A stretch of 64,000 bases of DNA from the IMG/VR virus record IMGVR_UViG_3300045988_096784; one strand, given 5' to 3'. This document shows positions 1-64,000 of this stretch, in pieces (positions within the stretch are counted from its first letter, which is position 1; the number at the start of each line of letters is the position of its first letter). This stretch comes from a virus. The notes under the pieces were generated by a model that saw only the letters and a program-made list of their open reading frames with translations, ran no database searches and had not been told where the DNA came from. The translations under genes were made by a program, and so were the position numbers.

Positions 1-165
1 AAGAATGGAATAATCACAAATATAAACATTTGTGTTACCAACCTTGCGAAGCGGGTTTCCGCAATTAGAACACTTACGTTCCTTTTCCACATTCTGCGGA
101 ACCTTAATCCCGAGAGCCTTACCAAGCTCTGCGAAAGAGTTGAACTTCCCGTGAACATTCTTCAT
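1..165 (-). CDS. hypothetical protein, 5' part only (MKNVHGKFNSFAELGKALGIKVPQNVEKERKCSNCGNPL...), CxxC motif; runs off window start
   Basis: ATG at 165-163 (minus) preceded by AAGGAG 9 nt upstream; open frame to position 1. Confidence 0.5.
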   Translation of the reverse strand, partial: MKNVHGKFNSFAELGKALGIKVPQNVEKERKCSNCGNPLRKVGNTNVYICDYSIL

Positions 166-193
166 AATAGCAATCTCCTTTTCTATTGTTTAA

Positions 194-268
194 TGGTACT
201 CGGTACGGGAGTCGAACCCGTGTTTCTGGCGTGAAAGGCCAGCGTCTTTACCACTTGACTAACCGAGC
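194..268 (-). tRNA. tRNA-Glu (anticodon TTC)
   Basis: Hand-folded cloverleaf: 7-bp acceptor with one G-U, D arm with GG, anticodon loop CTTTCAC, T arm ACGGG-TTCGACT-CCCGT, CCA encoded. Confidence 0.75.
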
Positions 269-520
269 ATATCTGCACTTTTAATAATCTCTTTCTGTCT
301 TATTTAATAATAGCCATTGTTTATTATAAGCTATACTGTCATTACTATATATAAAGAGAATATTAACTTATCTTCTAGTTGGTGAACAGCGGCGTCACTG
401 AAAACCACCTATTTCTATTAAGGACGGAAATAGGAATGCCCTATTGTTCTTATGGCAATGAAATCAATAAAAACCTGTAATCATTAGACGGTATCATATA
501 TAATTATTAGTAGATACCTA

Positions 521-596
521 TGGTGGAACATACGAGGGTCGAACTCGTGACCTCCTGCTTGCAAGGCAGGCGCTCTCCCAACTGAGCTAATGCCCC
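521..596 (-). tRNA. tRNA-Ala (anticodon TGC)
   Basis: GGGGCATTAGCTCAGTTGGGAGAGC...CTTGCAA loop...GGTTCGA; classic tRNA-Ala features, CCA encoded. Confidence 0.85.
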
Positions 597-775
597 ATAT
601 TGTGATTAAGATGATTGGTCGTGTCAATCAAGGAGAACTACGCTCTAATTTATCGGCTACTACAGTCCAATGTGCCAGGCATCAACCTAAAAGGGACACC
701 GCATTGCTGATTCGCTTGCGCGCTATCGCTGCCTATATACGACTTGCGATACTTTGTTCTTTCTTAACCTTACAT

Positions 776-810
776 AAATATTATACAATATTTTTTATTG
801 TTTTTCAAAT
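776..810 (-). promoter_or_regulatory. class-A early promoter (minus orientation TTGAAAAA-N-TATAAT); one of about 14 copies
   Basis: Minus-strand reading TTGAAA-17 nt-TATAAT. Identical >35-bp copy at 1595-1630. Related copies at about 1851-1893, 2205-2250, 2452-2500, 6941-6985, 7895-7950, 8235-8285, 10421-10460, 13405-13450, 21330-21365. Each sits 30-60 nt upstream of a minus-strand start or tRNA. Confidence 0.6.
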
Positions 811-887
811 TGGCGATGACGACGGGGTTTGAACCCGTGACCTTCGGCGTGACAGGCCGACGTTCTAGCCTACTGAACTACGCCACC
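811..887 (-). tRNA. tRNA-Asp (anticodon GTC)
   Basis: Acceptor GGTGGCG/CGTCATC with two G-U pairs, anticodon loop CTGTCAC, T arm ACGGG-TTCAAAC-CCCGT, CCA encoded. Confidence 0.8.
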
Positions 888-991
888 GTATAAGGCGAGG
901 AAGGGTCGTACGCACCCCGTGTGCTTTGCGCCTCGTCGTTCACATATATCACACTTCTGACTTATTGGGCATGGGAAATCAGTAGAAACCA

Positions 992-1078
992 TGGTGCGCA
1001 TGATGGGACTTGAACCCATACGCTCTTACGAACACGAGCACCTCAAGCTCGCCTGTCTGCCGATTCCAGCACACGCGC
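992..1078 (-). tRNA. tRNA-Leu (anticodon GAG), long variable arm
   Basis: Acceptor GCGCGTG/CATGCGC, anticodon loop TTGAGGT, 16-nt variable arm, T arm TGGG-TTCAAGT-CCCA, CCA encoded. Confidence 0.8.
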
Positions 1079-1235
1079 ATATTTCTATGGTATTGATCGA
1101 GTTCCAAGGCTTCCTCTTTTAATACTGACTAGCCATCATAAATGCTTGGCCATTTACGACAAGAAATCCAGTCTTCAACTACGGGCCATAGCTCCGCCGG
1201 TTATATGGGTTTAAGACAATGTCACCGGAACCATC

Positions 1236-1312
1236 TGGTGTTCCCGGCGGGAGTCGAACCCGCAACATCATGGTTCTAAACCACGCGTGTCTGCCTATTG
1301 CACCACGAGAAC
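1236..1312 (-). tRNA. short-variable-arm tRNA with anticodon TAG (reads CUA); identity unclear
   Basis: Acceptor GTTCTCG/CGGGAAC, anticodon stem CGTGG/CCATG, loop TTTAGAA (U33 and A37 present), 5-nt variable region, T arm GCGGG-TTCGACT-CCCGC, CCA encoded. Plus strand cannot fold as a tRNA. Confidence 0.6.
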
Positions 1313-1438
1313 ATAAAAGAGCAACTATTTGTTTCAGAACTACCCGTCGCTCTATTGGGCCAGCCTATTATTTTAGTTCGCAGTGGACGAATTGAGAGTT
1401 TAGGGTTAAAGTCGCGGCACTACTCACAAACTCGACTT

Positions 1439-1515
1439 TGGCGGGAAGGGTGGGGCTCGAACCCACGACATCTTGCTTAACAGGCAAGCGCTCTACTCTT
1501 CTGAGCTACCGACCC
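1439..1515 (-). tRNA. tRNA-Asn (anticodon GTT), acceptor stem with two internal mismatches
   Basis: D arm GCTC-AGAAGAGTA-GAGC, anticodon loop CTGTTAA, T arm GTGGG-TTCGAGC-CCCAC, CCA encoded; acceptor GGGTCGG vs CCTTCCC mispairs at positions 4 and 5. Confidence 0.5.
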
Positions 1516-1594
1516 AAACTCAAGGCAGAATAAATAAACTTTCTTAAACCAAAAATAAGTGTTTTATTTAATAAAAGATTTGCTGTGTCTGCCT

Positions 1595-1630
1595 TATATA
1601 AATATTATACAATATTTTTTATTGTTTTTC
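1595..1630 (-). promoter_or_regulatory. class-A early promoter, exact duplicate of the 776-810 element
   Basis: ataaatattatacaatattttttattgtttttcaaa identical at both sites, flanking the tRNA cluster. Confidence 0.6.
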
Positions 1631-1835
1631 AAAAAAGATTCAGTTGTTTAGCTTCATCATAAGAAATACCAAAGGTATCCTTGAAAGTTGCGTTAAAGTT
1701 CTCCCACTGTTCCTCGGGGCCACCAACTCCACCATTCATAAGCCAAATAGCATCACAAATACTATCCTCATTTTTATAACAAGAAAGAGCCTCGGCCGCG
1801 AGTTGTGCAAGATATAACTTCTTATCCATATGCAA
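1629..1835 (-). CDS. hypothetical protein (68 aa)
   Basis: ORF with AAGGAAG ribosome-binding site and class-A promoter at 1851-1893. Confidence 0.55.
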   Translation of the reverse strand: MHMDKKLYLAQLAAEALSCYKNEDSICDAIWLMNGGVGGPEEQWENFNATFKDTFGISYDEAKQLNLF

Positions 1836-1914
1836 CTTCCTTTCTTACTTTCTATAAATATTATATCATATTTATAAAAATTTTTCAAATGTTTTCAAGA
1901 CGCTAGCTATTTAG

Positions 1915-1987
1915 CTCCGGAAATCGGATTCGAACCGATAATTTTTCACTTTGAGTTGAAATGTCTTAACCATTTGACTATTCTGGA
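1915..1987 (-). tRNA. atypical tRNA-like gene with 8-nt anticodon loop (ACUCAAAG); anticodon ambiguous (CAA or UCA depending on register)
   Basis: Perfect T arm ATCGG-TTCGAAT-CCGAT, acceptor with one A-C mismatch, perfect 5-bp anticodon stem TTTCA/TGAAA enclosing 8 nt, CCA not encoded. Confidence 0.4.
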
Positions 1988-2049
1988 AATAGATTTGCTG
2001 TATGCGTCTTATAGCAAGAGGGCCCTCCTATTGGGTCTGTCCTCTTAAA

Positions 2050-2125
2050 TGGTACTCCGAGCTGGACTCGAACCAAGCATCAAGCGATTATAAGTCGCCC
2101 GTTCTAACCTTTGAACTACCGGAGT
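2050..2125 (-). tRNA. tRNA-Ile (anticodon TAT)
   Basis: Acceptor ACTCCGG/TCGGAGT, anticodon stem GGCGA/TCGCT, loop CTTATAA, T loop TTCGAGT, CCA encoded; T stem slightly imperfect. Confidence 0.6.
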
Positions 2126-2253
2126 ATAGATAAAGTGAGTATTTTATTTAACGCATATCAGCCCCACTCACGCCTTACCTGTGCAATTATTTATAGTTAC
2201 TGTCGATAACTTATATAAATATTATATAATATTTATTTTTATTTTTCAAATAA

Positions 2254-2427
2254 TCAATAAGGAGTAGGTGTTCCATAAAGACCAGTAATATCAATATCAT
2301 TACATAGATCTCTAGTCACACAAGTTTCAAGTTCTGCCTGAGAAATAATCTCTTCCTCCGCTAGAGGTTCATCACTCTCAATAGTAGCAAGGATAGTGAA
2401 AGAAACTGCATAAGTATATTTACTCAT
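2254..2427 (-). CDS. hypothetical acidic protein (57 aa, MSKYTYAVSFTILATIESDEP...)
   Basis: ATG at 2427 preceded by AAGGAAAGGAAG and class-A promoter 2452-2500; below ORF-track size cutoff. Confidence 0.45.
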   Translation of the reverse strand: MSKYTYAVSFTILATIESDEPLAEEEIISQAELETCVTRDLCNDIDITGLYGTPTPY

Positions 2428-2602
2428 AAACTCAAAACTTCCTTTCCTTAACTTTCTATATATATTATATAATAATTTTTTTTATTTTTCAAGGAAGCGT
2501 AAGTTCTAGAAAATATTTCTCTTACGCTTCTCTTTTAGTAAGGAAGTTTGTACTATTATTAAACTTTATATTAAATATCTTAATTACCCATACCCAAAAT
2601 TT

Positions 2603-2911
2603 TTAATCAGTAATTCCCAACTTGGCTTTAAGTTCCTCAATCTTAGCTTTATCCTCTGGAGCCAACTCAGTTGGAGTAAAACTATTTGCGGATGGAGTAT
2701 CAGAACTTGATGTAGAGAGCGTACTATCTCCTCCGCCCGCAATCGGTGTCTTAGGCATTGTAAGTGATACAGCAATCTGAACAACTTCTCCACTCGCTCC
2801 ATCTTTTACTGAAATGTAAATCTTTTTATCCGAAACAAAAGAGCCTTCAAATGTTGAAAGAATTGTCTTTGTAATTAGGTCTTTCGCGGCATCTCCTCGT
2901 CTAACTGCCAT
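2603..2911 (-). CDS. hypothetical protein (102 aa)
   Basis: ORF abutting the next gene; S/T-rich central region. Confidence 0.5.
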   Translation of the reverse strand: MAVRRGDAAKDLITKTILSTFEGSFVSDKKIYISVKDGASGEVVQIAVSLTMPKTPIAGGGDSTLSTSSSDTPSANSFTPTELAPEDKAKIEELKAKLGITD

Positions 2912-4215
2912 TATTCATCGTCCTCCTCGATTAATCTATCCTCTTGTTTCATTAGATTATGGCAAGTCTTACAATACGGCCTACCATCCATCCAATAAAT
3001 TTTATCTTCATCATATATTCTACGATAACAACTATTACAAGTCAAGAAGAAATCTTCATCTGCCTCTTTCTCTGATATGCAGAAATTACATAAAAATGAA
3101 TCTTCTCTATTTATATGTTCTGTTCCACAACAGGGGCAAATTGGTCTTTCACCAATTTTGATTTGAAAAACATCATTAAAATATAGTTCTTCCACATATT
3201 TATTTTGATCTAAATGCTTTGTATAATCCTCATACTTTCCATTATTTACTGATATAATCGGTGCGTACGTACTAGAAATAACTAAATCGGAATATCCTAA
3301 ATAATCACTCATATCAATTACATCTCTCGTATCATGAATACGTCCACCTGCATTTATTTGATTATATATAAGTTGCTCACTACCCCATTGAGTTTGGATT
3401 ACTTTAAATCCATAATCAAGAGGAAGAGACATATCAAATTTAATCAATTTAAGTAACATATTATGTACACAAGCGAGTAAATCTCTTGATTCATATGGAT
3501 ATTGTCTATTATAATAAATATTTCTGATACCATCTGTATGGACTAACATTCTCCATTTTTTGCTATTCCATTTCATTCCTAATGGAAGACATTTTAGATG
3601 CTCTTGTTTACCATTAGATAAATAAGCAACAATAGTTGTTTTATCTACTAAATAACTAAGATTTCCACTTCTATAATCTCCATCAAGAGACTGACATGAC
3701 CACCAATTTTCATTGTTTTCTGAAATAGTTAAGAAATCAAGAGGATGAATAGAAAGATATAAATATCCTTCTATTTTATTTTCTTGCATATATCTTGAAG
3801 CAGTATCTTGTGCCCATCTAACAATCTCTTGACTGTTAATAAATCGCTTAAAAGATTTGGATAATTTAGAGCCTAGTGGAATATTAAAAGAAGGATATGG
3901 TAATAAAACCCTGTTATCAAAAAATCCTCCTTTATTATCTCTCAAAAATAATTCGAGATCAGTGGTTAAGATTCCGTTTTCATCAAGAGCTTGAATAAAC
4001 TCTTCAAATCTTTTATTCTTCTGCTCTTCTGTCAAAAGAATTTTAATTGGTTCCTTGCTTCTTAATATCAATTCTCCGCCAAAAAGATTTATTATATCTT
4101 TTTTCGCTTCTGCCCATTGTTCGATTAAATTTTTTGAATCGAGATAAAATGGATAATCTTGAGAATGAACAAGTACAGATTCAAAATCATTTTGTAACTT
4201 CTGTAATTCTATCAT
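2911..4215 (-). CDS. hypothetical protein (434 aa) with C-terminal multi-Cys zinc-ribbon-like region
   Basis: Long ORF without TAG; C terminus CPCCG...CNFC...CNSC...CKTC. Confidence 0.6.
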   Translation of the reverse strand: MIELQKLQNDFESVLVHSQDYPFYLDSKNLIEQWAEAKKDIINLFGGELILRSKEPIKILLTEEQKNKRFEEFIQALDENGILTTDLELFLRDNKGGFFDNRVLLPYPSFNIPLGSKLSKSFKRFINSQEIVRWAQDTASRYMQENKIEGYLYLSIHPLDFLTISENNENWWSCQSLDGDYRSGNLSYLVDKTTIVAYLSNGKQEHLKCLPLGMKWNSKKWRMLVHTDGIRNIYYNRQYPYESRDLLACVHNMLLKLIKFDMSLPLDYGFKVIQTQWGSEQLIYNQINAGGRIHDTRDVIDMSDYLGYSDLVISSTYAPIISVNNGKYEDYTKHLDQNKYVEELYFNDVFQIKIGERPICPCCGTEHINREDSFLCNFCISEKEADEDFFLTCNSCYRRIYDEDKIYWMDGRPYCKTCHNLMKQEDRLIEEDDE

Positions 4216-4236
4216 CTATATATTATATCTCCCATC

Positions 4237-4950
4237 TTATAAACTCCAATCAATCGGTTCTCCACCCATAGAAAGCAGTAAATTATTTGCTGTTGAAAAC
4301 GGTTTACTACCTTTAAACGCAGGAGTTCCTTTACATGGTTTACTTACACTAAAAGGACTTGGATGGGAAGATAAAATATAAGCCTTCTTAATCAAATTCT
4401 CTCTGGCAACTCCAGGTCCATCCCATACCATAGGACTAGAATTTAAATCTTTTAATAAATTCTGAGCATTAGCTCCCCATAACATAAAAACAATAGGTTG
4501 TGGCAAATGAGTTGCAGCTTTCAACACCGCTGTCGTAAACCTGTTCCATCCCCAATTAACACAGCTATTGGCTTGATGTTCATAGACAGTTAAACTTGCA
4601 TTAAGAAGCAATACTCCTCTTTCTGCCCAAGATGTTAAATCTCCAGACTGCGGAATTGGAATCCCTAAATCGCTATTAAGCTCGCTAAAAATATTTCTTA
4701 AAGATGGTTGAATGGGGCTCCCATCAGAAATAGAAAATGCTAACCCGTTTGCTGCGCCTGGGGTATGATACTGGTCTTGTCCTACAATACAAACTTTTAC
4801 ATCTTCTGGATGCGTAAGATTAAGCGCTCTAAAGATTTTATCCTATTCTGGAAATAAAATCTTTCCTTTAGAGCGCTCTTCTAAAGCATGATTTTCAAGT
4901 TGAACACTTAAATCCAGTGCCTCTTGAGGAAGAATTTCCGACCATTTCAC
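4237..4950 (-). CDS. ung: uracil-DNA glycosylase (family 1), reads through one in-frame TAG
   Basis: Motifs GQDQYH (GQDPYH), GVLLLN and HPSPFS match the UDG fold along the whole length. N-terminal two thirds only contiguous if TAG at 4843-4845 is translated. GTG start with AAGGAG. Confidence 0.8.
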
Positions 4951-5015
4951 TTTAGAAACACTCCTTTTATTATCTTTATAATAATATTATAATATATAAA
5001 AATAATAAAATCTAA

Positions 5016-5792
5016 TTATTTCTTTTTGCTAAGTCTAGCAAGTTCATGGAAATGCGAGATTACTGAAAAATAAGTATCACAATAATGACAAGAATGACCG
5101 GGTATATTACATTTTTGCCCACAGTTTAAACGAGTTTTTGCAAATGTTTCTTTAAATGTTAGATTATTTCTTGCCGGTAAGCCATCAATAAGAAGATTTA
5201 TGTCATAATTAAATGAACCTCTATTATAGATATTAAACAGAGTATCTTCTTTTTCTAAATTAGGTTGCTTAAAATCTATTACATCAATAGCAGAATATAA
5301 ATGGAGATCCTCTGGACGAATAAAAAAACTTGAAGGTTTTCTTTCTGCGGATAGGGAGACATTAGGGGAAATGGTGGGTGATACTCTTATCTTAATATCT
5401 CCTTTAACCTTTTCTAATAACTCCATTTGAAATCCTAGTGGTCCATCTATATAGATGTCACTAACCTTGGCCTCCCGCAATTCTTGAAAAGTTTCCCAAT
5501 CAGTAACCGGGAACCGCAAATATCTATTATATCCCATATCTTTTAAATCATTTAATTGATATATGTTTCCGCATTGAATAGTGTAATCATTTGCTATTGT
5601 TTTAATTATCTCAACCTGCTCAGCCAATCTTGTTAATTGCACCTGAGTTAATTCATCTGGAATAATTATATTACACCTTTTATTTGGATTTTCTTTAAGA
5701 AATTTAATGATTGTTCCTAATTGATTGTAGGGGCAACGTATCTCTCCAGCTATTTTTATATTGCCGGAATGATAATTTACACTAAATATCAT
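5016..5792 (-). CDS. hypothetical protein (258 aa), Cys/His-rich C terminus
   Basis: ORF, no TAG. Confidence 0.55.
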   Translation of the reverse strand: MIFSVNYHSGNIKIAGEIRCPYNQLGTIIKFLKENPNKRCNIIIPDELTQVQLTRLAEQVEIIKTIANDYTIQCGNIYQLNDLKDMGYNRYLRFPVTDWETFQELREAKVSDIYIDGPLGFQMELLEKVKGDIKIRVSPTISPNVSLSAERKPSSFFIRPEDLHLYSAIDVIDFKQPNLEKEDTLFNIYNRGSFNYDINLLIDGLPARNNLTFKETFAKTRLNCGQKCNIPGHSCHYCDTYFSVISHFHELARLSKKK

Positions 5793-5865
5793 TAAATAAG
5801 CCCTCCTTTATTTATATATTTATTATAGCATATAATAAAAAATCCGTCAATCTTGAGATGAAAAT

Positions 5866-5894
5866 GCCAAATTGACACATCCTTTTGCTTTTGT
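5866..5894 (+). promoter_or_regulatory. plus-strand sigma70 consensus promoter (TTGACA-17-TATAAT)
   Basis: TTGACAcatccttttgcttttgtTATAAT, followed by AAAAAGGAG and a GTG-initiated small ORF. Confidence 0.5.
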
Positions 5895-5941
5895 TATAAT
5901 AAATATATAAATAAAAAAGGAGTTTTAACTGTGGTTTTTAT

Positions 5942-6088
5942 TATTATCGCTATTTGCGTAATATTATTCGCGGCATTTCATATTATGAATTTTCCAGGTG
6001 GCCCTTCTGGATTTGCAATTTGTACTAAAGTATGGCTAAAAAGAAAGGTATCTACTTTTCGTAGATACCTTTCTAAAGGTTTTAATTA
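5942..6088 (+). CDS. possible small membrane protein (MVFIIIAICVILFAAFHIM...), lone plus-strand ORF in the early block
   Basis: GTG 8 nt after AAAAAGGAG; hydrophobic N terminus; first TAG at 6086-6088. If TAG is sense it would extend to TAA near 6105. Confidence 0.3.
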
Positions 6089-6526
6089 GCCAATTCTGCG
6101 GTAAGCAGAGAGCTTCTTAGACTTTCCACCCTCAGTGGAAGCAGGAACACTTACGGTCTCCTTAGCAACACGATTGACCTCAGGAGAAGCAAGCTGGGTT
6201 AGACGAGCAGTAACCATCTGAGCAGAAATGTCCTCGTCGTTCAAAACCTTTACAATATCATTGATAGTCATAGGCTCATCACCAAGGACTTCATAAATCT
6301 TCTCGCGAAGAGCATCTCCCTCGACCTTCTTAGCAGCAGCTCTCTTAGCGGCAGCAGCAGCCTTATTGTCAAGCAACTCTACCTCGTGCTCGACGAACTC
6401 GCGCAGGCTGTCATAAGTAATTTCACTGGACTCGAGGACAAGACCCTCGTTCTCAGCGACAGACAAAATGCTCAAAATAGCATTATAATTGGCTTTCTTT
6501 GTGGGCTTCTTTACAGTGTTAGACAT
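6086..6526 (-). CDS. hypothetical protein (146 aa), Ala/Lys-rich central segment
   Basis: ORF. Confidence 0.5.
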   Translation of the reverse strand: MSNTVKKPTKKANYNAILSILSVAENEGLVLESSEITYDSLREFVEHEVELLDNKAAAAAKRAAAKKVEGDALREKIYEVLGDEPMTINDIVKVLNDEDISAQMVTARLTQLASPEVNRVAKETVSVPASTEGGKSKKLSAYRRIG

Positions 6527-6608
6527 AATTTAATCAATTCCTCTCTTGTTTTATTGTATTTATATTATATGATATTTTTTGAGTAAAGTCAAGAAAATTT
6601 CTTGTAAT

Positions 6609-6917
6609 TTACAAAACACAATGGACTACATACCATTTAGGTTCTCGCATAATGTTTAACGCGCCCAAAATGTTTTTAAGTTCACTGGTTTCAAGATTGT
6701 TATTAGAGAAAGTGATTTCTCTAATTGTCCCTTCTTCAACGTCATCGCCTACTTGAATACCAATTACAATATCTTCATCATTATCATAGTAGTTAGCTCT
6801 GTGAATAAAATCGCAATTTTTATCACAAAATTCATCATCCTTCTGATTTAAGACATTGATTTCGTCATTTTCAAGACGAACTCCATAGACGATTTTAGTA
6901 AAATAGCTAACGCTCAT
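6609..6917 (-). CDS. hypothetical protein (102 aa)
   Basis: ORF with class-A promoter 6941-6985. Confidence 0.5.
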   Translation of the reverse strand: MSVSYFTKIVYGVRLENDEINVLNQKDDEFCDKNCDFIHRANYYDNDEDIVIGIQVGDDVEEGTIREITFSNNNLETSELKNILGALNIMREPKWYVVHCVL

Positions 6918-7164
6918 TACAAGAAATCTCCTTTCCTACTTTCTATATTTATTATAACTTATTTTTTTGTTTTTTGCAAACCGATTCCTTGACTAAAGTG
7001 GTAATTTTTATGTCAAATATCTCTAATGAAAAGGATTAGATTTGTAATCCAACAAGTTGCGGAGATGCTATATAAGACTGCGTGAAGCATTGTTGGTGAA
7101 GAATACAGAAGTATTAGAGACGAAAAGACAAGGAACATATATAGTATTAGCAGCAGAGTAGTTT

Positions 7165-7647
7165 TCATTTCATTTTAACCCATTCCTTATTTCTAGCTTT
7201 TTTATCGAGTAAGGTAGACAAATCCGCAGGTTTCTTCATATGACGGTCATCTCCATCGCGGAATTCATCCCAACCGAGCAGGAGATACTTTAGATGTTCA
7301 GGAGCATCATCAGGGAAAATATCGGTAGAAGCGATATACCAACCAATCCCTACGGCATATCTAGCTACGGACTCCCGCAGCCAATCTTCATCAGCAGCCT
7401 TATTCCCACGAATTACAAGAATAGGCCCATTGTCAAAGCCGCGAGCATGCTTTAGACCATCATAGCCTTTATCGATATCAACAATCTTCTTACCATAGGC
7501 TTTTGCATATTCTGCATCGCTGTAGTAGCGAACATCTCGATGATTCTTAGTATTTGGATGCTCTACAGTAACATAATATTTACCATTTTTAATAAAAGGC
7601 TCTTCAGTAATGCGCTTATAGGACTGAAAACTAGGTGCAACAGGCAT
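7165..7647 (-). CDS. hypothetical protein (160 aa)
   Basis: ORF. Confidence 0.5.
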   Translation of the reverse strand: MPVAPSFQSYKRITEEPFIKNGKYYVTVEHPNTKNHRDVRYYSDAEYAKAYGKKIVDIDKGYDGLKHARGFDNGPILVIRGNKAADEDWLRESVARYAVGIGWYIASTDIFPDDAPEHLKYLLLGWDEFRDGDDRHMKKPADLSTLLDKKARNKEWVKMK

Positions 7648-7660
7648 AATTTAAACCTCC

Positions 7661-7882
7661 TTAATGATTTTCACGAAGTTCATCAAGAGCGTTCTTGCTC
7701 AAAGCAATACAGCCTTCGCAATCCCAGGGGATAATTTTTACAGAATTTAAATCTTCCTCGCCGTAGTAATCAGTTACATTTCTGAGGGCTTCAGCGAAGT
7801 TGTTACCATAGGTAATGCCCTGATAAGTCTTTACCTGAAACTCTTCAAACATTTCTACCTCGTATTCGTAGTAATTCTTCAT
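7661..7882 (-). CDS. hypothetical protein (73 aa)
   Basis: ORF with class-A promoter 7895-7950 (TTGCAA-17-TATAAT). Confidence 0.5.
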   Translation of the reverse strand: MKNYYEYEVEMFEEFQVKTYQGITYGNNFAEALRNVTDYYGEEDLNSVKIIPWDCEGCIALSKNALDELRENH

Positions 7883-7992
7883 CTTTTGATACTCCTTTCC
7901 TCATCTTCTATAATTATTATATCATTATTTTTTAATTTTTGCAAAAGAAAAAGAGCTTCCTTTAAGGAAGCTCTTTGCTAGTTAATAAAGTT

Positions 7993-8223
7993 TTAAGATG
8001 CCTCTTCTTTGATTTTATAATCATAATCAAGGTTTTTGAGAAATTCGCCAAAATCATATCCAGAAATAATTCTACCGAATTTTGCGATGAACTGAGTCTG
8101 CGCGAAAAGAATAGCAAGTCTATATGCCTCGTCCGCAATCATATACTCAGGAGTTTCTCTATCAATAGGGAAATGGCTCTCGAAAGTTTTATTTTCGATA
8201 GAACAAGTAATAATAGCAGTCAT
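7993..8223 (-). CDS. hypothetical protein (76 aa)
   Basis: ORF with class-A promoter 8235-8285. Confidence 0.5.
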   Translation of the reverse strand: MTAIITCSIENKTFESHFPIDRETPEYMIADEAYRLAILFAQTQFIAKFGRIISGYDFGEFLKNLDYDYKIKEEAS

Positions 8224-8349
8224 GGCATTTACTTCCTTTCTTATTTTATATATTTATTATATATTATAATAAATATAATTGCAACAAGAGAAAAATAGAA
8301 GATGCGTGTGTAGGCGAGATTGGAAATTCTCCAATCTCGCCTATTAGGA

Positions 8350-9213
8350 TTACTTAGATGTGTCTCCAGTGAGGAAGCTAAAAGGATTAGAGTTGCCCAT
8401 CATAGCAGAAAGCATAAACATTTTACCCATATCGTTTCCATTATTGCCATCATTATCGCCAAACACCATGCTTGCCATCATCATAGGCATGAGATTGCCA
8501 AAAGGCTGGTCAGGAGAAGGTGCAGTATTACCAAAGTTTACGATAGGCATAATCTTGGTAATAAAGTTAAAGCCAAAGGGATTAGAGGTGGGAATTACAG
8601 TTTTAACCTCAGACTCAAGGATATCAATGACTTCAATGTTACCTTCAGAAATTGACGAAACGAACATGGGGTGATGCTTATGGATAATCATGTCGCCTTC
8701 CTTTACAGCAGAAGCCGCGACAGGCATACGATATACCATATTCTGGAAGGTGAAAGTAAAACCAGTCACATCAATGGTCTGCTTAGAGGTAGGATTATAG
8801 GTAAAATATTCACCCTTAGAATTACGAATAGCCAAGCCATAAGGAGAAAAAGCTACCTCGTCCCCGCAAGGGCCGAAATCAATATTCATATTAAAAGAGG
8901 ACTTATTGGGCTTAGGATTAGTAGTAGCAGAATTAGAGTCAGTATACATTGCCTTTGTCAACCTTTCTTTCATAATACTTACAAAACCGTAAGTGACGGG
9001 AATGTCATAGTGAAAAGAGCCACTATTTAAGAGTAGAAAAATTTCTCCACAGCGAATTTTAGTTTCAACTTCAAAAGTTAATTCTGAGGAAGCTAATTTC
9101 TTTAATAGTCTCCACGAATCATACGGAATTTTATAATATCCTGTTTTGGAATTAACTTTTTCTGTATATTTGTCAAGAATTGGGTCAATATCTTTAGAGC
9201 TAAGGCGATACAT
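8350..9213 (-). CDS. hypothetical protein (287 aa), Met/Gly/Asn-rich C-terminal tail
   Basis: ORF. Confidence 0.55.
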   Translation of the reverse strand: MYRLSSKDIDPILDKYTEKVNSKTGYYKIPYDSWRLLKKLASSELTFEVETKIRCGEIFLLLNSGSFHYDIPVTYGFVSIMKERLTKAMYTDSNSATTNPKPNKSSFNMNIDFGPCGDEVAFSPYGLAIRNSKGEYFTYNPTSKQTIDVTGFTFTFQNMVYRMPVAASAVKEGDMIIHKHHPMFVSSISEGNIEVIDILESEVKTVIPTSNPFGFNFITKIMPIVNFGNTAPSPDQPFGNLMPMMMASMVFGDNDGNNGNDMGKMFMLSAMMGNSNPFSFLTGDTSK

Positions 9214-9215
9214 AA

Positions 9216-9752
9216 TTATACCTTCAATCTCTTGTTAAGTTCAGCAATTAGCTCCTCATTAGTAAAGTCACTAAGAGACTTCTCATTTTTATCAAGAATG
9301 AAAGCCGGCGCGAGCCCGTTGCTGTAGTTGCAGCCGTAGTAGCTCGCAGATCCATCGCTGTTGACATAGCAAACGCTGTTCGAGGCCCAATTATCTTTCT
9401 CAGGAGATCCCCAAGGGGTAACAAGCCAGAACCAATTCTTGATATGAGGAGTTAGAATATGATTATACTTGCGATATTCGTCGAAGGTAAGGGGTGCAAC
9501 AGCGGTATTTAGTGAACCATATCCTTTATATCCATCCATTGCAGTCAGGTCGACATCGCGCGGAATAGCCTTAATGCCAGTTTTCTTAAGCCAAGCCTCA
9601 GCGCCCTTCCGCAATGTACTCTCTTTATAGTTATTAGAATTTCCAAAGACAAAATCAATTCCTACTTCAAGTGCAATTACGAAGGGGTTACCATCAATTT
9701 CGTCAAGAACAAGGCACTTTACTCCATTTACAGTAATAGTCTCACCAATCAT
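9216..9752 (-). CDS. hypothetical protein (about 178 aa)
   Basis: ORF; start moved to internal ATG preceded by AAGGAAGAG to remove overlap with the upstream gene. Confidence 0.5.
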   Translation of the reverse strand: MIGETITVNGVKCLVLDEIDGNPFVIALEVGIDFVFGNSNNYKESTLRKGAEAWLKKTGIKAIPRDVDLTAMDGYKGYGSLNTAVAPLTFDEYRKYNHILTPHIKNWFWLVTPWGSPEKDNWASNSVCYVNSDGSASYYGCNYSNGLAPAFILDKNEKSLSDFTNEELIAELNKRLKV

Positions 9753-9768
9753 ATTTCTCTTCCTTTCT

Positions 9769-9960
9769 TTAATTAGAATACTCTTCAACCATTTGAGAAA
9801 GCATATCAATTTCATCATCTGTTATGTTATCAAAAAAGATGCCGTATTTTGCGCAGATTTGAACTTGCTGAGATGGATCATTCATAGCCCATGGCTTTGA
9901 AGCTAATTCTCGAGCGGCCAGTTCAAAAGCGCCAGTGTATGCGAGAAATGACATATCCAT
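9769..9960 (-). CDS. hypothetical protein (63 aa)
   Basis: ORF. Confidence 0.45.
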   Translation of the reverse strand: MDMSFLAYTGAFELAARELASKPWAMNDPSQQVQICAKYGIFFDNITDDEIDMLSQMVEEYSN

Positions 9961-9963
9961 ATT

Positions 9964-10398
9964 TTACACCTCCTCTACAGAATCAAATTCATGAATTAAG
10001 ATTGCTCCATCGCTGATTTTTTCTGCGCAAACAATGTGTTTAATTTCATATTTATTTTCATTAGGACAATAAACAATGTGTCCACTTTTTAGCAAGGAAA
10101 GAAAGTCACTTTGATAGTAAGTACGACCTCCGAACTCGTTGCAAATTTTAAGGCGAATTTTATATCCTTCATCAACAGAATAGAGATCTCTTACATTATT
10201 ATCTACTTCGCATAACCGCCAAGTTGGGTCTCCATTATTAATGCTGACTCCAAGAACCGGAATAGGACTATAAGTTTCTTGAATAGCGAAAAATTTAGCT
10301 CTTTTGAGTTGGTCTGTATCAGAAAAGCCGAGGAACTCGCAGATTCTTACAGTGGAGTTCTTATATCCTTCTGATTTAATCAGTTCACTAATCTTCAT
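9964..10398 (-). CDS. hypothetical protein (144 aa)
   Basis: ORF with class-A promoter 10421-10460. Confidence 0.5.
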   Translation of the reverse strand: MKISELIKSEGYKNSTVRICEFLGFSDTDQLKRAKFFAIQETYSPIPVLGVSINNGDPTWRLCEVDNNVRDLYSVDEGYKIRLKICNEFGGRTYYQSDFLSLLKSGHIVYCPNENKYEIKHIVCAEKISDGAILIHEFDSVEEV

Positions 10399-10458
10399 AA
10401 CTTTTACTTCCTTTCCTTAACTTTCTATATATATTATATAATAATTTTATAAAAAAAT

Positions 10459-10484
10459 AAAGACGCTCTTTTAAGAGCGTCTTT
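10459..10484 (-). terminator. rho-independent terminator hairpin aaagacgctctt/aagagcgtcttt
   Basis: 12-bp perfect stem followed by a T run in the minus orientation, directly after the stop of 10488-10994. Confidence 0.6.
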
Positions 10485-10487
10485 ATT

Positions 10488-10994
10488 TTACTCAAGGTCG
10501 ATTACATAATTCTCTTGGATAAATGAATCTTCTGGAATATAGATGGTATACTCGGTAGACCAGGGTCCAAGCAAGAAATTCAAAACTGGGTTTTTAAAAC
10601 GGATTTTGTTTTCTTCTATGTATGGGGCATCATCTGTATTCTTAATATAGGACTGATCTGCCTCAATAGATTTGGCGGTTATACCTTTATCTGTTTGATA
10701 CAGGAATGAGTAATAGAGCCCATCTTCTGTATAATAACGGCCTACGTAAGAACTAAAATTATCACTCAAAGCAGTAATAGAATATGTTTGAGTGGTTTTT
10801 GCAGAATAAGTTGCAGGTTCAACAAAAATAACAATACCACAAATTATAATCGCAAATAAGAAAGCGATAAATGCTGAAAGTACAACTCCGAGAATTGTAG
10901 AGAATAGATATTCTGCAAAAGAGTCACAGTCTTTATATAATACTATAAGAGATGTAACCATGAGTAATATAAAGAATCCAATAGCTAATGGCAT
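10488..10994 (-). CDS. membrane protein (two N-terminal hydrophobic helices)
   Basis: ORF; N-terminal 60 aa strongly hydrophobic. Confidence 0.55.
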   Translation of the reverse strand: MPLAIGFFILLMVTSLIVLYKDCDSFAEYLFSTILGVVLSAFIAFLFAIIICGIVIFVEPATYSAKTTQTYSITALSDNFSSYVGRYYTEDGLYYSFLYQTDKGITAKSIEADQSYIKNTDDAPYIEENKIRFKNPVLNFLLGPWSTEYTIYIPEDSFIQENYVIDLE

Positions 10995-11298
10995 AAGTAA
11001 AACCTCTTTTCTTATTTATATAAATATATTACCATATTTTATTAAGATACGCAAGTAAATCTTATGGATTATAACGAACCGTCATAATTTCTCACTGACG
11101 CGGGAATTTTTTAGGCAGAGAAATTGGCAATCCCGCGGTAATTTTAATAAAATGGTCATAGAGGTATTTTTGTCCAAAATTTTCTAATGTATTGATTGTT
11201 CTATTGTTTATAATTTTAGAAAAAAGTTTAACAAATTTTAGGACAAAACCAGAAAATTATGTTATAATAAAAGTAAAGAATAGTAGAGAGGTGATTTT

Positions 11299-11442
11299 AT
11301 GAATTATTCCACTGTTTCTGTTAGATTAACAGAGGAAGAGAAGAAAGATTTGGAAGTCTTTGCTAAGAGTTGTGATTTAACAATGTCTTAGGTAATTAGA
11401 AAGGCTGTTAAAGAATATATTGAGAAAAATAAAATAGACTAA
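11299..11442 (+). CDS. ribbon-helix-helix (CopG/Arc-like) DNA-binding protein, one in-frame TAG
   Basis: MNYSTVSVRLTEEEKKDLEVFAKSCDLTMS-TAG-VIRKAVKEYIEKNKID; GAGGTGA ribosome-binding site; ends TAA. Confidence 0.6.
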
Positions 11443-11457
11443 AGGAGATTAAACTAA

Positions 11458-11679
11458 ATGACTAATGATACTTATAAAGTTTTTACGGTAAAGTTAGCAC
11501 GCAAACTCTGTGATCTTGGTTTTATTATTGTTGGAACTGTTCCTAATGTTTAGAAACCTTGGTTAAATGTTTATCTTTTTGAAGATAGTTAGGATTTAAG
11601 GGATGCAGTTTAGAAGTATAAAGGGATAAGTTCGCTATTGGAGGATGATTGCCATGGCAGACAAAAGAAGAAGTCCTAA
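11458..11679 (+). CDS. hypothetical protein (73 aa) with 3 in-frame TAG
   Basis: AAAGGAG ribosome-binding site, ATG, frame open through 3 TAG to TAA. Confidence 0.45.
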
Positions 11680-12043
11680 TTAGCGAACTATTAATCATAT
11701 TCATAAGGAACCATGTGATACTAATAATATATATGCTAGGATTAATAAGGAAGCGTTATTTGCGGCCCGTAGAGAGTTGACAGATGGAGAGTTCTCTTTG
11801 TGGATATTTTTTGCTAGTCAATCTGAGAGGTTAACTGATTATGATTTTGGGCCTACTATTATAGAAAAAGAGCTTGGTATAAAGAGAGCGAAATATACAA
11901 GTGCAGTAGATGGATTGGTAAAAAAGGGATATTTAGTTCCAGTTGAGAGAAAAGGATATTACGATTTTTACGAGATTCCTATTGATAGTGACGACGATAA
12001 ATATAATTATATAGCTCCAGACGGAGAGAAATTTTCTTTTTAA
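11654..12043 (+). CDS. putative iteron-binding replication initiator (winged-helix-like), one in-frame TAG
   Basis: GGAGGA ribosome-binding site, ATG; C-terminal AKYTSAVDGLVKKGYLV helix-turn-wing motif; immediately followed by iteron array. Confidence 0.5.
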
Positions 12044-12380
12044 TCGTATTTCTGCAATACTATGAAAAATTTCATGTATTTCTGAGAATACTATGATTTC
12101 ATCATATTGTGAAAAAGCTATGAAATTTTCATGTATTTGTTGGAAAGCGATGAAATTGTTTTCATAGTATTATCAGAATACTATGAAATTAATTGAAAAG
12201 GATTTTCATAGCTTTTTCACAATACCATGTCATAGTATTCTGACAATACCATGAAAGTAAATAAAAATCCATTTCATGGTATTCTGACAATACAACAAAT
12301 ATAACATATATTAGATAACAGAGTTAAGATAACAGTCGCGACTTTTTCATGTATTTGTGAAAAAGCGATGAGTAGGAGGA
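12040..12380. repeat. iteron or origin-like array: 6 or more imperfect palindromic copies of TTTCATGTATT...GAATACTATGAAA
   Basis: Direct and inverted copies (tttcatgtatttctgagaatactatga, tttcatagtattatcagaatactatgaaa, tcatagtattctgacaataccatgaaa and others) read directly from the sequence. Confidence 0.65.
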
Positions 12381-12387
12381 TTAAGGC

Positions 12388-12564
12388 ATGGAAGTATTTA
12401 AACCGATTAAGGTAGAAAATTATCAATTCATGAAGAATGGATTAAATTAGTATGAACCAGTATTAGTTTACTTTAAAGATGATGAAGAAGAAGGCAAGGT
12501 ATATTTTGTAATCTTATGGGGGAGAATAGAGGAGATTAATATGGCTATGAAGTAGCCATATTAA
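12388..12564 (+). CDS. hypothetical protein (58 aa) with 2 in-frame TAG
   Basis: AGGAGGA ribosome-binding site, ATG, ends TAA. Confidence 0.4.
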
Positions 12565-12609
12565 GGAAGGTTTTAGAAATTTCGATTTAAAAAATCCTAA
12601 GAAGAAGGG

Positions 12610-12720
12610 ATTTAGAATTTCAAATTAAAAAAATAGGAGATAAGAGAGAGAATAAGGATATAGGAAGAGAGAGATAGAGAGATGGATAGAGAAAGAAATA
12701 ATAATAGAGTTTTAGTAAGA
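12610..12720. repeat. polypurine (GA-rich) low-complexity tract
   Basis: ggagataagagagagaataaggatataggaagagagagatagagagatggatagagaaagaaataataatag. Confidence 0.5.
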
Positions 12721-12852
12721 ATAATAGAAAAAAAATAATAGAAATTGATAAAATAGGGAAGAGAGGTGCCGATCGGGTCTAGGTACAACCATCACAACAC
12801 TCGTCACAATGATCGTAAACCTAGCCTTCCGCGATTATAATATATATAAAAA

Positions 12853-12885
12853 GGAGAGAAGCTACAACACTTCTCTCCTTTAATC
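12853..12885. terminator. bidirectional terminator hairpin ggagagaag/cttctctcc
   Basis: 9-bp perfect stem, 8-nt loop, between convergent plus-island and minus gene 12904-13347. Confidence 0.55.
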
Positions 12886-12903
12886 TTTTTCCTCTTGTTT
12901 ATC

Positions 12904-13347
12904 TTACTTCAAATGTCTCAAAAACTCCATGATATTGCCCTCATCAGTCTTAGCCTTATTCATACTACCTGCAAGAGCATCAGAAATAGAATCAACAGCA
13001 ATGTCAATTACTTCATCAAGACTCTCTGCATTAACAACCTTAGCGGAAGTCTTAGCAGTTACAGTCATAGCCTGCATAAACTGCTCAATATCCTTAGCTG
13101 TCCACTTAGGATTGCTCTTGCTATAAACCAACGCAGCCACACGGCCAACGTCATCCTCAGTAAGAGACAAGTCATCAACATTTTCATAGAAAGTAGACTC
13201 AATCTCATCCAGAAGAATATCTCGCTCACGGTCTGCGGCGTTAGCCTCGGAGATTCTATTCATAGCATCGGTAAATGCCTTTGCAATCTCCTCCTGAGTA
13301 GAACCATTCTGCATTGCATCACGAATCATAATCTCATAACTATTCAT
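12904..13347 (-). CDS. hypothetical acidic protein (147 aa)
   Basis: ORF with class-A promoter 13405-13450. Confidence 0.5.
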   Translation of the reverse strand: MNSYEIMIRDAMQNGSTQEEIAKAFTDAMNRISEANAADRERDILLDEIESTFYENVDDLSLTEDDVGRVAALVYSKSNPKWTAKDIEQFMQAMTVTAKTSAKVVNAESLDEVIDIAVDSISDALAGSMNKAKTDEGNIMEFLRHLK

Positions 13348-13453
13348 AATAAGTTCTTTTAGTTAGAAAAAGCGTTATGATGCTTCTTAACTAAAATCCT
13401 CCTTTTCTTTATCTTATATATATATTATATTATATTTTTTATATATTGTCGAA

Positions 13454-14110
13454 CCGATCGGGTCTAGATAAAAAGATCGCTTTAACGGAATCCCGCGGAA
13501 AAGATTTTTACTTTTTAAATTGTTAGCAACATCTTTGCTATTGTTTGCTGTATCTTTAATAGTTTTAATTCTGTGAATATCAAGAAATTTTGAGAAAAAC
13601 GAGGCATTTTTTGCTTATTTTTAAGTAAATTTGTTAGAAAAACGCGTATTTTTGCAAGATTTTAGAGGTTTTTCGTTATATTTTGCGATAACAAGAGGTA
13701 AAAGATCGCGGGCCGATCGGTTTATCTAGCTAAAATCTCTATTTTTGAGCTATTTTTATCATAAAATCGTGTTAAACCGATCGGTTCCGCGAAAGAAATC
13801 TCTGGTCGTATTTGTTTTTCATAGCTATATCTTTGCTATTGCTAGTTGTATCTTAGAAAGTTTTGGTACTGTGAATACTTGACAATTTTAAGATTTTTAT
13901 TATAAAAAATTGGACGAGAGAGCCAATATCGCTGGACCGATCGGAACTGGATAAAGGAAGAAGTAAAGTAGGGCCGATCGGTGTTTGGAAGAGGGCGTTA
14001 TGAATTTTGGGAAAATTGCTATGAAGTTGCGTTATGGCCAAGTTGCTATGAAAATTTTGCGCTATGGTCCGATCGGGGAAATTCGGGCCGAGTCGCCCGC
14101 GACCGGCCCG
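13454..14110. repeat. gene-free repeat zone: about 7 copies of palindrome CCGATCGG (one more at 12769), 14-bp repeat ccgatcgggtctag, two about 70-bp direct repeats and tandem 30-bp units
   Basis: CCGATCGG at 13454, 13712, 13776, 13936, 13974, 14069. Direct repeats 13521-13595 and 13826-13897. Tandem ttgctatgaa...gcgctatgg units 14015-14070. Confidence 0.65.
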
Positions 14111-14132
14111 TCGAGTTTAGAAAATATAAAAT

Positions 14133-14160
14133 AAAAAGAGAGGCCGAAGCCTCTCTTTTC
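14133..14160 (-). terminator. rho-independent terminator agagaggc-ttcg-gcctctct
   Basis: GC stem plus T run in minus orientation just after stop of 14161-14412. Confidence 0.55.
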
Positions 14161-14412
14161 TTAATCCTCGTTTTCTAAATTGATTTCTCCTATACAGTTA
14201 CACCGTATCGGAGATTCAAGAACAAATTCATCTCCATATCCAACGATAGTTATTTCTCCATACTTTTTACAATACTCGTCTATCTTTTCGATTATACTAT
14301 TCCAATCTTTCTCTTGCGCTTTTTGTTTTCTAAGTGCCACTTCTTTATAGGCGGTAGCACTCAACCATTGCAACTCCTCGTCATTCAGTTTGTTGAAATC
14401 AATATCAACCAT
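14161..14412 (-). CDS. hypothetical protein (83 aa)
   Basis: ORF. Confidence 0.5.
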   Translation of the reverse strand: MVDIDFNKLNDEELQWLSATAYKEVALRKQKAQEKDWNSIIEKIDEYCKKYGEITIVGYGDEFVLESPIRCNCIGEINLENED

Positions 14413-14429
14413 CTAAAAATCTCCTTTCT

Positions 14430-14918
14430 TTAATGAAAAATCTCAGCCGGAATTTCACTAAAAACTTGCTTAAATTGCTCCATAGTCAGTTCTCTTGCCG
14501 CTCTCTCGACCCTTTCTTTTGCCCAGTCGCAAACCATTTCACAAGAAATAAATTTAATTTCATACCCGGTAATGGCGTAGATTTTAGGCGACCACTCAAA
14601 TCTTTTTGTATCAGCCATATTTCCAGTTAAAATCATATATTCGCCGGTGGCTTGATTTTCTTCTGACTGTTCAACCCAACATTGAACTATATTTTCAACA
14701 TAGTTTTTCCCCGTTTTAACCGCTTCTTTTTCGGTTCGAGCATTGATTAAAAAGGTAGAAAGCATAATATCATCACGAAATGATACCGTAAATTTATAAG
14801 GCTTCTTAGAGAAGATACCCTTGCGACCTTCACACCAAAAGGTAACTTGAAAATTAACACGAAATTGTTTCAGACTTTCCATTTCTTTTATCTCCTTTCC
14901 ATGGTTAAATGATACCAC
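14430..14918 (-). CDS. hypothetical protein (162 aa)
   Basis: ORF; class-B promoter TTGACT-17-TGgTATCAT immediately upstream. Confidence 0.55.
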   Translation of the reverse strand: MVSFNHGKEIKEMESLKQFRVNFQVTFWCEGRKGIFSKKPYKFTVSFRDDIMLSTFLINARTEKEAVKTGKNYVENIVQCWVEQSEENQATGEYMILTGNMADTKRFEWSPKIYAITGYEIKFISCEMVCDWAKERVERAARELTMEQFKQVFSEIPAEIFH

Positions 14919-14946
14919 ATTTTTGGGAGAAAGTCAAGCTGTCAAG

Positions 14947-14977
14947 TTGCACAAATTTTCAATTCAAAATTGTTGAA
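14947..14977. promoter_or_regulatory. inverted-repeat site TTGCACAA-N15-TTGTTGAA upstream of -35
   Basis: Member of the TTGCACAA/TTGTGCAA family. Others at 16696-16773 (4 half-sites), 18168-18199, 19053-19084, 20705-20736, 22147-22178, 23838-23878. Confidence 0.55.
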
Positions 14978-14998
14978 AATGACAATAGAAGAAAAAAT

Positions 14999-15025
14999 CG
15001 GACCGCGGCGCACGCAAGCGGTCCG
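14999..15025. other. GC-rich hairpin cggaccgc-GGCGCACGCaa-gcggtccg (REP-like family)
   Basis: Related hairpins with GGCGCACGC-type loops at 22200-22226 and 19105-19134; further GC hairpins at 16795-16830, 18223-18250, 20760-20790. Confidence 0.5.
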
Positions 15026-15041
15026 CCCAAAATTTTGCGTA

Positions 15042-15071
15042 AAAAAATCTCCCCCATAAGGGGAGATTTTT
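15042..15071 (-). terminator. rho-independent terminator aaatctcccc-ataa-ggggagattt plus T run
   Basis: Directly after stop of 15074-15424. Confidence 0.6.
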
Positions 15072-15073
15072 CT

Positions 15074-15424
15074 TTAATTGAGAATTATCGGGTATGCCTT
15101 GCGAATAACCACCGTAACCATGGCCGGGGGAGTGTCGCACAAGAAACGGTCATTTCTGATAAAACGACCAATTCCCATACTCTGCCACAAAGTTCGGTTT
15201 ACATCCTCGTATCGTAGGGTATTATACTTGGAAAGTTTGATATGCCAATCATAGATAAAGGAACCATCTTCCGGCATGGTATAATCTAGCGCCCGCTTAT
15301 AATTTCTCGTATGTTCTGCGGCTCTGCGCTCAAGGTCATTTGTCGTACCAATCTTGAGAATATAGCGCCCCTTTTTGTCGATATAATGTCCGACATATAG
15401 GAACTCTTTTCCCCTTGTCTGCAA
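15074..15424 (-). CDS. GIY-YIG domain protein (free-standing nuclease-like)
   Basis: EFLYVGHYIDKKGRYILKIGTTNDLERRAAEHTRNY matches GIY-x10-YIG...R...E arrangement. Confidence 0.55.
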   Translation of the reverse strand: MQTRGKEFLYVGHYIDKKGRYILKIGTTNDLERRAAEHTRNYKRALDYTMPEDGSFIYDWHIKLSKYNTLRYEDVNRTLWQSMGIGRFIRNDRFLCDTPPAMVTVVIRKAYPIILN

Positions 15425-15480
15425 ACTAACTATAACTTGCCTCTTTTCTGGTAGGGCCGGGGTAGGCCGACCCTACCCCG

Positions 15481-15798
15481 TTATTTCTTCGGCTTACGCT
15501 TTTGCACAAGCGTCAACTCGAAACTATCCCCACCAATAGAAAACGCAATCTGTCTTTCCTTATTAGTAATAGACAAATCAGCGATAGAGAATTGACTGTT
15601 TTTTTCCAAAAACTCTGCCAATTCCGCGATTATACCGCCTTTCGTGGCGTTTGGCTTGCGTTGCCGTGTAGTGAACTTATATGCGGTTGGCTGTTTGCGC
15701 GTTCCAGCATGGGCAAACTTTTGAGCGATTTTCGCCTTTTCTGGCGGTAAATCGTATTCAGTCTTTTTATCAGCCTCTACCGCTTTATCATAGGCCAA
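15481..15798 (-). CDS. hypothetical basic protein (105 aa)
   Basis: ORF. Confidence 0.5.
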   Translation of the reverse strand: MAYDKAVEADKKTEYDLPPEKAKIAQKFAHAGTRKQPTAYKFTTRQRKPNATKGGIIAELAEFLEKNSQFSIADLSITNKERQIAFSIGGDSFELTLVQKRKPKK

Positions 15799-15936
15799 TA
15801 AATCTGCCTCCTCTTCCGGCGTTAATTGTAGGGCTTTATACCTTGCAATCCGTTCAGCGTCACTAATACGACTGGATATAATATCACCCCCATATTATAA
15901 GTTAGGGCGGGGATTTTCACCCCGCCCTATACGGGG

Positions 15937-16347
15937 TTACGCCATCTTAAAAAGGGACTTGCCCTTCTTTTCCGTGCAGACCACTCGACCATCGAGTTTC
16001 AACTGCCGCACAAGGGCGGCGACCTTCTGGTTAGAATAGGCCGTCAGATCAGGAATAGCCTTAAAAATTTCCGTGCAAGTCACGCCATCGGTATCGGCAT
16101 CCAGATCAGCCAGATACTCCATAATCTGCTCCTTAAAATTCTCGTTCTCCTGTTGGGTGGGAGTCAGCTTCTTGTCACCGCTAGAGCTATTCTTCTTACG
16201 CAGAAGCTCCAGCTCATGGTCAATGACAGTAATAGCCACCTCGATGGTAGTGCCATACTTTACCTCGCCGTCAGTCAAGAGGGTCTTAATGTCTTCAAAA
16301 CGCTGGGCCTTAGTAATGCGGATTTTCTTCTCGTCCATAATATACAT
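15937..16347 (-). CDS. hypothetical protein (136 aa)
   Basis: ORF; promoter TTGACA-17-TGgTACAAT in minus orientation at about 16395-16425. Confidence 0.55.
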   Translation of the reverse strand: MYIMDEKKIRITKAQRFEDIKTLLTDGEVKYGTTIEVAITVIDHELELLRKKNSSSGDKKLTPTQQENENFKEQIMEYLADLDADTDGVTCTEIFKAIPDLTAYSNQKVAALVRQLKLDGRVVCTEKKGKSLFKMA

Positions 16348-16439
16348 CCTTTCTGGTTTTTAGGACTGTCCTTGTCCTTTGATTATATTGTACCACACTA
16401 TTTGGTACTTGTCAAGAGGTTTTTCAAACTTTTTTCAAG

Positions 16440-16640
16440 AACTTTTGCCCTTTACTTGTTTGCCCTCTCAACCTCCCTTATAGTGTAACACACTTTGGAA
16501 AGTTTGTCAAGCCCTTTTTATTTAATTTTCAAGGTACATTGCCTTGTTTTCTGTACTTATTATAGCACATCTTCAAAGGCTTGTCAAGAGGTTTTTAAAA
16601 GATTTTTGAGAAATTCGCTGTCACTGTCTGCCGTTCGTCT
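16440..16640 (-). promoter_or_regulatory. two additional tandem consensus promoters without a downstream ORF
   Basis: Minus orientation: TTGACAagcctttgaagatgtgcTATAAT and TTGACAaactttccaaagtgtgtTACACT; no coding frame of any size before the next promoter. Confidence 0.45.
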
Positions 16641-16837
16641 CTCTCACTTTCTGAATGTATTTTACCACAAGCAAAAGCAGATTGCAAGCGTCAAATTGCA
16701 CAAAAAATCGGAATTTTGGGAGAGAGTTTTTGTGCAAAATTCTGCACAAAAACGGGACGAAATTTTTGTGCAACATTACCATTGAAAAATTCGGCCCGCG
16801 TCAGCCATCCGCGGGCCGTCGACCTTTTAGATATAAA

Positions 16838-16862
16838 AAAAAATAAGAGGGCTGTAAAGCCC
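16838..16862 (-). terminator. rho-independent terminator aagagggc-tttaca-gccctctt plus T9
   Basis: Perfect stem followed by 9 T in minus orientation after stop of 16865-17050. Confidence 0.65.
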
Positions 16863-16864
16863 TC

Positions 16865-17050
16865 TTAAATATCAATCATATAACTATAAACCATATCCCA
16901 AAGCGGCATATCATTCAGAAGGATATTTACAGTCAAAAGTCCGGTTTCTGTCGGCCCATCAACAAACCATCCCAGCCGCTGCATAAGGTGAATAACCTCA
17001 TAGACATAATCGGGGTCAAGATGGTTAGTGGTAAACTGTCTTGAAAACAT
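16865..17050 (-). CDS. hypothetical protein (61 aa)
   Basis: ORF with AAAGGAAAAG ribosome-binding site. Confidence 0.45.
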   Translation of the reverse strand: MFSRQFTTNHLDPDYVYEVIHLMQRLGWFVDGPTETGLLTVNILLNDMPLWDMVYSYMIDI

Positions 17051-17077
17051 TTCTTTTCCTTTCTATCGGGCGGGGCT

Positions 17078-17902
17078 TTAAGCCCCTACCCGAATTGTCG
17101 GATTATTTTTCAAACTTGCGGAAAGTTGACGCTGAAAATCTGTCATAGGCGGAAACTCTCTTTTATTCTCATACAGGGCCTTTCTCATGGGCTTATGCTG
17201 ACGCATACAATACCACATGATTTCCGCCTCAATCAGAACATCCTCAAGCCCCGTATGACTTTCTTCAAAATCGGTATTGCCAGAGATAAACCGCCACACG
17301 ATTTCCGCAGTCTTGCGGGGGACACCATTAGCCTGGACATATCCGTTTTCCTGACAGAATTTCTTATAAGTGGGCATATTGCAGATAACATCCTGTGTCA
17401 TCTTCATAATATCCCAAATCTCCACGCTGTCAAACGGGAACCAATAACGCCACTTGGAGTAGGTCACATAACGCTGTGTAACTCTCAAGGCATTATCGTC
17501 AAATCTGGCATTATAAGCCGCAACTTCCTTAATGCCGTATCGCTCAATGGTATTGAGCATAGCTTGGCGGATTTCATAAGTGGTAGCCATTTTACGAGTG
17601 CCGGCCCGCAGTTCCTCAATATAGCGGGGAATTTTCCAATTATAATAAGCAGTCCGCATGAGATCCCGCTCGTCATTGAAAATGTCCCGATTTACAAAAC
17701 TTGCAGTTTCGTAAATATTGCCCTTGGTATCTACCACGGCCCAGCCGCAGTCATATACCAATACATTTGACATATCCATACGGACACGCTCGGGGGTGAT
17801 AATCTCCCCATCTTCCCCGATTTCAGCGGGAACGGTTTCGGTTAAAGTGTTGGCGGTTTCAGTGTCAACCACCAGCACATAATGTCTACGCTTATCAATC
17901 AT
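17078..17902 (-). CDS. DnaQ-like 3'-5' exonuclease (DEDDh family)
   Basis: Exo I motif VLVVDTETAN and Exo III motif HTGLEDVLIEAE; perfect promoter TTGACA-17-TGcTATAAT in minus orientation at 17945-17975. Confidence 0.65.
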   Translation of the reverse strand: MIDKRRHYVLVVDTETANTLTETVPAEIGEDGEIITPERVRMDMSNVLVYDCGWAVVDTKGNIYETASFVNRDIFNDERDLMRTAYYNWKIPRYIEELRAGTRKMATTYEIRQAMLNTIERYGIKEVAAYNARFDDNALRVTQRYVTYSKWRYWFPFDSVEIWDIMKMTQDVICNMPTYKKFCQENGYVQANGVPRKTAEIVWRFISGNTDFEESHTGLEDVLIEAEIMWYCMRQHKPMRKALYENKREFPPMTDFQRQLSASLKNNPTIRVGA

Positions 17903-18290
17903 AATCTATCAAGTCCTTTCTTCTCTTCATGGTATTATTATAGCACAATTAAGGCTTGGTGTCAAGAGGAAAAGGAAATTTCGTTGCGATTTATTGCAAG
18001 CTACTGGACGATGGAACGGCCTATTCCAAAGGCGCTCACTCGACTTACGACACAATATAAATTTACTTCCTTTACTTTCTAAGAGTTCGCGACCTCTTGA
18101 TTTCTTGGCCTTCCCCTCTTGACAAATATATAATACCATACTTTCGGGATAATTACAAGATGGCAAATTGCACAAAATTTGCAAGCCAAAATTGTGCAAC
18201 ATCGACAAAAACAAAAACTCGGCTAGCCGCGTGCGCCAGCGAGCCGCCCAAACGATATTAAAGAGTAAAAATAAGAGGGCCGAAGCTCTC

Positions 18291-18479
18291 TTAATATCCA
18301 AGATATTCTTTATTGATAATCTCGTCAAGCCAATAGCTCAAATCTTCAAGCGAAATATCGTCATCAATTTCATGGTCGGCCATAACCTGATCAATTTGAC
18401 CAATGAGAATGAACGCATTTTTCAATACTTGTCGCTCTTCCTCGCTGAGGATAAGCCTATTAACCTTTCTAATCTTCAT
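18291..18479 (-). CDS. hypothetical protein (62 aa)
   Basis: ORF followed by terminator aagagggccgaagctctctt 18275-18294. Confidence 0.45.
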   Translation of the reverse strand: MKIRKVNRLILSEEERQVLKNAFILIGQIDQVMADHEIDDDISLEDLSYWLDEIINKEYLGY

Positions 18480-18519
18480 TTACAAAACTTCCTTTCTTAT
18501 TTTAAGATTGACTGGTGGA

Positions 18520-18984
18520 TTACTCTACCAGTCGCCATAAGGCCGTAGGTAAATCTTCATGTGGCTCGATTGTTTCCCCTAAATGCCAACCATCCCGCAC
18601 ACTTTTATTATCGTCAATCAAAATAAAATTGCTAACCCCCGGCTCGAAGTATTTTCGCACACAGTTTGCTTTTGTTGTGCCATATTCCACAAGGTGGACT
18701 TTATGTGCGGGGAAGTTGTATTTTGCAAGCCAAGTGCGCTTTGCGTCACGGACAGCGGTTTTATATGAGTTAGAACTGTCTTTTGCAAGCCAACTGATAA
18801 CCCGAATTTCCCAGCCCTGTTCAATAAGTTTATTGAGAACGGTATTCAATTCTTCCATATCGCAAAGAGGTTTAGCGACTGTATATGGATAGGGGTTTTC
18901 ATTCATTAAATCTTTCAGCCATCCATCTACGCCGTACAGGTCAGCGATTGTTCCATCCATATCAAAGCAGAGCATCTTTTTCAT
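18520..18984 (-). CDS. HAD-superfamily hydrolase (5'-nucleotidase-like)
   Basis: N-terminal motif I LCFDMDGTIAD; length and C-terminal D-rich motif consistent with HAD phosphatases. Confidence 0.6.
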   Translation of the reverse strand: MKKMLCFDMDGTIADLYGVDGWLKDLMNENPYPYTVAKPLCDMEELNTVLNKLIEQGWEIRVISWLAKDSSNSYKTAVRDAKRTWLAKYNFPAHKVHLVEYGTTKANCVRKYFEPGVSNFILIDDNKSVRDGWHLGETIEPHEDLPTALWRLVE

Positions 18985-19183
18985 TTTGATTTACTTCCTT
19001 TCTTTAGGTTGATTAAAGTATATCAGATTTCGGGATAGAAAACAAGAGGCAAAATACACAAAATTTCGGTTGGAAAATTGTGCAACTTCTACAAAAGAGA
19101 AAATTCGGCGCGCCACGCACGTTAGCGCGCCGCCGAGAAACCTATTCAAAAAATGGGATAAAAAAGAGGGCTTCGGCCCTCTT

Positions 19184-19645
19184 TTAACTTTCACATATAT
19201 TTGCAAGAAATCTTGCAGAAAGTTTAACCATGTCATGGACAGATTCTTCGTTATTGCTATTTTTATAGCAAATAAAACCAACCTGGTCGCCATTCACAAG
19301 AATTGGTGTAATAAACATACTTTCCCATTTTGTCGCCGAACTGCGAATATCAATCCAGTCATCGGGAACCCTTGTAATTCCAAATGAACGCGGCCCGCAT
19401 AAAATTCCATCATTGTCAAAAATAGCCGCGGCGATTCTGTTAGATGAAAGGGCATTTTGCATTTGTTTAGCGTAAGAGGAAAATTCTCCCATTATAGAAT
19501 ATTTCTTAAAAACTACGCCGCCATCTTCTTCAAGAAAAATCTCTAATGGGTCGCCTTCTCTAATATGAAGGTTTCTACGGATTTCCTTTGGAATTACTAT
19601 CCGGCCCAAATCATCAATACGGCGCACAATTCCAGTAGCTTTCAT
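19184..19645 (-). CDS. AbrB/SpoVT-family transcriptional regulator (swapped-hairpin domain plus C-terminal domain)
   Basis: N terminus MKATGIVRRIDDLGRIVIPKEIRRNLHIREGDPLEIF is the AbrB/MazE/SpoVT barrel signature. Confidence 0.65.
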   Translation of the reverse strand: MKATGIVRRIDDLGRIVIPKEIRRNLHIREGDPLEIFLEEDGGVVFKKYSIMGEFSSYAKQMQNALSSNRIAAAIFDNDGILCGPRSFGITRVPDDWIDIRSSATKWESMFITPILVNGDQVGFICYKNSNNEESVHDMVKLSARFLANICES

Positions 19646-19697
19646 TTTTATCTGCGGGAGTGCAAGATTTATAGTCTTGCACTCCCTTCCTCCCTTC

Positions 19698-20090
19698 TTA
19701 ATCCAGTTCTTTCAACATCCGTTCGAGGTCAGCTTTAGTACCACCCAACTCAAGCGTAAGAATAATTTCCGTTACGGCATTTTTCTCCCAGTCGCTAACT
19801 TCCCGCATGGCCTTTTTCTTCTCGTTCTCCATAGCGGGGTAAATACAATCCTGGCAAGCCTCTACCAGCCGGTCATTATATCTGCGGAAACTCATCCCCT
19901 TGTTTTTAACCTCCGAAAGAAGTTCGTCGTTAAGGGCTTTTACCGCCTGCTTAACTTTCTCCTGCATGATTTTACACTCTGTCTCATAAGCGGAAAAGGT
20001 TTCATGGACAGCCTGCCTCTTGATTTCAGCCTTTACTCCAACTTCCTTTTCAATATACTCCCGAACAACCTTACTAACACGCATTTCCAA
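19698..20090 (-). CDS. hypothetical protein (130 aa)
   Basis: ORF; promoter TTGACA-17-TACAAT in minus orientation at about 20150-20185. Confidence 0.5.
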   Translation of the reverse strand: MEMRVSKVVREYIEKEVGVKAEIKRQAVHETFSAYETECKIMQEKVKQAVKALNDELLSEVKNKGMSFRRYNDRLVEACQDCIYPAMENEKKKAMREVSDWEKNAVTEIILTLELGGTKADLERMLKELD

Positions 20091-20179
20091 AACTTCCTTT
20101 CTTAATTTTAATTTTTATTTATCGGGGTCGCCCCTTCCATGGTCTTATTGTACCATAGTTGGGGCGATTTGTCAACCCC

Positions 20180-20332
20180 TTACATCAAAGTTTTTGCAAG
20201 ATACGCAAACATTAAAATCTCCGCCGCAAACATGATTTCAAGTCCTATGCAATCTCTTTCAATAGCGGCTACAAATTGCCATACCAGACATAGAACAAAA
20301 GCAATCAGAATTATCATGGTAAAAGTTGTCAT
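20180..20332 (-). CDS. small hydrophobic membrane protein (about 50 aa)
   Basis: Internal ATG with GGGGTGA ribosome-binding site; MTTFTMIILIAFVLCLVWQFVAAI. Confidence 0.4.
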   Translation of the reverse strand: MTTFTMIILIAFVLCLVWQFVAAIERDCIGLEIMFAAEILMFAYLAKTLM

Positions 20333-20336
20333 ATAC

Positions 20337-20594
20337 TCACCCCGCAAAGGAAACTTCCGCAAAGTTGATATTGAAACGCTCCCATTCACTTTCCATACCT
20401 AACATCATATCATGGAAAAGGTCATCACGATTTTCATATCCATCTTCTTCCAGAATAGCCTCCCATTCTCCATCGTCATATTGATTTTCCAGATAATCCA
20501 AAGCAGACTTGCGGGCGGCGATGGTATTAGACGCTACGCAGATAGGTTTATCGTCGTATCCGTCCGTGACCAAAATCATTTTCTTTTCTTCCAT
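20337..20594 (-). CDS. hypothetical acidic protein (about 85 aa)
   Basis: ORF trimmed to internal ATG with AAAGGAAAG ribosome-binding site. Confidence 0.45.
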   Translation of the reverse strand: MEEKKMILVTDGYDDKPICVASNTIAARKSALDYLENQYDDGEWEAILEEDGYENRDDLFHDMMLGMESEWERFNINFAEVSFAG

Positions 20595-20806
20595 GATTTT
20601 TTCTTTCCTTTCTTTCGAGGTGTTTCTGTCTCCCTCTTTCTGATAATAATATACCACAGGCAAAGCAGAAAGTCAAGCGATTTTAGGAAAAAATCTTTCG
20701 TCAGATTGCACAACAATTCGAGCCTAAAATTGTGCAAATTGCCTCTTGATAAAAAATTCCGGCCGCGCCTGTGGTGCACGGCCGGGCGAACGAATAAAAA
20801 AAAAGA

Positions 20807-20831
20807 ACCTCCTGAATTTCAGGAGGTCATT
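20807..20831 (-). terminator. rho-independent terminator aacctcctgaa-att-tcaggaggtt plus T9
   Basis: Stem followed by 9 T in minus orientation after stop of 20870-21103. Confidence 0.6.
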
Positions 20832-20869
20832 AATTTCTGCATACCAACAACTTCCTTTCTTTTGAGAAG

Positions 20870-21103
20870 TCAATCGGCATCTTCAACAATCTTTAATCCG
20901 TTTGCTTGGATAATTTTCATAGCTTCTTCAAGCGAGGAATCAACCGATCCGCAGTCGATACAGATATATTTTCTGCCATCTTTTACCATAGTAGTAAAAT
21001 AGTATTCTTGGCCAGAAACAAGGCCCATCTACTCTCGCAGTCTTACTGGAATCATGATACGCCCACTTGAATCTAATTTCCTTGAGAAAGTAGTTTCTTG
21101 CAT
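20870..21103 (-). CDS. second AbrB/MazE-type small DNA-binding protein (77 aa), one in-frame TAG
   Basis: MQETTFSRKLDSSGRIMIPVRLRE-TAG-MGLVSGQEYYF matches the swapped-hairpin motif; start without clear SD. Confidence 0.5.
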
Positions 21104-21509
21104 TTTGATAAATAAATTCTAGTGACCTAGGCTCGTGCGAAAAACGACTCCATCACGGGAATCGCCGATTTAGAACAATCGGAAGGAACATTTACCACTC
21201 GCAAGGCATTTTCTGGCAGAACTGAGACATAGGATAATTCTTGCAAGAATCCTAGTTCAAACAGAACTCCAAAATAACCGCAAGCGCTTTCAGCACTTCT
21301 AAGGTCATTAGAAAAACTCCTTTCTTTATTTTTCTATAATTATTATAATATATTTTTTTGAAAAAATCAATAGGGCCGGCATTACGCCAGCCCTAATCTC
21401 TGCAACCAAACCAGATGGTATTTACCAATGTGAAGTAGAACTGTGCCATATCCCTTATCCGTCCAGACAGTGGAGCCGATAGGATATGTGTGCGGTAAAC
21501 GCTCAATAC

Positions 21510-21725
21510 TCACTTTAGTTCCACCTCCTCGAAAGCTCCAATTTTTAGCAGATAATTATATAAGGCTCTATCTTGCTTGTCACCGGTATTAAAATCAAGT
21601 GTACGAACACAGCCGGTAACATTGGAATTGAGAGGATGACCCAAACACCAGCCAACCATATTACAAATTGTGTTTCCAAACTCCACAGACTTTTCTGCAC
21701 TTTCAAATTTAATAACAGCAATCAT
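21510..21725 (-). CDS. hypothetical protein (71 aa)
   Basis: ORF. Confidence 0.45.
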   Translation of the reverse strand: MIAVIKFESAEKSVEFGNTICNMVGWCLGHPLNSNVTGCVRTLDFNTGDKQDRALYNYLLKIGAFEEVELK

Positions 21726-21787
21726 ATTTATTCCTCCTTTTTATCGTGGGGAGTAGAGGTTTGTGGCCTCCACTCCCGCAAGTTTTC

Positions 21788-22027
21788 TTAATCATCTACA
21801 TAAATGATTAAATTGTTATCTCTTGCCTCAATGCCGGTTACCTGAAGTCCTAGAACCCATTCCTTAGATACCTCGATTACGTCTCCTCCCAGAGTTATTC
21901 TACCATCAGGTAATTCATGGTAATGAGCTTGGGTATTCTTATTGATAATTTCAAATCCCTCCCCGTCAAAGAACATAGTATCTTCTGCAAGCGGAGAAAG
22001 TAACCAAGCAACCATATCTAAAGTCAT
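21788..22027 (-). CDS. hypothetical protein (79 aa)
   Basis: ORF; promoter TTGACA-17-TGtTATTAT in minus orientation 22040-22075. Confidence 0.5.
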   Translation of the reverse strand: MTLDMVAWLLSPLAEDTMFFDGEGFEIINKNTQAHYHELPDGRITLGGDVIEVSKEWVLGLQVTGIEARDNNLIIYVDD

Positions 22028-22294
22028 TTTTTTTACTTCCTTTCAAATTCTTTTTGTGGCCTGTCCCTTTGGACAAGTATATAATAACACATGGCAAAAG
22101 GAATGTCAAGTAATTTCGGGAGAAAAACTTTCGTCGAATTGCACAGACTTTCGGTCATATAATTGTTGAAATTGCCGAATAAATAAAAATTCGGGCCGCG
22201 GCGCACGCTGGCGGCCCGGCGAAAAGTCAATATGGAAAAGTGCATAAAAATGACTGGCAATCTTTGTGTAGATTGCCAGTCAAGTATTATTCCT

Positions 22295-22528
22295 TTACAG
22301 CTCCATGGTTTCCATGAGATAGCCCGTGCCCATCGGCACCTCCCGCAGATTGCTGGGACTTATACGCAACTTATATTTCCTATTGATTTTATTCGCCGCA
22401 CTTGTCTTATCTCTTGCTTGGACAATTACTGGTATATGGAGTTTATTCAGAGTGGGCTTATTAAGACTGAAATATCCCATCTCTCTGCGCTTGCGGCCCA
22501 TGGCGTCGATATAAGTCCCTCTATACAT
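22295..22528 (-). CDS. hypothetical basic protein (77 aa)
   Basis: ORF followed by 12-bp hairpin terminator 22230-22262. Confidence 0.5.
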   Translation of the reverse strand: MYRGTYIDAMGRKRREMGYFSLNKPTLNKLHIPVIVQARDKTSAANKINRKYKLRISPSNLREVPMGTGYLMETMEL

Positions 22529-22684
22529 TTTTTTCCTCCTATTATTTAGTCATGAGAACGAACATATTATATTCGCTGTGCTGTGGGTTTGGCTCACAGT
22601 TATCCGCCACTATATCAGCCCAACTAAGAACTGCCCAGAGTAGGAGAGCGGCACAAATGCCGCCTCCTATCCGCTTAATAATTC

Positions 22685-22987
22685 TCATTTCCATTTCTTT
22701 GCCTCCTGTTCTTTAACCCATTCAGTACCGATTGTATCTCCGACCATAGCAACCTTATATTCGTCTTCGCTTGCAATTCTGGTATGCAGATTGCTATTGA
22801 TAAACTTTCTATTGATATAAGCCCAGTGTGGCATATAGGCCACTCGCATGGCATTAAAAGCATCCAGGTCTAAGATAATGCCGTCCTCTACCTCTGCGGA
22901 ACGCACATTCATCTTATACCGCAAAAGTTTAATAAATTCACGCTTTCTAAAAGTAGGCCCAACGAACCACTTAATATAATTGTTCAT
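22685..22987 (-). CDS. hypothetical protein (100 aa)
   Basis: ORF. Confidence 0.5.
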   Translation of the reverse strand: MNNYIKWFVGPTFRKREFIKLLRYKMNVRSAEVEDGIILDLDAFNAMRVAYMPHWAYINRKFINSNLHTRIASEDEYKVAMVGDTIGTEWVKEQEAKKWK

Positions 22988-23254
22988 AGTCTTTTATCCT
23001 TTCTCCCCGTATAGCCGTTAGGTCAGCTTCTTTTTAATCTACGATTTCTCCACTGGATAAATCCACAATCCAATGATTAGGATTGACTATCTCGTGACTG
23101 ACCTTCCATCTTGCCATTGAAAGGGTGGATGGTTCATAATAGCGCATTTTCTCATTGGCTAAAACTTGTAACTGATACATATAGTATGCCCCTTTCTTTT
23201 AATTATTATAACCCTGCCTTGCCTTGTGTTTTGCAAGGCAGGGTTTATAAACTG

Positions 23255-23629
23255 TTATCCTCTAATTTCTTCTTCTTGGGTCTTTGTCGCCCAATCAAAA
23301 GAGGTACGAACATCGGAAGGTCTGCGGAATTGCTCTGCTTCGGCTTTCGTTCCACCTAATGCCATAGCATAGGCTTTCCAGTCAACCGTTCCTTTTGCGG
23401 TAGTTTCTTTATATACCACCGCTTTCGCCTTACCCTGTATTTGTACCGTGCCATATAGATAACTTGTTTTGTCCGTAGCCTTAAAAGCCTTACCTAATCT
23501 GGAGAATAGCTCTTTAGCCTTAGCCTTAGCTGCTTTCTCCGCCGCCTCCGCCGCAGACTTAGCCATCTTAGCCGCCATATACTCCATAATAATGGCTCGA
23601 TCTTCATTGGTAAAATCAATCTTTTTCAT
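23255..23629 (-). CDS. hypothetical Ala/Lys-rich protein (about 124 aa)
   Basis: ORF trimmed to ATG with AAAGGGAG ribosome-binding site. Confidence 0.5.
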   Translation of the reverse strand: MKKIDFTNEDRAIIMEYMAAKMAKSAAEAAEKAAKAKAKELFSRLGKAFKATDKTSYLYGTVQIQGKAKAVVYKETTAKGTVDWKAYAMALGGTKAEAEQFRRPSDVRTSFDWATKTQEEEIRG

Positions 23630-24122
23630 ACTCTTTTGACTCCCTTTCTTTTTGTGGTGTGGTTCTCTTTTGTTCTGTCTGTATTGTATCAAACCTTTAG
23701 CAGTTTGTCAATACCTTTTTTGAAATTTTTTAATTTTCAAAGTGCCGTGCTTTTGTCTCTGTCCTACTGGACAAGTCCAGTTTACCACCAAAACACTCAC
23801 TTGTCAATAGTTTTTTTGAAATTTCTTTCTCTCTCTCTTGCACAAAATAAATAACATCTTGTTGTGCAGTTTGCACAAACCCTTTACGCGCGTATTCCTT
23901 TAGGGGCGTGCTTTCTTGCTTTCGTACTTTAACGAGTGAAAGAGGCCAACTACACTTCAATACTTTACCATGTGAAAGAGGGGCGCGTATTTTGGGAAAA
24001 ACTGGAAATTTTTTTGTAAAATCGTTCTGCCACGCCATTTCAAAATCTAAATCGACTTTTCAATCTCAATAACGAAAAAGAGAGAAGAACTCACTTCTTC
24101 TCTCCGCATTTACAATATAATC

Positions 24123-24365
24123 TTATCCATCGTCGGTTGCTTCAAAATTAAAAATCAAATTATATCCATCCTCAGTTTCTATCATTTCATATCCTTTTAA
24201 GATATATCCATCCTCTAGTTTAATATTAGTCGCATCAGATCTCCACATTGTAGGAATATACTCTAGCCTTGGATAACGATCGTTCTCCTTTCCGCAAGCA
24301 GTTAACAACAATACGATTAATATTATGTTAATTATAAAGCTGATACTTCTTCCCAATTTTATCAA
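24123..24365 (-). CDS. putative lipoprotein (signal peptide with lipobox LLTAC)
   Basis: TTG start after GGAGG; MIKLGRSISFIINIILIVLLLTACGK. Confidence 0.5.
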   Translation of the reverse strand: MIKLGRSISFIINIILIVLLLTACGKENDRYPRLEYIPTMWRSDATNIKLEDGYILKGYEMIETEDGYNLIFNFEATDDG

Positions 24366-24765
24366 TTTCTTCCGCCTCCATTGGCCTAAATCCAATACAC
24401 GTCAAAGTCCCTTCCGGGCCTTCACGCTCTAACTCCGTCCTACAAGCATCATAAATAAGCCAGTAGTCTTTATTCTCTTCCCATCCTAATTCTTTAGCCA
24501 TTGCAACAGCTTTTAGCAAATCATTCTTATTCTTCGCTCTACAAACTACTTTGGTCTCCGCTTCCGCTATCCAGTTATGGAATAAGTCTCTATCGAGGCT
24601 TATTCCTATATGATACATAAGACCGTCTCTTTCTTTAACAACTTCTTTACTTCCCCAATATAACTTTTCCAAAAGAAAAGCAATAGAAGCATGGGAAACT
24701 TGTGCGGCAAGTTTCCCTGGAGACATATTTAAATCTCGTCTTGCGATAATTAATTGCTTGAACAT
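24328..24765 (-). CDS. peptidyl-tRNA hydrolase, PTH2 family
   Basis: Signature MSPGKLAAQVSHASIAF near the N terminus and about 115-aa core typical of PTH2. Confidence 0.6.
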   Translation of the reverse strand: MFKQLIIARRDLNMSPGKLAAQVSHASIAFLLEKLYWGSKEVVKERDGLMYHIGISLDRDLFHNWIAEAETKVVCRAKNKNDLLKAVAMAKELGWEENKDYWLIYDACRTELEREGPEGTLTCIGFRPMEAEEIDKIGKKYQLYN

Positions 24766-25517
24766 TTTTCCAAAACCTCCAAGAAAATTCTAAAATTGCG
24801 GGAATTGCGGTCTGGAATTGCAAAATAAATATTTGGAATATTATAATTGCGGGCTGCGTTTACGAGCAAGGTAGCGACCGTTGATGGATCTTGCATAAAA
24901 ACACCACAACCCCAGGCTCCCGCGATTAAATTTTCCACTCCTTTAGCCTCGGCAATTTGATACATAAAATTAATTCTCTCTTCCATTATCCTATTGTTTA
25001 GAGAAAGAGGAACTTGCTGATAAGTATGTGCTGTTCTATAATTAGGAGAAGCACAAGTAATTACATCAGCTAATTTTCTACTATCGTCTTTTTCAAAGAC
25101 TACATCAGGAGTATAGATAGCTCTATCAAGATATAGGGCTCGATTCAGTCTCTGTCTATTCCATGCGTAATAAGTATCATCAAAAGCAAGAAGAATAGGG
25201 TAAAGGTTGCTTTCGTGACACAATGCCTCTTCTTGTGCAGAGCTGCCTCCAAGGAAGTAACCACCTGGATGTTTATAGCTTGCATAATTTAAGATCGCAG
25301 TCTTGCTCCGATCGGTTAAACCGAATAGACAGGATACACTATCTTGGTCTTTAAGATAAAAGGTATTATGGTGGGTTTCTCGCGGTTTTTGCGGAAAAGG
25401 AAGATTGGGGCCAAAAATTTCAGAGTTTATAATTGCGCGATCTGTATCTTCCTTGAGTCTCACTTTAATGTCTGCGTAATGCGATTGCGCGTGTTGTTTG
25501 AGCTCTTCTCGTTTCAT
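24750..25517 (-). CDS. bacterial-type poly(ADP-ribose) glycohydrolase-like macrodomain protein (DUF2263/TIGR02452-like)
   Basis: PARG signature GGYFLGGSSAQEE (GGG-X6-8-QEE) plus downstream AGAWGCGVF glycine-rich macro motif. Confidence 0.6.
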   Translation of the reverse strand: MKREELKQHAQSHYADIKVRLKEDTDRAIINSEIFGPNLPFPQKPRETHHNTFYLKDQDSVSCLFGLTDRSKTAILNYASYKHPGGYFLGGSSAQEEALCHESNLYPILLAFDDTYYAWNRQRLNRALYLDRAIYTPDVVFEKDDSRKLADVITCASPNYRTAHTYQQVPLSLNNRIMEERINFMYQIAEAKGVENLIAGAWGCGVFMQDPSTVATLLVNAARNYNIPNIYFAIPDRNSRNFRIFLEVLEKCSSN

Positions 25518-25742
25518 TTGCAGTTTCCTTTCTTCCGTGCGGTTGGGCAGAAGTGGATAATTTAATTATCCCAATCTTCAAATAAAGTGTGTAAACTATT
25601 TGTTTCCGCCGCCAATCTCTTTAAATATTCTTTAAGAATTTTATTTTCTTTAACTTTAATTGCATAATCGCAAGTATTGTCGCAGTCTGGTGTGTACTAC
25701 CGACCGAATCTATTATAACAATAATCAATACAAGGACACATT

Positions 25743-26183
25743 TTACTCATATTTACACCCATTCATTCTACAGTCTATCGTGCATTGCCCTGACGCTCCT
25801 TCACAAGGAATAGCATCAGGATAGTATTCAAAATAAGACGAGGTTAATAGAACTTCATACCCAAGTTCCCGCAGTATTCTCTCTGCGACATACCTATCTC
25901 TTAACTTAATCCATTCTTCTCTGTTTACTTTTGTTTCTCTATCTATTTGATTTGAGGTGTCTACATCCACAGTTATAGTTCCATCACTAATAGAGATGGC
26001 CTCATCCAACCTTCTAAACCATTTTTTAAAGGGATTTTGAATATGCAATATATCTTCAGCATATTTGTCAAAATCTTCCGAAAATTTCATTATCTTTGTG
26101 CCTGTTTCGCTAACTATAAACAATTTTTCATCAACCCCAATCTTGTTAATAGACCTACTCCTCCGGGGACAGGAGTTGACCAT
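25743..26183 (-). CDS. hypothetical protein, C-terminal Cys cluster; true start uncertain (overlaps folD end)
   Basis: ORF; C terminus CEGASGQCTIDCRMNGCKYE. Confidence 0.4.
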   Translation of the reverse strand: MVNSCPRRSRSINKIGVDEKLFIVSETGTKIMKFSEDFDKYAEDILHIQNPFKKWFRRLDEAISISDGTITVDVDTSNQIDRETKVNREEWIKLRDRYVAERILRELGYEVLLTSSYFEYYPDAIPCEGASGQCTIDCRMNGCKYE

Positions 26184-26875
26184 ACCTTATTTTTACTTGC
26201 AATTTCATCAATTTCTACAAAGTCTCCAAGAATAATTCCTGCTTCATTTCTACGAATACCAACATCTATAACAATAGCATTAGGACAGGCTTCTCTTGTT
26301 AAGCTAAATTTTCCTACCGCAGAGATAATTAAATCCGCTTGTCTTGTTAAATAGAGTTTTGTGTTTATATCTGTTTTACTGTGACACATTGATACGGTCA
26401 TATTTCTATCTAGAAGAGCTTTAGCCATTGGCTTTCCTACAATATCGCTTCTTCCCAAAACAACAGCAGATTTACCTTCGTAGTTAAAGCCACATTTATC
26501 CAAATAATCTATAATTCCTCTTACTGTTGCTGGAGTAATATTACTCATTGGATTTAATCCATCTGCATCTTTAGAAACAGGTATTTGATTATAATTGAAA
26601 TCAATCCCGTCTGCTATTGGCATTTGGACTATTACAGCATCCCAATCTTTCACATGGTCTAAGATCAATCTTAACTCTACTGAACTATTAGCTCTAAACA
26701 CTTCTGCTTCCCAACCAAGAGCGTTAAAGTCTTTTATTTTATTACGAATATAAATTTGATTTGCGGGATCCTAGGCTGTTGCGTCGATAATCATGAGTGA
26801 TGGAACATTACCACTAATCTCCCGCAATTTGTTTACCTATTGTTGAAAATATTCTTTTATATTAATCTATTGCAT
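26114..26875 (-). CDS. folD: bifunctional methylene-THF dehydrogenase/cyclohydrolase FolD, reads through 3 in-frame TAG
   Basis: C-terminal domain matches FolD throughout (GKSAVVLGRSDIVGKPMA, TPVPGGVGLLT). N-terminal 58 codons (MQ-TAG-INIKEYFQQ-TAG-VNKLREISGNVPSLMIIDATA-TAG-DPANQIYIRNKIK) align to the FolD N terminus only if the 3 TAG are sense. ATG 10 nt after GGAGG. Confidence 0.75.
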
Positions 26876-27194
26876 CTGGATCAAGCCTCCAAGGATCACT
26901 AGTATCGTAATCAATCATTTCATAGAAAGATATTTCATTTTCATTAACTTCTAATACCTAGTGAGGAATACACTATACTTCATAATCAAAATCTTTATTA
27001 ATATGGTAAGAAGTATATATATGAATAGCAATAGGTCTAGGATCATTAACTCCCTAAATATCCCATAAACTTATTGCTTTATTTTGGAAGATTTCCTAAG
27101 CATACTATGGAGATATAGCAATACTGATTATTAAGATATTAAAATAATACTATGCTTTTTCCGGTAAATCTAAATATGGTTCGTCAAAGAACAT
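26862..27194 (-). CDS. hypothetical protein (110 aa) carrying 8 in-frame TAG; first gene of the leftward transcript, stop overlaps folD start
   Basis: ATG after AGGAG; minus promoter TTGATT-17-TATAAT at 27232-27260; frame open only if TAG is sense; ends TAA within ATGCAATAG of folD. Confidence 0.45.
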
Positions 27195-27231
27195 TGGCAA
27201 ACAAATCTCCTATCTTATTTTTTATAATTAT

Positions 27232-27296
27232 ATTATAGCATTTTTAAATAAATTAATCAAATAAGATTTGACAATCTAGTTTTTTTTTGTTATTAT
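27232..27296. promoter_or_regulatory. divergent promoter region: leftward TTGATT-17-TATAAT and rightward TTGACA-17-TATTAT
   Basis: Back-to-back consensus elements separating the minus-strand block from the plus-strand late operon. Confidence 0.55.
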
Positions 27297-27320
27297 ATGA
27301 GTATAAAAGGAGATGACAGT

Positions 27321-28367
27321 ATGATAAAATTAGATTATACTATTGAGTCTCCAGAAGAACGGAAGGCGCTTGTCGAAAAAATAATCGCAGAAAATCCGAA
27401 CCTTAGTTCGAGTTATTTAGAAATATTAGCAGATTATTTAGTTCTATGTATGGAAAAGCAAGAGAAGAAAGAAAAGAATATATTAACAGATAATAGAATG
27501 GCTACTGTTAATAAAAGAGAATGTTCTTTCGAAGGGCTTGCGTCATAGATGGAAAATGGCGAGGATGGCATTTATGGTTTAATGTCAGAAAATAAAAATG
27601 TTATATTTTAGCCAAAGATTTCTATTACACAGAAAGATTTAGATACTATACCATGTTTAAAATAGTTGAGAGAAACCATTAATGTCTGGGAGGGCGCTTT
27701 AAAACGCGCTGCTGGGACAAAATAGGCATATATGATGAAAAAAGCATTAATAGAGATGCGAAAAGATTAGTATATCATTAAGCAAGCATATTAGAAACCT
27801 ATTATACCATGTAAATTAACGAGATCCGTAAGAACTCATATTCCTCTTGATGATTAGAGTTATCTTAATGGACAGGAGGTAGTAGTAAAGGGTATTTCGC
27901 TAATGGACGCCAATGTTGTTTCTGCTATTTTATGCAATTATTCAAAATTAAAAGAAGATAGTTATGATTAGTTTGAGGGAGATACATGGTATTTAATTCA
28001 ATCATTTGAAGAAATATGTGATAAAGCTCTTAAAGACTTTCCAATCTATTTACGAATTGTTGAACTCAAAATTGATAAAAAGTAGAATAACGAAATATAG
28101 GAAATATTAAAAAATGAGTTTGGTAAAACATATAGTGTTGAATATATTTCTAGCCTATGGAGAAATAAGATTCCTAAACTCATTGCGGAAGAGGCTTTAG
28201 AAGATTTTTTACGTTGGTAGTATAAACAAAAAGGATACCCAATGAAAAAATGTTCTAAGTGTGGGCAATTAAAGCCAGCCCATAATCAATTCTTTTCAAA
28301 GAATAAGACAAGCAAAGATAACTTATATAGTATCTGTAAGCGCTGTCGCAATAAGAAAAGAGGTTGA
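27321..28367 (+). CDS. hypothetical protein (about 348 aa), 12 in-frame TAG, C-terminal CxxC...CxxC zinc ribbon
   Basis: AAGGAG ribosome-binding site, ATG; one frame through 12 TAG to TGA. Confidence 0.55.
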
Positions 28368-28373
28368 TTATAA

Positions 28374-29543
28374 ATGAGCCATTATTGTAAAAAATGTGGT
28401 AAAACTATGGATGATACATAGTTTTATACATCAAAAAATTTAGAGAAGTATCCTCCAGATGGAAAGATGGATATTTGTAAAAAGTGTCTTACTATGCACG
28501 TAGATAACTGGGATCCAGAAACTTATAAATGGATTTTATAGGAGATTGACGTTCCATATATTAAAGAAGAATGGAATGGTTTATTGGAGAAATATGGAAA
28601 AGATCCAAAGAAGGTTACTGGATTAACTATTATTGGACGCTATTTATCTAAAATGAAATTAAAGCAATGGAATAAATACACTTGGGCAGATACAGAAACG
28701 CTAGAGAAAGATTCCATTGATAAAAAAGTTCTTAATATGAAAGCTCAAGGATTTACAGAAGATGAAATCCAAGAGCAGTTGTCTATTGATAGAACTCCTC
28801 CAAAACCAAAAGAATTAGAGGATGTTTAGGCCCCTGTAGGAACTCCAGAATATGAAGATCCAGAGGAAGATGATGATTTTGGTGATTAGCTAACCGAAGA
28901 AGATAAATTAGTATTACGTCTTAAATGGGGCCGCGGATATTCTTGGGAAGAAAGAGTAAGAATGGAGCAGCTTTACAATGATATGATGAGTTCTTATGAT
29001 ATTCAAGGAGCAGGCCATAAAGATACTCTTATTATGGTATGTAAAGCTAGTTTAAAAGCAAATTAGTTAATTGATGCTGGAGATATTGATGGCTTTTAGA
29101 AGATGCAAAAAGCCTATGATAGTTTAATGAAAAGCGGCAAATTTACGGCTGCTTAGAACAAAGGCGAATCCGGTGAATTTGTAGATTCAATAGGTGAATT
29201 AGTAGCCCTTTGCGAAAGAGAGGGTTTTATTCCTAGATATTATACGGAAGGACCCCAAGATAAAGTAGATAGAACTCTTTAGGATTTATAGCAATATACT
29301 CATACTCTAGTTACAGAGGAAATGAATCTTGGTAATATGATCGAAGCTTCGTTAAGAGAAATAGTTAAAGACAGAGAACGCGAGGCAAATATTGATGTTG
29401 AAGATAGCGATGAGGATGAAGATTTATTTAATTACGAGCATCCAGAATTAACAGAAGAAGATTATCAAGAGTATGAAGATATGAAAGAGTCGGAAAGAGA
29501 CAAAGATGAGGAAATGTTAAATAATATATTAAAGGAGGTTTAA
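28374..29543 (+). CDS. hypothetical protein (about 389 aa), N-terminal zinc ribbon, acidic C terminus, about 8 in-frame TAG
   Basis: Single frame to TAA at 29541-29543; last fragment matches ORF-track 29322-29543. Confidence 0.55.
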
Positions 29544-29546
29544 TAT

Positions 29547-31292
29547 ATGGCATTAAAAGATTTATTAAACCTTTCAAATAATAATAAGAAAATTGGTCTT
29601 TCCGAAGAAAGAGTTCGTGCGATAATTCCAGCAGCAAGATAGTATATAGCTTTTTGGAGAGAATATCCAGATATGTTTATTGACTTTTTGTAGACCGGCG
29701 GAGACGAGACAAGAAAAAAAGAAATTAATTTTTATTTTTATTAGAGAGTTTTCTTGCGGGCGGCCATGAGATATAAGTATGTATACATGGTATTTCCCCG
29801 TGCCTATTCTAAGTCATTCTTATCAGTAATGGTGCTTATGTGTAGATGTATATTATATCCTGGATGTAAGCTATTTATTACTTCTGGTGGAAAAGAACAG
29901 GCAGCAGGTATTGCAAAAGAAAAAGTCTAGGAAATTTGTAATGCGATTCCCGCACTTTAGAGAGAGATTGATTGGCGAAGAGGTAAGACTTAGGAAGGAA
30001 AAGATTATTGTAAGTATATCTTCAAAAATGGATCTTATTTTGACAACGTCGCGGCTAGAGAATCTTCTCGTGGTAAGCGTAGACATGGAGGATTAATTGA
30101 GGAGTGCGTTGGTGTAGATGGAGATATTTTAAATGAAGTTTTAATCCCTCTAATGAACGTTGATAGAAGATGTTTAGACGGATCTGTTCATGAAGAAGAA
30201 ACACTTAATAAATCTTAGATTTATGTAACTACTGCGGGGTGGAAAAACACATTCCCATATAATAAGTTGATTACTTTGCTAGTGCGCATGATACTAGAAC
30301 CCGAAAAGAGTATTGTAATGGGCGGAACATGGAGAATTCCTGTGCTAGTGGGATTGCAATCCCGCAACTTTGTATAGGAGTTAAAACAAGATGGTACATT
30401 TAATGAAGCATCATTTGATAGAGAGTATGAATCTAAATGGAGTGGCACCGTAGAAGATGCCTTCTTTAATGGTGATGCTTTTGATAGAAGTAGAAAATTG
30501 CTTTAGCCTGAATATGAATCTTCTGGGCGCTCTTCTGCTCAAGCATATTATGTTCTTTCTGTTGATGTAGGAAGAAAGAAATGTCAATCTGTTGTATGTG
30601 TATTTAAAGTAACCCCTCAGTCTCAAGGACCAGCGATTAAGTCTCTTGTTAATATATATACTATGGATGATGAACATTTTGAAGATTAGGCAATTAAGCT
30701 AAAAAGATTATATTATGATTATAAAGCTAAAATTATTGTTATTGACGGTAATGGACTTGGTGCTGGATTGATGGATTATATGGTTAAACCACAAATAGTG
30801 CCAGATACCAATGAAGTTTTTCCTGATTTTGGTGTAGCTAATGATGAAGATGGAGAATATAAACGATTTAGAACAGATAATACAGAATATGATGCTATTT
30901 ATGAAATTAAGGCAAATGCGCCAATTAATACCGAAGCCCATAGCAATGTTTAGACATAGTTGCGGGCTGGAAAGTTAAGATTTTTAATCGACGAAAAAGT
31001 TGCTAGAAATAAATTACTTGGTACCAAGAAAGGTCAAGCCATGAAACCAGAAGAGCGGGCAGAATATTTAAAACCATTCACTTTAACTTCTATATTAAGA
31101 GAAGAAATGCTAAATTTGCGAGAAGAAAATGAGGGTGTAAATATTATTTTAAAACAGGCAAATAAGTCTGTGCCCAAAGATAAATTCTCTGCGCTTGAAT
31201 ATGGATTATATTATATTAAATAGGAAGAAGATAGTAAACGCAAGCGTAAAAGTAGAAGATTTTCAGATTTTATGTTTATGAGTGAGGTGTAA
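29547..31292 (+). CDS. terL: terminase large subunit, about 12 in-frame TAG
   Basis: AAAGGAGG ribosome-binding site; ATPase motifs FPRAYSKSF (Walker A-like) and ESSRGKRRHGGLIEEC (Arg finger/Walker B). C-terminal nuclease region VIDGNGLGAGLMDYM; continuous frame to TAA. Confidence 0.75.
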
Positions 31293-31295
31293 GAT

Positions 31296-31652
31296 ATGAA
31301 GGCTAGTCGTGGAGAAATTAAAATTCATGAGATATTAGAGCAAAATGGCATGAACTTTAAAGAAGAGTATGAGTTTCCTGGGCTGAAAGCACCAAGTGGC
31401 AGGCCACTTCGTTTTGATTTTGCTGTTTTTGATGATGATGGAAATCTTGATTTTTTAATTGAGTATCAGGGTAAATAGCATTATTAGGCTGTTAGTAAAT
31501 TTGGTGGAAATAGAGGATTATACCAATAGAAATATAATGATAATCAAAAGCGTAGATTTTGTGCATTAAAAGGTATTACCCTCATTGAAGTTCCCTATAC
31601 GGAGGAAAATATCATCTCTTATGATTATTTAATGAGTAAAGCTGGATATTAA
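31296..31652 (+). CDS. DUF559/Vsr-like PD-(D/E)xK endonuclease-like protein (118 aa), 3 in-frame TAG
   Basis: RPLRFDFAVFDDDGNLDFLIEYQG-K-TAG-HY resembles the DUF559 core; sits between terL and portal. Confidence 0.45.
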
Positions 31653-31669
31653 CACCTGGAGGTGATATT

Positions 31670-33295
31670 TTGTTAAAACGTCGATAGGAAGAAATAAGAG
31701 CTAAAGGTTTTGATCTATTAGATCGAGGTATTATTACTCGTTATCAATAGGAAGAAGATTTTTTGAATTATGATACTGTTGATTATGCAAAAATGCGAGT
31801 TGGATTACGGTCTGTGGATGATGCGCTTATTAATCTAGGTACATATAAAAAGATAAATAGAAATTATGGAGATAAAAAGTTTGTATTAAATGCTATTTAT
31901 AAACATGATTACAAGACTTTAAGAGAGATTTCTAATTACTTTTATGAAAGTAGCGGTATTTATTATAGATTATGTAAATATTTAGCCTTCTTATATAGAT
32001 TTGATTGGTATATTACTCCATACACAGTAGATGCGTAGAAAGATAAAGATAAGTTATTAAAAGATTTTTCAAAGGTCTTGCTTTACCTTGATAAATCTAG
32101 TGTGAAGAGAATGCTTGGAAATATATCATTAGATATTATTAAAGAAGGAGCTTATTATGGTGTAATTGTTGATTTTGGAGATAGATTTGCAATTTAGAAA
32201 TTACCAGCTTCATATTGCAGAAGTAGATATTTCTAGGGCCCTAATCCAATAGTAGAATTAAATCTTTAGTTTTTTGACACTTATTTTGCCAATCCGCAAT
32301 ATAAAATCTAGATATTAAAGATTTTTCCACAGGATATTCAAAAGGCATATATTCTTTATAAACAGGGAAAATTAAAAGGGGATTATCCAGGTGATACTAC
32401 TGTATGGTATCCACTAGATCCTAGTATTTCTGTAAAGTTTAGTCTAAATGATAATGAATTTCCTTTTCTAGCTGGGGTTATTCCTTCTATTATTGATTTG
32501 GATCAAGCGCAAGAATTAGATCGTCAAAAGACAATGCAACAATTATTAAAAATTATTATTTAGAAGTTGCCTCTTGATAAAAATGGAGATTTGATTTTTG
32601 ATGTTGATGAAGCAAGGGATATTCATAATAATGCTGTAACTATGTTAAAACGAGCTATTGGTGTAGATGTATTAACAACTTTTGCAGATATTGAAAAAAT
32701 TGATACAAAAGATAATAATTCTAATACAACGACAGACGATTTAGAAAAAGTTGAACGTACAGTTTATAATAACTCAGGTGTAACTCATAATTTGTTTAAT
32801 GCAGATGGCAATATTGCAGTTACAAATTCTATTTTGACAGATGAATCTAGCGTAAGAGATATTCCTCTCATGTTTACAGATTTATTAAATCGAGTAGTAG
32901 AGAAATTTAATCGCAAAAATCATTATGAGTTTAGAGCGGAAATGTTAGAAACTACCTAGTTTAATTATAAAGAGTTATCTAAATTATATAAAGAGCACGC
33001 TCAACTGGGTTATTCTAAGATGTTGCCACAGATTGCTTTAGGTCACTCTCAATCGAGCATATTAGCTACATTAACATTTGAGAACGAAGTATTGAATTTG
33101 GCAGAAATTATGATTCCACCTATGAGTTCTAATACCAGAAGCGGAAAAGATTTGGGTAATAATAATTAGTCATCTAAAACTAATTCTTAGAATAAGTAGA
33201 CAAGTTCAACTAATACTAATGGAGCCGGCAGGCCCAAAAAAGAAGATGGCGAAAAGTCAGATAAGACAATAGCTAATCAAGAAAGTTCGTCATAA
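31670..33295 (+). CDS. portal protein, about 12 in-frame TAG
   Basis: TTG start 7 nt after GGAGGTG; about 541 codons; position after terL; fragments 31763-32038 and 32567-32959 in one frame. Confidence 0.65.
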
Positions 33296-33309
33296 AGGAG
33301 GGATTGAAC

Positions 33310-34569
33310 TTGCATATTAGTGTTCCCATTTTAAATACGATGGAATATATTTAGAACACTTAGATTTCTCCTCTAGTTAGTAAAGGTGTCTGCAAAGTTT
33401 GCTATGTTGGGTAGCAACCTAACCGCAACCATACTGTAATTACCAAAGAAGTGGCCGCGGAAATGGGACGTAAACTACCAGGAAGTCCTATTGTTGGATA
33501 TTTTAATCATGAAATAAATGATTTTGAAGGCCACAACAGAGAAATTATTGTTCGAGATGGTAAGTTTGCTATTGTTGATACCACAAGACCATATGGATTT
33601 GTTCCTACAAATGCAAATGTATGGTTTTAGAAGTTCAATGATGAAGGCGTAGAAAGAGAATATCTTGTGACAGATGTATACATTTGGACTAGCGTTTATC
33701 CAGAATCTAAAAGAATCCTGGAGAATGGCAATAACCATTCTATGGAATTGAATGAAGAAAATCAATCAGGATTTTGGACAAAAGATGATAAAACAAATGA
33801 AAGAATCTTTATCTACAATGAGGCATTGATTGAGAAATTATGTGTTCTCGGAGAAAATGTTGAGCCTTGTTTCGAGGGAGCTCAATTTAGTTCTCAATTT
33901 TCTTTAGAGAATAATCAAGAGTTTTAGAAACTTAAAACTATGATGTATTCTATGATGGATCAATTAAAAGAAACTTTAAATAAAGGAGGCTCTCAAGAAC
34001 CTATGGAGAATGAGAAGAAAGTACCTACTGATTTCGAGAAAAATACTCCAAATCCCGAAGAGGATAAGAAGAAAAAGACTTCTGAAAATCCTGCTCCAGC
34101 CCCAGAGGGAGAAAAAGAAAAGAAAAAGGATACTCCTCAAGGTAAGAAGTATAATCTTGAAGAAGTAACAGAATATACAGAGTTACTTACAAAGTTTACC
34201 GATTTAGAGACTAAATATTCTGCTCTTGAGCAAGAAAAAACTAATCTAGATAATGAAGTTACAGCACTAAGAGAATTTAAACTTAATGCTGAACGTCAAA
34301 GTAAACAACAAATGATTGATAGTTTCTATATGTTAAGTGATGAGGATAAGAAAGATGTCGCTGAGCATATTGATACTTATTCTTTAGATGATATTGAAGC
34401 TAAATTATCTATTCTTTGTGTTAGAAATAAAGTAAATTTCAATCTTGAAGAAAAGCATAAAGAAGAAGATAATACCCCAAAGGGACTTTTTAATTTAAAT
34501 AATCCAGAAACTGACAACGTTCCTGATTGGGTAAAAGCAATTCGTGAAACTGCTAAAAGCAGTATTTAA
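33310..34569 (+). CDS. putative prohead protease/scaffold fusion (coiled-coil C-terminal half), 6 in-frame TAG
   Basis: TTG after AAAGGAGGG; C-terminal half is charged heptad-like (ELLTKFTDLETKYSALEQEKTNLDNEVTALREF). Confidence 0.5.
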
Positions 34570-34582
34570 GGAGGATTAAAGA

Positions 34583-35272
34583 ATGGCTAAGAGTTCTAAA
34601 AGATTAGGTAATGCCACTTTTGTCCAGTATGGATATGGTCAAGTGGAGCCAAACCATCTTTCCGCTCCAAGAAATGGTCAAGTATATGCTCAGCTTCCCG
34701 CAGCTAGCGCTATTGAGATTCTTGAGAACGGTCAATTTGTAAAGTATGATTATGCAAAAGGCGTATGCGATTTTAGTACGGAAGCTACTTCTGGCGCCTG
34801 GATGATGGTATTTAATGAAGTAAAGATTTATAGAGATCGCGAAACTGATGCTGATTTTGCTATGATTAAGGATAATTATAATGCTCGTGTATATAGTCCA
34901 ATTGGACAAACAGTTTCTACACTTGCTACAATAAGTGATTATACCGGAGAAGCTGTACGCGAAGGTAGTGATGTAGCATATAAGAAAAATATGGAGACAT
35001 TTACTTATCCTGCATTGATGCCAGAAGGAACTAAAATGGTACCTCGCGTAATTAAGATTAGTATTGGTGATATTTGGACTACTAATACCATTAAAGCTAA
35101 TGCCGGAGAGCTTGCAGTAGGCGATCGTCTAAAGATTGATACTGATGGATATTTAACTAAAGATACTGAAACTTCTGCTAAAGGTGGAGATTTAGATCCT
35201 ATCTTTGCAGTAGTAAAAGTGTATACTATGCCAGATCTTCAACCTGGTGTAAAAGTACAGCGTGTAGGTTAA
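34583..35272 (+). CDS. capsid-associated structural protein (229 aa), no TAG
   Basis: AAGGAGG ribosome-binding site; codon usage of a highly expressed gene; between scaffold and major capsid protein. Confidence 0.6.
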   Translation: MAKSSKRLGNATFVQYGYGQVEPNHLSAPRNGQVYAQLPAASAIEILENGQFVKYDYAKGVCDFSTEATSGAWMMVFNEVKIYRDRETDADFAMIKDNYNARVYSPIGQTVSTLATISDYTGEAVREGSDVAYKKNMETFTYPALMPEGTKMVPRVIKISIGDIWTTNTIKANAGELAVGDRLKIDTDGYLTKDTETSAKGGDLDPIFAVVKVYTMPDLQPGVKVQRVG

Positions 35273-35291
35273 TTGGAAGGAGTGAAGAAGA

Positions 35292-36344
35292 ATGTTAGAT
35301 AAAGCTAATTTACTTAGTTTAATGAAAACTGTCGCTAATGCAAATCCTTCTGGTACCTATAGCTATCAAGGAGAGTCTTTTAGCTATGACGCTTTAAATA
35401 CTACTTTGCGTAATGAGCTAAATGAATTTGTTGGCACAGATGAACTTTATAGAGAAAATAAAAATACTCTATTCTCTTTAATTGAGCAGACTATGGATGA
35501 AGTTGTTCCTAATCGTTTACTCAATTCTTATGGCAATTTTGCTGAGATTAGAACTTTCGCACAAGGCGACAAGCCTGTATTTACTCGTAGAACTGGACTT
35601 ACTCGCGCTAAGCAATTCATTACTCGTGTGGGGCTTGCTGGTGTGTATGAGACCTTTAAGCTTGGTTCTGAGAGCTTCGAAGTTGGAACAAGCGCCATTG
35701 GTGGAGCTGCTCGTATCGGATTTGAGGAGTTCCTTGATGGAAGAGTAAACTTTGCAGAACTTACTCAAATTGTAACAGAGGGTATGCAAGAGCTTATTTA
35801 TAGAGAGATTGCTCAAGCTCTTATGGGTTCTATCAATCAGCTTCCCGCAGCAAACCGTTGTGCTGTTGCTGGTTTTGACGAATCAACTATGGATTATCTT
35901 GTAAATACTGCTACTGCTTATGGTCAACCAACTATTTATTGCACTCGTGAGTTTGCAGTAAAAATGATTCCAGACAATGATGCTTGGATTTCTGACAATA
36001 TGAGAGATCAGTATTGGGGAACTGGTTATCTTGCAAATTACAAGGGAACTAGAGTGGTAATTCTACCTCAAACTCTTGAGGATGAGACTAACTCCAAAAA
36101 GATGATTGATCCAGGTTATGCTTGGATTATTCCTGGTGGAGCTGAGAGCCGTCCTGTAAAAGTTGCTTTTGAAGGTACTACCCACGTGCGCGAACGCGAT
36201 GATAATGACGACTGGTCTCGTGATATTCAGGTTTACCGTAAGGTTGGTGTCGGTGTAATGATGGCGAATAACATCTTTTCTTATGTTGATACTGAACTTC
36301 AAGGCGAGCTTGATAATACTAACCCAAATCCAAATAATGGTTAA
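35292..36344 (+). CDS. major capsid protein (350 aa), no TAG
   Basis: Size, position, biased codon usage, followed by strong terminator. Confidence 0.65.
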   Translation: MLDKANLLSLMKTVANANPSGTYSYQGESFSYDALNTTLRNELNEFVGTDELYRENKNTLFSLIEQTMDEVVPNRLLNSYGNFAEIRTFAQGDKPVFTRRTGLTRAKQFITRVGLAGVYETFKLGSESFEVGTSAIGGAARIGFEEFLDGRVNFAELTQIVTEGMQELIYREIAQALMGSINQLPAANRCAVAGFDESTMDYLVNTATAYGQPTIYCTREFAVKMIPDNDAWISDNMRDQYWGTGYLANYKGTRVVILPQTLEDETNSKKMIDPGYAWIIPGGAESRPVKVAFEGTTHVRERDDNDDWSRDIQVYRKVGVGVMMANNIFSYVDTELQGELDNTNPNPNNG

Positions 36345-36350
36345 TTGACA

Positions 36351-36380
36351 GGGGATAGGGAAATATCCCTATCCCCTTTT
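36351..36380 (+). terminator. rho-independent terminator ggggataggg-aaatat-ccctatcccc plus T4
   Basis: 10-bp stem directly after the capsid gene. Confidence 0.65.
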
Positions 36381-36408
36381 ATTTATTGAGAAAAAGGAGA
36401 TAAAAATT

Positions 36409-36942
36409 ATGAAAAATAATTGCACTGTTTATAATAAGAGCGCAGGTCGTGTTGTATATAGATTGCCTGAATTGGGCGTGCGCCGTATGTTTTACCCTGG
36501 AGAACACAAGGAACTTGAAGTATCTGAACTAGAAAAGCTAGTACAAACACCTGGAGGCCGCAAATTAATTTATAATTACTTGCTTGTGGATGATAGAGAG
36601 ATTGTTGAATATCTTATTAATGGTAGGGTTGAACCAGAGTATTGGATGAAAGAAGAAGAGATTGATTCTTGGATGAATACGTGTTCTTTAGATGAATTTA
36701 AGGATGCTCTTGATTTTGCTCCAGAAGGCACCAAAGATCTGATTAAATCCCATGCTATTTCTCTTCCCTTAAATGATATGTCTAAAAGAGATGCTTTGGA
36801 AAAACAATTAGGATTTAATGTTACTAAAGCATTAGAATTAACAGCAGATGATAAAAAGAATCCTAAGGAAGAGAAACCTGTAAGAAGAGTGTCAACTACA
36901 AGTGAGGATGCTCCAAAACGCAGAGTAGCTATTTCTGATTGA
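36409..36942 (+). CDS. hypothetical structural protein (177 aa), no TAG
   Basis: ORF. Confidence 0.55.
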   Translation: MKNNCTVYNKSAGRVVYRLPELGVRRMFYPGEHKELEVSELEKLVQTPGGRKLIYNYLLVDDREIVEYLINGRVEPEYWMKEEEIDSWMNTCSLDEFKDALDFAPEGTKDLIKSHAISLPLNDMSKRDALEKQLGFNVTKALELTADDKKNPKEEKPVRRVSTTSEDAPKRRVAISD

Positions 36943-36961
36943 TATAAGGGAGGTTATAGCC

Positions 36962-37504
36962 ATGGATAATAAGAAATATCCAATTTAGGGCGATCCGACC
37001 CCCTTTGAAGAAATTTATGATAGATTTTTTGGTAAGATTACTGATGATATGTATATGGAATGGACATAGGAAGATACTGAAAAAGATTTGTATAACATCC
37101 TAATGGATGCACTTCCTGGTTTTGAGTTCCCTCGTTTTCCATTATACAGTTTTACCAATATAGAAAATAATGATGAAGAGACTGGAATAGCAACTATTAT
37201 TCCAGCCTTTTCTGCACATTTAACGACAGAAGAAATAAATATTCTTGCTATTCTAATGTATAATACTTGGTTACAACGCCAGGTGGCTTCAATAGAATAG
37301 ACGAGAATGAAATATTCTGGAACAGATTTTAAAATGACTTCCTAGGCCAATCATTTAGCCAAATTAATAGAGTTGAAAAAGGAAGCAGAACGTCAAAGTC
37401 ATCATATGCAGCGTCTCTACAAAAGAAGAAAACTAATTGATAATCAAGGCTCTTATAAATCAAACTGGTCAACATTAAGAGAGATGAGTGTTTTTGATGG
37501 ATAA
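36962..37504 (+). CDS. head-tail connector/adaptor candidate (180 aa), 4 in-frame TAG
   Basis: GGGAGG ribosome-binding site; continuous frame to TAA. Confidence 0.5.
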
Positions 37505-37805
37505 ATATGATATTAATTTCCCATTAGAAACAAAAGAGTAGGATTTAAAGAGATTGATTAATTAGTTATGGAAGTTAATTCCAATGAGAGAGAATAATGA
37601 AGACTGGGTAAATCATTTGAATGTAATAACAGAAGAAATTAGTGGATTAGTTAAAATGTATAAAGATAGAGTTGAGGGACTTATTTTATTGTCTAAACTG
37701 GAAGGGTTATCTTCAAATGTCTGTAATGATTTTATGATTTATCGAAAAACAGTCTTTAGATGTATTGATTTGTTGGCGTAGGTGATTAGAGATGACGAAT
37801 CTTGA
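37497..37805 (+). CDS. hypothetical neck protein (102 aa), 3 in-frame TAG; start overlaps previous stop (ATGGATAA)
   Basis: Frame contains ORF-track fragment 37584-37781; ends TGA. Confidence 0.45.
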
Positions 37806-38784
37806 ATTAATGCGAAAAAGATTTGAATGGTAGGGTGGTATTCACTAGGAAGATAGAATGATCAAAGATAAATGGAGAACTCTTTAGAAAGCATTATTAT
37901 ATTCTTATCAAGCCTGTACTGTTCAATTAGTCTAGAAGTCAACCTAGGTTTTAGATGCAACGTTAGATGCTGTTGATCCAGATATGAATATTTATCCTAT
38001 GTGTCGTGCGCTTATTAATCCAGATAAAGTGAAACAGGACTATGATGATAAGATAATCTCCATAGATCATATTAATCAATATGCGCCTGGAGATGTCTTT
38101 GAGTGGAAAAAAACTGGCACTCATTGGATAATTTATCTTGAAGAAATAACTGAGGACGCTTATTTTAGAGGGGAAATAAGACGTTGTAGATATAGAATTA
38201 AGTTTAAAGATTAGGAAGGGAATTGGTGTTAGACTTGGGCTGCGATTCGAGGTCCAGTTGAAACCCAAATCGAGTCTATTTAGAAGAATCAAGAAAGATT
38301 GGATAAACCTAATCTTAGCTTAAACATACTTATGCCAAGAAATGAAAAAACTATTCATGCTTTTGATAGATATAGTGAATTTTTGTTCGCTGGAAGATGT
38401 TGGAAAGTTTAGGCTCCAGATGATATAAGTATGAAGAATGTAATTGAAGTGAGTGCAGAAGAAGATTATATAAATAGAGATACTGATGATATAGAAAATA
38501 GTATGAAAGATGGTTTAATATTCGAACCAGAAGATCCTACTCCAAATAGCGGGATTATGGGAGAGACTTTTATTAAACCAATGATAGAAGAATCTTATTC
38601 TGTAGAAGAAGCTAATGGAGCTTGGTCAATATTGGAAAAGAATGTTCCTGTAACTTTATGTCCAAATGGAAATAAATCTGTTTAGTTGGTGTGGAATAAA
38701 ACTACTCATGGTCAATTCACTCTAGTATGGAAGAAGGATAATACTGTACTGGAAAAAGTTATTGTAGTAGAATCTTTATTTTAA
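37792..38784 (+). CDS. hypothetical head-tail joining protein (330 aa), about 9 in-frame TAG
   Basis: AGGTGA ribosome-binding site, ATG; frame joins fragments 37984-38214 and 38431-38685; ends TAA. Confidence 0.5.
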
Positions 38785-38799
38785 GGAGAGTGAATTGAA

Positions 38800-39336
38800 A
38801 TGAAAAAAAATACTTATGAGTATCCTAAATCTAGTTTGTTAGGTATGTAGAAAGATGCTTCTCTGATTATGGAAAGAATACTTTCTAATTAGAATGTTTT
38901 GAAATTATTAACTTATAATACTAGAGATTGGAAAAGTAAACCGACCGTTACAGGAGATATGATAAAGGAAATGATTGATACTAAGTAGATTTCTGCTGTT
39001 CCTAAGATAAAGGTTGATAGACCAGAAAAATCTTATTTAAGATTGATCTATGGCACTATGGTTAGAAATTCTACAAATCCTGAATATAGAGATAATACAT
39101 TTGGTATTGATATTATTTGTCATTATGATAATTGGGATTTGGGAGATTATGATTTACGGCCTTATCGAATCGCGGGAGAGATAGATTCAATGCTTGATGG
39201 AACTCATTTAACGGGTATAGGAGAGCTAGAATTTGTATCAGCTACGCCATATATATATGATGAAGAATTTGCTGGTTTGTCTCTAACATATCTTGCTATT
39301 CGCGGAAATGAAGATAAGGTAAATCCGCTTGCTTGA
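38800..39336 (+). CDS. hypothetical structural protein (178 aa), 3 in-frame TAG
   Basis: AAGGAGAG ribosome-binding site; C-terminal part equals fragment 39043-39336. Confidence 0.5.
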
Positions 39337-39352
39337 TTATAGACTAGCTTTA

Positions 39353-40078
39353 ATGGCCGGGATTGATATTCCCATTCCTGAATTACAACTTACTATTCAC
39401 GTTCCCGTCATTAAAGAGATAGCTCTTATGGGAGAGACAAAATTTTTTATGGCAGTTCAATATTTATGTTTAGATAAAGAATCATTAATATAGGACGAAA
39501 CTCTTTTATCATCATTAACTAATTTTCAAGTATTGATGAAGGTGTTAGAATAGTCACAGGATAAAGATAAAAAAAATGCTGTTATTATGCTACTTACATT
39601 ATTATTTCCTGATTATATACCAGTAATAACTAGAAATTCAATAATTTTAACTAAGCAAGGAGAAAATTAGCCTTTGTTAATAGATGATAATAACTTTGAT
39701 ATTTTTCAAAGCGTACTAAAAGAGATTTTGTGTGTAAACAGTCTATTTTAGGGAAATAATGTTATCTATAATCCAGCTAATGACCGAGCTAAAGAAATTG
39801 CTGAAAAGTTAATGCGCGGTAGACGAAAAGTAGCAGAAATCAAAAGCAAAGGAAATAATGAGAGTGTTCTAACACGCTATATATCTATCTTGACAATCGG
39901 ATCTAATACAATGAGTTTAGAGGATTGCTTAAATCTAAATATGTTTTAGATATTTGATTTGATGGAAAGATATAATGCGTTTATTGAATGGGATGTTGAC
40001 TTGCGGGTTCGTCTTGCGGGCGGCAAACCAGATAAACCAGTTGAATCATGGATGCGAGATATACATCCTAAAAATTAA
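39353..40078 (+). CDS. hypothetical tail-completion candidate (241 aa), 6 in-frame TAG
   Basis: Continuous frame to TAA at 40076-40078; start without clear SD. Confidence 0.4.
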
Positions 40079-40092
40079 GGAGGAATTAGCTC

Positions 40093-41484
40093 ATGCGTTT
40101 TGGTATTCGTGAGATTTGCGATGTAGTACTTCGTGCCAAAAGCTATCAGACTTTAGGTAATCGTAAGTTCTATAAAAATGAACCAGTTTTGTACTTTGAC
40201 ACTTTAAGAACCTCTACTCTTGAAGGTGCTGCAACAACTGTATACGCACAGGGCGGACGTGGATATACTAGATTGATTGCTTGGGAAGGTGAGCGTACTC
40301 TAACATTTACAATGGAAGATGCTTTACTTTCTCCAGAGAGCTTCTCTATTCTTTCTGGTGCAGGTCTGCTTGATGCAACAAAAGAAGCTCCAATTTACGT
40401 TCATCAAACTTCTCAGGTAGAAGTTGAAACAGCTAACACTATCGTAATTCCTGATAAAGCTTGCTGGAATGGATTTGCAGATCATGAAAATGAAATGTAT
40501 CATCGTTCTGCTGACATTTTTGTAATGGTATTAGGAGATGATGGTCAAGTTAATGCTGAACCATGCATTCCTGTTTCTGTTTCTTATACAGAGGACGGAA
40601 AATCAACTTTAACTTGTTATTCTCATGCGGGAGTGCTCCCATCTGGTACTATCGTTTTAGTTGACTATTATGTAAAGCGCACTGGTGGCGCCCAGATGAT
40701 TGAGATTACCGCTGATAAGTTTGGTGGAAACTATTATCTTGAAGCTTCTACTCTATTCCGCCGTGAGAGCGATGGCGTAGATATGCCTGCTGAATTTATT
40801 ATTCCTAACTGTAAGGTTCAGAGTAACTTCACATTCAGCATGGCTGCTAACGGTGATCCATCTACCTTTACATTCACAATGGACGCTTTCCCAGACTACA
40901 CTAAGTTTGATCAAACTCATAAAGTTCTTGCCGCTATTCAGGTAATTACTGATGAAACTGGGGAAACCGAAGGCTCTCGTGAGCCATGCTCTGAGAATGT
41001 TGGTACTTATGAGAGTGAAGCTGCTGATGTAACTGTAAATTTTGTTTCTAACAGTGCCACAGAGGCGGAACTTGATGTAACTGGTATTGTAACAGGAAAG
41101 GCTTATGATACTGAGGCTTATGGAGATACAATTCCAGAAGCCGCACAAATTAGCCTCCAAATTCCAGTAGAGAGCGATAGTACCAAGTATACTGTAGTAA
41201 CAACTAACCCAGCATATGAGAAATACTTCTCTACTGATGACTGTATTGAGGGCAATACAAAGACTCAAACCGTAGATGGCGCAGAATTGGCAGATGGCCT
41301 ATTAGTAATTCTTACTAAGGAGAGTAATACAACTCCTATTACAGCTAAGATTACTAAGATTAACGGAGACTTTGAGAAGAGTTATACTATTAATAATAAG
41401 CTCAGTTTTGCAGAAAGCACAAGCACTTATTCTGGCGCAAAAATGCGCAATAAGTTAGTCTCTGTTAGCGATGACACCATTTAA
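40093..41484 (+). CDS. major tail protein (463 aa), no TAG
   Basis: GGAGGA ribosome-binding site; biased codon usage; lies 1.5 kb upstream of chaperone and tape measure genes; strong terminator follows. Confidence 0.6.
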   Translation: MRFGIREICDVVLRAKSYQTLGNRKFYKNEPVLYFDTLRTSTLEGAATTVYAQGGRGYTRLIAWEGERTLTFTMEDALLSPESFSILSGAGLLDATKEAPIYVHQTSQVEVETANTIVIPDKACWNGFADHENEMYHRSADIFVMVLGDDGQVNAEPCIPVSVSYTEDGKSTLTCYSHAGVLPSGTIVLVDYYVKRTGGAQMIEITADKFGGNYYLEASTLFRRESDGVDMPAEFIIPNCKVQSNFTFSMAANGDPSTFTFTMDAFPDYTKFDQTHKVLAAIQVITDETGETEGSREPCSENVGTYESEAADVTVNFVSNSATEAELDVTGIVTGKAYDTEAYGDTIPEAAQISLQIPVESDSTKYTVVTTNPAYEKYFSTDDCIEGNTKTQTVDGAELADGLLVILTKESNTTPITAKITKINGDFEKSYTINNKLSFAESTSTYSGAKMRNKLVSVSDDTI

Positions 41485-41488
41485 TTTT

Positions 41489-41526
41489 AAGGGAGGACTT
41501 AATAAAGTCCTCCCTTTTTCTTTTTA
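41489..41526 (+). terminator. rho-independent terminator aagggaggacttt-aataa-agtcctcccttttt
   Basis: Perfect stem plus T run. Confidence 0.65.
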
Positions 41527-41543
41527 TAAGGAGATATAGGAGT

Positions 41544-42986
41544 ATGGATGTTAATATTTATGATTATGTATAGCGTTGGTCTTTAAATTATATTGTTTAT
41601 CATAGTAGTCATTTAAGAGAATATGGAGATGTAGAATCCGCAAATATTCTCTTTAGTGGATAGTATCAAGAGGCAATGAGTAAAATGAAGACTGCGGGAA
41701 TTGAGACTTAGATTGTATCAATTCAAGAATAGATGCGGTCTAAAGGTCCAGTTGCCGCGAGTGGGTTAAGAGTTTTGAGTGATTTATAGATTGGTACCTT
41801 ATTGGATTCTACTCTTGATTAGATCGCGGCAGGTATCAATGAAGGAATTGAATTAGCCGGTGGATAGGTAAATTTTGAGAATTATAATACTATATTACAA
41901 TAGGCTGGCAATTTTAATAATTTGTTGGCTAATGGGGCACCTGATATAAAAAGAGTTAATGATTTTTTTAGATTATTGATATAGGCTCTTATGAAAGCCA
42001 ATATGATAAATGTCAGTGTTCTTGATGCTTTAACCTAGATAGGAAGATCGCTAATTGGTACTAGTTTTTAGATAGATAATTCTTAGCAGCACTATGTTAT
42101 GTCCATTGAAGATGGGGATATCAATGTAGCGAAAGAAGTAATAGATTCGTTGAGTAGAGCGGTTTCAAGATTAAATGAAGGTGGAAGTGTAAACTCTAGA
42201 TCTTTTGCTAATACAATATCATATATTTTTAGAAAAGTTATTGGAAATTAGATTAGTCAAGCTATAGTCGCAGAAGGTATATCTATTGGAATTAATACTG
42301 CGGATAGTATATTAGATACTGCTATTAAGTAGTCTGGTGGAAAATTAAAGTGGGTTGATAGAGGATAGAATACTACTTCTGACAATGGAAGTAGAGGTGC
42401 TGTTAAAGTTTTTAATAATGATGTTTTTAATTTGTCAGTAACTAAGGGTAATCAAGTATTTAATATAGAAATTAGTGCTAATGTTAATGCAAAGTGGTAG
42501 AATAAAAAGAAATCTGCAAATAGAATTTAGGTTTTTTCAAATATGAATGTAGGGGATTATTTTTCTGGTTAGCCAGAAAAATATCTTGCTTATAATATGA
42601 TTGCTCATAGATTCACTGGATCAGATTTTGAAGAATCTTTTAATAATATTCGTGCATCGGTAGCCGCCTCATTTTTTAATGAATGGGTTTCTTCTGGCGG
42701 TCTAGCTTCTTCTAAAGGACATCTTGGTCAGTTACTTATTGTTAATGGTAAAGTTTTTTCTATTTAGCGTATTATAAATAATATTTGTGATGACATAGTT
42801 CGCAATAGCGGTCATGAAATAGTTTCTATTGGGGGAGAAAATTCTACTGGTAATAAGTGGTATGGAAATACTGGTCCAAATGTATTAGACGCTTTAACTC
42901 GTAGTAATATAGTTAATGAAGTTATAAGTAAATTAACAATTTCTGCTACATTAAACAATAATATATTGTCTAAATACGCATATTAA
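41544..42986 (+). CDS. hypothetical tail protein (480 aa) with about 22 in-frame TAG (invisible to a standard-code ORF finder)
   Basis: AAGGAG ribosome-binding site, ATG; single frame from 41544 to TAA 42984-42986 read by hand. Confidence 0.45.
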
Positions 42987-42990
42987 AAAC

Positions 42991-43019
42991 TTGACAATAG
43001 TTAATTTTTCTAGTATAAT
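42991..43019 (+). promoter_or_regulatory. internal late promoter TTGACA-17-TATAAT
   Basis: Perfect consensus hexamers 30 nt upstream of the chaperone gene. Confidence 0.55.
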
Positions 43020-43051
43020 AAAAATATAAATGAGATAAAGGAGTTTTTACA

Positions 43052-43591
43052 ATGAGTGAAATTACTTTTAAAGATTTGGGTTTGGAGCCTAAAATTAAAT
43101 ATACAGAAGTAAAAATTGGAGAAGATAAGATTTTATCTGTGGTTAATTATCTTCCGATTGCAGATAAAACAAATCTTATTACTTTTGTCGCAGATTTAGC
43201 GATAGATGAGATGACTGGGTGTTTTAGTCCGGTAAGAGTAGAAACTTATTTTGCTATTGCTATTTGCAGATGGTATGGTGGAATTGTTTTTGAGCAAGAA
43301 GATGTGCATGAAAATATTGCCAAAACTTATGATACACTAGAGACTAATGGTGTTATTGATGCAGTTAGAAGTGCTATTCCAGTAGATGAATTGTCTTTTA
43401 TTGAAGACTTAGTTAGAGATACTTTAAGCGATATAGCAAGATATAATAACTCTGCCGCAGGCATTATCCAAATGATGAATAAAAATGCTTCTGGATTAGA
43501 TACATATATTACTGATATAATGGAAAAAATTAAAAATGGTGAGAATCTTGAAACTTTATCAGTAATTAAAGATGTGGTTGGAAAAGATTAA
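43052..43591 (+). CDS. tail assembly chaperone candidate (179 aa), no TAG
   Basis: Acidic about 180-aa protein immediately upstream of the tape measure gene. Confidence 0.5.
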   Translation: MSEITFKDLGLEPKIKYTEVKIGEDKILSVVNYLPIADKTNLITFVADLAIDEMTGCFSPVRVETYFAIAICRWYGGIVFEQEDVHENIAKTYDTLETNGVIDAVRSAIPVDELSFIEDLVRDTLSDIARYNNSAAGIIQMMNKNASGLDTYITDIMEKIKNGENLETLSVIKDVVGKD

Positions 43592-43696
43592 TAAATCTAA
43601 TATAATTTACAAATTAGATAGAGAATTAAAAGGCTCTTGAGATATAATTCTCAAGAGCCTTATTTGTTTTATGGGTGATAAAGGAGGAAAAGGATT

Positions 43697-46600
43697 GTGG
43701 CTAATAATAGAAGATTAAATTATTAGATTGGGTTTGATGTTGATACTGCTGAACTTTACAGAGCAGTAAACGAGGCAGTTCAATCTTTAAATAAAATCAG
43801 TGCCGGTTCTAAAGTTACAGCAGAATTGCGACAAGCTTCTTAGTCTGCGCTAGAGTTATCTACTTATATGCATTAGGCATTTAATCAAGGGACTGGAAAG
43901 TTAGATTTAGTAGCTTTTGAAAATAGTTTAAAATCTAGCGGAAGAATTCTTAAAGATTATGCCAACTCGTTAATTTCGATTGGTACCGAGGGGCAAAAGG
44001 CTTTTTTAAATGTAGCAACAGCGATTCAAAAAGCGGAGCTTCCAGCATTGCGCACTGGCAAAATATTTGATTAGTTATGGATTACTATGAAAAATACTAT
44101 GAGATGGCAGATTACCTCCACCGCGTTAAATAGTTTTGTGGAAACCATAGAATCAGCTTATGGGTATGCACAAGATCTAAATGAATCATTAACAAATATT
44201 CGTATAGTTACTGAAAATTCTGCGGAAGACATGGCTAAATTTGCTCAATAGGCAAATGAAGCAGCAAAAGCATTAAGTACAACTACTGTTGAATATAGTG
44301 ATGCTGCTTTGATTTATTATCAATAGGGTCTTACTGAATAGGAAGTTTTAGATAGAACTGAAACTACTATTAAAATGGCTAATGCCGCAGGAATTAGTGC
44401 ATAGACCGCTTCGGATCAGCTGACCGCAGTTTGGAACAACTTCTATGATGGAAGTAAGAGTCTTGAATATTATGCTGATGTAATGGCGCGTTTAGGCGCC
44501 GATACAGCGTCTAGCTCTGATGAAATTTCAGAAGGTATCCAACAATTTGCCTCTGTAGCAGATACAGTTGGATTAAGTTACGAATATGCTGCTTCTGCTC
44601 TTGCTACTGTCACTGCTACGACACGTGAGTCTGCTAATACAGTAGGTACAGCATTTAGAACTTTATTTGCTCGTATCCAAAGCTTAAATCTTGGAGAAAC
44701 TCTCGATGATGGCACTACATTAAATAAATATTCTAAAGCTCTTGAAAAAGTGGGTATTGATATTTTTGATGTTAATGGTGAGATTAAAACTATGGATACC
44801 TTACTTGATGAAATGGGTTCAAAATGGGAGACCTTATCTAATGACTAGTAGATTGCTTTGGCTTAGACCGTAGCCGGAGTTCGCCAATATACTCGTCTTA
44901 TTGCACTTATGGATAATTGGGATTTCTTTTAGGAGAATTTAGCTAGTGCTTATGGAGCAGAGGGATCTCTTTAGGAACAGGCAGATATTTATGCTGAATC
45001 TTGGGAAGCTGCTAGAGATAGAGTAAAAGCATCTGCTGAGGATATTTATGATAGTGTCATAAATCCAGATTTGTATATAAATGCAGATAATGTCTTAACT
45101 CCATTTTTATCTGGTATTGCAGACGCCATTGATGCAATGGGAGGGTTAAATGGTATTTTAGCTAGTACCGCTTTGTTGATTAATGGGATTTATGGAAATA
45201 AGATTGCTGAATCAATGCGTTCTATGGTGGCTAATATAAAAGTTCTATCTGGATTAGAGTAGAATAGAGCGAGAAATTTGTAGGCATCAGCGGCTGAGAT
45301 AGCAACTCAATTAGGCTTAACAAACTCTATGTCTTAGGCTGAAAAAAATCTTTTTAATATTATGGTTGACTAGGCTAATATATAGGGCCAAATAAATAGT
45401 AACTACGACGCGATGGATGCTAATGGTCGTAGATTAATTTAGACAGAACAGTTAAAATTAAGTATTTTGCAAGATTAGTTAAAGACATATTCTTAGTAGT
45501 AGATTTAGTCTAGGGAAAATGTATTAAATCTTAGAGATACTATTTATTTTAATATAGGAATAAAAGATGGCTGGCAAGAAGAAGTTAAAGCAGAAATAAA
45601 TAAATTTAATAGTAGAAATAAAAGTAATCAAATTTAGTTAAATATAAGAGCTAATAGTAACCTTGATAAAATTTATAATGATGTTACTACTTAGTTAACT
45701 AGTTTAATTTAGCAATCTACAAAACTTGATACAGTGTATCAAGAATTTAAAAAACTTGAAAGCGCTGGAACTGCGACTAGAGACAGCCTTCGTAATTTAT
45801 TATCTAGTGTTACGGGCAAAGAACATAATTATGCTTAGATTGAATGGCTGACTTAGCAATTAGAGGGGTTAAAAAATTAGTCTCAAAATGCAAAATTGCA
45901 AATTCGTGAACTTGGGACTATTTTATAGACTATGGGAGCCGATCCAAGAGTAGTTACTTCTTATATTAATGAATTAACAAAATTGGAGTCTGTTACTGCA
46001 AGAACAACTGAACAAGAGGCTCGATATTAGGAATTGTTAGCGAAGTTCCCTAGTGTAATTATAAAAGCATTAATACCAACGAGAGATTGGGCTACAATAT
46101 TGGTTTAGGTTGGAAGTTCTCTTTCTAGTTTAACTATGATTATGAATGCTTTTTAGAGCATTGGAAGAATTTTTTCTGATGAAGATATGACTTCAACTGA
46201 AAGAATTGTAGCTTTGTTTACTTCTCTTGGTATGTTACTACCCTCTATTATTTCTGTTTATAAAACTTTAAATATGTTAACTACTGCTCATGCTGTTGCA
46301 GCAGCGGCGTCCGCCGCGGCAACATCAGTAGAGGCTTTAGCGACAGAATAGCTTGCTATGGCGAAGCAGAAAGCCGCTATGGCTTCCGGCATCTTAACTG
46401 CTGCAATTATGGTAGCAATAATAGCGATTACTGCAATAACAAGTGCTATAAAAGCATAGCATGAAGCAACCTTGGCTGCTGCTTAGGCCTCTATTGATGC
46501 GGCAAATGCAAAAAAAGAAGAAGCACAAGCGAATAGAGAGTTAATTCAATCTACTCAAAATGCCTTATCTACTTATCAAGAAACTGGGGATGGAAAAGAA

Positions 46601-49600
46601 GAGTTAGATGATTTAACTCGTTAGTTGGCTGAAGCGTATGATTTAGAAGGCAGTGCATTAGCTAGACTAAGTGGATAGTATGAAGATTATAATAGTGTTT
46701 TAAAAGCTGCTCAAGAAGCTCAAAGAAGAGAACTTTAGGAAACTTTGTAGTCCCAAGAAGAAGCGTTACGTGCGAATGAAACTCTCATTCTTGAAACCGC
46801 GAGAGAGGGCGTGGGCCACGTATATTTTGGTGGAAATTATGAGGGGTCTTTTACTGGTTTTAATGATTTTTGGAATGGCACCGAAGAAGATACTGCATCT
46901 AATATTCTTCTCAATAATGTGGACGCTTTATATAGTAGTTGGAATGACAATGTAATTGGCGGAAGAAGAAACTTAGCTTTTTCTATAGACCCAAATAATA
47001 CAGAAGAATTAATTAATTTTTATGATCAATTAAATAATGCTATTAATTTGATGAATAATAGCATGACTGTTTCGGAAAGAGGAGCATCTGGACTTTACAA
47101 TGCTGCTGTTGAGTGGCGAGATAAAATGGAAGAGGTTGTCACTCAATATAAAGAAACTAAAGAGAGTATAAATGCTATTCGGGTATAGCTTGGAGAGTTT
47201 AATAATTAGACTATTACCGATGATCAAGTATCAAGTTTAGCGTAGTATAAAATTTGGGTTAACGAAGTTACAGAGGCGCTCACTTCTGCTGGGTATGAAG
47301 GCGAAGAATTAAACGATATAATCAATGATTTAGTATCTACTTCTCTGAATCCTGATATTAGTGGCTTTAAAGATATTTATGACGCAATTTTAGAGGTTGA
47401 AGAATTAGTCAATGATGAAGAATTAAAAAGTAATCTTGAATCTATTTTTACAGATGAAAATTATGATACTTCTGTATTAAATTTATTAAATTGGGGTGCT
47501 TTAACATAGGAGACTTTTTAGGATGCCTATGACAGTGCTAAAAAATATACTGATGCTATTTCCGAAGTTGAAAACGCAACAGAATCTTTAACTACTGCAC
47601 AATCTGCCTTAGAAACTCTTGGAGATAGAGATTTAGATCGAGAAGGATTAGAATCACTTTCTAAAACTGTTGATTGGGGAAATCAAGAAAAAGGAATTAT
47701 TGATTTTAATTAGTTCCTTGCTATGACTTTGGTTGAACAATAGAGTTATTTATAGAGGATTATAAATGAGTCCTATTAGGCTGTCAATAATGGATTAATA
47801 GATTAGATTAGTGAAGCAAAAAAGAGAATAACTGAGCAATAGGATATTTTAAATCAATATAGCGATTCTGAATTAGAACGTGCAGAAAAAGTTGTTTATG
47901 CTTGGGAACAAGTTCGAGAAGCGTATAATGATTATCAAGGTAGCTTAAATAGCGGAGAAGAATTTAATCTTGATAATTATACGATTGATTGGGATTTGTT
48001 AGGTGAAAATTTTGATTGGGAATCTTTTAAAACCGAAACTGCGGATAACGTAGCTAGTGCATTTGAGTATGGGACAAAAGAAGCTCAAGATAAAATTGAT
48101 ACTGTAACTTTAGCAGAGTAGCTAATTAGTAGTTTATAGGATGATATAGATTCTAGCACAGCTTAGTTACAAATAAATGCAGAATTAAATTTTTAGAATC
48201 AATTAGATTAGATTGAAAATTCCGTTGATGGAATTGTAAGTGTATTCGATGCTATTTCTGATGGAGTAAGCTAGACTACCAATGAAGCTGGAGAACAAGT
48301 TTGGAGTTTTAGTAGAGAAGCAGCTAAGGCTATTGAATCTATCTATCCAGGTTTTATAGCTAACGCGGAATTATTAAGGGATGGTACATTTGCTTTAACA
48401 GATGAGATGTATCAAGCATTTTATAATAGTTCTTAGGGGCAATTAGCTGTTGATGCTGATACCAAATCTAATATGCTTCAAAATCTTATTTCTCTTTTAG
48501 AGGCTAAACGAGGAGAGGCTGAAGCTTCGCTTAAGATCGCTGATCAGCTAGCTTCTGGAGAATTAACTATAAACGAATTATCAGATGAGCAGAAGAGAAC
48601 TTTATTAGCGGGATATGTAAATGCTTAGAATCTTGCTAATGGAGAAATGTTAGATGATTAGGTCAATAGTTTAACCGCACAAGATACAAATTAGTAGACT
48701 TTATGGACTAATGTTAGCGAGTATTCTGCTTAGGGCGCGCAGAACATGAGTACTAATGTATAGTTAAATACTCAAAATGTTCTTGCTAATCTTGAAAAAA
48801 TTAGAGATGCGGCATATGCTACTGGAATTCAAGTATCTCAAATAGGAACTGATAATGTTACTAAGCAAGATTTTGATACTTCTGCTGTTTCTTTTGATAG
48901 TTCGGCTGCAACAACAATAGATACGAGTAACGCTGATGATTTCTTAAATTCTTTAACTGCAAATTTAGATGTAGAACCTGTAACCGCAGACGATTTAAAT
49001 ATTTATGGTGATGCTAGTGAGGCACTTGAAGCTAAGCAATCTTAGGCAGTTGGAGAAGCGCTAAGGGCCATTTATTAGGGGAGTATTGATGGGTATAATG
49101 AGGCTATAGCAGCAGCAAAAATAGCCTAGAGCAAATTATTAGATTCTATTGATGGAGCTATAGAAGGAGTAAAGGGAAGTTCAAGTGGCGGAGATAATGA
49201 AGGCACTAAGTATGACGAAGAAGATGAAAAGACTCTAAAGGATATTGAAGATAGATACCATGAAATAACTCGCGAAATTGAGAATTAGAACGATTTATTA
49301 GATGATATTGGAAATAATATAGATAGAGCCTATGGAGCCAATAAACTTCAAGCATACTAGAGAGAACTTCAAGAATTGGAGAAATAGCAAGCTAATTATA
49401 ACAAACTACTTAATGAAGCTGAAACTTATCTTACAAAAGACTAGGCAGATCTTCAAGGGTTGTTTAATAATTCTCTTATTTTTGATGAAAATGGAGAAAT
49501 TGAAGATTATCAAAGTGTTCTTCAATCTATAATAGATGATTATAATAATAATTTCTTGGCAGATTATAATGCTTTTTTAGTTACCTTTAGTAATCTTACT

Positions 49601-52423
49601 AAAGATGAATAGGAAGCTAGATAGGCAGAATATGATAGTTGGTAGTTACAAAAGGAAGCTGCTGATGAATTATTCCAAGCTCGTTAGGATGCTCTCGCCC
49701 AATATGAAGAAACTCTTGACAAAATTCAAGAAGTAAAGGATGAATAGGAAGAATTAGAAAGAAATATTGCAGATAATAGATTGAACTAGATTGAATATAA
49801 ACTTGAAGTTGTAATAGAAATAAAAGATGCTAAAGATGCTGTTCGTGAATTAACTAAAAAGATCGCAGAATCATTTGGTGACGAATTAACTCATGGTATT
49901 GAAATCGCTCATATTGATGAAAATAGTGTGAACGAAAATATAAAAATAATCAAGGATTATGAAGAAACACTTAAAAGTTATCAAGAAGAATTGGCTAACG
50001 CAACGGATGCGACTGATATTGATGGAATTATAAGTAAAATATCTGATTTATAGGGTAAAATAATTTCTACCGCAGAAGCTCTACTTGATTGGGTAGAGGG
50101 TCTTGAAGAAATGTTGCCAAATGCATTAGACGCTGCATCTGAAAGATTCGCTGAATTTACTGATCAACTTGATCATAATGAATCAGTTCTTGGACTTATA
50201 AAAGAATTGTATACACTTTAGGGGGTTACATATAAAACCGAAGAAGGATTTGAATAGCTCCAAAAAGTAAGCGAAGAAACAATGAAAGCTCAAATAGCAA
50301 ATGCGCAGTTAAATAAATAGTGGTACGACGGCATTAAATAGGAACTTTTAGAAGCCTAGAGTGCGTTAGATGCATTAGATGGTGATGAAACAGATCCAGC
50401 ATATGATGGTTTAAAAGCTAATCGAGATGCATTATTAGAAGAATATAATGAAGCTCAATAGGCGATGTTAAGTTCCGCGCAAGCCGCTATGGAAACTGCA
50501 CAAGAGATGTATACTTAGGCTATTGAAAGAGCCGTATACGAATTTGGATAGGCGGTTTCTGGCGGAGTTGGCTTAGATTTGCTACAAGACAAGTTCGATC
50601 ATTACATTGAGCAAGAAGATAGATATTTAGATAAAGTAAATGAAGCATATGAAGTATCTTCTTGGTATAATAAACTTCAATAGGATATTGATAAAGCCAC
50701 TAATTCTAAAATGAAAGATTAGTTGAAATAGTTACAAGAAGAAATTGATATTCGTAGAGAGAATAATACTCTATCTGAATATGATCTAGAAATTCTTGAA
50801 GCCAAGTATAATGTTCTTTAGGCCCAGATGGCTCTTGAAGATGCTCAAAATGCAAAGAATCAGCTTAGATTAGTAAGAGATAGTCAAGGTAACTGGAATT
50901 ATCAATACACCGCAGATGCGAGCTAGATAGCAGATGCGGAATAGAATTTACTTGATGCAGAGAATGAATGGTATAATATAGCTAAACAATAGGTTGAAGA
51001 TGTTACTGGAGAAATTATTTCTACTTGGCAGGAATGTCAGGATAAAATAAAAGAGATTTATTCTGATATGACCTTGACTGATGAGGAAAGATCTGCCCGC
51101 GCGCAAGAAATCTATTCTTATTATACGCAGAAAGTTAAGGATCTAGAGAACGAAAAACAGACCGCTATTTAGGATATGACCGAAGCCGGTAATAAAGCCT
51201 TAATTGATATGGCTATTGTTGCGGGAGACGAGGTAAGTGATCTAACTGGAATTACAAGTCAAGAAATTCAGGATATTATAGCTAACTCTGGCTCTAGTAT
51301 TATTGATTTGTTATTATCCGATAATGAATAGATTCAAGATATAGTTGGAAGTAATACAAAACTTATTGATTTATTTGATAATGTTTTTGCAAAAGATCTT
51401 GCTAATATGACTTCTAATGCTGGAAATTTTGAAGATTTTCTATCTAAAGCCATGGACGAAGCAAGTGAAGCAATGGAAGATTATCAAACTACTGTCTCTG
51501 GAGTGGCTGATTAGACTGGAACAAGCCTTGATGATTTAAAAGATTATATTGACGATGTTTCAACTTCTACTGATTTATGTTCTGATGCAGGATCGAAAGC
51601 TGCCACTTAGATGTTAGAATAGATAAGCACTATTCAAGATTTAAGTCAAGAATATTTAGACATGGCTGAATCAGTTAGAGAATATATAAGAGCTCTTGAG
51701 GAGGCTGCTAGAGCAGCTGGAAATACAATAGAAAGTGCTGGAGGAATAGATAAAGATGATTTACCTCCTGCTAATTCAGATCAATCTTCTGGTAATAACT
51801 CTAGCAATAGTAATAGCGGATCTTCCAGCGGAGGAGCTGGAAGTGGCAATGGAATCCCAGAAGTAGGAGACGAAGTCATTTATACTGGTGGAACTTATTA
51901 TCATGATTCTTATGGCACAGATCCAGCAGGTAGACGTGGGCCCGGCAAGAAAGTTAAAATAACTAATATAGCTAAAGGCAGACCATATCCGATTCATGTA
52001 TAGTCTAATAATTCTGCATATGGCTGGTTAAAAGAAAGTCAAATAAGCGGATTTGATACAGGGGGTTATACTGGAGAATTTGATAATGCTAAATTAGCTT
52101 TCTTACACGAAAAAGAGTTAGTTTTAAATCAAGAAGATACGAAAAATATTCTCGCGGCGGTTTCTGCTATAAGAGCTTTTGAACCTAGTTTTATAGCTTC
52201 TATAGAGAAAGCGCTTGATGGAAATGCACTATCTATTTCTAATCTTATGGCATCAAAATTAGGATCTAATACTTAGATTACTCCAGCAGATAACACAGTT
52301 GAACCGTATATAAATATTGAGCGAGTTGAGTTCCCAAATGCGACATCTTCTGATGAAATTCAAGATGCTATTCGTAGTTTAGCTGATGATGCTACTCAAT
52401 GGGCAAATAGAAGAAAGGGATAA
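43697..52423 (+). CDS. tail tape measure protein, about 2909 codons with far more than 100 in-frame TAG
   Basis: GTG after GGAGG. Fragments 44483-44848 (TMP-domain-like MARLGADTASSS...), 45071-45262, 46811-47188, 51662-52003 all share one frame, linked by TAG-only interruptions. Ends TAA 52421-52423 followed by hairpin. Confidence 0.65.
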
Positions 52424-52474
52424 TAGGGGAGATTTCCTCCCCTATTATCCCTATGAGAAAAAGGAGGATAAATA

Positions 52475-55400
52475 ATGAATACTGCTTCTGAATCTATCTT
52501 TTAGACGATAGATATTCTAGTTGATAAAGCACTATCAAAATTAACTTATGATAAGACTATTTCAGCAGAGATTAGTAGTATTGTTAATCTTGATAGCGGA
52601 GAGTATAAAGTTAAATATTCTGGAAATATAGTTTCTGCTTTTGCGGATGATGTAAAAAAGCAGTATAAAGTAGGGGATACTGTATATGTTACTATTCCCC
52701 AGGATGATTTATCTGCAAGAAAAAGAATTGTTTGTAAGACAAATGAACAATCATTATCATATGGAGAGATGCTGTCGCTTTCTAATTCAATAATAGAAAA
52801 AAGCCCAACATTTGATACAATGTATGATTATGACAAAGATGCAGAAAGGGGCGTCGTAGCAGGCGCACCAGCAGATAGTGATTTAAGTTAGTAGATTATT
52901 TATAGTGGTAATGAAGAAGGATATCATGGACTATTCCAATAGTATGCAAATAACAATGAGCTTATTAGAATAAAAGCCTCTTTCTTAACTACTTTCCATT
53001 GTGAACATACCAAAGGAAATTATGGTTTAGATATATAGTTTTTTACAAAGAGCGGAGATATAGTTTCTTATAAGCTTGATTTAAGTTCTTTTAATGGAGA
53101 TCCCTATCGCTTTTAGGTCTACAGCCCGCAATCTGTGGTTATTAAGGCTCAAAAAAATTATTTAACTGGACTTAAATAGATTAAGTTATTTGAAGAAAAT
53201 TTTGTCTATGATCGTTATGTGGAATCTGGTGTAGTTACAGATAAAGAGAATAGAACTGTACCTAACATTTTTGTAAAGGATATAGAGATTTAGTTTGTTG
53301 AATAGAAAGATTTAACAGATAATTTATATTATTTAGATATTTCGACCCCGCAAGGAAATTCATTTACCAACGAGATCTCTTCTCTTGATTTAGTTGGTCG
53401 ATTAATTTATTAGGGCGATAATATAATAGATGAACAAACTTGTAAATGTAAGTGGTTTGAGCGAGATGTAAGTGTTTTGTTAGGTAGCGATTCTTACGAT
53501 AAAAATGGTGGTGTAGGATGGGCTCACGTCACAGCGTCCGAGAGCAATGTGATGACACTTAAGGCTGAGCAAGTGAAACATTAGAAGTAGTATAAATTAG
53601 TGGTTATATATAATGATAGCGTAACATTGAGTGCGGAAGTAATGATATATAATTTAACAAGTAACTATGATTTTCAGCTTAAACAAACAACAGTAGGAGA
53701 AGATATTATCATTCAAATTTAGAACAATGCGGATAACACCGTTCTTATTGGAGATTGGTATATGCTTTATCCAGATGGAAGCTATACAGCAGTTGGATTA
53801 TAGCAAAATTCCATCACAGTTACTAATTTGTTATTGTACTCTTCTGTCACTTTTATTTGTGGAGTTTATAATAAAGAACATACCGAGATTATCTCTGTAT
53901 TAGAACATCTTGTCACAAATAGCTCTTCTGAAGAAGATGTAACAATTACCTATAATGGAGAAGATACATTCAGATATGATGCAAATGGAGATATAGCTAT
54001 TGAAGACGCTGAAAAAGAACGTACTCTTCAAGTTGTTTTAACTTGGAAAGATGGTGTAGGAACTTCTTATAAAGTAGAATGGATTGGTCCAGATGGAAAA
54101 GATATTACTAATTCAAGATATAATCCTAGCGAGTCTATGATTGAAAACCTCTGGGTTGACAATAGTAATATTTTACATTATACTATTAAGTAGAAGTATA
54201 AAGTTAATTTTAACAATAATACTATCTTAGTTCGTATAATCACTATGGATGAGCAAGAATATTCTTTCCGAAAAGAAATTCTGTTCTTAAAAGATGGTGA
54301 TTAGGGTACAAATGGTACTACATACGTAAGTGCTATTAGACCATTTGATCCTGACACTGGATTGAAACTATCTGGATTAACTCCATTAGTTTATAGAGAT
54401 GAATCTTGGGTAAATGAATTACCTATAAGATGCTATGTATATAAAGATGGAGAATTAATCAATAATAATGGTAATTACACCCTATCTTATAAATGGACTG
54501 GTGTTAATATTGAATTGCGGGAAGGCGAGAATGATGACCGCAAAATAGCAAGTGGTACAACATAGTTGATCTCAAATCCCGCAGGCGGATATGTAAAAGT
54601 TTAGGTAACTATTAATGACAATAAGAATAATAGAGCCTATGAAATTTACTGTAATTACCCTATTGATGTTGCTGTTAATTTTAGTGATGATGAATTAAAT
54701 AATATTGATATTAGTTCTATTCCTTCTTATATTAAATATACTGCGTCTGGTGTTAATCCATCCTTTTATAGCAATAACATTGAATTTATTGTTAATAATT
54801 AGGATTATAGTCGTAATATTTCTTCTCTTGTAAAAGAAATTTTAACAGTTGAAGAAAAAGATAATCTTTATTATCTTGAACCTGCATCTAGTTTTATTTT
54901 TGAAGATAATAATATTGCTTTATTAAAATGTGAATACGAAGGAAAATATATCTACCATCCCGTTATTTTATATCTTGATACATATGGCAATGAGCTAATA
55001 AATGGATGGGATGGCACATAGCTACAAATTGATGAAGAAAATGGTTAGTATATCTTAGCTCCATAGATTGGAGCAGGAGAGAAAGATAGTTTTAATCGTT
55101 TTACTGGTGTAGTTATGGGAAAAGATAGCGTTCAAGATAAAATAGGTTTATATGGTTATAAAGCTGGAGTTAATACTTTTGGTTTAATGGAAAATGGAAC
55201 AGCGTTTTTTGGAGCTAAAAGTGGTGGAGGATAGATCATTATTGATGGAACTTCAGCGAAGATTTATGGTGGAGGGAATTCTTCAGAAGAAGGTGGGGAT
55301 GCCTCTAATGGAATGACTATTACTCTTGCTGATCTTAAAGCAGATGGATCTACCGAAGCTATAAAGATTGGCGGAGGAGCTTTTACAGTAAAATATAATG

Positions 55401-56389
55401 GAACTGTAAAAGCAACCAATGCAGAAGTTTCAGGGACTATTTACGCCTCTTCTGGTAAAATTGGAGGAACGAAAACAGGATCTAATGGTTGGACTATTGA
55501 AACCAATAGACTATATAGCGGCTCTGGCTCAACGAGAGTTGAATTAAATAGCCAATCTCCAACCAATACTTCTACTCCTACTAATAATAATGATTTTGCT
55601 ATTTGGGCAGGAAGTGCTACAGCATCAAGTGCTAAATTTTCTGTTTCTAAAGGCGGATTAATTACTGCTAAATAGGGAAATATTGGAGGTTGGATTCTTT
55701 CTTCTAATAAGTTAACTAGTGATAATTATAGAACTGGAATAGCGAGCTCAGGCACTTATCGTTTTTGGGCAGGAGCTAGTTCTAGTAGTACAGCAGATAG
55801 ACCAGTCTTCTCTGGATCCTCTTACTTTTATGTTACTAGCTCTGGAGAAATGTAGTGTAAAAATGCAACAATTAATGGTTCAATTTACGCAGATGATGGT
55901 GAGATTGGTGGCTGGACTATCAGTTCTAATAGAATTTCTGGAGGAAGAACTACACTATATTCAAATGGTAGAATTGTGTGTGATGATTTTGAATCAGATA
56001 ATGTAGATATTAGTGGAGATATTAATGCAACTACTTTGACTTGCAATAACGGTGAGATTGGTGGCTGGACTATCACTGAAAGTGATATTAGAAATGGTGT
56101 AACAAGATTATCTGATGAAGGTCTTGAAACTAATTAGGTACAGATTTATATGGGAAGGAATTGGAACACTTATCTTGGATATTTGGGGTATGTTCCAGGT
56201 AAGGATGATGATGGAGTAACTGATAATATTGGTATTGCAACTATTGGAAGAGGGTAGAGTATTATTCTTAAATCTGCCAGAAATATTGCTTTAAATACTG
56301 AAGGAGCAGGTATTTGGGTTAATGCAAATCAATTCCATATGAATGTGCCAAAATCTGGATAGGATGGTATTTATGCCCAATTTGCGTAA
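52475..56389 (+). CDS. large tail-tip/fibre protein (about 1304 aa) with repeated G-E/K-IGGW-T/I-I motifs, about 35 in-frame TAG
   Basis: AAGGAGG ribosome-binding site; fragments 53828-54193, 54362-54565, 55313-55675 in one frame; four IGGW repeats in the C-terminal third. Confidence 0.55.
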
Positions 56390-56403
56390 GGAGTTGATAG
56401 TAT

Positions 56404-57144
56404 ATGGGTTCTGTAACTTTACATTCTCCTTCTTACTCTAGTGTTGGATAGAGATATGCTTCAATAAGTTGTACTGCGGTAGGATGGGTATATCCAAGTG
56501 ATTCTGGAACGACTACTACGGGAGATAGTAAAAACGGTTCTAGAACTACTATTTCTTATAGCAATACAGTATGGAGTTGGAGCTTTAGTGATGGAGGCAG
56601 CTCTAGTTCAAAAGAACCAACTCATAATTTTACTGGTTTAACCGCGGGAAGGGCAAACACAGTTAGAGGCACATTAAGTGCTAGATGTACGAAAACCACT
56701 ACTGTAACTCGATGGTCTACTCATAGAGAAGAAGTAGGAAAAGATGAAAATGGGAATCCAATATATGAAGATGTAACAACAACTACTGGGCCAACTACGT
56801 CTAGGACAACAGTTAGTTTAGGATCTGCATCTGATAGTGTAACTGTATATACGCAACCAACTAGCTTTTCTTTTGGATGCAGTCCTGGAGATTATATAGC
56901 AGATTATGCTACAGCCAGCAAATGGAATTAGTTAGCTGACTAGGTTGGTAAATATAAAAGTTGGAGAAACTAGTCAAATCAGTATTCTTCATACAATAAT
57001 TTAAAAGTTTCTCGTGGTGATTGGATAACTGCGAGTGTTTATAATTCTATGGCATCTGCTTGCGGGACTTCAAGAGTTACCGCAGATAAAACTTTGATTA
57101 GTGCAGCTTTATTTGAAGCTTTAGCAGATGCGGTTTCGCCATAA
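56404..57144 (+). CDS. hypothetical tail protein (246 aa), Ser/Thr-rich, 4 in-frame TAG
   Basis: AAGGAG ribosome-binding site; frame to TAA. Confidence 0.45.
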
Positions 57145-57164
57145 GAGAAAAAGGAGTCTTAATT

Positions 57165-57536
57165 ATGAAAATGTTAAACAAGGATATTTTGGAAGCAGTT
57201 GAGAATTTAAATTCTACAATACAAGATTGCTCACTTCTTCCCGCGAGCGTATCATATGCAGTAATAAGAAATTTTAAAATTCTTTCTCCTATTGCTGAGG
57301 ATATTTATAACGAACGAAAAAAGATTATTGAAAGATATGGAGAAAAAGTTGATGATATAACCTATTAGATTTCAGAGGAGAAAAGGGAAGCGGCTAATCA
57401 AGAATTAAATGCTTTATTGGCGGTTAATACTAGTGTTCCATTAGCGACTTTTTCTATTGATATTTTATAGGGGTATGATATTCCTTTAAAAGTTATGAAT
57501 ACTCTATATTTTATGGTGGAGGCTGACGAGGAGTAA
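57165..57536 (+). CDS. hypothetical protein (123 aa), 2 in-frame TAG
   Basis: AAAAAGGAG ribosome-binding site; followed by 12-bp-stem terminator 57519-57551. Confidence 0.45.
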
Positions 57537-57621
57537 AACTCGTCAGCCTCTTGGCCAATTATATTTATAAAAAATATAAGATTTTTTAAATATTTTAGAT
57601 GAGAAAAAGGAGGCGTTAATT

Positions 57622-60411
57622 GTGCCAATTAGTATTTATCCGCCTACTTTGTAGAGTACATAGCCAGCATTTCTTTCTAGCGTGAACGTATATCAGATAA
57701 ATTTTACGCTATAGTCAATTACGTCTTTTAATGATATAGGTCATGTACAAGTGCGGTTAGTTCGTTAGTCTAATAATAAAAGTATTGTAAATACAGACCA
57801 ATATCCAGATGGAACTATTTATAAAGCTCCTTCTGCGATAGGGTCTTTAGGAAATCAATATTTTGTATCAATTAATAGAAGCGAATTAGCCGAATCTTGG
57901 TAGCCAGGCTATTTATACAAAGTACAAATGCGTTTTGGTATAAATCCAATGTATACTTCATTATCAGAATTTGCCACTTGGAAACAATAGCAGATAGACG
58001 CGGGAGCCTTTTCTGAATGGTCTACTGTAATGATAATCAAGGCTATAGATACACCAATTATTAAAATAGAAAACGATGAAGCTAAACGAGAAGATGTTAT
58101 ATCTACTGAAAGAATAGAGGCAACTCTTACTCCTTTGTTTATAGGAAGCTTTAATATTAGCTCTGCTAGTAATGAATTATTGGATAGATATAAATTTGAT
58201 TTGTATGAAGGAGCCTCTAAAGATCCCAATTATTTACTTGAAACATCTGGATGGTTATAGCACAATGGTTCTATTAATAATACCGATACTTATAGATTTA
58301 AAACCGTGTTAACCAATAATAAAAGCTATACAGTAGTCTACTCTATTATTACTATCAATGAATATGAAGGAGAATCAGAGCCTTATAATTTTTCAGTTAA
58401 TAGGACCTATTTGGGAGATTTAGAGGGAGTATCTATTAGAGTTGAGGATAATGATGTATATTGTCGAGAAAATGGTTGTATAAAAATATTTTGTACTGCT
58501 AAAAATGGACTTAGTGGTAGTTATGTAATAACAAGAAGTTCTGAAAAAAGTAATTATTAGATATGGGAAGATTTAAAATATCTTAAATTTTCTAATCAAG
58601 TATTAAATGATTCAGTTATTCATGTTGATTTTACTATTGAAAGTGGTATAAGATATAAATATGCCATACAATAGGAAAATTCAGCAGGGTTGCGGACTTC
58701 TTAGGTATATGATACAAGTAACCAAGGTAGAAGTGTTGATTTCCAATATAGCTATATTTATAGGGATAATATATAGTTAAAGTTATCTCTTAATTAGACA
58801 TTATCCAGCTTTAAACATACTACTTTAAGAAGTAAACAAGATACCTTAGGAAGTAAATATCCTCATTTGGTTTAGAATGGTAAGGCTTATTATGCAGAGT
58901 TTCCAATTTCTGGATTAATAAGTTTTTAGATGGATGAAGATTAGACATTTTTCTCTTTAAAAGATGATGGACTTTATTACAATAATGAATTAGTAATTCC
59001 CAAAGACAAATTTATTAAAAACAATGTAACCAGAGGAAAATGTCAAGAGAAGTAGGAAACTTATTCTGAAGTTTCTACAGATGAAAATAAATTATCTATC
59101 TCAACTAGTTTAACAAATGATAATATTTTTATTGAAAGAATATTTAGAGAAAAAGTGGAAGAATTTTTAAATGATTTTAATTATAAGCTCTTTAAATCTT
59201 CTACCGAAGGAAATATAATTATAGGCTTGCTGAATGTATCTTTGACTCCGAATAATACGGTCGGCCGCATGATTTACTCTTTTTCTGCTACTGCGTATGA
59301 AGTTTTAGAGAATACCATAGAAAATTTAAATGAAGTTAATATAATAAATATTGGTAAATTTGAAAGTTTGGCTAGCGAAGATAGAATAAATTCTTTCGGA
59401 TAGTTAAGTGGAATTTATGGTAGAAATATAGATTTATATGCAAAGATAAGAGAGCAGGAAGAAGTTAGTATAGGCGGAGGATATAAACTTAATTTAATTC
59501 AAGTTACAGATATTTAGATTGAGCAATATCCAAAAATAGATTTGACTGCACGATTACTAGAATTAGAAGCTCTTAAATCTGAAGCCGCGGGAGATGACGA
59601 GGATACTTCTGAATATGATAGACAGATTTAGGAATGTAAAGATTTGATTCTCGCTCTTGATGGTCCTGAATCCGCAACTATCGAAATTAATGTTAATGGT
59701 TCAAGAATTTTAGTTGCTCCAAATAGAGTTTATCATTTAAATGAAAATGTAAATTCTTTATCTTTGTCCGCGTCTAGCGTTCCTATTATTGTAAATTATG
59801 TTTGCTAGTTGAATTAGGTTGAGGACGTTTCTGTTGGAGTCGTTTCTGCTATTGATGCTTCTCGCATTTGGGGATAGATTTCTGGAATTTTTACTGGTAC
59901 AGATGGAGTTTTAAAATTCTATAATTACGATTATAGAAACAGTGAAACTTATCGTATATTTAGTAATGTTCCACCAAATATGGAAAAGTTTTTAGTTAAG
60001 GATAAATAGGGAGATACTATTGTTGATAATACAACCTTTAATCTATATAAAACCATTAATATTTACGAGATAATAAAAGAAGAGACATAGAAACAAGTTG
60101 AGCTTATATACAATACTCATTTTGAATTAAATGATGATGGATAGTTGACAGATGGCGAGATTTATTATACTTTTAGTGATATTGTTTTACTTGACATTGA
60201 GGCAGATGAAGGAACTACCCTTTTAATTAGTTCTAGTCCAGATGGAAGTAATCCGTCTATTATAAAGATTGGCTCAACTGGAAGGTATACTCTTAATCCA
60301 TTAGATAATATGGTTAAATATATAGCTTTAGAAAGTGCTTAGTTTTGTGTAATAAATTATAAATGTTTAACAAATCAAATGCGCATGAAGGTGGAATAGT
60401 ATTATGTTTGA
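57622..60411 (+). CDS. large baseplate/tail structural protein (about 929 aa), about 35 in-frame TAG
   Basis: GTG after AAAAAGGAGG; fragments 58030-58260, 58306-58560, 59155-59403, 60145-60342 in one frame; ends TGA. Confidence 0.5.
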
Positions 60412-62308
60412 TTATTTAAATGATATGGATTTCCTTATAGCTCTTGATAAATTAAATATTAAAACTCATTACGCAAAAATTATTTTACTTTCTTTTGATG
60501 AAAAACCTATTAGAGAAATATAGGGCAACATAACTGCTGGTAGTTTAAGTGTTAATGGATCGTCCTCTGTTCGTAGAACAATTAACCTAACTATGTTGGC
60601 TAATGAGAATAATAGCGATATTGAAAATATAGATAATGAGATTTCAATAAACAAGAAGGTTAAAGTTTTTGTTGGATATAATAATCCGTTAAAGTCTTAT
60701 GCAAGATATGGAGATATAATTTGGTTTCCTTGTGGATTATTTGTTTTATCTAACGCATCGGCAGCAAGATCCACTTCTGGATGGACAATCTCTATAAGTG
60801 GAAAAGATAAAATGTGTTTACTTGATGGAACCGCAGGAGGGACGTTTCCAGGCTCCATAACCTTTCATGAAAGTTATATATAGAAAAAAGATGGAGATAT
60901 AGAAATTGTATATCCAACTATCTTTCAAATTATATATGAAGCAGTCAACCATTGGGGCGGAGAAGCTATAACAAATATTATTATTACTGACATAGAAGAA
61001 ACTTGTAAGATGTTGGTTAAATATATAGGAGATAAACCCATATATTTTAGCAATAATTATGAAAGTATGGACTTTTCTCCAAGCGCTGATTTTCCTCATA
61101 TGATAAGTTATGGATAGGATGCTGGATATAGAGAAACTGAATTTACTTATCCGGGAGAATTAATTTTAGATGCTGGAGATACTGTAACTACTCTATTAGA
61201 TAAAATAGTTGAAGTTCTTGGAAATTTTGAGTATTTTTATGATATAGATGGTCGCTTTATCTTTTAGTAGATAAAGAATTATCTTAATACTGGAAGTCCT
61301 TTAACAGAGTTATCTCCAGAAAATTATGTAAAGAGCTATAATAATGCTAAGTTTTTATACTCTTTAACCGATCTTGATACTACTACAGCCATAACCCGCA
61401 GTCCAAAGTTTGATAATATAAAAAATGATTTTTATGTTTGGGGAAAGAGAACCACTACATCTGGAGTAGAAGTTGATATTAGGTATCATCTTGCTATTGA
61501 TACCAAACCAATAATTGACTTAGCAGGATATTATATGTGGGCTGTGAGTGATAAAGAAACGGGATTAATTATAAGATATGATTTTAATAATATATCTTCT
61601 GATTATTCAATATCAGGATATGAAGTAGAATTAGTTGGATCTCCATGCGATGAGTGGAGAGAGGAATTATATCGTAGAGCATTAAACGCACAAGTAACAA
61701 ATAGTGTATATGATAATTATTATGATTCTGAATTAATCGCCGAATGGCGCAATTTATATAATCCACTAAATGGGAAATGGGATGAATATAATCATTGGAA
61801 TCCAGATGTATTTAATAATCCAGGAAATCTAAACTATTGGCTAGATTTTATAGATACCGGTTCAGAAATTGGAAAATATTCAATAAATGAGATAGGTAGA
61901 AGGACTAAAGTAATTAATAGTTCTGATATAACTTCCGTATATAATATAGAAGCTCCTGATATTATATTTATTGAAGGATTAGACCAGGATTTGATAGCAG
62001 AATATAGAGGAATTGGTTAGAGATTTTTTGTTCTTACTTCTGAGTATTATAATTTATTTTCAATAAGCTCCACAAATGCAAGTTGTTTTGATAAAATTAG
62101 AGAAATGTTGTATTAGAATTTAAATTATAATACAACTATATCCATTACTTGTTTACCAAAATATTATATGGAACCAAATAATATTCTTTATGTTGAAGAT
62201 AAAGACAGTGGACTTAGTGGAAATTATTAGATAACCCAATTCACTTTACCTCTTTCATATAATGGAACTATGAGTATTACAGCCACGGAAGTATTAACAA
62301 GAGTATAA
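60404..62308 (+). CDS. tail/baseplate structural protein (634 aa), about 8 in-frame TAG
   Basis: GAAGGTGG ribosome-binding site; fragments 60593-60883 and 61535-62020 in one frame; ends TAA. Confidence 0.5.
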
Positions 62309-62324
62309 GGAGGAGTAGGAGATA

Positions 62325-62915
62325 ATGCCAACTGTTGGTCAAATATATTATAATGTAATAGATAACAACAGTGGTAGTTATGTTTCTAGTGGGTAGAATA
62401 TATTCAGTGATATTGTTGTCCAAGTGGGGGCCTCTCAATTTAATAAAGTTGGAGTATAGGCTCCTGCTGGGACTAAGATAGTTATGAATGAATCAAAAAC
62501 TATTATGGTTGGTAGAACTGGAATATATGAACTAGATGATGACATAGCTATTACTAATATGTATTTTATTAGACCTAGAAAGTATGAGAAAGACGAAGAA
62601 GCATCTCAGTAGGCTATTGAACAAGGAACTGCGGGAATGCAAGCCGCAGACAAAAAAAGAAGTGAAGATTTGGAGAGATTTTATAAAGAAAATCCAGATA
62701 TGCCAGATCAAGATACCGATCCAGAAGGATATAAGGCTTATTGGGACGCATATAATAATATTTAGACTGCTTATATAGAGGCTTATTAGACAGCATTAAG
62801 CTTATATAATCAGGGGGTAAATGGCATTTATGTACTACCAAATCCTGATAATGTTGATGCTCCAGAAAATTATTAGGATTTATATAATGTCATTATTGAC
62901 TTTATTTATGTATAA
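62325..62915 (+). CDS. hypothetical protein (196 aa), 6 in-frame TAG
   Basis: TAAGGAGG ribosome-binding site; frame to TAA. Confidence 0.45.
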
Positions 62916-62929
62916 GGAGGTGTCAAACT

Positions 62930-64000
62930 ATGGAGAGTTTCTATGGAGGACCTAAAGGTATAGATTTTGAAATTAAGCAAATCTTTACTAGTAAATATTA
63001 GATGGATAGAGATTTAACAAAGGGTTGGACATCTTCTATTTTCCCTGGAGATTTCGTTATTGTATCGTATGGTTTGCCAAGTGATGCAAATTATGATATT
63101 TATAAGAATGAAGATTTATAGAATTATGGTAAAAGTTATAACTCTACCCTTTGGAAAAAAGTTTTTAATGATAAAGATGGAAGTGGGTCTGCGGGCGGCC
63201 TAAGCTATGAGATGCAGGCTTCCATGACAGGAAATACACCAAGAATTAGCTTACATGATACAGAAGTTCTTGATGCCGACAAAGATCCAAATGTAGTTTG
63301 GGATAATACAGATTTAGATAGATTGTGGCTAACTTTTTAGCTACCTTAGAGTCAAAATATTCAATTAGGTGAAACAACTGTTCTAGACTGCAATAAAAAT
63401 CCTACTGCGGAATTAGATACAACGGATATAAATAATCCAAGTTTAAAATTATCTTTACCACAATCACAAGTTATTGAAACGGCACTGGTTGAATTATTAA
63501 ATGTTGGAGAGGAACCTACAGTATCCTTAGAAACGTCTGGTTCTTATTCTATAAATAGACCGGCAATTAAATTCCAATTACCTGTATCTCAATCATTATA
63601 GGAAGGAACTACAACAGTTCTTGATTCTAATGAAACACCATATTTTGAGATAAATTTTGATGATATAAATAATCCAGTTATTAATTTCTTTTTACCTCAA
63701 AGCTAGGTAATGGGAAATCCAGAGACTATTATTGTAGGTCCAGAGGAAAACCCATCAGTTTAGATAAATAATACTAATATTAATTCTCCGGTATTAAAAT
63801 TTAGTTTACCAGAATCTATTAAGTTTTATTATGGTGAACTATTAGGGGAAAGAACTGCTGGGATTTATGAAGAAACGAATGAAGCTTTTGCAGATTATAA
63901 TATTGGTGATTATTATATTAATGCACCGACCGGTTTTATTTACAAGGTAACAAAGAAGTCGGGTACAACTTGCACTTTCCAATATGTTGCTTGTATTTAG
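62930..64000 (+). CDS. tail fibre-like protein with repeated N-x-x-(S/P)-x-L-x-F-x-LP-(Q/E)-S motif, 3' end beyond window
   Basis: TAAGGAGG ribosome-binding site; repeats DINNPSLKLSLPQS, INNPVINFFLPQS, INSPVLKFSLPES; several in-frame TAG. Confidence 0.5.

Follow-up and report, generated by a model that had tools for sequence, protein, structure and literature searches.

PTH2, PARG and FolD genes in a two-part accessory operon at the code boundary of a TAG-recoded phage

What do a peptidyl-tRNA hydrolase of the PTH2 family and the folate enzyme FolD do near each other in a phage that reads TAG as a sense codon? The initial annotation of the window (the whole 64,000-nt stretch of DNA analysed here) placed both genes beside a tRNA array and proposed that they tune host translation, possibly to cope with drop-off at TAG. 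The interval it delimited, 24328-26875, is bounded exactly by the stop codon of PTH2 and the start codon of FolD, both on the minus strand. Its gene list was incomplete, as the same interval also holds a PARG-type macrodomain gene and two small ORFs; the interval makes up most of a seven-gene operon. FolD, PARG and PTH2 are real genes, all of known and ordinary enzyme kinds.

A TAG-recoded phage and its divided operon

The window belongs to a large gut siphophage with a genome of about 146 kb, of which we examined about 72 kb, and a late module of the SPbeta type (YonD/YonG). GenBank holds no near-identical phage, the sole match being 58 bp to Phass-1. The phage is recoded from TAG to Gln (code 15), as had been read from the sequence at the outset. 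Its late genes contain 274 TAG in 11,686 codons, against one in 4,671 codons of the early genes in the window, and TAG terminates none of the 52 genes counted. When TAG is read as sense, the ORF total rises from 9,843 to 21,508 aa and the longest ORF reaches 2,908 aa. In relatives, CAA/CAG is the main partner of TAG (66 of 102 and 37 of 54 non-TAG partners), and Gln aligns in orthologues with the TAG at FolD codon 3 and at UDG codon 36. ARAGORN and Rfam searches of the window and 7.4 kb beyond it detected no suppressor tRNA with a CUA anticodon; such a tRNA is present in the related contigs L041 and L071. No release factor or aminoacyl-tRNA synthetase genes were seen in the roughly 72 kb of sequence. 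A Pfam scan of 30 early ORFs (2.6-24.4 kb) matched only UDG, AbrB/SpoVT-like, T5orf172 and MraZ-like families, with no ThyA, DHFR, Fmt, RtcB, release factors or aminoacyl-tRNA synthetases.

TAG-filled late structural genes and TAG-free early genes are shared with the recoded gut phages described by Borges et al. (10.1101/2021.08.26.457843), as are, with their code-15 members, a presumably standard-code host and the absence of TAG from the most highly expressed structural genes. Unlike in those code-15 phages, the code boundary lies here inside one operon. Pth, tmRNA and ArfA are not mentioned in that study.

The operon occupies about 3.1 kb of the minus strand, from about 27260 to 24079, adjoining the late genes where the early block in standard code gives way to the TAG-to-Gln late block. 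All its features lie on the minus strand. A sigma-70-like promoter candidate (27232-27260; TTGATT-17-TATAAT with TG, a consensus match only) is located in a divergent gap of about 100 bp, and the late operon begins at 27297. The first gene, geneA (26862-27194, 110 aa), has a GGAG ribosome-binding site and six in-frame TAG, and overlaps the FolD start by 14 nt; it is kept in relatives with six, three or one TAG and has no match in Pfam, NCBIfam or PHROGs. FolD (26090-26875, 261 aa) is followed by X115 (25743-26090), which encodes 115 aa with a Cys-rich C-terminus, has no clear ribosome-binding site and is conserved and TAG-free here and in relatives. Its ATG overlaps the FolD TAA stop as TAATG, which suggests that X115 is translationally coupled to FolD. 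The Cys-rich small62 (25562-25750, 62 aa) overlaps the X115 stop by 8 nt, has one in-frame TAG and no ribosome-binding site, and is conserved in relatives with one or two TAG. Neither X115 nor small62 has a family match in Pfam, NCBIfam or PHROGs. They are followed by the PARG-like macrodomain gene (24750-25517, 255 aa) and by PTH2 (24328-24765, 145 aa), with a 16-nt overlap between the PTH2 start and the end of PARG. The final ORF, orf90 (24123-24395), has an uncertain start and a lipoprotein-like signal (LLLTAC), and is replaced by other small ORFs in relatives. It precedes a terminator-like hairpin of the intrinsic type (24079-24105; 11-bp stem and T run, a consensus match only).

This operon has two halves. 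In the first (geneA, FolD, X115 and small62) the genes overlap, and each either bears TAG or depends on a TAG-bearing gene upstream, so this half would await amber suppression and its four products would be made only once suppression is active. In the second half, PARG and PTH2 are TAG-free, each with its own Shine-Dalgarno sequence (GGAGG for PTH2), and could be translated at any time. The split is conserved: PARG is TAG-free in all relatives, and PTH2 has no in-frame TAG or TGA at any of 85 related loci (12,003 codons). Being free of both codons, PTH2 could therefore be made before any code switch. Several clades, with FolD identities of 40-97%, have the operon next to the divergent late cluster, and FolD and geneA are its most conserved members.

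The FolD, PARG and PTH2 enzymes

The FolD assignment was borne out on the TAG-to-Gln translation, with scores above the gathering cut-offs for both PF02882 (125.9 bits, cut-off 27, E=1.2e-36) and PF00763 (38.4 bits, cut-off 32.8, E=1.7e-9). For the gene to be intact, the TAG at codons 3, 13 and 35 must each encode Gln, and an apparent TAG stop at 26114-26116 (codon 254) is read through to the true TAA stop at 26090-26092. Its GC3 of 0.23 resembles that of the late genes. Like bacterial FolD (C. jejuni 3P2O, E. coli 1B0A), it has two domains, the catalytic Tyr, Lys, Gln and Asp, and the Rossmann motifs GRSxxVGxP and PVPGGVG. The phage clade shows no variation at Y42, K46, Q84 and D105 or in G141-R-S-x-x-V-G-K-P and PVPGGVG, all of which align with 3P2O and 4A5O. 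We take the YxxxK, vQxP and kDvDG motifs and the GxSxxVGxP NAD(P) loop to have the roles known from E. coli and human studies. The phage protein differs from bacterial FolD in its identity of about 36% to the best solved structure, its length (261 versus about 285 aa) and its use of in-frame TAG for Gln. It falls below the NCBIfam equivalog cut-offs (best 158.6 bits versus 445; PRK14179 and others). It also lacks 10-12 residues of the active-site loop after the DG(F/L)HP motif, a deletion common to the gut-phage clade and absent from the FolD of Enterococcus phages. Judged by its sequence, FolD is a divergent one-carbon folate enzyme that is probably active.

FolD had been expected to supply 10-formyl-THF for fMet-tRNA, an idea that its genomic contexts do not support. 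Phage FolD genes are known (PHROG 7320; Enterococcus phages VRE9/EF1; Lak megaphages), and many others lie near thymidylate synthase or DHFR; none is close to the FolD of the window. ThyA and DHFR are the commonest neighbours of FolD in phages, which points to dTMP supply and not to fMet, and thymidylate synthesis would most likely be its sink in phages. FolD may also have a translational role, since it occurs near tmRNA in another phage group and, in Enterococcus phages, near PTH2 and an ArfA-like ORF; initiator tRNA formylation and folate-dependent tRNA modification may be additional sinks.

The PARG-like protein scores 172.8 bits with TIGR02452 (cut-off 50, E=1e-50) and 93 with PF10021 (cut-off 23.5). 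Its GG..GGSSAQEE and GAWGCGVF motifs are present in alignment with the D. radiodurans and T. curvata PARG, with HPGGYFLGGSSAQEE and AGAWGCGVF aligning with 5ZDG and 3SIG. We presume, from the study of T. curvata PARG, that these correspond to the GGG-X6-8-QEE signature and the diphosphate-binding GxxGxGxF loop. The window protein shares the GGG-X-QEE-type signature, the GxxGxGxF loop and a similar length with bacterial-type PARG (T. curvata 3SIG, D. radiodurans 5ZDA; TIGR02452/DUF2263); unlike these, it is phage-borne and mobile in position within a conserved accessory operon. The position of the gene differs among relatives: it can precede FolD (L112/L113), separate FolD from PTH2 or follow PTH2 (L027), and it is absent from one locus (L012) and apparently truncated in another (L002). 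This variability led us to reject an obligatory functional pairing of PARG with PTH2; PARG may act as an independent ADP-ribose-removing enzyme. A survey of NAD-ADPr functions in viruses (PMC9503650) mentions neither PARG nor Pth.

PTH2 was confirmed by a full-length profile match to PF01981 (positions 1-115, 80.8 bits, gathering cut-off 23, E=1.2e-22), with a further match to PHROG 1866 (E=3e-21), and the motif SPGKLAAQVSHAS is present. It stays below the cut-offs of the archaeal equivalogs in NCBIfam (PRK04322, 82.2 versus 126 bits; TIGR00283, 66.2 versus 82) and is a member of the family, not an archaeal-type orthologue. Across 9-27 homologues, K18, D106, T110 and E111 show little or no variation, and all four line up with the archaeal enzymes. 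The Lys in GK(L/I)AAQ and the Asp and Thr in D-x-G-x-T-E are presumably catalytic, a role that we take from studies of S. solfataricus Pth2. An AF2 model of PTH2 (pLDDT 90.2) gave 13 significant PDB matches, all 13 to Pth2/Bit1, with TM scores (target) of 0.76-0.84. The predicted fold (1XTY, 1Q7S, 1RLK, 1WN2, 3ERJ, 2ZV3), the GK..AQ..HA motif and the D..T.E catalytic segment are common to the Pth2/PTRH2 (Bit1) family and the window protein. Residues 38-55 are an insertion relative to archaeal Pth2, with a predicted beta-hairpin structure; the length of this insertion in relatives ranges from 0 to about 75 residues. From the conserved residues, PTH2 is predicted to be a catalytically intact hydrolase, which would most likely free tRNA from peptidyl- or N-acyl-aminoacyl-tRNA.

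PTH2 genes have already been noted in jumbo phages and assigned to an RNA-repair setting (Iyer et al., 2021; PMC7824862). They are annotated in phiCD211 and XacN1 and are present in phiCD211 and in Xanthomonas, Sinorhizobium and Pseudomonas jumbo phages; searches with PTH2 gave no match in Lak or crAss-like records. Like the window gene, other phage copies are located in large, tRNA-rich phages. The window gene differs from known Pth2 genes in its translational coupling to a PARG gene and in belonging to a phage with recoded TAG.

Translation maintenance and competing explanations

PTH2 and FolD had been described as lying beside a tRNA array, which is not the case: the eight tRNA genes (194-2125, minus strand) are 22 kb away, at the window-side end of a larger island. 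In genomes that are 97-99% identical, this island runs past position 1 of the window and holds at least 25 tRNAs, a tmRNA and an ArfA-like ORF. Because of this content the translation-rescue theme in this phage is real, and the broad idea of a phage investing in translation stands. The ArfA-like ORF, which lies outside the window, scores 24.9 bits with PF03889 against a cut-off of 25.5 (E=1.4e-5) and carries KKGKGSFNRKLKHK; we used KGKGS(Y/F)xRKxKH as the ArfA C-terminal motif. Ten or more tRNAs occur within 10 kb of PTH2 at 15 of 80 loci, close to what a rough estimate gives for random placement in a 140-kb genome, and we make no claim that PTH2 is enriched by tRNA arrays.

The closest cultured relatives are the Enterococcus phages VRE9_2 (PP680568) and EF1 (MF001358), which use the standard code. 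They share with the window phage the architecture of the late operon (sigma factor and PHROGs 3314, 15503/24618, 2739, 4088 and 2729), a tRNA array, an ArfA-like ORF and a portal protein of about 30% identity. In both, PTH2, the ArfA-like ORF and FolD fall within about 2.6 kb inside a ThyA-DHFR cluster. They differ from the window phage in having PTH2 flanked by DHFR and FolD, with ThyA close by, in lacking PARG, in their reversed gene order and in a tRNA array at a distance of just 2 kb. PTH2 and FolD were therefore not invented for the code change.

We consider it probable, with appreciable room for doubt, that the best overall explanation is an operon of seven genes in two halves carrying a general translation-maintenance PTH2, a folate-related FolD and an independent PARG. 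PTH2 would be one arm of a translation-maintenance kit that also comprises at least 25 tRNAs, tmRNA and an ArfA-like factor. Such a kit would have been inherited from standard-code ancestors and would for that reason be a general aid to heavy or disturbed translation in infection, useful under recoding and not created for it.

It is unlikely, though the strongest of the competing views, that the operon is a counter-defence island that undoes host toxin chemistry, with translation housekeeping secondary. In its favour is the content of the operon, which varies among relatives like that of an accessory hotspot: PARG shifts, is lost or is apparently truncated, and neighbours include YpsA/SLOG, an AAA_28 kinase, DUF488 and DUF1653. 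PARG would then strip ADP-ribose placed by defence ADP-ribosyltransferases, and PTH2 would deacylate aminoacyl-tRNA N-acetylated by GNAT toxins or free peptides from cleaved tRNAs. Pth is known to counteract tRNA-acetylating toxins. The tRNA ligase gene RtcB adjoins PTH2 in phiCD211 and at loci L038/L039, NADAR and Nudix genes lie near it in XacN1, and the RNA-repair setting mentioned above fits the same picture. However, this view names no defence system or toxin target, PTH2 is broadly conserved over a large phage lineage and not sporadic, PARG has no specific tie to it, and FolD and geneA, the best-kept members, have no obvious anti-defence role.

Still less probable is that PTH2 and FolD are a specific adaptation to TAG recoding, in which they would clear peptidyl-tRNA that arises at in-frame TAG ahead of the code switch or while it takes place, and support extra initiation. 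PTH2 is free of TAG and TGA at every locus, including those with signs of TAG or TGA recoding (the scores, computed on 20-kb loci, are crude, noisy in AT-rich DNA and used qualitatively only), and recoded phages hold many of its closest relatives. In two TAG-recoded, non-syntenic contigs, PTH2 is preceded by an amber-suppressor tRNA at a distance of 0.8 kb (L041, whose tRNA cluster stops 66 nt short of PTH2) or 2.5 kb (L071), and the window phage combines PTH2 with tmRNA and an ArfA-like ORF in one genome. The FolD start, ATG-CAA-TAG, would be a two-codon minigene in the standard code, similar to the lambda bar minigenes, which load Pth. Yet late genes show neither depletion nor enrichment of TAG at codons 2-10, with 5 observed where 5.1 are expected, and termination by RF1 at UAG yields free peptide instead of peptidyl-tRNA. 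As FolD can itself be produced only under suppression, it could not act before the switch, and it lies across the code boundary of the operon from PTH2. The explanation also fails to account for PTH2 in the standard-code phages VRE9_2 and EF1 (both also with FolD and the ArfA-like ORF), in phiCD211 and in the jumbo phages, or for the lack of a PTH2 match in the Lak and crAss-like records. The suggestion that the genes serve to cope with drop-off at TAG is not supported.

About equally doubtful is a variant in which the ribosome-rescue kit (tmRNA, ArfA-like factor, PTH2 and a near-complete tRNA set) is kept strictly in the standard code, absorbs the damage of stop suppression and was a pre-adaptation for repeated switches among codes 11, 15 and 4. 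The damage meant here comprises non-stop ribosomes, the read-through of host ORFs whose stop is TAG or TGA, and early stops of the minigene type, as in FolD, and the lineage meant is that of large Firmicutes phages.

That FolD is a decaying, stop-interrupted pseudogene whose pairing with PTH2 has no functional meaning is effectively refuted by comparative data: under the standard code it has three in-frame TAG and a fourth at its apparent end, its N-terminal domain match is weak (38 bits) and a loop is deleted, but its interruptions are TAG only (more than 20 loci show neither frameshifts nor in-frame TAA or TGA), those at codons 3, 13 and 254 are common to two clades with only 63% FolD identity, TAG-free orthologues have Gln at codon 3 and read on beyond the position of codon 254, the catalytic Y, K, Q and D and GRSxxVGxP are invariant, and the whole late block uses the same code.

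A code boundary within one operon

In this recoded phage, the code boundary is drawn through the middle of one operon. A folate enzyme would be gated by amber suppression, while tRNA-recycling and ADP-ribose-removing enzymes would always be readable. The translation genes of the phage are older than its code change, which constrains models of how alternative codes originate. Phage ArfA-like ORFs and tmRNA suggest testable links between infection and ribosome rescue. If the pre-adaptation reading were true, the rescue kit would have allowed repeated switches among the three codes.

Gene content and enzyme families

Five ORFs lie on the minus strand within 24328-26875, where the initial annotation had placed two genes, PTH2 and FolD. 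Both are present. PTH2 (24328-24765; 145 aa), which holds the SPGKLAAQVSHAS motif, matches PF01981 (E=1.2e-22) and, in a profile search, PHROG 1866, and scores under the archaeal equivalog cut-offs. Homologues keep K18, D106, T110, and E111, and in alignments with Pth2 enzymes of solved structure these residues fall in the catalytic segments. The only PDB matches of its AlphaFold model (pLDDT 90.2) are Pth2/Bit1 structures (TM 0.76-0.84); in the model, residues 38-55 would form an inserted beta-hairpin, whose length is highly variable among relatives. FolD (26090-26875) matches PF02882 (E=1e-36), PF00763 (E=2e-9), and PHROG 7320, and scores far under the equivalog cut-offs; its Rossmann motifs are conserved, as are Tyr/Lys, Gln, and Asp, and it lacks a loop of 10-12 residues. 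Previously overlooked is the gene at 24750-25517 (255 aa), a bacterial-type PARG macrodomain (TIGR02452, E=1e-50; PF10021, E=3e-26) in which a QEE signature and a GAWGCGVF loop can be aligned to the PARGs of D. radiodurans and T. curvata. Judged by sequence, all three belong to already known enzyme kinds. The remaining ORFs are X115 (25743-26090; 115 aa) and small62 (25562-25750; 62 aa, Cys-rich).

Together with geneA (26862-27194) and orf90 (24123-24395), these make up seven minus-strand genes, in the order geneA, FolD, X115, small62, PARG, PTH2, and orf90, between a promoter-like site (27260-27232) and a strong terminator-like hairpin (24105-24079). Overlaps join geneA/FolD (14 nt), FolD/X115 (1 nt, the FolD TAA at 26090-26092 sharing one base with the next start codon as TAATG), X115/small62 (8 nt), and PARG/PTH2 (16 nt). 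Shine-Dalgarno sequences precede geneA, FolD, PARG, and PTH2; X115 and small62 have none, which suggests that they rely on translational coupling.

A code boundary inside the operon

Treating TAG as sense more than doubles total ORF length, and the stop codons counted in window genes are 43 TAA, 9 TGA, and no TAG. In relatives that have another codon opposite a window TAG, that codon is CAA or CAG 66 times out of 102, and TAG-free FolD orthologues have Gln at codon 3. The sole early-block gene with an in-frame TAG, a uracil-DNA glycosylase (4237-4950, minus strand), carries it at codon 36 (4843-4845), which we take to correspond to a Gln in E. coli Ung. These correspondences indicate that TAG is read as Gln. 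A tRNA with a CUA anticodon was not found in the DNA examined, namely the window and 7.4 kb past its edge in near-identical genomes. The catalytic motif of the glycosylase is GQDQYH, versus the usual GQDPYH.

Late plus-strand genes, from 27297 on, hold 274 TAG in 11,686 codons, and early minus-strand genes one in 4,671. Within the operon, geneA has six in-frame TAG and small62 one. FolD is intact only with read-through at codons 3, 13, and 35; because the window genes counted lack a terminal TAG, its fourth, at 26114-26116, is also taken to be read through, and TAG-free orthologues, which run on beyond that site, support this. The 400 codons of PARG and PTH2 include no TAG; late-gene density would predict about nine. 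GC3 splits the same way (0.20-0.23 in geneA and FolD, as in late genes; 0.31-0.34 in PARG and PTH2), and therefore the code boundary passes through the operon, with FolD and PTH2 on opposite sides.

Several features of the surrounding blocks were also observed. The first late gene (27297-28367) encodes a sigma-factor-like protein (PHROG 5767) whose C-terminal Zn-ribbon region weakly resembles endonuclease VII and HNH; it has 11 in-frame TAG codons, and therefore the late-transcription factor itself would need amber suppression. Five TAG-free genes lie within the recoded late block (34583-36942, 40093-41484, and 43052-43591, plus strand), among neighbours with 2-4 TAG per 100 codons, and at least two match structural PHROGs (4088, 2729). 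A 2,908-aa ORF obtained with TAG as sense (43697-52423, plus strand; 101 in-frame TAG) is probably the tape-measure protein, judged by position and size; the tape-measure gene of Enterococcus phage VRE9_2 is 8 kb. Base composition is mosaic: GC is 0.40-0.43 in the early block at 14-24 kb (GC3 up to 0.49), and 0.30-0.35 in the late block and at 2-6 kb (GC3 about 0.2).

Relatives and the translation theme

Contigs with 97% identity and lengths of about 140-148 kb have the same operon. In more distant TAG-recoded clades, down to about 40% FolD identity, geneA and FolD still adjoin the divergent late cluster (YonG_N/YonD_N), and in less densely recoded clades FolD has no TAG. In-frame TAG and TGA are both absent from PTH2 across 85 loci. 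PARG shifts position or is lost; in one otherwise 97% identical genome (L002, 9514-10128) it appears truncated, with only residues 87-235 matching and no gene called, while PTH2 is intact, and therefore PARG may be dispensable. Several PTH2-bearing viral contigs (L064, L065, and L075; also L068 and L073) look TGA-recoded, with 8-14 ORFs of at least 250 aa each carrying at least three in-frame TGA, and none of their PTH2 genes contains TGA in frame.

The initial annotation linked PTH2 and FolD to the eight window tRNAs and, possibly, to drop-off at TAG. The translation theme holds. In genomes 97.5-98.7% identical to the window, an island that has these tRNAs at one end spans about 7.4 kb past window position 1 (L184, 12912-20309; likewise L183, L185, and L021), with at least 25 tRNAs in all, a 316-nt tmRNA (tag DNDYFENYLAA; Rfam 114.6 bits), and a 52-aa ArfA-like ORF (motif KKGKGSFNRKLKHK; Pfam ArfA 24.9 bits, cut-off 25.5), closed by two tRNA-Gln genes at the locus end. 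In two TAG-recoded contigs with PTH2 as their only gene in common, an amber suppressor tRNA(CUA) lies upstream of PTH2, at 0.8 kb in L041 (9140-10444; order tRNA(CUA), Pro, Gln, Gln, then PTH2 66 nt further) and at 2.5 kb in L071 (7398-10342), whose PTH2 looks frameshifted. A separate viral contig group (L157, 6069-14810; also L141, L158-L161, L175, L176, and L180), some of whose loci look TGA-recoded, has within about 9 kb a Macro-domain gene, a 380-nt tmRNA, an integrase-family gene, FolD, and a YqeY/GatB-like gene. The island, the tRNA(CUA) near PTH2, and the tmRNA-FolD cluster favour a translation theme.

Coping with TAG drop-off is a possible role, and cultured relatives argue against it. 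Among cultured phages, the portal is nearest to those of Enterococcus phages VRE9_2, VRE9_3, and EF5 (about 30% identity); SPbeta-like, 949-like, Tsamsa-like, and phiCD211-like phages come next. The late-operon PHROG order of the window recurs in VRE9_2, which also has a tRNA-Ile(TAT), as the window array is headed by a tRNA-Ile with a UAU anticodon (2050-2125, minus strand). The annotations of VRE9_2 and EF1 use the standard code. Both have the order ThyA, endolysin, DHFR, PTH2, two small genes, an ArfA-like ORF, one small gene, and FolD, with a tRNA array 2 kb beyond FolD; of this region only PTH2 and FolD have window homologues. The ArfA-like ORF (VRE9_2, 8851-8997; also L023 and L083), annotated as hypothetical, has 48 aa, the C-terminal motif KKGKGSYKRKPKHK, and a Pfam ArfA score of 23.5 bits, slightly below cut-off; our literature search turned up no report of phage-encoded ArfA-like factors. 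An RtcB ligase lies 1.1 kb from PTH2 in phiCD211 and directly downstream of it in L038 and L039, and jumbo phages have PTH2, as reported before (PMC7824862). The TAG-recoded Lak megaphages have FolD and PARG; a PTH2 query against their records gave no match.

Proposed roles

A counter-defence role is also possible. PTH2 is best read, from its sequence, as an active tRNA-recycling hydrolase of an inherited phage translation-maintenance kit, which would be expressible ahead of the code switch. PARG is predicted to be a separate ADP-ribose hydrolase. FolD would be a late one-carbon enzyme gated by suppression; outside the YonG lineage it often adjoins ThyA or DHFR, and these commonest phage partners point to a role in dTMP synthesis.

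Follow-up and report, generated by a model that had tools for sequence, protein, structure and literature searches.

A bacterial-type PARG gene next to a Pth2 gene in a TAG-recoded gut phage

Bacterial-type poly(ADP-ribose) glycohydrolases (PARGs; DUF2263/PF10021/TIGR02452) include the T. curvata enzyme (TcPARG, 3SIG), DRB0099 of D. radiodurans (DrPARG, 5ZDA-G), SCO0909 and CD160. The substitution E112A abolishes the activity of DrPARG (PMC6445106), and a C-terminal ribose cap (Arg268/Asp261 in TcPARG) makes for an exo-only enzyme. SCO0909 and DRB0099 reverse the 2'-OH ADP-ribosylation of RNA by RhsP2 and also the 5'-phosphate ADP-ribosylation of RNA and DNA, and they shield cells from RhsP2 (PMC11833690). 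In hydrolase panels, the RhsP2-type 2'-OH mark on RNA was reversed only by PARG enzymes, and guanosine-base ADP-ribosylation of RNA only by NADARs; the DrPARG gene itself lies within a ligase-PARG-HD/Pnk operon (PMC11833690). As for phages, the survey of their Macro-domain proteins predicts early action against NAD/ADPr-based host responses, or RNA repair, lists Pth2 among the genes with which jumbo phages rescue ribosomes, and finds Macro domains to be strikingly rare (about 1%) in siphoviruses (PMC9503650, PMC7824862). The PARG enzyme family is already known, and the phage gene described here is a further member of it.

The gene lies in a stretch of 64 kb (the window) out of a genome of about 146 kb. 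It comes from a gut phage, some 146-149 kb in size, that reads TAG as Gln and has gut Clostridia as its likely hosts. The phage origin, presumed in a sequence-only reading of this DNA, is borne out by the layout of the window, in which a rightward, TAG-recoded virion/packaging arm and a leftward, TAG-poor accessory arm diverge from a control region (Table 1). The phage has SPbeta-type Yon packaging/virion genes, with Yon matches in locus L001, which suggest, without proving it, that the phage is a siphovirus; the right-arm proteins were judged to be structural from their size, their order and the Yon matches in L001. A Lak-type megaphage origin, raised by early tblastn matches, was ruled out, since the close relatives are contigs of 141-149 kb, among them the complete IMGVR_UViG_3300045988_084596 (146,360 bp) and CALWOP010000177.1 (148,971 bp), and carry SPbeta-type Yon genes. 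Nucleotide comparison with known phages gave no match longer than 58 nt, and an Rfam scan of the window returned tRNAs only, with no suppressor tRNA found among them.

The ORF in question had been delimited exactly by the sequence-only reading, and an RBS-like AAAGGAAA stands 8 nt upstream of its start. It belongs to the bacterial-type PARG family, as that reading had supposed in calling it a PARG-like macrodomain: TIGR02452 matches with E=9.8e-51 and 172.8 bits (curated cut-off 50) over profile positions 21-264 of 266, and PF10021 (PARG_cat_microb) with E=3e-26 and 93 bits (cut-off 23.5). Sequence matches to the D. radiodurans (E~1e-24) and T. curvata (E~3e-21) PARGs were also obtained, while the solved enzymes are just 24-29% identical to it. 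The AF2 model (pLDDT 92.5, pTM 0.91) has the macrodomain fold, and Foldseek matched it to 3SIG with a TMq of 0.83 and an E value of 9e-18, so that a fortuitous signature match, the alternative named at the outset, fails as an explanation. TM scores were about 0.80-0.84 against the T. curvata and D. radiodurans PARGs (0.80-0.81 for 5ZDB-5ZDG, 0.77 for apo 5ZDA), and only about 0.45-0.55 against canonical PARGs and plain macrodomains. PARG-type genes of phages occur on at least 279 IMG/VR contigs, beside more than 545 bacterial loci, and PHROGs and PADLOC gave no match for this one. Genome papers on Bacillus phages, met with in the literature on phage PARG, apparently deal not with poly(ADP-ribose) glycohydrolase but probably with ParG partition proteins.

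Residue conservation was then assessed in an alignment of 40 sequences, of which 39 are database homologues, all with a PF10021 match, down to 39% identity. The signature had been read as GGG-X6-8-QEE; the QEE loop is indeed present (residues 85-97, GGYFLGGSSAQEE), but the motif is actually GG-Y-X7-QEE, in which Tyr replaces the third Gly. Since this third position is G in just 9 of the 40 sequences (Y9, G9, M8, F6, L3, Q2), a strict GGG does not define this PARG subfamily. G85, G86, G91, Q95, E96 and E97 are invariant, and E97 is the counterpart of the catalytic E112 of DrPARG, as judged from the mutagenesis primer sequence in PMC6445106 and the DrPARG alignment. The glycine-rich macrodomain loop noted earlier proved to be the diphosphate-binding loop AGAWGCGVF (residues 199-207), with A201, G203, C204, G205 and F207 invariant. 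For the ribose cap, offset mapping through the DrPARG alignment relates D260 and T267 to D236 and R243 of the phage enzyme, the putative equivalents of TcPARG Asp261 and Arg268; position 236 is D in 20/40 sequences, and position 243 is K or R in 19/40. Judging from the conserved catalytic residues and the fold, the phage PARG is apparently catalytically competent.

The PARG gene belongs to FolD-orf146-orf66-PARG-Pth2-orf90, which is the first of the leftward operons and lies on the accessory arm, where TAG is scarce (Table 1). All ten of its Gln codons are CAA or CAG (P~0.001 under right-arm usage), and PARG can therefore be produced without TAG suppression. The locus neatly illustrates how an accessory gene in the standard code can sit within a phage recoded from TAG to Gln. 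The only TAG-free genes of the operon are PARG, Pth2 and orf146. The idea that the whole operon uses the standard code, and is hence early, was ruled out by the four in-frame TAGs of FolD and the one of orf66; because FolD needs TAG read-through, the transcript as a whole cannot be called early in the sense of preceding recoding. Some database homologues are truncated (148-169 aa), and an in-frame TAG was also considered as the origin of this; it is unsupported, as TAG occurs in PARG in 0 of the 81 loci examined.

Table 1. Positions of the genes, motifs and control elements around the phage PARG gene, in window coordinates
Feature	Position	Strand	Basis or remark
PARG-type ADP-ribose glycohydrolase gene	24750..25517	-	255 aa, ATG..TAA, no in-frame TAG
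Catalytic loop codons, residues 85-97	25227..25265	-	alignment to QEE of DrPARG
Diphosphate-binding loop codons, residues 199-207	24897..24923	-	residues 200-207 identical to GAWGCGVF of DrPARG
Pth2-type peptidyl-tRNA hydrolase gene	24328..24765	-	145 aa; PF01981, phrog_1866
orf90, last gene of the operon, putative small lipoprotein (LLTAC lipobox)	24123..24395	-	sequence only, start uncertain
Terminator-like hairpin closing the FolD-to-orf90 operon	24079..24105	-	11-bp stem + T tract
orf66, small Cys-rich ORF with one in-frame TAG	25562..25762	-	sequence only
orf146, small helical protein, likely 115 aa from MKFSEDF	25743..26090	-	conserved, C-terminal PCxGxxGQCxxxC
FolD (methylene-THF dehydrogenase/cyclohydrolase), first gene of the operon	26090..26875	-	full length only with 4 in-frame TAGs as sense
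Divergent control region between leftward accessory and rightward virion arm	26972..27296		promoter-like sites on both strands, GC-skew switch, ORF map
Promoter-like site of the control region	27260-27232	-	TTGATT-17-TATAAT, consensus match only
Promoter-like site of the control region	27268-27296	+	TTGACA-17-TATTAT, consensus match only

The start of Pth2 overlaps the stop of PARG by 16 nt, and its GGAGG Shine-Dalgarno sequence lies within the PARG 3' end, an arrangement by which the two genes are predicted to be translationally coupled. Pth2 scored 80.8 bits against PF01981 (cut-off 23), with PDB Pth2 matches from 7e-15 to 3e-7, and its GK(18) and D(106)-x3-T(110) motifs can be aligned to those of the archaeal Pth2 enzymes. 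K18, D106 and T110, which we take to be the catalytic residues, are invariant among four phage homologues. The protein falls below the NCBIfam equivalog cut-offs (82 vs 126) and carries an insertion of roughly 25 aa, and we therefore regard it as a divergent phage subfamily (phrog_1866). The small protein orf146 gave no Pfam, PHROG or PADLOC match and no PDB fold match (E>1; model pLDDT 72), and it has 25 homologues only, none of them annotated. As a cryptic ADP-ribosyltransferase (ART) or toxin partner of PARG it was thus ruled out, given the absence of family matches, the helical model and the lack of a PDB fold match. Homologues of orf90 are present in L001-L009, and from relative to relative the genes of the operon are reshuffled. 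The sequence-only reading had suggested a look for neighbouring anti-defence genes, which yielded no known one nearby and no PADLOC or PHROG match for PARG; most neighbours of PARG in the window are ORFans.

We also surveyed the surroundings of related PARG genes. No ART family was found among 108 neighbours (+-2 genes) of 27 viral PARG groups or among 105 neighbours of 27 Clostridia PARG groups, and none was detected among the 27 window ORFs scanned (26 left-arm ORFs, among them every operon gene but orf66, and one unlikely overlapping frame), the Pfam scan covering left-arm proteins. Because no ADP-ribosyltransferase was found to adjoin PARG in the phage or bacterial relatives surveyed, we consider PARG an orphan eraser. 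The analogy to DarG-type macrodomains was the weakest part of the sequence-only reading: PARG is of a different macrodomain clade, and no DarT-like or other ART neighbours it here or in the contexts of the 54 sampled relatives.

PTH2 was the most frequent family within +-2 genes of viral PARG (4/27 groups). The PARG-Pth2 pair is kept despite the shuffling of gene order in the phage family (L009, L084), and it recurs on the unrelated backbone L043, in a Pnk-HD / RlaP / DHH / PARG / DUF4406 / PTH2 / SIR2 cluster, whose SIR2 is by score a CobB-type deacylase, 1.7 kb from PARG. In the reciprocal survey, just 3 of 13 PTH2 groups had PARG nearby, and the largest of the groups had none, which rules out an obligate two-gene system. 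Within +-6 kb, at least one RNA-repair-type neighbour was found in 16/27 viral PARG groups, a raw count with no matched background, and none in the other 11; by group, these neighbours were Metallophos (11), RlaP (5), Pnk-HD (4), DUF2828 (4) and RNA ligase (2). As a partial control, Metallophos occurred in 11/27 PARG groups vs 1/13 PTH2 groups (p=0.06). In the 64-kb window itself, RNA ligase, Pnk, RlaP and Metallophos are all absent.

The reading that we favour, with a probability of roughly 0.45, is that the phage PARG strips ADP-ribose from RNA and so keeps translation running during infection. The Pth2 partner and the RNA-repair neighbours elsewhere point to RNA as the substrate, rather than DNA or protein; RNA had not been considered in the sequence-only reading. 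The operon with PARG would be transcribed from the divergent control region, and PARG, which the phage carries without a cognate ADP-ribosyltransferase, as an orphan eraser, would remove ADP-ribose put on RNA by host toxins or defence enzymes, or by side reactions of NAD-dependent RNA repair. Its macrodomain would bind the terminal ADP-ribose and cleave the O-glycosidic bond at ADP-ribose C1'', with the target sites being either 5'-phosphate ends or the 2'-OH groups along the backbone of tRNA and other structured RNAs. In the meantime, peptidyl-tRNA released from stalled ribosomes would be recycled by Pth2, and together the two enzymes would keep translation available to a phage that leans heavily on it, with its tRNA array and TAG-to-Gln recoding. 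Alternatively, Pth2 may serve this recoding lifestyle and be unconnected with PARG. The data show the family, the fold, the conserved catalytic residues, the layout of the operon, the lack of an ART partner and the RNA-repair neighbourhoods of other lineages, and we infer the enzymatic activity, the RNA substrate, the early timing and the counter-defence purpose of PARG; a role in counter-defence is plausible. To our knowledge, no RNA-targeting ART defence has been described in gut Clostridia.

PARG might instead degrade soluble derivatives of ADP-ribose and leave adducts on macromolecules alone, blunting NAD-based immune signalling or toxicity, which we hold to be unlikely. Its orphan status would fit a diffusible substrate, the CobB-like sirtuin located 1.7 kb away in L043 makes O-acyl-ADPr, and the frequent Metallophos neighbour could be a downstream ADP-ribose/cADPR phosphohydrolase, as known from ADPRibase-Mn-type enzymes. 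The comparative genomics of Iyer et al. argues that phage Macro domains counter chiefly soluble ADPr derivatives, with early deployment (PMC9503650), and the niche is open, RyDEP being so far the sole enzyme class known to cleave such signals (PMC13232231). However, we found no report in the literature of the cleavage of cADPR isomers by any PARG, the putative D236/R243 cap would block the adenosine 2'-OH side and should disfavour a substrate cyclised via that oxygen, and signal degradation leaves the Pth2 coupling and the Pnk, RlaP and ligase neighbours unexplained. That same RNA-oriented context, together with the absence of a DarT or PARP neighbour and of any PADLOC match, makes it improbable that PARG is a classical eraser of poly- or mono-ADP-ribosylation placed on phage or host protein or DNA by host PARP-like or DarT-like enzymes, as the sequence-only reading had proposed; moreover, PARG enzymes are not known to remove protein-proximal ADP-ribose efficiently. 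The family is nevertheless defined by PAR hydrolysis (TcPARG, DrPARG; PMC6445106), the likely hosts are gut Clostridia, and Clostridiales encode PARPs, with the DUF2263 protein CD160 of C. difficile removing PAR, yet bacterial PARPs are rare, with 72 sequences in a 2018 survey (PMC5966428). DarTG is proven to act against phages, some of which carry orphan antitoxin-like enzymes against it (PMC11825919), but the enzymes that reverse ADP-ribosylation linked to DNA bases are of the DarG/TARG1 type or NADARs, and not of the PARG type (PMC11833690).

Another explanation is that some other part of the phage genome encodes an ART, or an RNA-repair transferase of the KptA/sirtuin type, which PARG balances by limiting or proof-reading self-inflicted ADP-ribosylation, for example by uncapping ligation-blocking 5'-P-ADPr ends. 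ARTs are common in large phages (PMC7824862, PMC9503650), the 5'-P-ADPr that Tpt1/KptA-type enzymes produce is removed by PARGs (PMC11833690), and the window covers just 64 kb of about 146 kb. We consider this explanation quite unlikely, as no ART, KptA or sirtuin is present among the 27 scanned window ORFs or in the +-2-gene neighbourhoods of the 27 viral groups, the window has no RNA ligase, and the sirtuin of the L043 PARG cluster, which would otherwise favour it, scores as a CobB-type deacylase. Very improbable, finally, is a decaying or inactive passenger, which would be either a macrodomain that only binds or a gene on its way to becoming a pseudogene. The broken GGG motif (GGY), an in-frame TAA at codon 209 in L030 and the shuffling of the operon among relatives, which would make PARG dispensable, could be cited for it, but across 40 homologues, with identities as low as 39%, the residues for catalysis and ligand binding do not vary, 80/81 loci have an uninterrupted reading frame, and the gene has a good RBS and a confident model. 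Since PARG is small and well modelled and offers clear catalytic mutants, the rival substrates (PAR, ADPr-RNA, ADPr-DNA and cADPR isomers) lend themselves to direct tests.

If the RNA-eraser reading is true, this would be the first function for a phage PARG, it would extend the lately discovered PARG action on 2'-OH and 5'-P RNA marks from interbacterial toxin immunity to phage-host conflict, and it would predict undiscovered RNA-ADP-ribosylating defences in gut Firmicutes. A wider proposal, which we put forward as a doubtful one, is that phage PARGs are widespread, unstudied orphan erasers that shield tRNA and structured RNAs from host RNA-targeting ADP-ribosyltransferases and that, with Pth2, form a two-enzyme tRNA-rescue cassette. 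RNA ADP-ribosylation would then be a common, unrecognised anti-phage strategy in gut Clostridia.

[quoted passage not shown] With DarG of DarTG and the orphan NADAR enzymes that phages direct against DarTG1 (PMC11825919), it shares the concept of a toxin-less phage eraser of toxic ADP-ribose. It differs from them in that the DarG macrodomain is TARG1/ALC1-like, the NADAR fold is unrelated and their substrate is base-linked DNA ADP-ribose, and in that the phage PARG is a single domain of 255 aa with neither a DarT partner nor a DarT-binding domain. The phage Macro-domain proteins of PMC9503650 and PMC7824862 likewise stand alone, in the accessory region of large phages and with no coupled transferase; these surveys do not single out a PARG-type clade, use the word "PARG" in neither text and contain no PARG-Pth2 operon. 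Closest are the bacterial-type PARGs, with which the phage enzyme shares the family, the fold, QEE and GAWGCGVF, a similar size (about 255 aa) and the single-domain build. Unlike them, it is encoded by a phage, in a TAG-to-Gln recoded genome, has Tyr for the third Gly and is coupled to Pth2, a pairing that we did not find described for cellular PARGs in the literature. As with DRB0099, relatives of the phage PARG elsewhere adjoin ligase and kinase-phosphatase genes of RNA/DNA end repair.

The minus-strand ORF lies exactly where the sequence-only reading had placed it, and its product matched TIGR02452 over nearly the entire profile with 172.8 bits (E 1e-50; curated cut-off, 50 bits) and PF10021, the 'microbial-type PARG catalytic domain', with 93 bits (cut-off, 23.5), which excludes a chance motif. 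The solved PARGs of D. radiodurans (E 1e-24) and T. curvata (E 3e-21) were also matched by sequence alone. An AlphaFold2 model, computed from an input alignment of 40 homologues (pLDDT 92.5, pTM 0.91), indeed showed the macrodomain fold anticipated for this ORF. Its best Foldseek match was the T. curvata PARG (TcPARG) 3SIG (TM 0.83, E 9e-18), and the D. radiodurans PARG (DrPARG) gave TM 0.77-0.81, while canonical eukaryotic PARGs and ordinary macrodomains reached only ~0.45-0.55. HMM thresholds, fold, QEE motif and diphosphate loop thus place the window PARG in the bacterial-type PARG family, with a predicted activity.

The signature had been described as GGG-X6-8-QEE. The QEE and the glycine pair are present, whereas the third glycine is not, and the actual motif is GG-Y-X7-QEE; this third position (Y87) is variable among 40 sequences (Y9, G9, M8, F6, L3, Q2). 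In the same alignment, with identities down to 39%, G85, G86, G91, Q95, E96, E97, A201, G203, C204, G205 and F207 are invariant. E97 aligns with E112 of DrPARG, the essential second Glu of QEE according to the mutagenesis primers (PMC6445106). The same study gives, with flanking sequence, DrPARG T267 as the equivalent of TcPARG R268 at the 'ribose cap' site. Offset mapping through the DrPARG alignment converts D260 to D236 and T267 to R243, each shared by only about half of the family members, and the window PARG may therefore carry a TcPARG-like Asp/Arg cap and be exo-acting.

Positions of the features in the window and in related loci
Feature	Position	Strand	Remark
8-tRNA array	194-2125	minus	Glu-TTC, Ala-TGC, Asp-GTC, Leu-GAG, Leu-TAG, Asn-GTT, Leu-CAA, Ile-TAT
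T5orf172 (GIY-YIG-related) fragment	15074-15424	minus	
AbrB/MazE/SpoVT-type DNA-binding protein	19184-19645	minus	PF04014, E 1e-11
Terminator-like hairpin	24105-24079	minus	strong
orf90	24123-24395	minus	small, lipobox-bearing; last operon gene
Pth2-type peptidyl-tRNA hydrolase	24765-24328	minus	
PARG ORF	24750..25517	minus	255 aa, ATG to TAA
PARG second glycine-rich loop, AGAWGCGVF	24897-24923	minus	residues 199-207
PARG signature loop, GGYFLGGSSAQEE	25227-25265	minus	residues 85-97
orf66		minus	1 in-frame TAG
orf146	25743-26090	minus	probably 115 aa, start at 26090
FolD	26875-26090	minus	4 in-frame TAGs; first operon gene
Divergent control region	~26.97-27.30 kb		promoter-like sites on both strands
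2,908-aa ORF	43697-52423	plus	101 in-frame TAG codons
L030 PARG (IMGVR_UViG_3300045988_055134)	6001-6696		in-frame TAA at codon 209
L043 cluster (IMGVR_UViG_3300045988_169419)	200-9067	plus	unrelated phage backbone
Phage G gp114 (JN638751.1)	66154-66984		unannotated PARG homologue, 27% identical
Phage G gp122 (JN638751.1)	70350-70829		Appr-1-p-type macrodomain

From the control region to the hairpin, the operon reads FolD, orf146, orf66, PARG, Pth2 and orf90. The Pth2 ATG lies inside the final PARG codons (16-nt overlap) with GGAGG 8-12 nt upstream, a classical layout for what would be translational coupling. Pth2 scored 80.8 bits against PF01981 and also matched solved archaeal Pth2 structures, with which GK(18) and D(106)-x3-T(110), residues that we take to be catalytic, are aligned; both motifs are invariant among the phage homologues. 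This protein, assigned to phrog_1866, scores under the NCBIfam equivalog cut-offs, has a ~25-aa insertion, and represents a divergent phage subfamily. The hydrophobic N-terminus of orf90 ends in LLTAC, a lipoprotein lipobox, which makes orf90 a candidate small lipoprotein of the phage, perhaps of the superinfection-exclusion type.

The right 37 kb is almost devoid of long ORFs under code 11, but becomes tiled with contiguous ones on the plus strand, the longest of 2,908 aa, once TAG is read as sense. This longest ORF is probably the tape-measure protein, and the following ORFs of 1,304, 929 and 634 aa are likely tail or baseplate proteins; together with Pfam YonB, YonD and YonG matches in relatives, the right arm is the packaging and virion module. 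TAG encodes Gln in this genome, since related phages mostly use CAA/CAG opposite the window TAGs (66 of 119 aligned positions, against 20 TAG and 14 Glu codons). In-frame TAGs number 274 in the right arm (27252-64000, plus; 49% of Gln-type codons) and 16 in the left arm (2600-26914, minus; 8%). No suppressor tRNA with a CUA anticodon was found within the 64-kb window, so the TAG-decoding tRNA is encoded elsewhere in the ~146-kb genome or otherwise supplied. None of the 10 Gln codons of PARG is a TAG (P ~0.001 under right-arm usage), and the protein can thus be produced without suppression. FolD attains full length (261 aa, both domains) only if its TAGs are read as Gln, and as it shares the transcript, expression ahead of recoding is not claimed for the operon as a whole. 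A single transcript therefore combines a suppression-dependent FolD with suppression-independent PARG and Pth2.

The left arm (minus, ~2.6-26.9 kb) holds ~48 small ORFs, and 21 of the 26 scanned had no Pfam match; the AbrB/MazE/SpoVT protein and the T5orf172 fragment are among its very few recognisable genes. At ~11000-14430, ORFs >60 aa are nearly absent from both strands whichever genetic code is used, the GC skew is positive, reversed relative to the rest of the arm, and an Rfam search of this stretch gave no match.

PARG relatives were present on at least 279 IMG/VR contigs, mostly of 90-280 kb. Viral contigs of 96-146 kb carry near-identical PARGs, and copies with 90-91% identity occur on contigs of 148-149 kb that had been binned into MAGs of Oscillospiraceae and Eubacterium; the more distant cellular homologues all belong to gut Clostridia and relatives. 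A likeness to Lak megaphages reflects only the broad distribution of the gene in large phages. The first leftward operon is reshuffled among members of the phage family to which the window belongs, whose terminase and neighbouring genes are 63-87% identical. The order FolD-orf146-orf66-PARG-Pth2-orf90 is shared by the window and eight related loci (L001-L008), and others have FolD-orf146-Pth2-orf90-PARG (L009), orf146-PARG-FolD without Pth2 (L016), orf146-PARG without FolD and Pth2 (L030), or PARG-Pth2 without FolD and orf146 (L084). The in-frame TAA of the L030 PARG may mark a pseudogene or a sequencing error, and this locus suggests an operon whose genes are dispensable and still changing.

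PARG and Pth2 are all that the L043 phage has in common with the window, and both occur there in a dense RNA-repair and NAD/ADPr cluster of ~9 kb with all genes on one strand. The order is a polynucleotide-kinase-like AAA_33/KTI12 + HD protein, an HNH endonuclease, RlaP (RNA-ligase-associated Pol-beta nucleotidyltransferase), a DHHA1 phosphoesterase, PARG, DUF4406 (deoxyribosyltransferase-like), Pth2 and a CobB-like sirtuin. A BLAST-level census within +-6 kb of 27 viral PARG groups detected Metallophos in 11, RlaP in 5, Pnk-HD, Pth2 and DUF2828/DUF7788 in 4 each, and Rnl2-type RNA ligase in 2, with at least one of these in 16 groups. Metallophos was also the commonest PARG neighbour in Clostridia genomes (4/27 groups). 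Reciprocally, the surroundings of Pth2 (80 loci, 13 groups) contained Pnk-HD in 4 groups, PARG and DUF2828 in 3 each, and Metallophos in a single one; a Metallophos link specific to PARG is only suggestive (Fisher p = 0.06). As the census was not set against matched random loci, these associations serve as leads rather than proofs. By the two surveys, the PARG-Pth2 link is real but facultative, and both genes are part of a loose RNA-repair and translation-rescue neighbourhood, of which the 64-kb window contains no other RNA-repair gene.

We looked for an ADP-ribosyltransferase (ART) partner, whose presence would alter how PARG is interpreted. No ART family match was obtained in 27 window ORFs (26 from the left arm, with all operon genes except orf66, and one unlikely overlapping frame; a fragment of orf66 was covered as the C-terminal tail of an overlong orf146 frame), in 108 genes flanking one representative from each of the 27 viral PARG groups, or in 105 flanking genes from 27 Clostridia groups. 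PADLOC gave no match on the operon. PARG is thus an orphan eraser, in the window and generally. The sole candidate for a hidden partner, orf146, which accompanies PARG in several relatives, was rejected: its model is small and helical with a disordered Cys-rich tail (pLDDT 72), and neither a solved fold (best E 1.1) nor a family was matched. Its C-terminus carries an invariant PCxGxxGQCxxxC motif, and its mere 25 database homologues so far all come from metagenomic and viral contigs without annotation, the majority apparently from the window's phage group.

Published PARG biochemistry, combined with the Pth2 coupling, leads us to favour, at a probability of about 0.45, that the window PARG would remove ADP-ribose from RNA. 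The bacterial-type PARGs SCO0909 and DRB0099 (DrPARG) undo the 2'-OH RNA ADP-ribosylation by the Pseudomonas toxin RhsP2, a reversal achieved only by PARG enzymes within the hydrolase panels of that study; they also strip ADP-ribose off 5'-phosphate ends of RNA and DNA, and protect cells from RhsP2 (PMC11833690). The substrates of PARG would be structured, tRNA-like RNAs or 5'-P ends that are blocked, and Pth2 would recycle the peptidyl-tRNA of stalled ribosomes. Together, the two could shield translation from RNA-targeting transferases of the host or tidy up after NAD-dependent repair reactions.

Soluble ADPr derivatives, among them the Thoeris 2'/3'cADPR, might be cleaved instead; this would involve the same bond chemistry as PAR, and RyDEP alone is known to cut these signals (PMC13232231; PMC9503650), but the putative capped active site and the Pth2/RNA-repair context make such a role unlikely. 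Similarly doubtful is classical de-ADP-ribosylation of PAR, protein or DNA: although PARPs are known from Clostridia and C. difficile has an active PARG (PMC5966428), few bacteria encode PARPs, and the removal of base-linked DNA marks falls to other hydrolase families. That PARG balances a phage-encoded transferase in the unseen 80 kb is improbable, and an inactive passenger, contradicted by the residue conservation, is hardly credible.

Phage Macro domains and jumbo-phage Pth2 have been catalogued with predicted roles by Iyer et al. (PMC9503650, PMC7824862), neither of which names the PARG clade or the PARG-Pth2 operon, and the literature searched contained no experimental work on any phage PARG. 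The enzyme family is therefore known and the gene context of the phage PARG modestly new; a macrodomain hydrolase in a large phage will not surprise specialists. The window PARG is nevertheless a convenient, well-defined reagent with which to ask what phage PARGs erase, and RNA as its substrate, if true, would suggest that gut Clostridia use RNA-ADP-ribosylating defences as yet unrecognised. The cultured jumbo phage G of Bacillus, with gp122 3.4 kb downstream of gp114, has two different macrodomain erasers. The window PARG is not a DarG-type antitoxin. The L043 cluster follows the same domain logic as the ligase-PARG-HD/Pnk operon of D. radiodurans, in which DRB0099 resides (PMC11833690).

What the first reader, a model, noticed from the sequence alone, without database searches (positions are those of the whole stretch)
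26862..27320. Leftward operon opens with an extremely TAG-dense leader gene coupled to folD
From the divergent promoter the first leftward gene (26862-27194) carries 8 TAG in 110 codons. Its TAA stop overlaps the folD start inside ATGCAATAG, and folD itself then hits TAG at codons 3, 13 and 35. Expression of this operon is thus gated by suppressor availability at its very beginning, a possible timing or autoregulatory device.
Basis: inference. Interest (0 to 1): 0.6.

Follow-up and report, generated by a model that had tools for sequence, protein, structure and literature searches.

The report
Amber-as-glutamine codons in two phage genes
The TAG "stops" at the head of this leftward gene cluster are glutamine codons of a gut phage that reads TAG as glutamine, so a small conserved protein and a FolD enzyme can only be made once the phage's suppressor tRNA is available; this is the phage's normal coding habit, not a special switch for the operon.

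Summary
The ORFs are real, but some details are off. The "leader" (26862-27194, minus strand) has 6 in-frame TAGs, not 8. folD (26090-26875) has TAG at codons 3, 13, 35 and also 254. The two genes overlap by 14 nt.

The window comes from a TAG-to-Gln (code 15) phage of Firmicutes, distantly related to phAss-1. TAG supplies 49% of Gln codons in the late genes, interchanges with CAA/CAG in relatives, and is never used as a stop. A tRNA(CUA) lies about 15 kb beyond the window's left edge in 98-99% identical contigs.

The "leader" is not a leader peptide. It is a conserved 110-aa protein (dN/dS 0.11-0.15, about 80 clusters, confident predicted fold with no structural match found). Its TAG density is the highest in the window but not a statistical outlier. 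folD's TAG use is ordinary.

Relatives vary: leader 0-9 TAGs, folD 0-6. A non-recoded relative keeps the leader with CAA at the position of codon 15.

Downstream genes (PARG-like, PTH2) avoid TAG and have their own ribosome-binding sites. A terminator-like hairpin lies about 3 kb downstream, and many consensus promoters follow. Suppressor dependence therefore applies to the TAG-bearing genes, and perhaps the two coupled small genes, not to the operon. This matches the published recoding model.

The parts
27232..27260 (-). Leftward sigma70-like promoter, TTGATT-17-TATAAT with an extended -10 TG
   Evidence: Consensus scan. The same boxes are present upstream of the leader homologues in L097 and L098. 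Function is inferred.
27268..27296 (+). Rightward sigma70-like promoter, TTGACA-17-TATTAT with TG, back to back with the leftward one
   Evidence: Function is inferred.
27207..27211 (-). Shine-Dalgarno AGGAG of the leader gene. An in-frame TAG at 27210-27212 is part of it and is not coding.
   Evidence: Read from the sequence.
26862..27194 (-). 'Leader': a conserved 110-aa protein of unknown function. Six TAG (Gln) codons at 27150-27152, 27105-27107, 27096-27098, 27054-27056, 26973-26975 and 26958-26960.
   Evidence: Homologues P0001-P0012. 82 cluster representatives at E<=1e-3. dN/dS 0.11-0.15. AF2 pLDDT 91.5. No Pfam, PHROG or PADLOC hit. No structural neighbour.
26886..26890 (-). Shine-Dalgarno GGAGG of folD, inside the 3' end of the leader gene, 10 nt before the ATG
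26090..26875 (-). folD (methylene-THF dehydrogenase/cyclohydrolase), 261 aa. TAG (Gln) codons 3, 13, 35 and 254 at 26867-26869, 26837-26839, 26771-26773 and 26114-26116. It overlaps the leader by 14 nt.
   Evidence: Both Pfam FolD domains score above threshold. PDB FolD 3p2o matches at E=1e-36 over residues 6-258. Codon positions.
25743..26090 (-). g3: 115-aa protein of unknown function with 0 TAG. Its start overlaps the folD stop (TAATG) and it has no evident SD.
   Evidence: Homologues follow folD or the leader in L097, L009 and L098.
25562..25750 (-). g4: small Cys-rich protein with 1 TAG. Its start overlaps the g3 stop (ATGAGTAA).
   Evidence: The L009 homologue has 2 TAGs.
24750..25517 (-). 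PARG-like macro-domain gene, TAG-free, with its own SD
   Evidence: Pfam PF10021. 0 TAG among 46 Gln codons in five lineages.
24328..24765 (-). PTH2-type peptidyl-tRNA hydrolase gene, TAG-free, with its own GGAGG
   Evidence: Pfam PF01981. SD.
24079..24105 (-). Terminator-like hairpin (11-bp stem plus T run). Probable end of the transcription unit that starts at the leader promoter.
   Evidence: The next near-consensus promoter is at 23711-23683. Function is inferred.
27321..28367 (+). First rightward gene (PHROG 5767, annotated 'sigma factor'), with 11 TAGs. Together with the leader it marks the TAG-using block that straddles the divergent promoters.
   Evidence: No Pfam hit.

Best explanation
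The window belongs to a large Firmicutes-type tailed phage that reads TAG as glutamine (genetic code 15). The TAGs in the 'leader' and in folD are ordinary Gln codons of that code.

The 'leader' is a conserved, folded 110-aa protein of unknown function. folD is an intact bifunctional FolD. Both belong to the class of genes in this phage that tolerate TAG, like the sigma-like gene, terminase, portal and tail genes across the divergent promoter. Full-length product therefore appears only when the phage tRNA(CUA) is active. That tRNA is encoded about 42 kb away on the same strand in near-identical genomes.

The dependence is gene by gene. It may extend through stop/start overlap to g3 and g4. It does not extend to the rest of the unit: PARG-like and PTH2 are TAG-free and have their own ribosome-binding sites. 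It also does not extend to the 24-kb leftward cluster, which has many promoters of its own.

Shown: the coding status, TAG = Gln, and the distribution and turnover of TAG. Inferred: the timing (TAG-free genes translated early, TAG genes later), following the published recoding model.
For: - Reading TAG as sense doubles the summed length of ORFs of at least 100 codons (about 38 to 76 kb) and yields a 2914-codon ORF.
- Late genes carry 265 TAGs in 11,461 codons, which is 49% of Gln codons. Leftward genes carry 14 in 5,742, and 11 of those are in leader, folD and g4.
- Most TAG positions in TerL and about half of those in the sigma-like gene are CAA/CAG in relatives.
- TAG never terminates any of 32 leftward or 25 late ORFs.
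- tRNA(CUA) is present in L101-L103 and L106. L102 is 99.3% identical to the window over the 2.1 kb where they overlap, and other loci from the same or sibling contigs are about 98% identical to it. The tRNA has a 1:72 mismatch and G73, as in tRNA-Gln.
- folD contains both Pfam domains, and TAG codons 13 and 35 lie inside the region that aligns to solved FolD structures.
- Leader: homologues exist, dN/dS is 0.11-0.15 with TAG read as Gln, AF2 pLDDT is 91.5, and the non-recoded homologue L160 has CAA at the aligned codon-15 position.
- TAG counts vary among lineages. Leader: 9, 6, 5, 4, 4, 3, 3, 2, 2, 2, 1, 1, 1, 1, 0, 0. folD: 6, 6, 4, 0, 0, 0.
- The fraction of TAGs kept across all compared lineages is similar in sigma (1 of 15 TAG columns), TerL (2 of 23) and leader (1 of 7).
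- The published model of recoding as a regulator of late genes is 10.1101/2021.08.26.457843. Code-15 relatives of this phage group are described in PMC10607447.
Against: - The leader uses TAG for Gln more than neighbouring late genes in most recoded lineages. Pooled over 14 non-independent lineages it is 44 TAG to 16 CAA/CAG, against 22-60% TAG in late genes.
- All 6 window TAGs are kept in L097 even though four-fold sites differ at 53%. Late genes keep 18 of 41 (one-sided Fisher P = 0.049). This hints at selection for TAG in this one gene rather than drift.
- The timing of transcription and of suppressor expression is not known.
- The suppressor gene was seen only in near-identical contigs, not in the window itself.
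Confidence: 0.75

Rival explanations
1. Operon-level gate. Without the suppressor, ribosomes stop at leader codon 15 and folD codon 3. Loss of translation then shuts down the whole leftward operon by polarity or lost translational coupling, so the operon switches on only when the suppressor appears.
For: - Leader and folD are the promoter-proximal genes.
- Genes are tightly packed: leader/folD overlap by 14 nt, folD/g3 share TAATG, g3/g4 share ATGAGTAA, and g3 and g4 lack an SD.
- In most recoded lineages a TAG-bearing leader homologue heads an otherwise TAG-free gene run.
Against: - Downstream genes avoid TAG strictly. PARG has 0 of 46 Gln codons as TAG across five lineages (P about 1e-12 at the late-gene rate), and the rest of the leftward cluster has 3 TAG against 145 CAA/CAG. 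That makes sense only if these genes are translated while TAG is still a stop.
- PARG and PTH2 have their own SDs.
- A terminator-like hairpin sits at 24105-24079, and about 19 near-consensus promoters lie downstream on the same strand.
- folD has its own GGAGG.
- In L012/L013/L017 folD has no TAG in the aligned gene.
- From general knowledge, not tested here: transcription and translation are largely uncoupled in Bacillus-type Firmicutes, which weakens nonsense polarity.
Confidence: 0.1
2. Gene-specific timer under selection. TAG is actively kept, and nearly exclusive, in the leader so that this protein (with FolD, g3 and g4 through coupling) is made later than the TAG-free genes on the same transcript. 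That would be temporal control within one operon by codon choice.
For: - TAG supplies 6/7, 9/9, 4/4, 5/6, 4/5 and 3/3 of the leader's Gln codons in six lineages, against about 45-60% in their late genes.
- 6 of 6 TAGs are retained between the window and L097 despite 53% four-fold divergence.
- The codon-15 TAG is kept in all eight TerL-linked lineages that have Gln at that position.
- In L159 a TAG-free PARG follows the leader after a 19-nt gap, so the two are probably co-transcribed.
Against: - The statistics are marginal (P = 0.04-0.1) and the lineages are not independent.
- Other homologues have few TAGs: L154 1 of 6, L158 1 of 3, L024 1 of 3.
- Codon 15 is not even Gln in many family members.
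- Under AT pressure TAG is a mutational sink: leaving it needs T to C, or passes through TAA. Persistence therefore needs no selection (inference).
- TAG-free status can also reflect high expression, as in the major capsid protein gene.
Confidence: 0.2
3. The 'leader' is a regulatory leader peptide or attenuator, or a decayed non-coding remnant, and the TAGs are true stops.
For: It sits promoter-proximal, it is short, and under code 11 its frame is broken six times.
Against: - 110 codons are free of TAA/TGA in DNA of 28% GC.
- The protein family is conserved, dN/dS is 0.11-0.15 and the predicted fold is confident.
- No terminator or antiterminator lies between it and folD, because they overlap.
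- No Rfam element, including no THF riboswitch, is found in 24000-28500.
Confidence: 0.02

Closest known systems
Stop-codon recoding as a post-transcriptional regulator of late or lytic phage genes (Borges et al., bioRxiv 10.1101/2021.08.26.457843; experimental support for code 15 in PMC9523058)
   Same: TAG is read as Gln and the phage encodes tRNA(CUA). TAG-rich structural genes contrast with TAG-free presumed early genes. [quoted passage not shown]
   Different: Here the TAG-using block crosses a divergent promoter pair and includes a metabolic gene (folD) and a small unknown protein. These sit at the head of a unit whose distal genes are TAG-free, so the partition lies inside one apparent operon rather than between modules.
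phAss-1 / proposed 'Phassvirus' group of code-15 gut phages (PMC10607447; OQ749652)
   Same: Large (about 100-150 kb) gut phages with TAG in terminase and virion genes, a long tRNA array and tRNA-Sup-CTA. Orthologues show variable recoding patterns between relatives. TerL is related (44% identity).
   Different: The relationship is distant and the window phage is not a member of that genus. No leader or folD homologue was looked for in phAss-1. In the window lineage the suppressor lies outside the main tRNA array, whereas the one phAss-1 suppressor located here lies inside its array.
Classical amber nonsense polarity and translational coupling in bacterial operons
   Same: A premature TAG in a promoter-proximal gene, with overlapping stop and start codons (TAATG, ATGAGTAA), could lower translation of the next cistron.
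   Different: Here the TAGs are sense codons in the phage's own code. The distal genes have their own SDs and avoid TAG, which argues that they do not rely on read-through.
Leader-peptide attenuation (trp/his type)
   Same: A promoter-proximal ORF enriched in one 'regulatory' codon.
   Different: This ORF is a 110-aa conserved folded protein, no alternative RNA structures were detected, and it overlaps the next gene. It does not work like an attenuator and is not one.
Phage-encoded FolD auxiliary metabolic genes (tblastn hits in Lak megaphages, Enterococcus, Listeria and Staphylococcus phage records)
   Same: A full-length FolD with both domains carried by a phage. In non-recoded or distant relatives of this group, folD also sits next to the sigma-like/terminase divergent promoter (L058).
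   Different: This copy carries four TAG codons. It is only 33-37% identical to the FolD sequences in the phage collection.

Membership tests
Code-15 (TAG to Gln) recoded phage genes | Reading through in-frame TAGs restores a full-length protein homologous to known families | tested here: met
   folD has both Pfam domains and aligns to PDB FolD over residues 6-258, spanning TAG codons 13 and 35. TerL, portal and others were recovered only with TAG read as sense.
Code-15 (TAG to Gln) recoded phage genes | TAG positions correspond to Gln (CAA/CAG) in relatives | tested here: met
   Shown for TerL, sigma-like and folD codon 3. Leader codon 15 is CAA in the non-recoded homologue L160.
Code-15 (TAG to Gln) recoded phage genes | Phage-encoded suppressor tRNA with anticodon CUA | tested here: met
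   None among the 8 tRNAs in the window. Found in near-identical contigs at L102 17400-17475, about 15.3 kb beyond the window's left edge. Positive control on phAss-1. Presence in the window's own genome is inferred.
Code-15 (TAG to Gln) recoded phage genes | TAG is not used as a terminator | tested here: met
   Stops are TAA 27 and TGA 5 in leftward ORFs, and TAA 20 and TGA 5 in late genes, with no TAG.
Code-15 (TAG to Gln) recoded phage genes | Temporal switch: TAG genes are translated only after suppressor expression | not testable with these tools
   Needs time-resolved proteomics or ribosome profiling.
Leader peptide / attenuator | Short ORF not conserved as a protein, followed by alternative terminator/antiterminator structures | tested here: not met
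   110 aa, dN/dS 0.11-0.15, pLDDT 91.5. It overlaps folD by 14 nt, no terminator-like site lies between them, and there is no Rfam hit.
FolD (bifunctional methylene-THF dehydrogenase/cyclohydrolase) | Catalytic N-terminal domain and NAD(P)-binding C-terminal domain above the Pfam thresholds | tested here: met
   PF00763 scores 38.3 bits (cut-off 32.8) and PF02882 scores 131.4 bits (cut-off 27). The motifs YIRNKIK, VQMP, DADG, GRSDIVGKP and PVPGGVG are visible in the alignment. Enzyme activity was not tested.
Operon gated by nonsense polarity | Expression of distal genes depends on translation through the proximal TAGs | not testable with these tools
   Indirect evidence argues against it: distal genes are TAG-free and have their own SDs, there is a terminator-like site, and many promoters lie downstream.
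Proposed genus Phassvirus (phAss-1) | High nucleotide identity and synteny with phAss-1 (80-86% among the three genomes proposed for the genus, per PMC10607447) | tested here: not met
   Only a 58-nt megablast match. TerL is 44% identical.

The most novel reading that the evidence does not exclude
Selection keeps TAG as nearly the only Gln codon in the first gene behind an early-type promoter, while the genes co-transcribed behind it are kept TAG-free. The phage would then use codon reassignment to give genes within one mRNA different translation times. The small novel-fold protein, FolD, g3 and g4 would be made late and PARG/PTH2 early.
Probability: 0.2. Interest if true: 0.5.

Novelty: new member of a known kind. 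Interest (0 to 1): 0.25.

Why it matters
This finding mainly shows that standard-code gene calling breaks this region. The apparent run of stops is normal coding in a code-15 phage. It adds an example in which the recoded and non-recoded partition falls inside one apparent transcription unit rather than between modules, which could be used to test the published "code switch as timer" model with a simple reporter. It also defines a conserved small phage protein family (about 80 clusters at 50% identity) with a confident predicted fold and no match in the solved-structure and viral-model libraries searched, and it records a TAG-bearing folD as an auxiliary gene. None of this changes current understanding of recoding.

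Tried and rejected
- Megablast of 20000-34000 against the GenBank phage collection found only a 58-nt match, which turned out to be a consensus promoter.
- An exact 41-nt pattern from the window's left end found nothing in IMG/VR.
- I walked leftward through relatives looking for the suppressor. The main array of about 27 tRNAs has no CUA anticodon. The suppressor turned up only after a further walk using the AAA-ATPase gene as anchor.
- An odd tRNA-like gene with a 42-55-nt insertion (L096 4894-5010) was considered as a hidden suppressor. It was rejected because ARAGORN reads it as Lys(CUU) with an intron, on weak pairing.
- No theta/HDV-like ribozyme or other Rfam element lies near the suppressor. 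No riboswitch lies upstream of folD.
- The idea that the leader's conserved codon-15 TAG is special was rejected. Sigma and TerL have similarly conserved TAGs, and the position is not Gln in many family members.

Full report
**1. The observation**

On the minus strand, an ORF runs from the ATG at 27194 to a TAA at 26864-26862 (110 codons). It contains six in-frame TAGs, at codons 15, 30, 33, 47, 74 and 79. A seventh in-frame TAG lies upstream of the ATG inside the ribosome-binding region AGATAGGAG. Over all three frames the coding strand has 11 TAG trinucleotides.

folD starts at 26875 (ATG CAA TAG) and has TAG at codons 3, 13 and 35 as reported, plus codon 254. The leader's TAA ends 11 nt after the folD ATG (ATGCAATAGATTAA), so the overlap is 14 nt. 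folD has its own GGAGG 10 nt upstream of its ATG.

A promoter-like pair sits back to back between the two divergent units: TTGATT-17-TGcTATAAT leftward (27260-27232) and TTGACA-17-TGTATTAT rightward (27268-27296).

**2. The genome uses TAG as a sense codon**

- Treating TAG as sense doubles the summed length of ORFs of at least 100 codons and produces ORFs of up to 2914 codons.
- The plus strand from 27.3 kb onward encodes a PHROG 'sigma factor'-annotated protein, a YonG-like protein, the large terminase, a homing endonuclease, the portal, capsid and tail proteins.
- Together these genes hold 265 TAGs in 11,461 codons, which is 49% of all Gln codons.
- In relatives found through the terminase (80 IMG/VR loci), most TAG positions of TerL and about half of those in the sigma-like gene are CAA or CAG, and the reverse also occurs. 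TAG therefore means Gln.
- TAG never ends an ORF in the window.
- The eight tRNAs in the window include no suppressor. Walking leftward through contigs that are 98-99% identical to the window showed that the array continues to about 30 tRNAs plus a tmRNA. About 7.6 kb past the end of the array there is a tRNA with anticodon CUA, a 1:72 mismatch and G73, as in tRNA-Gln (L102 17400-17475). ARAGORN detects the annotated phAss-1 suppressor, which serves as a positive control.
- That position corresponds to about 15.3 kb beyond the window's left edge, about 42 kb from the leader, on the same strand.

The terminase is closest to Enterococcus phages VRE9_4, H1 and EF1, Geobacillus E3 and, at 44%, the code-15 gut phage phAss-1 (PMC10607447). 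The host is therefore probably a Firmicute.

**3. What the two genes are**

folD carries both FolD Pfam domains and aligns to solved FolD structures over residues 6-258. TAG codons 13 and 35 lie inside this conserved region at variable positions. Codon 3 is CAG/CAA in relatives.

The 'leader' is not a leader peptide.
- It has full-length homologues at 41-99% identity.
- A profile search finds 82 cluster representatives at 50% identity, with conserved motifs FFD, YYFNILV, PRP, PHxVVEV and DPW and an acidic tail.
- dN/dS is 0.11-0.15 when TAG is read as Gln.
- AlphaFold with 48 sequences gives pLDDT 91.5.
- Its function is unknown.

**4. Is the TAG content exceptional?**

The leader has the highest TAG density in the window: 5.5% per codon, against 2.3% on average and 4.0% for the next highest gene. 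Six of its seven Gln codons are TAG. The binomial P is 0.043 before correction for about 68 genes, and Fisher P is 0.067 for TAG against CAA/CAG. folD (1.5% per codon; 4 of 13 Gln) is ordinary.

The striking contrast is with what follows. The leftward genes hold 14 TAGs in 5,742 codons, and 11 of these are in leader, folD and g4. g3, the PARG-like gene and PTH2 have none.

**5.

Close relatives at about 98% DNA identity keep every TAG, which is uninformative. More distant lineages differ.

| Lineage | Leader TAGs | folD TAGs |
|---|---|---|
| L097 | 9 of 9 Gln | 6 |
| L009 | 3 | 6 |
| L098 | 4 | no folD |
| L156 | 5 | no folD |
| L153 | 4 | not seen (1.5-kb contig) |
| L155 | 3 | not examined |
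| L159 | 2 | no folD |
| L013, L017 | 2 | 0 |
| L012 | 1 | 0 in the aligned gene |
| L024, L154, L158 | 1 | L024: no folD; L154, L158: not seen (short contigs) |
| L157 | 0 | not seen (588-nt contig) |
| L160 (non-recoded) | 0 (CAA at the position aligned with codon 15) | none seen |

Sources.

In L012/L013/L017, folD codon 3 is CAG or CAA and codon 13 is GAG. In the non-recoded relative L058, folD itself is the first leftward gene, with no leader and no TAG.

The TAGs therefore turn over as they do in late genes. One of 7 leader TAG columns is TAG in all lineages compared, against 1 of 15 in sigma and 2 of 23 in TerL.

One residual signal remains. The leader tends to use TAG for Gln more than its late-gene neighbours (pooled 44 to 16 in recoded lineages). 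All six window TAGs are retained in L097 although four-fold sites differ at 53%, whereas late genes retain 18 of 41 (one-sided P = 0.049). This is suggestive only, because the lineages share ancestry. Under AT pressure TAG is also hard to leave: the exit needs T to C or passes through TAA.

**6. Does it gate the operon?**

Arguments for a limited effect:
- g3 starts at TAATG on the folD stop.
- g4 starts at ATGAGTAA on the g3 stop.
- Neither has an evident SD.

Their translation may therefore depend on ribosomes finishing folD, which requires suppression.

Arguments against gating of the whole operon:
- PARG-like and PTH2 have their own SDs.
- PARG has 0 TAG among 46 Gln codons across five lineages (P about 1e-12 at the late-gene rate), even where it directly follows a TAG-bearing leader (a 19-nt gap in L159). 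Such avoidance is expected only if the gene is translated while TAG is still a stop, or, as for the TAG-free capsid genes, if it needs very efficient translation.
- A terminator-like hairpin lies at 24105-24079.
- The next 23 kb on that strand carry about 19 near-consensus sigma70-type promoters. The 'leftward operon' is therefore many units, and the leader promoter serves about 3 kb at most.
- Nothing links either gene to the suppressor, so autoregulation has no support.

**7. Verdict**

The TAG codons are real, but they are the normal Gln codons of a code-15 phage. Dependence on the suppressor is a property of each TAG-bearing gene. This is what the published model of recoding as a translational regulator of late genes proposes (10.1101/2021.08.26.457843). 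The variable recoding of orthologues among relatives matches what was reported for the phAss-1 group (PMC10607447).

The new elements are modest:
- the TAG-using block crosses a divergent promoter pair;
- it includes a metabolic gene and a small protein family with no structural match found;
- it sits in front of strictly TAG-free genes in the same apparent unit.

Whether TAG is actively maintained in the leader as a timer within the operon remains open. I put that at about 0.2.

Noticed in passing
window 27268-28367 (+): The rightward (late) unit starts with a near-consensus sigma70-type promoter. Its first gene (PHROG 5767, annotated 'sigma factor'; no Pfam hit) carries 11 TAGs. Only about four such promoters lie in 28-64 kb. 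If this protein directs late transcription, the code switch would sit upstream of late transcription in a cascade.
   Followed up: partly
window 34583-36942, 40093-41484, 43052-43591 (+): Five genes inside the TAG-rich late block, including the probable major capsid protein at 35292-36344, have no TAG at all and higher GC (36-40% in four of the five). TAG avoidance may therefore track expression level as well as timing.
   Followed up: partly
window 780-23711 (-): About 19 near-consensus sigma70-type promoters (TTGACA/TTGAAA-17-TATAAT, many with an extended -10 TG) lie on the minus strand, including between the tRNA genes. This looks like an early region made of many short units. The 58-nt 93% match to phAss-1 (window 20124-20181) is one of these promoters.
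   Followed up: partly
window 194-2125 (-); L086 12091-20932; L102 1-18534: In near-identical contigs the tRNA array continues beyond the window to about 30 tRNAs. It includes a tmRNA (L086 18745-19060, tag DNDYFENYLAA) and, after an AAA-ATPase gene and three TAG-bearing genes, a second small tRNA group with Ser(UGA), Sup(CUA), Leu(CAA) and Cys.
   Followed up: partly
L096 4894-5010: A tRNA-like gene with a 42-55-nt insertion in the anticodon arm (Rfam tRNA 49.8 bits). ARAGORN with introns allowed reads it as Lys(CUU) with weak stem pairing. Its nature is unclear.
   Followed up: partly
window 24328-25517 (-); L156 7732-8286: A PARG-like macro-domain gene and a PTH2 peptidyl-tRNA hydrolase gene follow folD. 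A relative adds a SIR2-domain gene. These may act in ADP-ribose/NAD-related or translation-related counter-defence.
   Followed up: no
window 14000-24000: A segment with GC of 40-43% (2-kb windows; individual ORFs up to 48%), against 30-33% elsewhere. It is filled with small TAG-free ORFs on the minus strand and has many overlapping ORFs on both strands.
   Followed up: no
window 31296-31652 (+): A homing-endonuclease-like gene (PHROG 9084/559) with 3 TAGs is inserted between the terminase and the portal.
   Followed up: no
window 43868-52423 (+): A giant 2851-aa ORF with 99 TAGs. It was not annotated here.
   Followed up: no
L052, L058, L160: Relatives with 59-74% identical sigma-like, YonG-like or terminase proteins have no TAG in those genes. 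Both recoded and standard-code members therefore exist within this phage group.
   Followed up: partly

What the first reader, a model, noticed from the sequence alone, without database searches (positions are those of the whole stretch)
27297..64000. TAG is translated, not a stop: genome-wide amber recoding
Across 37 kb of late genes, every long gene is a single reading frame interrupted only by TAG and terminated only by TAA or TGA. The tape measure gene alone has well over 100 in-frame TAG in one frame (43697-52423), and terminase, portal and fibre genes have 8-35 each. UDG has a TAG inside a conserved stretch (4843-4845), and FolD has 3 inside its N-terminal domain (26114-26875). In both, the residues flanking the TAG align with the protein family only if TAG is sense. 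The standard-code ORF track is therefore empty over most of 41.5-62 kb despite dense coding signal. Which amino acid is inserted cannot be read from the sequence. Gln is the usual precedent for TAG-recoded phages (established knowledge).
Basis: partly seen in the sequence, partly recalled or inferred. Interest (0 to 1): 0.9.

Follow-up and report, generated by a model that had tools for sequence, protein, structure and literature searches.

The report
Gut phage reads TAG as glutamine
This is part of a roughly 140 kb human-gut tailed phage whose late (virion) genes use the stop codon TAG as a glutamine codon, read by a phage-encoded suppressor tRNA just outside the window; the feature is real, but it is a further example of the already described 'genetic code 15' phages.

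Summary
On the + strand from 27297 to 64000, 22 tightly packed genes form single reading frames that end in TAA (17) or TGA (4). They carry 274 in-frame TAG in 11,706 codons. The tape-measure gene alone has 101 TAG and no TAA or TGA in 2,909 codons.

Homology runs straight through the TAGs in terminase, portal, SPbeta-type Yon/Yom proteins, UDG and FolD. Standard-code homologues carry Gln at TAG columns far more often than any other residue, and 9 of 14 conserved columns are Q. Strains 97-99% identical swap TAG with CAG or CAA at 13 of 22 variable TAG sites.

A 76-nt tRNA with anticodon CUA and Gln-like acceptor features lies about 16.6 kb left of the window. I found it in contigs 98-99% identical to the window.

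Sense TAG is ten times rarer in the early arm and absent from the five probably most abundant virion proteins.

Relatives (phAss-1) are already filed under NCBI's 'code 15 clade', and public gene calls for this very phage already read through TAG. Verdict: real and well supported, a new member of a known kind, of modest interest.

The parts
27297..28367 (+). First late gene, sigma-factor-like with a C-terminal zinc/HNH-like motif; 11 in-frame TAG
   Evidence: phrog_5767 'sigma factor', E 3e-38, spanning residues 39-354 across the TAGs. TAG counts.
28374..29543 (+). YonG-like protein; 9 TAG
   Evidence: phrog_3314, E 2.6e-55. PF27269 YonG_N in the 99.995% identical locus L016.
29547..31292 (+). 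Terminase large subunit; 13 TAG
   Evidence: Single-piece tblastn matches covering 93% of the protein at 49% identity to the Enterococcus phage H1 terminase. Four TAG columns are invariant Q in three standard-code phages.
31670..33295 (+). Portal protein; 12 TAG
   Evidence: phrog_2739 portal, E 3.9e-79, residues 73-540.
33340..34569 (+). YonD-like head-assembly protein; 5 TAG
   Evidence: phrog_3313; PF27290 YonD_N in L016.
34583..36942 (+). Three TAG-free head genes: 34583-35272, major capsid protein YonB-like 35292-36344, and 36409-36942
   Evidence: PF27364 YonB, phrog_4088, 0 TAG. In strain L017, codon 36009 is TAG instead of CAG.
36902..40078 (+). Four head-tail connector and virion genes (including YomW- and YomV-like); 5, 10, 3 and 5 TAG
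   Evidence: PHROG and Pfam hits; TAG counts.
40093..41484 (+). Tail tube protein (YomU_Tube); 0 TAG
   Evidence: PF27173, phrog_2729.
41544..42986 (+). 480-aa protein of unknown function; 19 TAG, the highest density, with 73% of Gln-like codons being TAG
43052..43591 (+). Small TAG-free gene ahead of the tape-measure gene (chaperone position)
   Evidence: phrog_30570; 0 TAG.
43697..52423 (+). Tape-measure protein, 2,909 codons; 101 TAG, no TAA or TGA
   Evidence: PF10145 PhageMin_Tail on the 2,851-aa gene call in L016. Homology to the Enterococcus phage H1 tail protein.
52475..64000 (+). Six distal tail, baseplate and fibre genes (the last is cut by the window end); 28, 4, 27, 8, 6 and 8 TAG
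   Evidence: phrog_1887 tail protein for 60404-62308.
4237..4950 (-). Family-1 uracil-DNA glycosylase in the early arm; one TAG at 4843-4845
   Evidence: PF03167. PDB UDG matches down to E 8.8e-48 spanning residues 3-237. The TAG aligns with Q of YPPQKD.
26090..26875 (-). FolD (methylene-THF dehydrogenase/cyclohydrolase); 4 TAG
   Evidence: PF00763 and PF02882; TAG positions.
26862..27200 (-). Small ORF next to the divergent junction; 6-7 TAG
   Evidence: called as a 110-115-aa gene in all relatives.
194..2125 (-). Inner end of the phage tRNA array: 8 tRNAs, none with a CUA anticodon. The array continues left of the window, and the suppressor tRNA lies about 16.6 kb beyond position 1.

Best explanation
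The window is a 64 kb stretch of a roughly 137-147 kb SPbeta-like siphovirus from the human gut that uses genetic code 15 (UAG = glutamine).

**Shown**
- TAG is never needed as a terminator in the window.
- TAG makes up about half of all Gln-like codons in most late genes.
- TAG sits at positions where standard-code relatives have Gln.
- The genome carries a tRNA with anticodon CUA. It lies among roughly 30 other phage tRNAs, on the early-gene (minus) strand.

**Inferred**
- The tRNA array is transcribed early from host-type sigma-70 promoters.
- The suppressor tRNA is charged with Gln by host enzymes and outcompetes release factor 1.
- Only then can the TAG-laden late genes be translated in full. 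These start with a sigma-like factor (11 TAG) and include terminase, portal, tape measure and tail.
- Recoding therefore acts as a translational gate on the late programme, as proposed for other recoded phages.
- The highest-copy virion proteins (capsid, tube and others) avoid TAG, probably because even a small termination risk per TAG is costly at high expression.
For: **Frames**
- 274 in-frame TAG and no internal TAA or TGA in 22 late genes.
- The longest ORF rises from 464 to 2,913 aa only when TAG is made sense.

**Homology across TAG**
- PHROG, Pfam, tblastn and PDB hits run through the TAGs.

**Residue identity**
- At 155 TAG-aligned cells in three standard-code phages, Q occurs 38 times against a 4.4% background.
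- A likelihood comparison favours Q over the next residue, E, by about 30 natural-log units.
- Of 14 TAG columns where the homologues agree, 9 are Q.
- The UDG TAG aligns with Q in Coxiella and E. coli UDG.
- Among strains at 97-99.4% identity, TAG exchanges with CAG at 8 sites and with CAA at 5, out of 22 variable TAG sites.
- In relatives at about 73% identity, our TAG aligns to Q in 157 of 310 cells.

**Suppressor tRNA**
- It is 76 nt, with anticodon loop CUCUAAA, a U1.U72 mismatch, G73 and an encoded CCA. It scores 59.8 bits on the Rfam tRNA model.
- It is present in four IMG/VR contigs. Two of these were compared with the window and are 98-99.4% identical to it where they overlap, and their suppressor-tRNA loci overlap window 1-800.

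**Modularity**
- 2.34 TAG per 100 codons in the late arm against 0.22 in the early arm.

**Promoters**
- Five near-identical TTGAAA-N17-TATAAT promoters sit in the tRNA region.

**Precedent**
- phAss-1 relatives (PMC10607447), Borges et al. (10.1101/2021.08.26.457843), and proteomic proof of code 15 in crAss-like phages (PMC9523058).
Against: - No protein-level data exist for this phage.
- The suppressor tRNA is outside the window. I saw it only in near-identical contigs, not on the exact source contig.
- Its overall sequence is no closer to the phage's tRNA-Gln (68%) than to its tRNA-Trp (71%). Gln charging therefore rests on the acceptor features and on the alignment data.
- Early genes such as UDG and FolD also contain TAG, so the early/late gate is not absolute.
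- The timing of tRNA expression, the competition with RF1 and the regulatory role are all inferred.
- I did not look for any release-factor or RF1-directed gene.
Confidence: 0.93

Rival explanations
1. TAG is sense but encodes another amino acid: Trp (the anticodon loop differs by one base from the phage tRNA-Trp), Glu or Lys, or pyrrolysine (ARAGORN's default label for a CUA anticodon).
For: - ARAGORN labels the tRNA 'Pyl'.
- The nearest overall tRNA in the phage is Trp(CCA) at 71%.
- K and E are the second and third commonest residues at TAG columns.
- Kienbeck et al. report about 19% Trp-type isotype predictions among phage suppressor tRNAs (PMC10879173).
Against: - No W appears at any of the 155 TAG-aligned cells.
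- Likelihood ranks Q about 30 natural-log units above E and 38 above K; W is far lower.
- Conserved columns are Q in 9 of 14 cases.
- Strain-level swaps are to CAG/CAA.
- From established knowledge, the E. coli tRNA-Trp-derived amber suppressor su+7 is itself charged mainly with Gln, so a Trp-like body does not imply Trp.
- The tRNA has an ordinary cloverleaf, not the tRNA-Pyl architecture.
Confidence: 0.03
2. There is no reassignment. Leaky read-through of UAG by near-cognate tRNA-Gln(CUG/UUG), host or phage, gives low-level full-length products.
For: The phage carries adjacent tRNA-Gln(UUG) and tRNA-Gln(CUG) genes. Near-cognate Gln read-through of UAG is known in other systems (established knowledge).
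Against: - 101 TAG in one essential gene would require near-100% decoding at each site.
- A dedicated CUA tRNA is present.
- TAG is used for about 52% of Gln-like codons in most late genes.
Confidence: 0.02
3. The interrupted frames are pseudogenes of a decaying phage, or a sequencing or assembly artefact.
For: None beyond the fragmentation of ORFs under the standard code.
Against: - Only one of the three stop codons ever interrupts frames.
- The same TAGs are conserved in at least 10 independent assemblies from different studies: 1,211 of 1,225 aligned TAG cells are unchanged.
- A small TAG-free protein of the phage (window 1632-1829, minus strand) is indexed in 920 blocks of the public collection, 269 of them with contigs of 50-200 kb.
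Confidence: 0.01
4. TAG is Gln, but the recoding is not a timing gate. It is a neutral by-product of carrying a suppressor tRNA, or a barrier against expression by competitors or the uninfected host.
For: - TAG also occurs in early-arm genes (UDG, FolD) and unevenly in the replication module of relatives: RuvC-like 9 TAG, a 584-aa protein 13, Pol III alpha 1.
- TAG exchanges with CAG/CAA freely between strains.
Against: - There is a tenfold enrichment in the late arm.
- The putative late sigma-like factor is itself TAG-rich.
- The same pattern recurs in independent recoded clades (10.1101/2021.08.26.457843).
Confidence: 0.25

Closest known systems
Phage phAss-1 and the proposed Phassvirus group (OQ749652; Babkin et al. 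2023, PMC10607447; NCBI 'Caudoviricetes code 15 clade')
   Same: - Human-gut siphovirus-type genome of about 135 kb.
- TAG recoded in terminase, portal, tape measure and fibre genes.
- Tape-measure protein of roughly 3,000 aa.
- Around 30 tRNAs, including tRNA(CUA).
- No dedicated aaRS reported in phAss-1.
- Terminase is homologous at 43.6% identity over 90% of the protein.
   Different: - It is a different genus-level lineage. There is no megablast match of 24.7 kb of late genes to any INPHARED record.
- One CUA tRNA was seen here, against two or three in Phassvirus genomes.
- Here the tRNA sits apart from the main array, behind an AAA/nSTAND3 gene.
Code-15 crAss-like and Lak phages; gemstone clades of Borges et al. 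(10.1101/2021.08.26.457843), with proteomic validation by Peters et al. (PMC9523058)
   Same: TAG read as Gln; a suppressor tRNA on the phage; recoding concentrated in structural and late genes; hosts use the standard code.
   Different: - Unrelated virion module. This one is SPbeta/Yon-Yom type with a likely Firmicutes host, whereas crAss-like and Lak phages infect Bacteroidota.
SPbeta-like and large Enterococcus, Geobacillus and Alicyclobacillus siphoviruses (Enterococcus phage H1 OP534061, EF1; Geobacillus virus E3; KKP_3916)
   Same: Collinear structural module with 22-49% protein identity from YonG through the tape-measure protein.
   Different: These phages use the standard code. Where this phage has TAG, they mostly have Gln.
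Theta (HDV-like) ribozyme-associated suppressor tRNAs of recoded gut phages (Kienbeck et al. 2024, PMC10879173)
   Same: A phage tRNA(CUA) within a code-15 genome.
   Different: No HDV-like hit near the tRNA in an Rfam scan. The tRNA has an encoded CCA and is followed 14 nt later by a ribosome-binding site and an ORF.

Membership tests
Genetic code 15 (TAG = Gln) phage | Conserved genes are interrupted only by TAG, and homology continues across the TAGs | tested here: met
Genetic code 15 (TAG = Gln) phage | TAG columns correspond to Gln in standard-code homologues | tested here: met
   Q in 38 of 155 cells against a 4.4% background; best likelihood by about 30 natural-log units; 9 of 14 conserved columns; UDG Q. 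Strain-level swaps between TAG and CAG/CAA.
Genetic code 15 (TAG = Gln) phage | Phage-encoded suppressor tRNA with anticodon CUA | tested here: met
   Not in the window. Present about 16.6 kb to the left in four IMG/VR contigs; the two compared with the window are 98-99.4% identical to it and their loci overlap it.
Genetic code 15 (TAG = Gln) phage | TAG is not used as a terminator | tested here: met
   21 complete late genes and 49 early-arm ORFs all end in TAA or TGA when TAG is read as sense. Where homology exists (UDG, FolD) it continues past the TAG.
Genetic code 15 (TAG = Gln) phage | Gln is actually inserted at UAG (peptide evidence) and the tRNA is charged with Gln | not testable with these tools
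   Only identity-element reasoning is available: U1.U72, G73, and acceptor positions 2-6 (GCGGA) shared with the phage tRNA-Gln(UUG).
Proposed Phassvirus genus (phAss-1-like) | Nucleotide-level similarity and synteny with phAss-1 (members share 80-86% nucleotide identity) | tested here: not met
   No megablast match; terminase only 43.6% identical at protein level. It belongs to the wider monophyletic group at most.
SPbeta-like structural module | Ordered YonG, YonF (terminase), YonE (portal), YonD, YonB, YomW, YomV, YomU and a tape-measure protein | tested here: met
   Pfam YonG_N, YonD_N, YonB, YomW, YomV_2nd, YomU_Tube and PhageMin_Tail on the 99.995% identical locus L016.
Pyrrolysine decoding of UAG | tRNA-Pyl architecture with pylS/pylBCD genes; TAG columns aligning with Lys | tested here: not met
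   Ordinary cloverleaf; Q is well ahead of K at TAG columns. No pyl genes were seen in the regions examined, though I did not search for them exhaustively.
Theta-ribozyme-linked tRNA-Sup | HDV-like ribozyme with its cleavage site at the tRNA 3' end | tested here: inconclusive
   No HDV-family hit at E <= 0.01 in L186, and an ORF with a ribosome-binding site follows the tRNA. Rfam may not hold a theta-specific model.

The most novel reading that the evidence does not exclude
The code switch may be embedded in a coordinated kit.

- A TAG-rich sigma-like factor would make late transcription itself depend on suppression.
- The highest-copy virion proteins are kept strictly TAG-free.
- The phage brings its own ribosome-rescue set: tmRNA, an ArfA-like peptide and a Pth2 peptidyl-tRNA hydrolase. 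This could deal with ribosomes that read through host TAG stops or drop off at phage TAGs.

Together these would be a dedicated 'recoding tolerance' module that has not been described for code-15 phages.
Probability: 0.2. Interest if true: 0.6.

Novelty: new member of a known kind. Interest (0 to 1): 0.3.

Why it matters
**Practical.** Under the standard code, more than half of this abundant gut phage's late proteome disappears. Terminase, portal, tape measure and fibres fragment into pieces, and some of those pieces have become separate 'families' in PHROGs: the terminase matches phrog_15503 at its N-terminus and phrog_24618 at its C-terminus. Correct annotation needs code 15.

**Biological.** The phage adds a well-sampled, Firmicutes-type, SPbeta-like lineage to the recoded phages. 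Hundreds of near-identical public contigs show TAG exchanging with CAG/CAA in real time.

**A usable contrast.** TAG-free abundant virion proteins sit beside TAG-rich low-copy ones. That could be used to measure the cost of suppressor decoding.

It does not change what is known about how such recoding works.

Tried and rejected
- **Megablast of 24.7 kb of late genes against INPHARED phages** found no match. Identification came from protein searches instead.
I pasted proteins with X at each TAG.
- **Suppressor tRNA inside the window:** ARAGORN and Rfam find 8 tRNAs, none with CUA. Lowering ARAGORN thresholds or allowing introns gave only noise.
- **Walking rightwards from the window** through about 50 kb in same-species contigs found no tRNA at all. 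That stretch holds fibres, a recombinase, holin-like genes, NrdDG, dUTPase, RuvC, Pol III alpha, primase and DnaB. The tRNA turned up only when walking left, past the AAA/nSTAND3 gene.
- **The odd 74-nt tRNA as UAG decoder:** I considered the tRNA with an 8-nt anticodon loop (1914-1987) and the class-I 'Leu' tRNAs. None contains a CUA anticodon, and a proper CUA tRNA exists.
- **A different amino acid in relatives:** relatives with 90-91-nt CUA tRNAs (long variable arm) might have used Ser. Their TAG columns still align mostly to Q.
- **Overall tRNA similarity** does not discriminate Gln from Trp ancestry.
- **HDV/theta ribozyme next to the suppressor tRNA:** none found.
- **Pfam** gave no hit for terminase, portal or the sigma-like gene. 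PHROGs and tblastn did.

Full report

Yes. The window is 35% G+C. With the standard stop set, stop-to-stop ORFs of at least 100 aa total 12,564 aa, and the longest is 464 aa. With TAG read as sense they total 25,190 aa, and the longest is 2,913 aa. Making TGA sense leaves the longest ORF at 464 aa. Making TAA sense lengthens many spurious frames in this AT-rich DNA, but the longest ORF is still only 569 aa.

Between 44 and 52 kb, one + frame has 0 TAA, 0 TGA and 21-28 TAG per 2 kb. The other two + frames there have 18-39 TAA and 3-57 TGA per 2 kb. If 5% or more of codons in a non-coding frame are TAA or TGA, a clean run of 2,909 codons has a probability below about 1e-60. This is my estimate from the counts.

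From 27297 to 64000 there are 22 tightly packed + strand genes. They hold 274 in-frame TAG in 11,706 codons. Seventeen end in TAA and four in TGA; the last runs off the window.

- The tape-measure gene has 101 TAG, not 'well over 100'.
- FolD has 4 TAG, not 3.
- Five late genes have no TAG at all.

**2. What the genes are, and whether homology crosses the TAGs**

I translated the genes with X at each TAG. The hits run through the TAG positions:

| Gene (window coordinates) | Match | Source |
|---|---|---|
| 27297-28367 | phrog_5767 'sigma factor', E 3e-38, residues 39-354 | |
| 28374-29543 | phrog_3314, E 2.6e-55 | |
| 31670-33295 | portal phrog_2739, E 3.9e-79, residues 73-540 | |
| Head and tail proteins | several further PHROG families | |

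The terminase matches two separate PHROG families: phrog_15503 at the N-terminus and phrog_24618 at the C-terminus. These look like families built from standard-code fragments of such phages.

By tblastn, the terminase aligns in one piece over 93% of its length at 49% identity to terminases of Enterococcus phages H1 and VRE9_4. It aligns at 48% to Geobacillus virus E3 and Alicyclobacillus phage KKP_3916, and at 43.6% to phage phAss-1.

Public gene calls on a locus 99.995% identical to the window (L016, from ena:ERZ28620530 scaffold_56, 137,070 bp) are already full length: 348, 389, 581, 500, 409 ... 2,851 aa. They carry Pfam YonG_N, YonD_N, YonB, YomW, YomV_2nd, YomU_Tube and PhageMin_Tail. 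The structural module is therefore SPbeta-like, and the gene caller used for that collection evidently already reads through TAG.

In the early arm (minus strand):
- UDG (4237-4950) matches solved family-1 UDGs over residues 3-237, with E down to 8.8e-48.
- FolD matches both Pfam domains.

**3. Which amino acid?**

Four independent lines point to Gln.

(a) I compared the window's proteins with three standard-code phage genomes: Enterococcus phage H1, Geobacillus virus E3 and Alicyclobacillus phage KKP_3916. At the 155 cells aligned to a TAG, Q occurs 38 times, K 17 and E 16. W never occurs. Q makes up 4.4% of the aligned background.

I also built substitution profiles for each of the 20 residues from the same alignments. 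The TAG profile is best explained by Q, about 30 natural-log units ahead of E and 38 ahead of K.

(b) There are 14 TAG columns where at least two standard-code homologues agree. Nine are Q, two K, two E and one I. Four of the Q columns are invariant positions in the terminase.

(c) The UDG TAG aligns with the Q of '..YPPQKD(I/V)F..' in the Coxiella and E. coli enzymes.

(d) Ten independently assembled strains are 97-99.995% identical to the window over 25.3-46.3 kb.
- They keep 1,211 of 1,225 aligned TAG cells.
- Where they differ, TAG exchanges with CAG at 8 sites and with CAA at 5, out of 22 variable sites.
- One of these is a CAG-to-TAG change inside the otherwise TAG-free capsid gene of strain L017.

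Relatives at about 73% protein identity add further support. They have Q at 157 of 310 cells aligned to our TAGs.

**4. The decoder**

The window holds 8 tRNAs (194-2125, minus strand): Glu, Ala, Asp, Leu-GAG, a class-I tRNA with anticodon UAG, Asn, a 74-nt tRNA with an 8-nt anticodon loop, and Ile-UAU. None has a CUA anticodon.

In near-identical contigs the array continues to the left, with about 19 more tRNAs and a tmRNA. There is still no CUA anticodon.

I then walked the genome in IMG/VR contigs of the same species. The roughly 50 kb to the right holds no tRNA. It carries fibres, a serine recombinase, holin-like genes, NrdD/NrdG, dUTPase, a RuvC-like gene, Pol III alpha, primase and DnaB.

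To the left, about 7.3 kb beyond the AAA/nSTAND3 gene that closes the main array, four same-species contigs carry a 76-nt tRNA with anticodon CUA (for example L186 17286-17361):

TGCGGAGTAGCGTAATGGTTTAGCGCAGGGGTCTCTAAAACCTCGGGAGTGGGTTCGAATCCCACCTCCGCTGCCA

It scores 59.8 bits on the Rfam tRNA model, with E 6.5e-11.

Two of the four contigs, 080502 and 084596, also carry the late genes. They are 97.9-99.4% identical to the window where they overlap, and the loci that hold the tRNA overlap window 1-800. That places the tRNA about 16.6 kb left of window position 1, on the early-gene strand.

Its features:
- A U1.U72 mismatch and a G73 discriminator.
- Acceptor positions 2-6 (GCGGA) identical to the phage's own tRNA-Gln(UUG).
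- An anticodon loop, CUCUAAA, one base away from both the phage tRNA-Gln(CUG) loop and the tRNA-Trp(CCA) loop.

A weak 1-72 pair together with G73 is a classical GlnRS identity feature (established knowledge). Overall similarity does not separate Gln from Trp ancestry. Even a Trp-derived CUA suppressor, E. coli su+7, is charged mainly with Gln (established knowledge). Charging with Gln is therefore inferred; the alignment data in section 3 are the stronger evidence.

No HDV-like or theta ribozyme was detected beside the tRNA. A ribosome-binding site and an ORF follow it directly.

**5. How it most likely works**

*Shown*
- The code is TAG = sense, probably Gln, with TAA and TGA as the only stops.
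- A cognate tRNA is present on the genome.
- Usage is strongly modular. Late genes carry 2.34 TAG per 100 codons, and TAG is 49% of TAG+CAA+CAG. The early arm carries 0.22 per 100, that is 14 TAG in 6,297 codons of 49 minus-strand ORFs.

*Inferred*
- The tRNA region has five near-identical host-type promoters, TTGAAA-N17-TATAAT, so the tRNAs are probably made early by host RNA polymerase.
- Once tRNA(CUA) accumulates, UAG is decoded in competition with RF1 and the late genes become translatable.
- The first late gene, annotated as sigma-like, has 11 TAG. Late transcription may itself wait for suppression.

This is the regulatory model of Borges et al. (10.1101/2021.08.26.457843). It is plausible here but untested. 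TAGs in UDG, FolD and some replication genes of relatives show that the gate is not clean.

**6. A secondary pattern**

Five late genes have no TAG in 1,403 codons:
- a head protein, 34583-35272
- the capsid protein, 35292-36344
- 36409-36942
- the tail tube, 40093-41484
- 43052-43591

About 37 TAG would be expected at the density of the other late genes (Poisson P about 6e-17). All 37 of their Gln codons are CAA or CAG, although the other late genes use TAG for 52% of Gln-like codons. A binomial estimate from the counts gives about 1e-12.

These are probably the highest-copy virion components. The simplest reading is selection against a per-codon termination or delay cost.

**7. Comparison with what is known**

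- TAG-to-Gln recoding in phages is established. It has been shown by bioinformatics and by metaproteomics for crAss-like phages (PMC9523058; 10.1101/2021.08.26.457843).
- A group of roughly 135 kb gut siphoviruses with about 3,100-aa tape-measure proteins, around 30 tRNAs and tRNA(CUA) genes was described in 2023: phAss-1 and relatives (PMC10607447). phAss-1 sits in NCBI's 'Caudoviricetes code 15 clade'.
- The present phage is a distant relative. Its terminase is 43.6% identical, and there is no nucleotide-level match in INPHARED. It is not a member of that genus.
- It is very common in public assemblies. A small TAG-free protein of the phage (window 1632-1829, minus strand) is indexed in 920 blocks of the collection, 269 of them with contigs of 50-200 kb. 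At least seven IMG/VR contigs carry its fibre gene.

**8. Verdict**

The finding is correct and strongly supported, and the amino acid can be assigned: Gln. It is a new member of a known kind, not a new phenomenon.

The parts that might repay further work are:
- the TAG-free abundant proteins;
- the TAG-rich sigma-like gene;
- the phage's own ribosome-rescue set, namely Pth2 in the window, with a tmRNA and an ArfA-like ORF just outside it.

Noticed in passing
window 34583-36942, 40093-41484, 43052-43591: Five late genes, including the major capsid and tail tube proteins, contain no TAG in 1,403 codons, where about 37 would be expected (P about 6e-17). All their Gln codons are CAA or CAG. One strain (L017) does have a TAG at capsid codon 36009.
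   Followed up: partly
window 24328-24765 (-); L005 13684-13842 and 16277-16592 (left of the window): The phage has a possible ribosome-rescue set. Pth2 peptidyl-tRNA hydrolase is in the window (PF01981, E 1e-22). A tmRNA lies in the tRNA array (Rfam 70.9 bits on the same-species locus L186 5075-5405; tag peptide DNDYFENYLAA). A 52-aa ArfA-like ORF scores 24.9 bits, just under Pfam's cut-off of 25.5. A link to stop-codon suppression is possible but untested.
   Followed up: partly
window 1914-1987 (-) and 1236-1312 (-); L186 18112-18188: Unusual tRNAs. One is 74 nt with an 8-nt anticodon loop (ACUCAAAG), G73 and no encoded CCA; ARAGORN calls it Leu-CAA. Two others carry Leu anticodons (UAG, CAA) on short class-I bodies without the long variable arm of bacterial tRNA-Leu.
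   Followed up: no
window 774-808, 1598-1632, 1854-1888, 2215-2249, 2458-2492 (minus strand): Five copies of a 35-nt near-consensus sigma-70 promoter (TTGAAAAACAATAAAAAATATTGTATAATATTTAT and variants) sit between tRNAs and small early genes. There are none on the + strand.
   Followed up: partly
L186 1588-1645 (left of the window): A twister-P1 ribozyme-like match (51.7 bits, E 4e-9, below the gathering score of 67.2) ends 6 nt upstream of tRNA-Ser(GCU) in the phage tRNA array.
   Followed up: no
L002 2640-3300; L004 11155-12667; L006 11714-12331: Strains of the same phage differ by insertions of homing-endonuclease-type genes (GIY-YIG, PDDEXK_5) between tRNA genes. The window lacks these inserts.
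   Followed up: no
L191-L197, L201, L202, L227-L231, L235: More distant relatives carry 90-91-nt CUA tRNAs. They have a Gln-like acceptor stem (U1.U72, G73) plus a long extra arm in the variable region. For the subset I tested (L191-L197, L201, L202 and partner loci from the same contigs), TAG columns still align mainly with Q in this phage (33 Q and 9 TAG out of 90).
   Followed up: partly
window 29547-31292: The single terminase gene matches two different PHROG families end to end (phrog_15503 and phrog_24618, both 'unknown function'). This suggests PHROGs contains families built from standard-code fragments of recoded phages.
   Followed up: no
window 24750-25517 (-), 17078-17902 (-), 2911-4215 (-): The early arm also encodes a microbial-type PARG-like protein (PF10021, E 3e-26) and several large proteins with no family match.
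   Followed up: no
L024 19523-20230 (about 9.5 kb right of the window): A serine recombinase (resolvase/invertase-type N-terminus) with 6 in-frame TAG lies next to the lysis region. In other recoded phages, integrases have been reported to avoid TAG.
   Followed up: no
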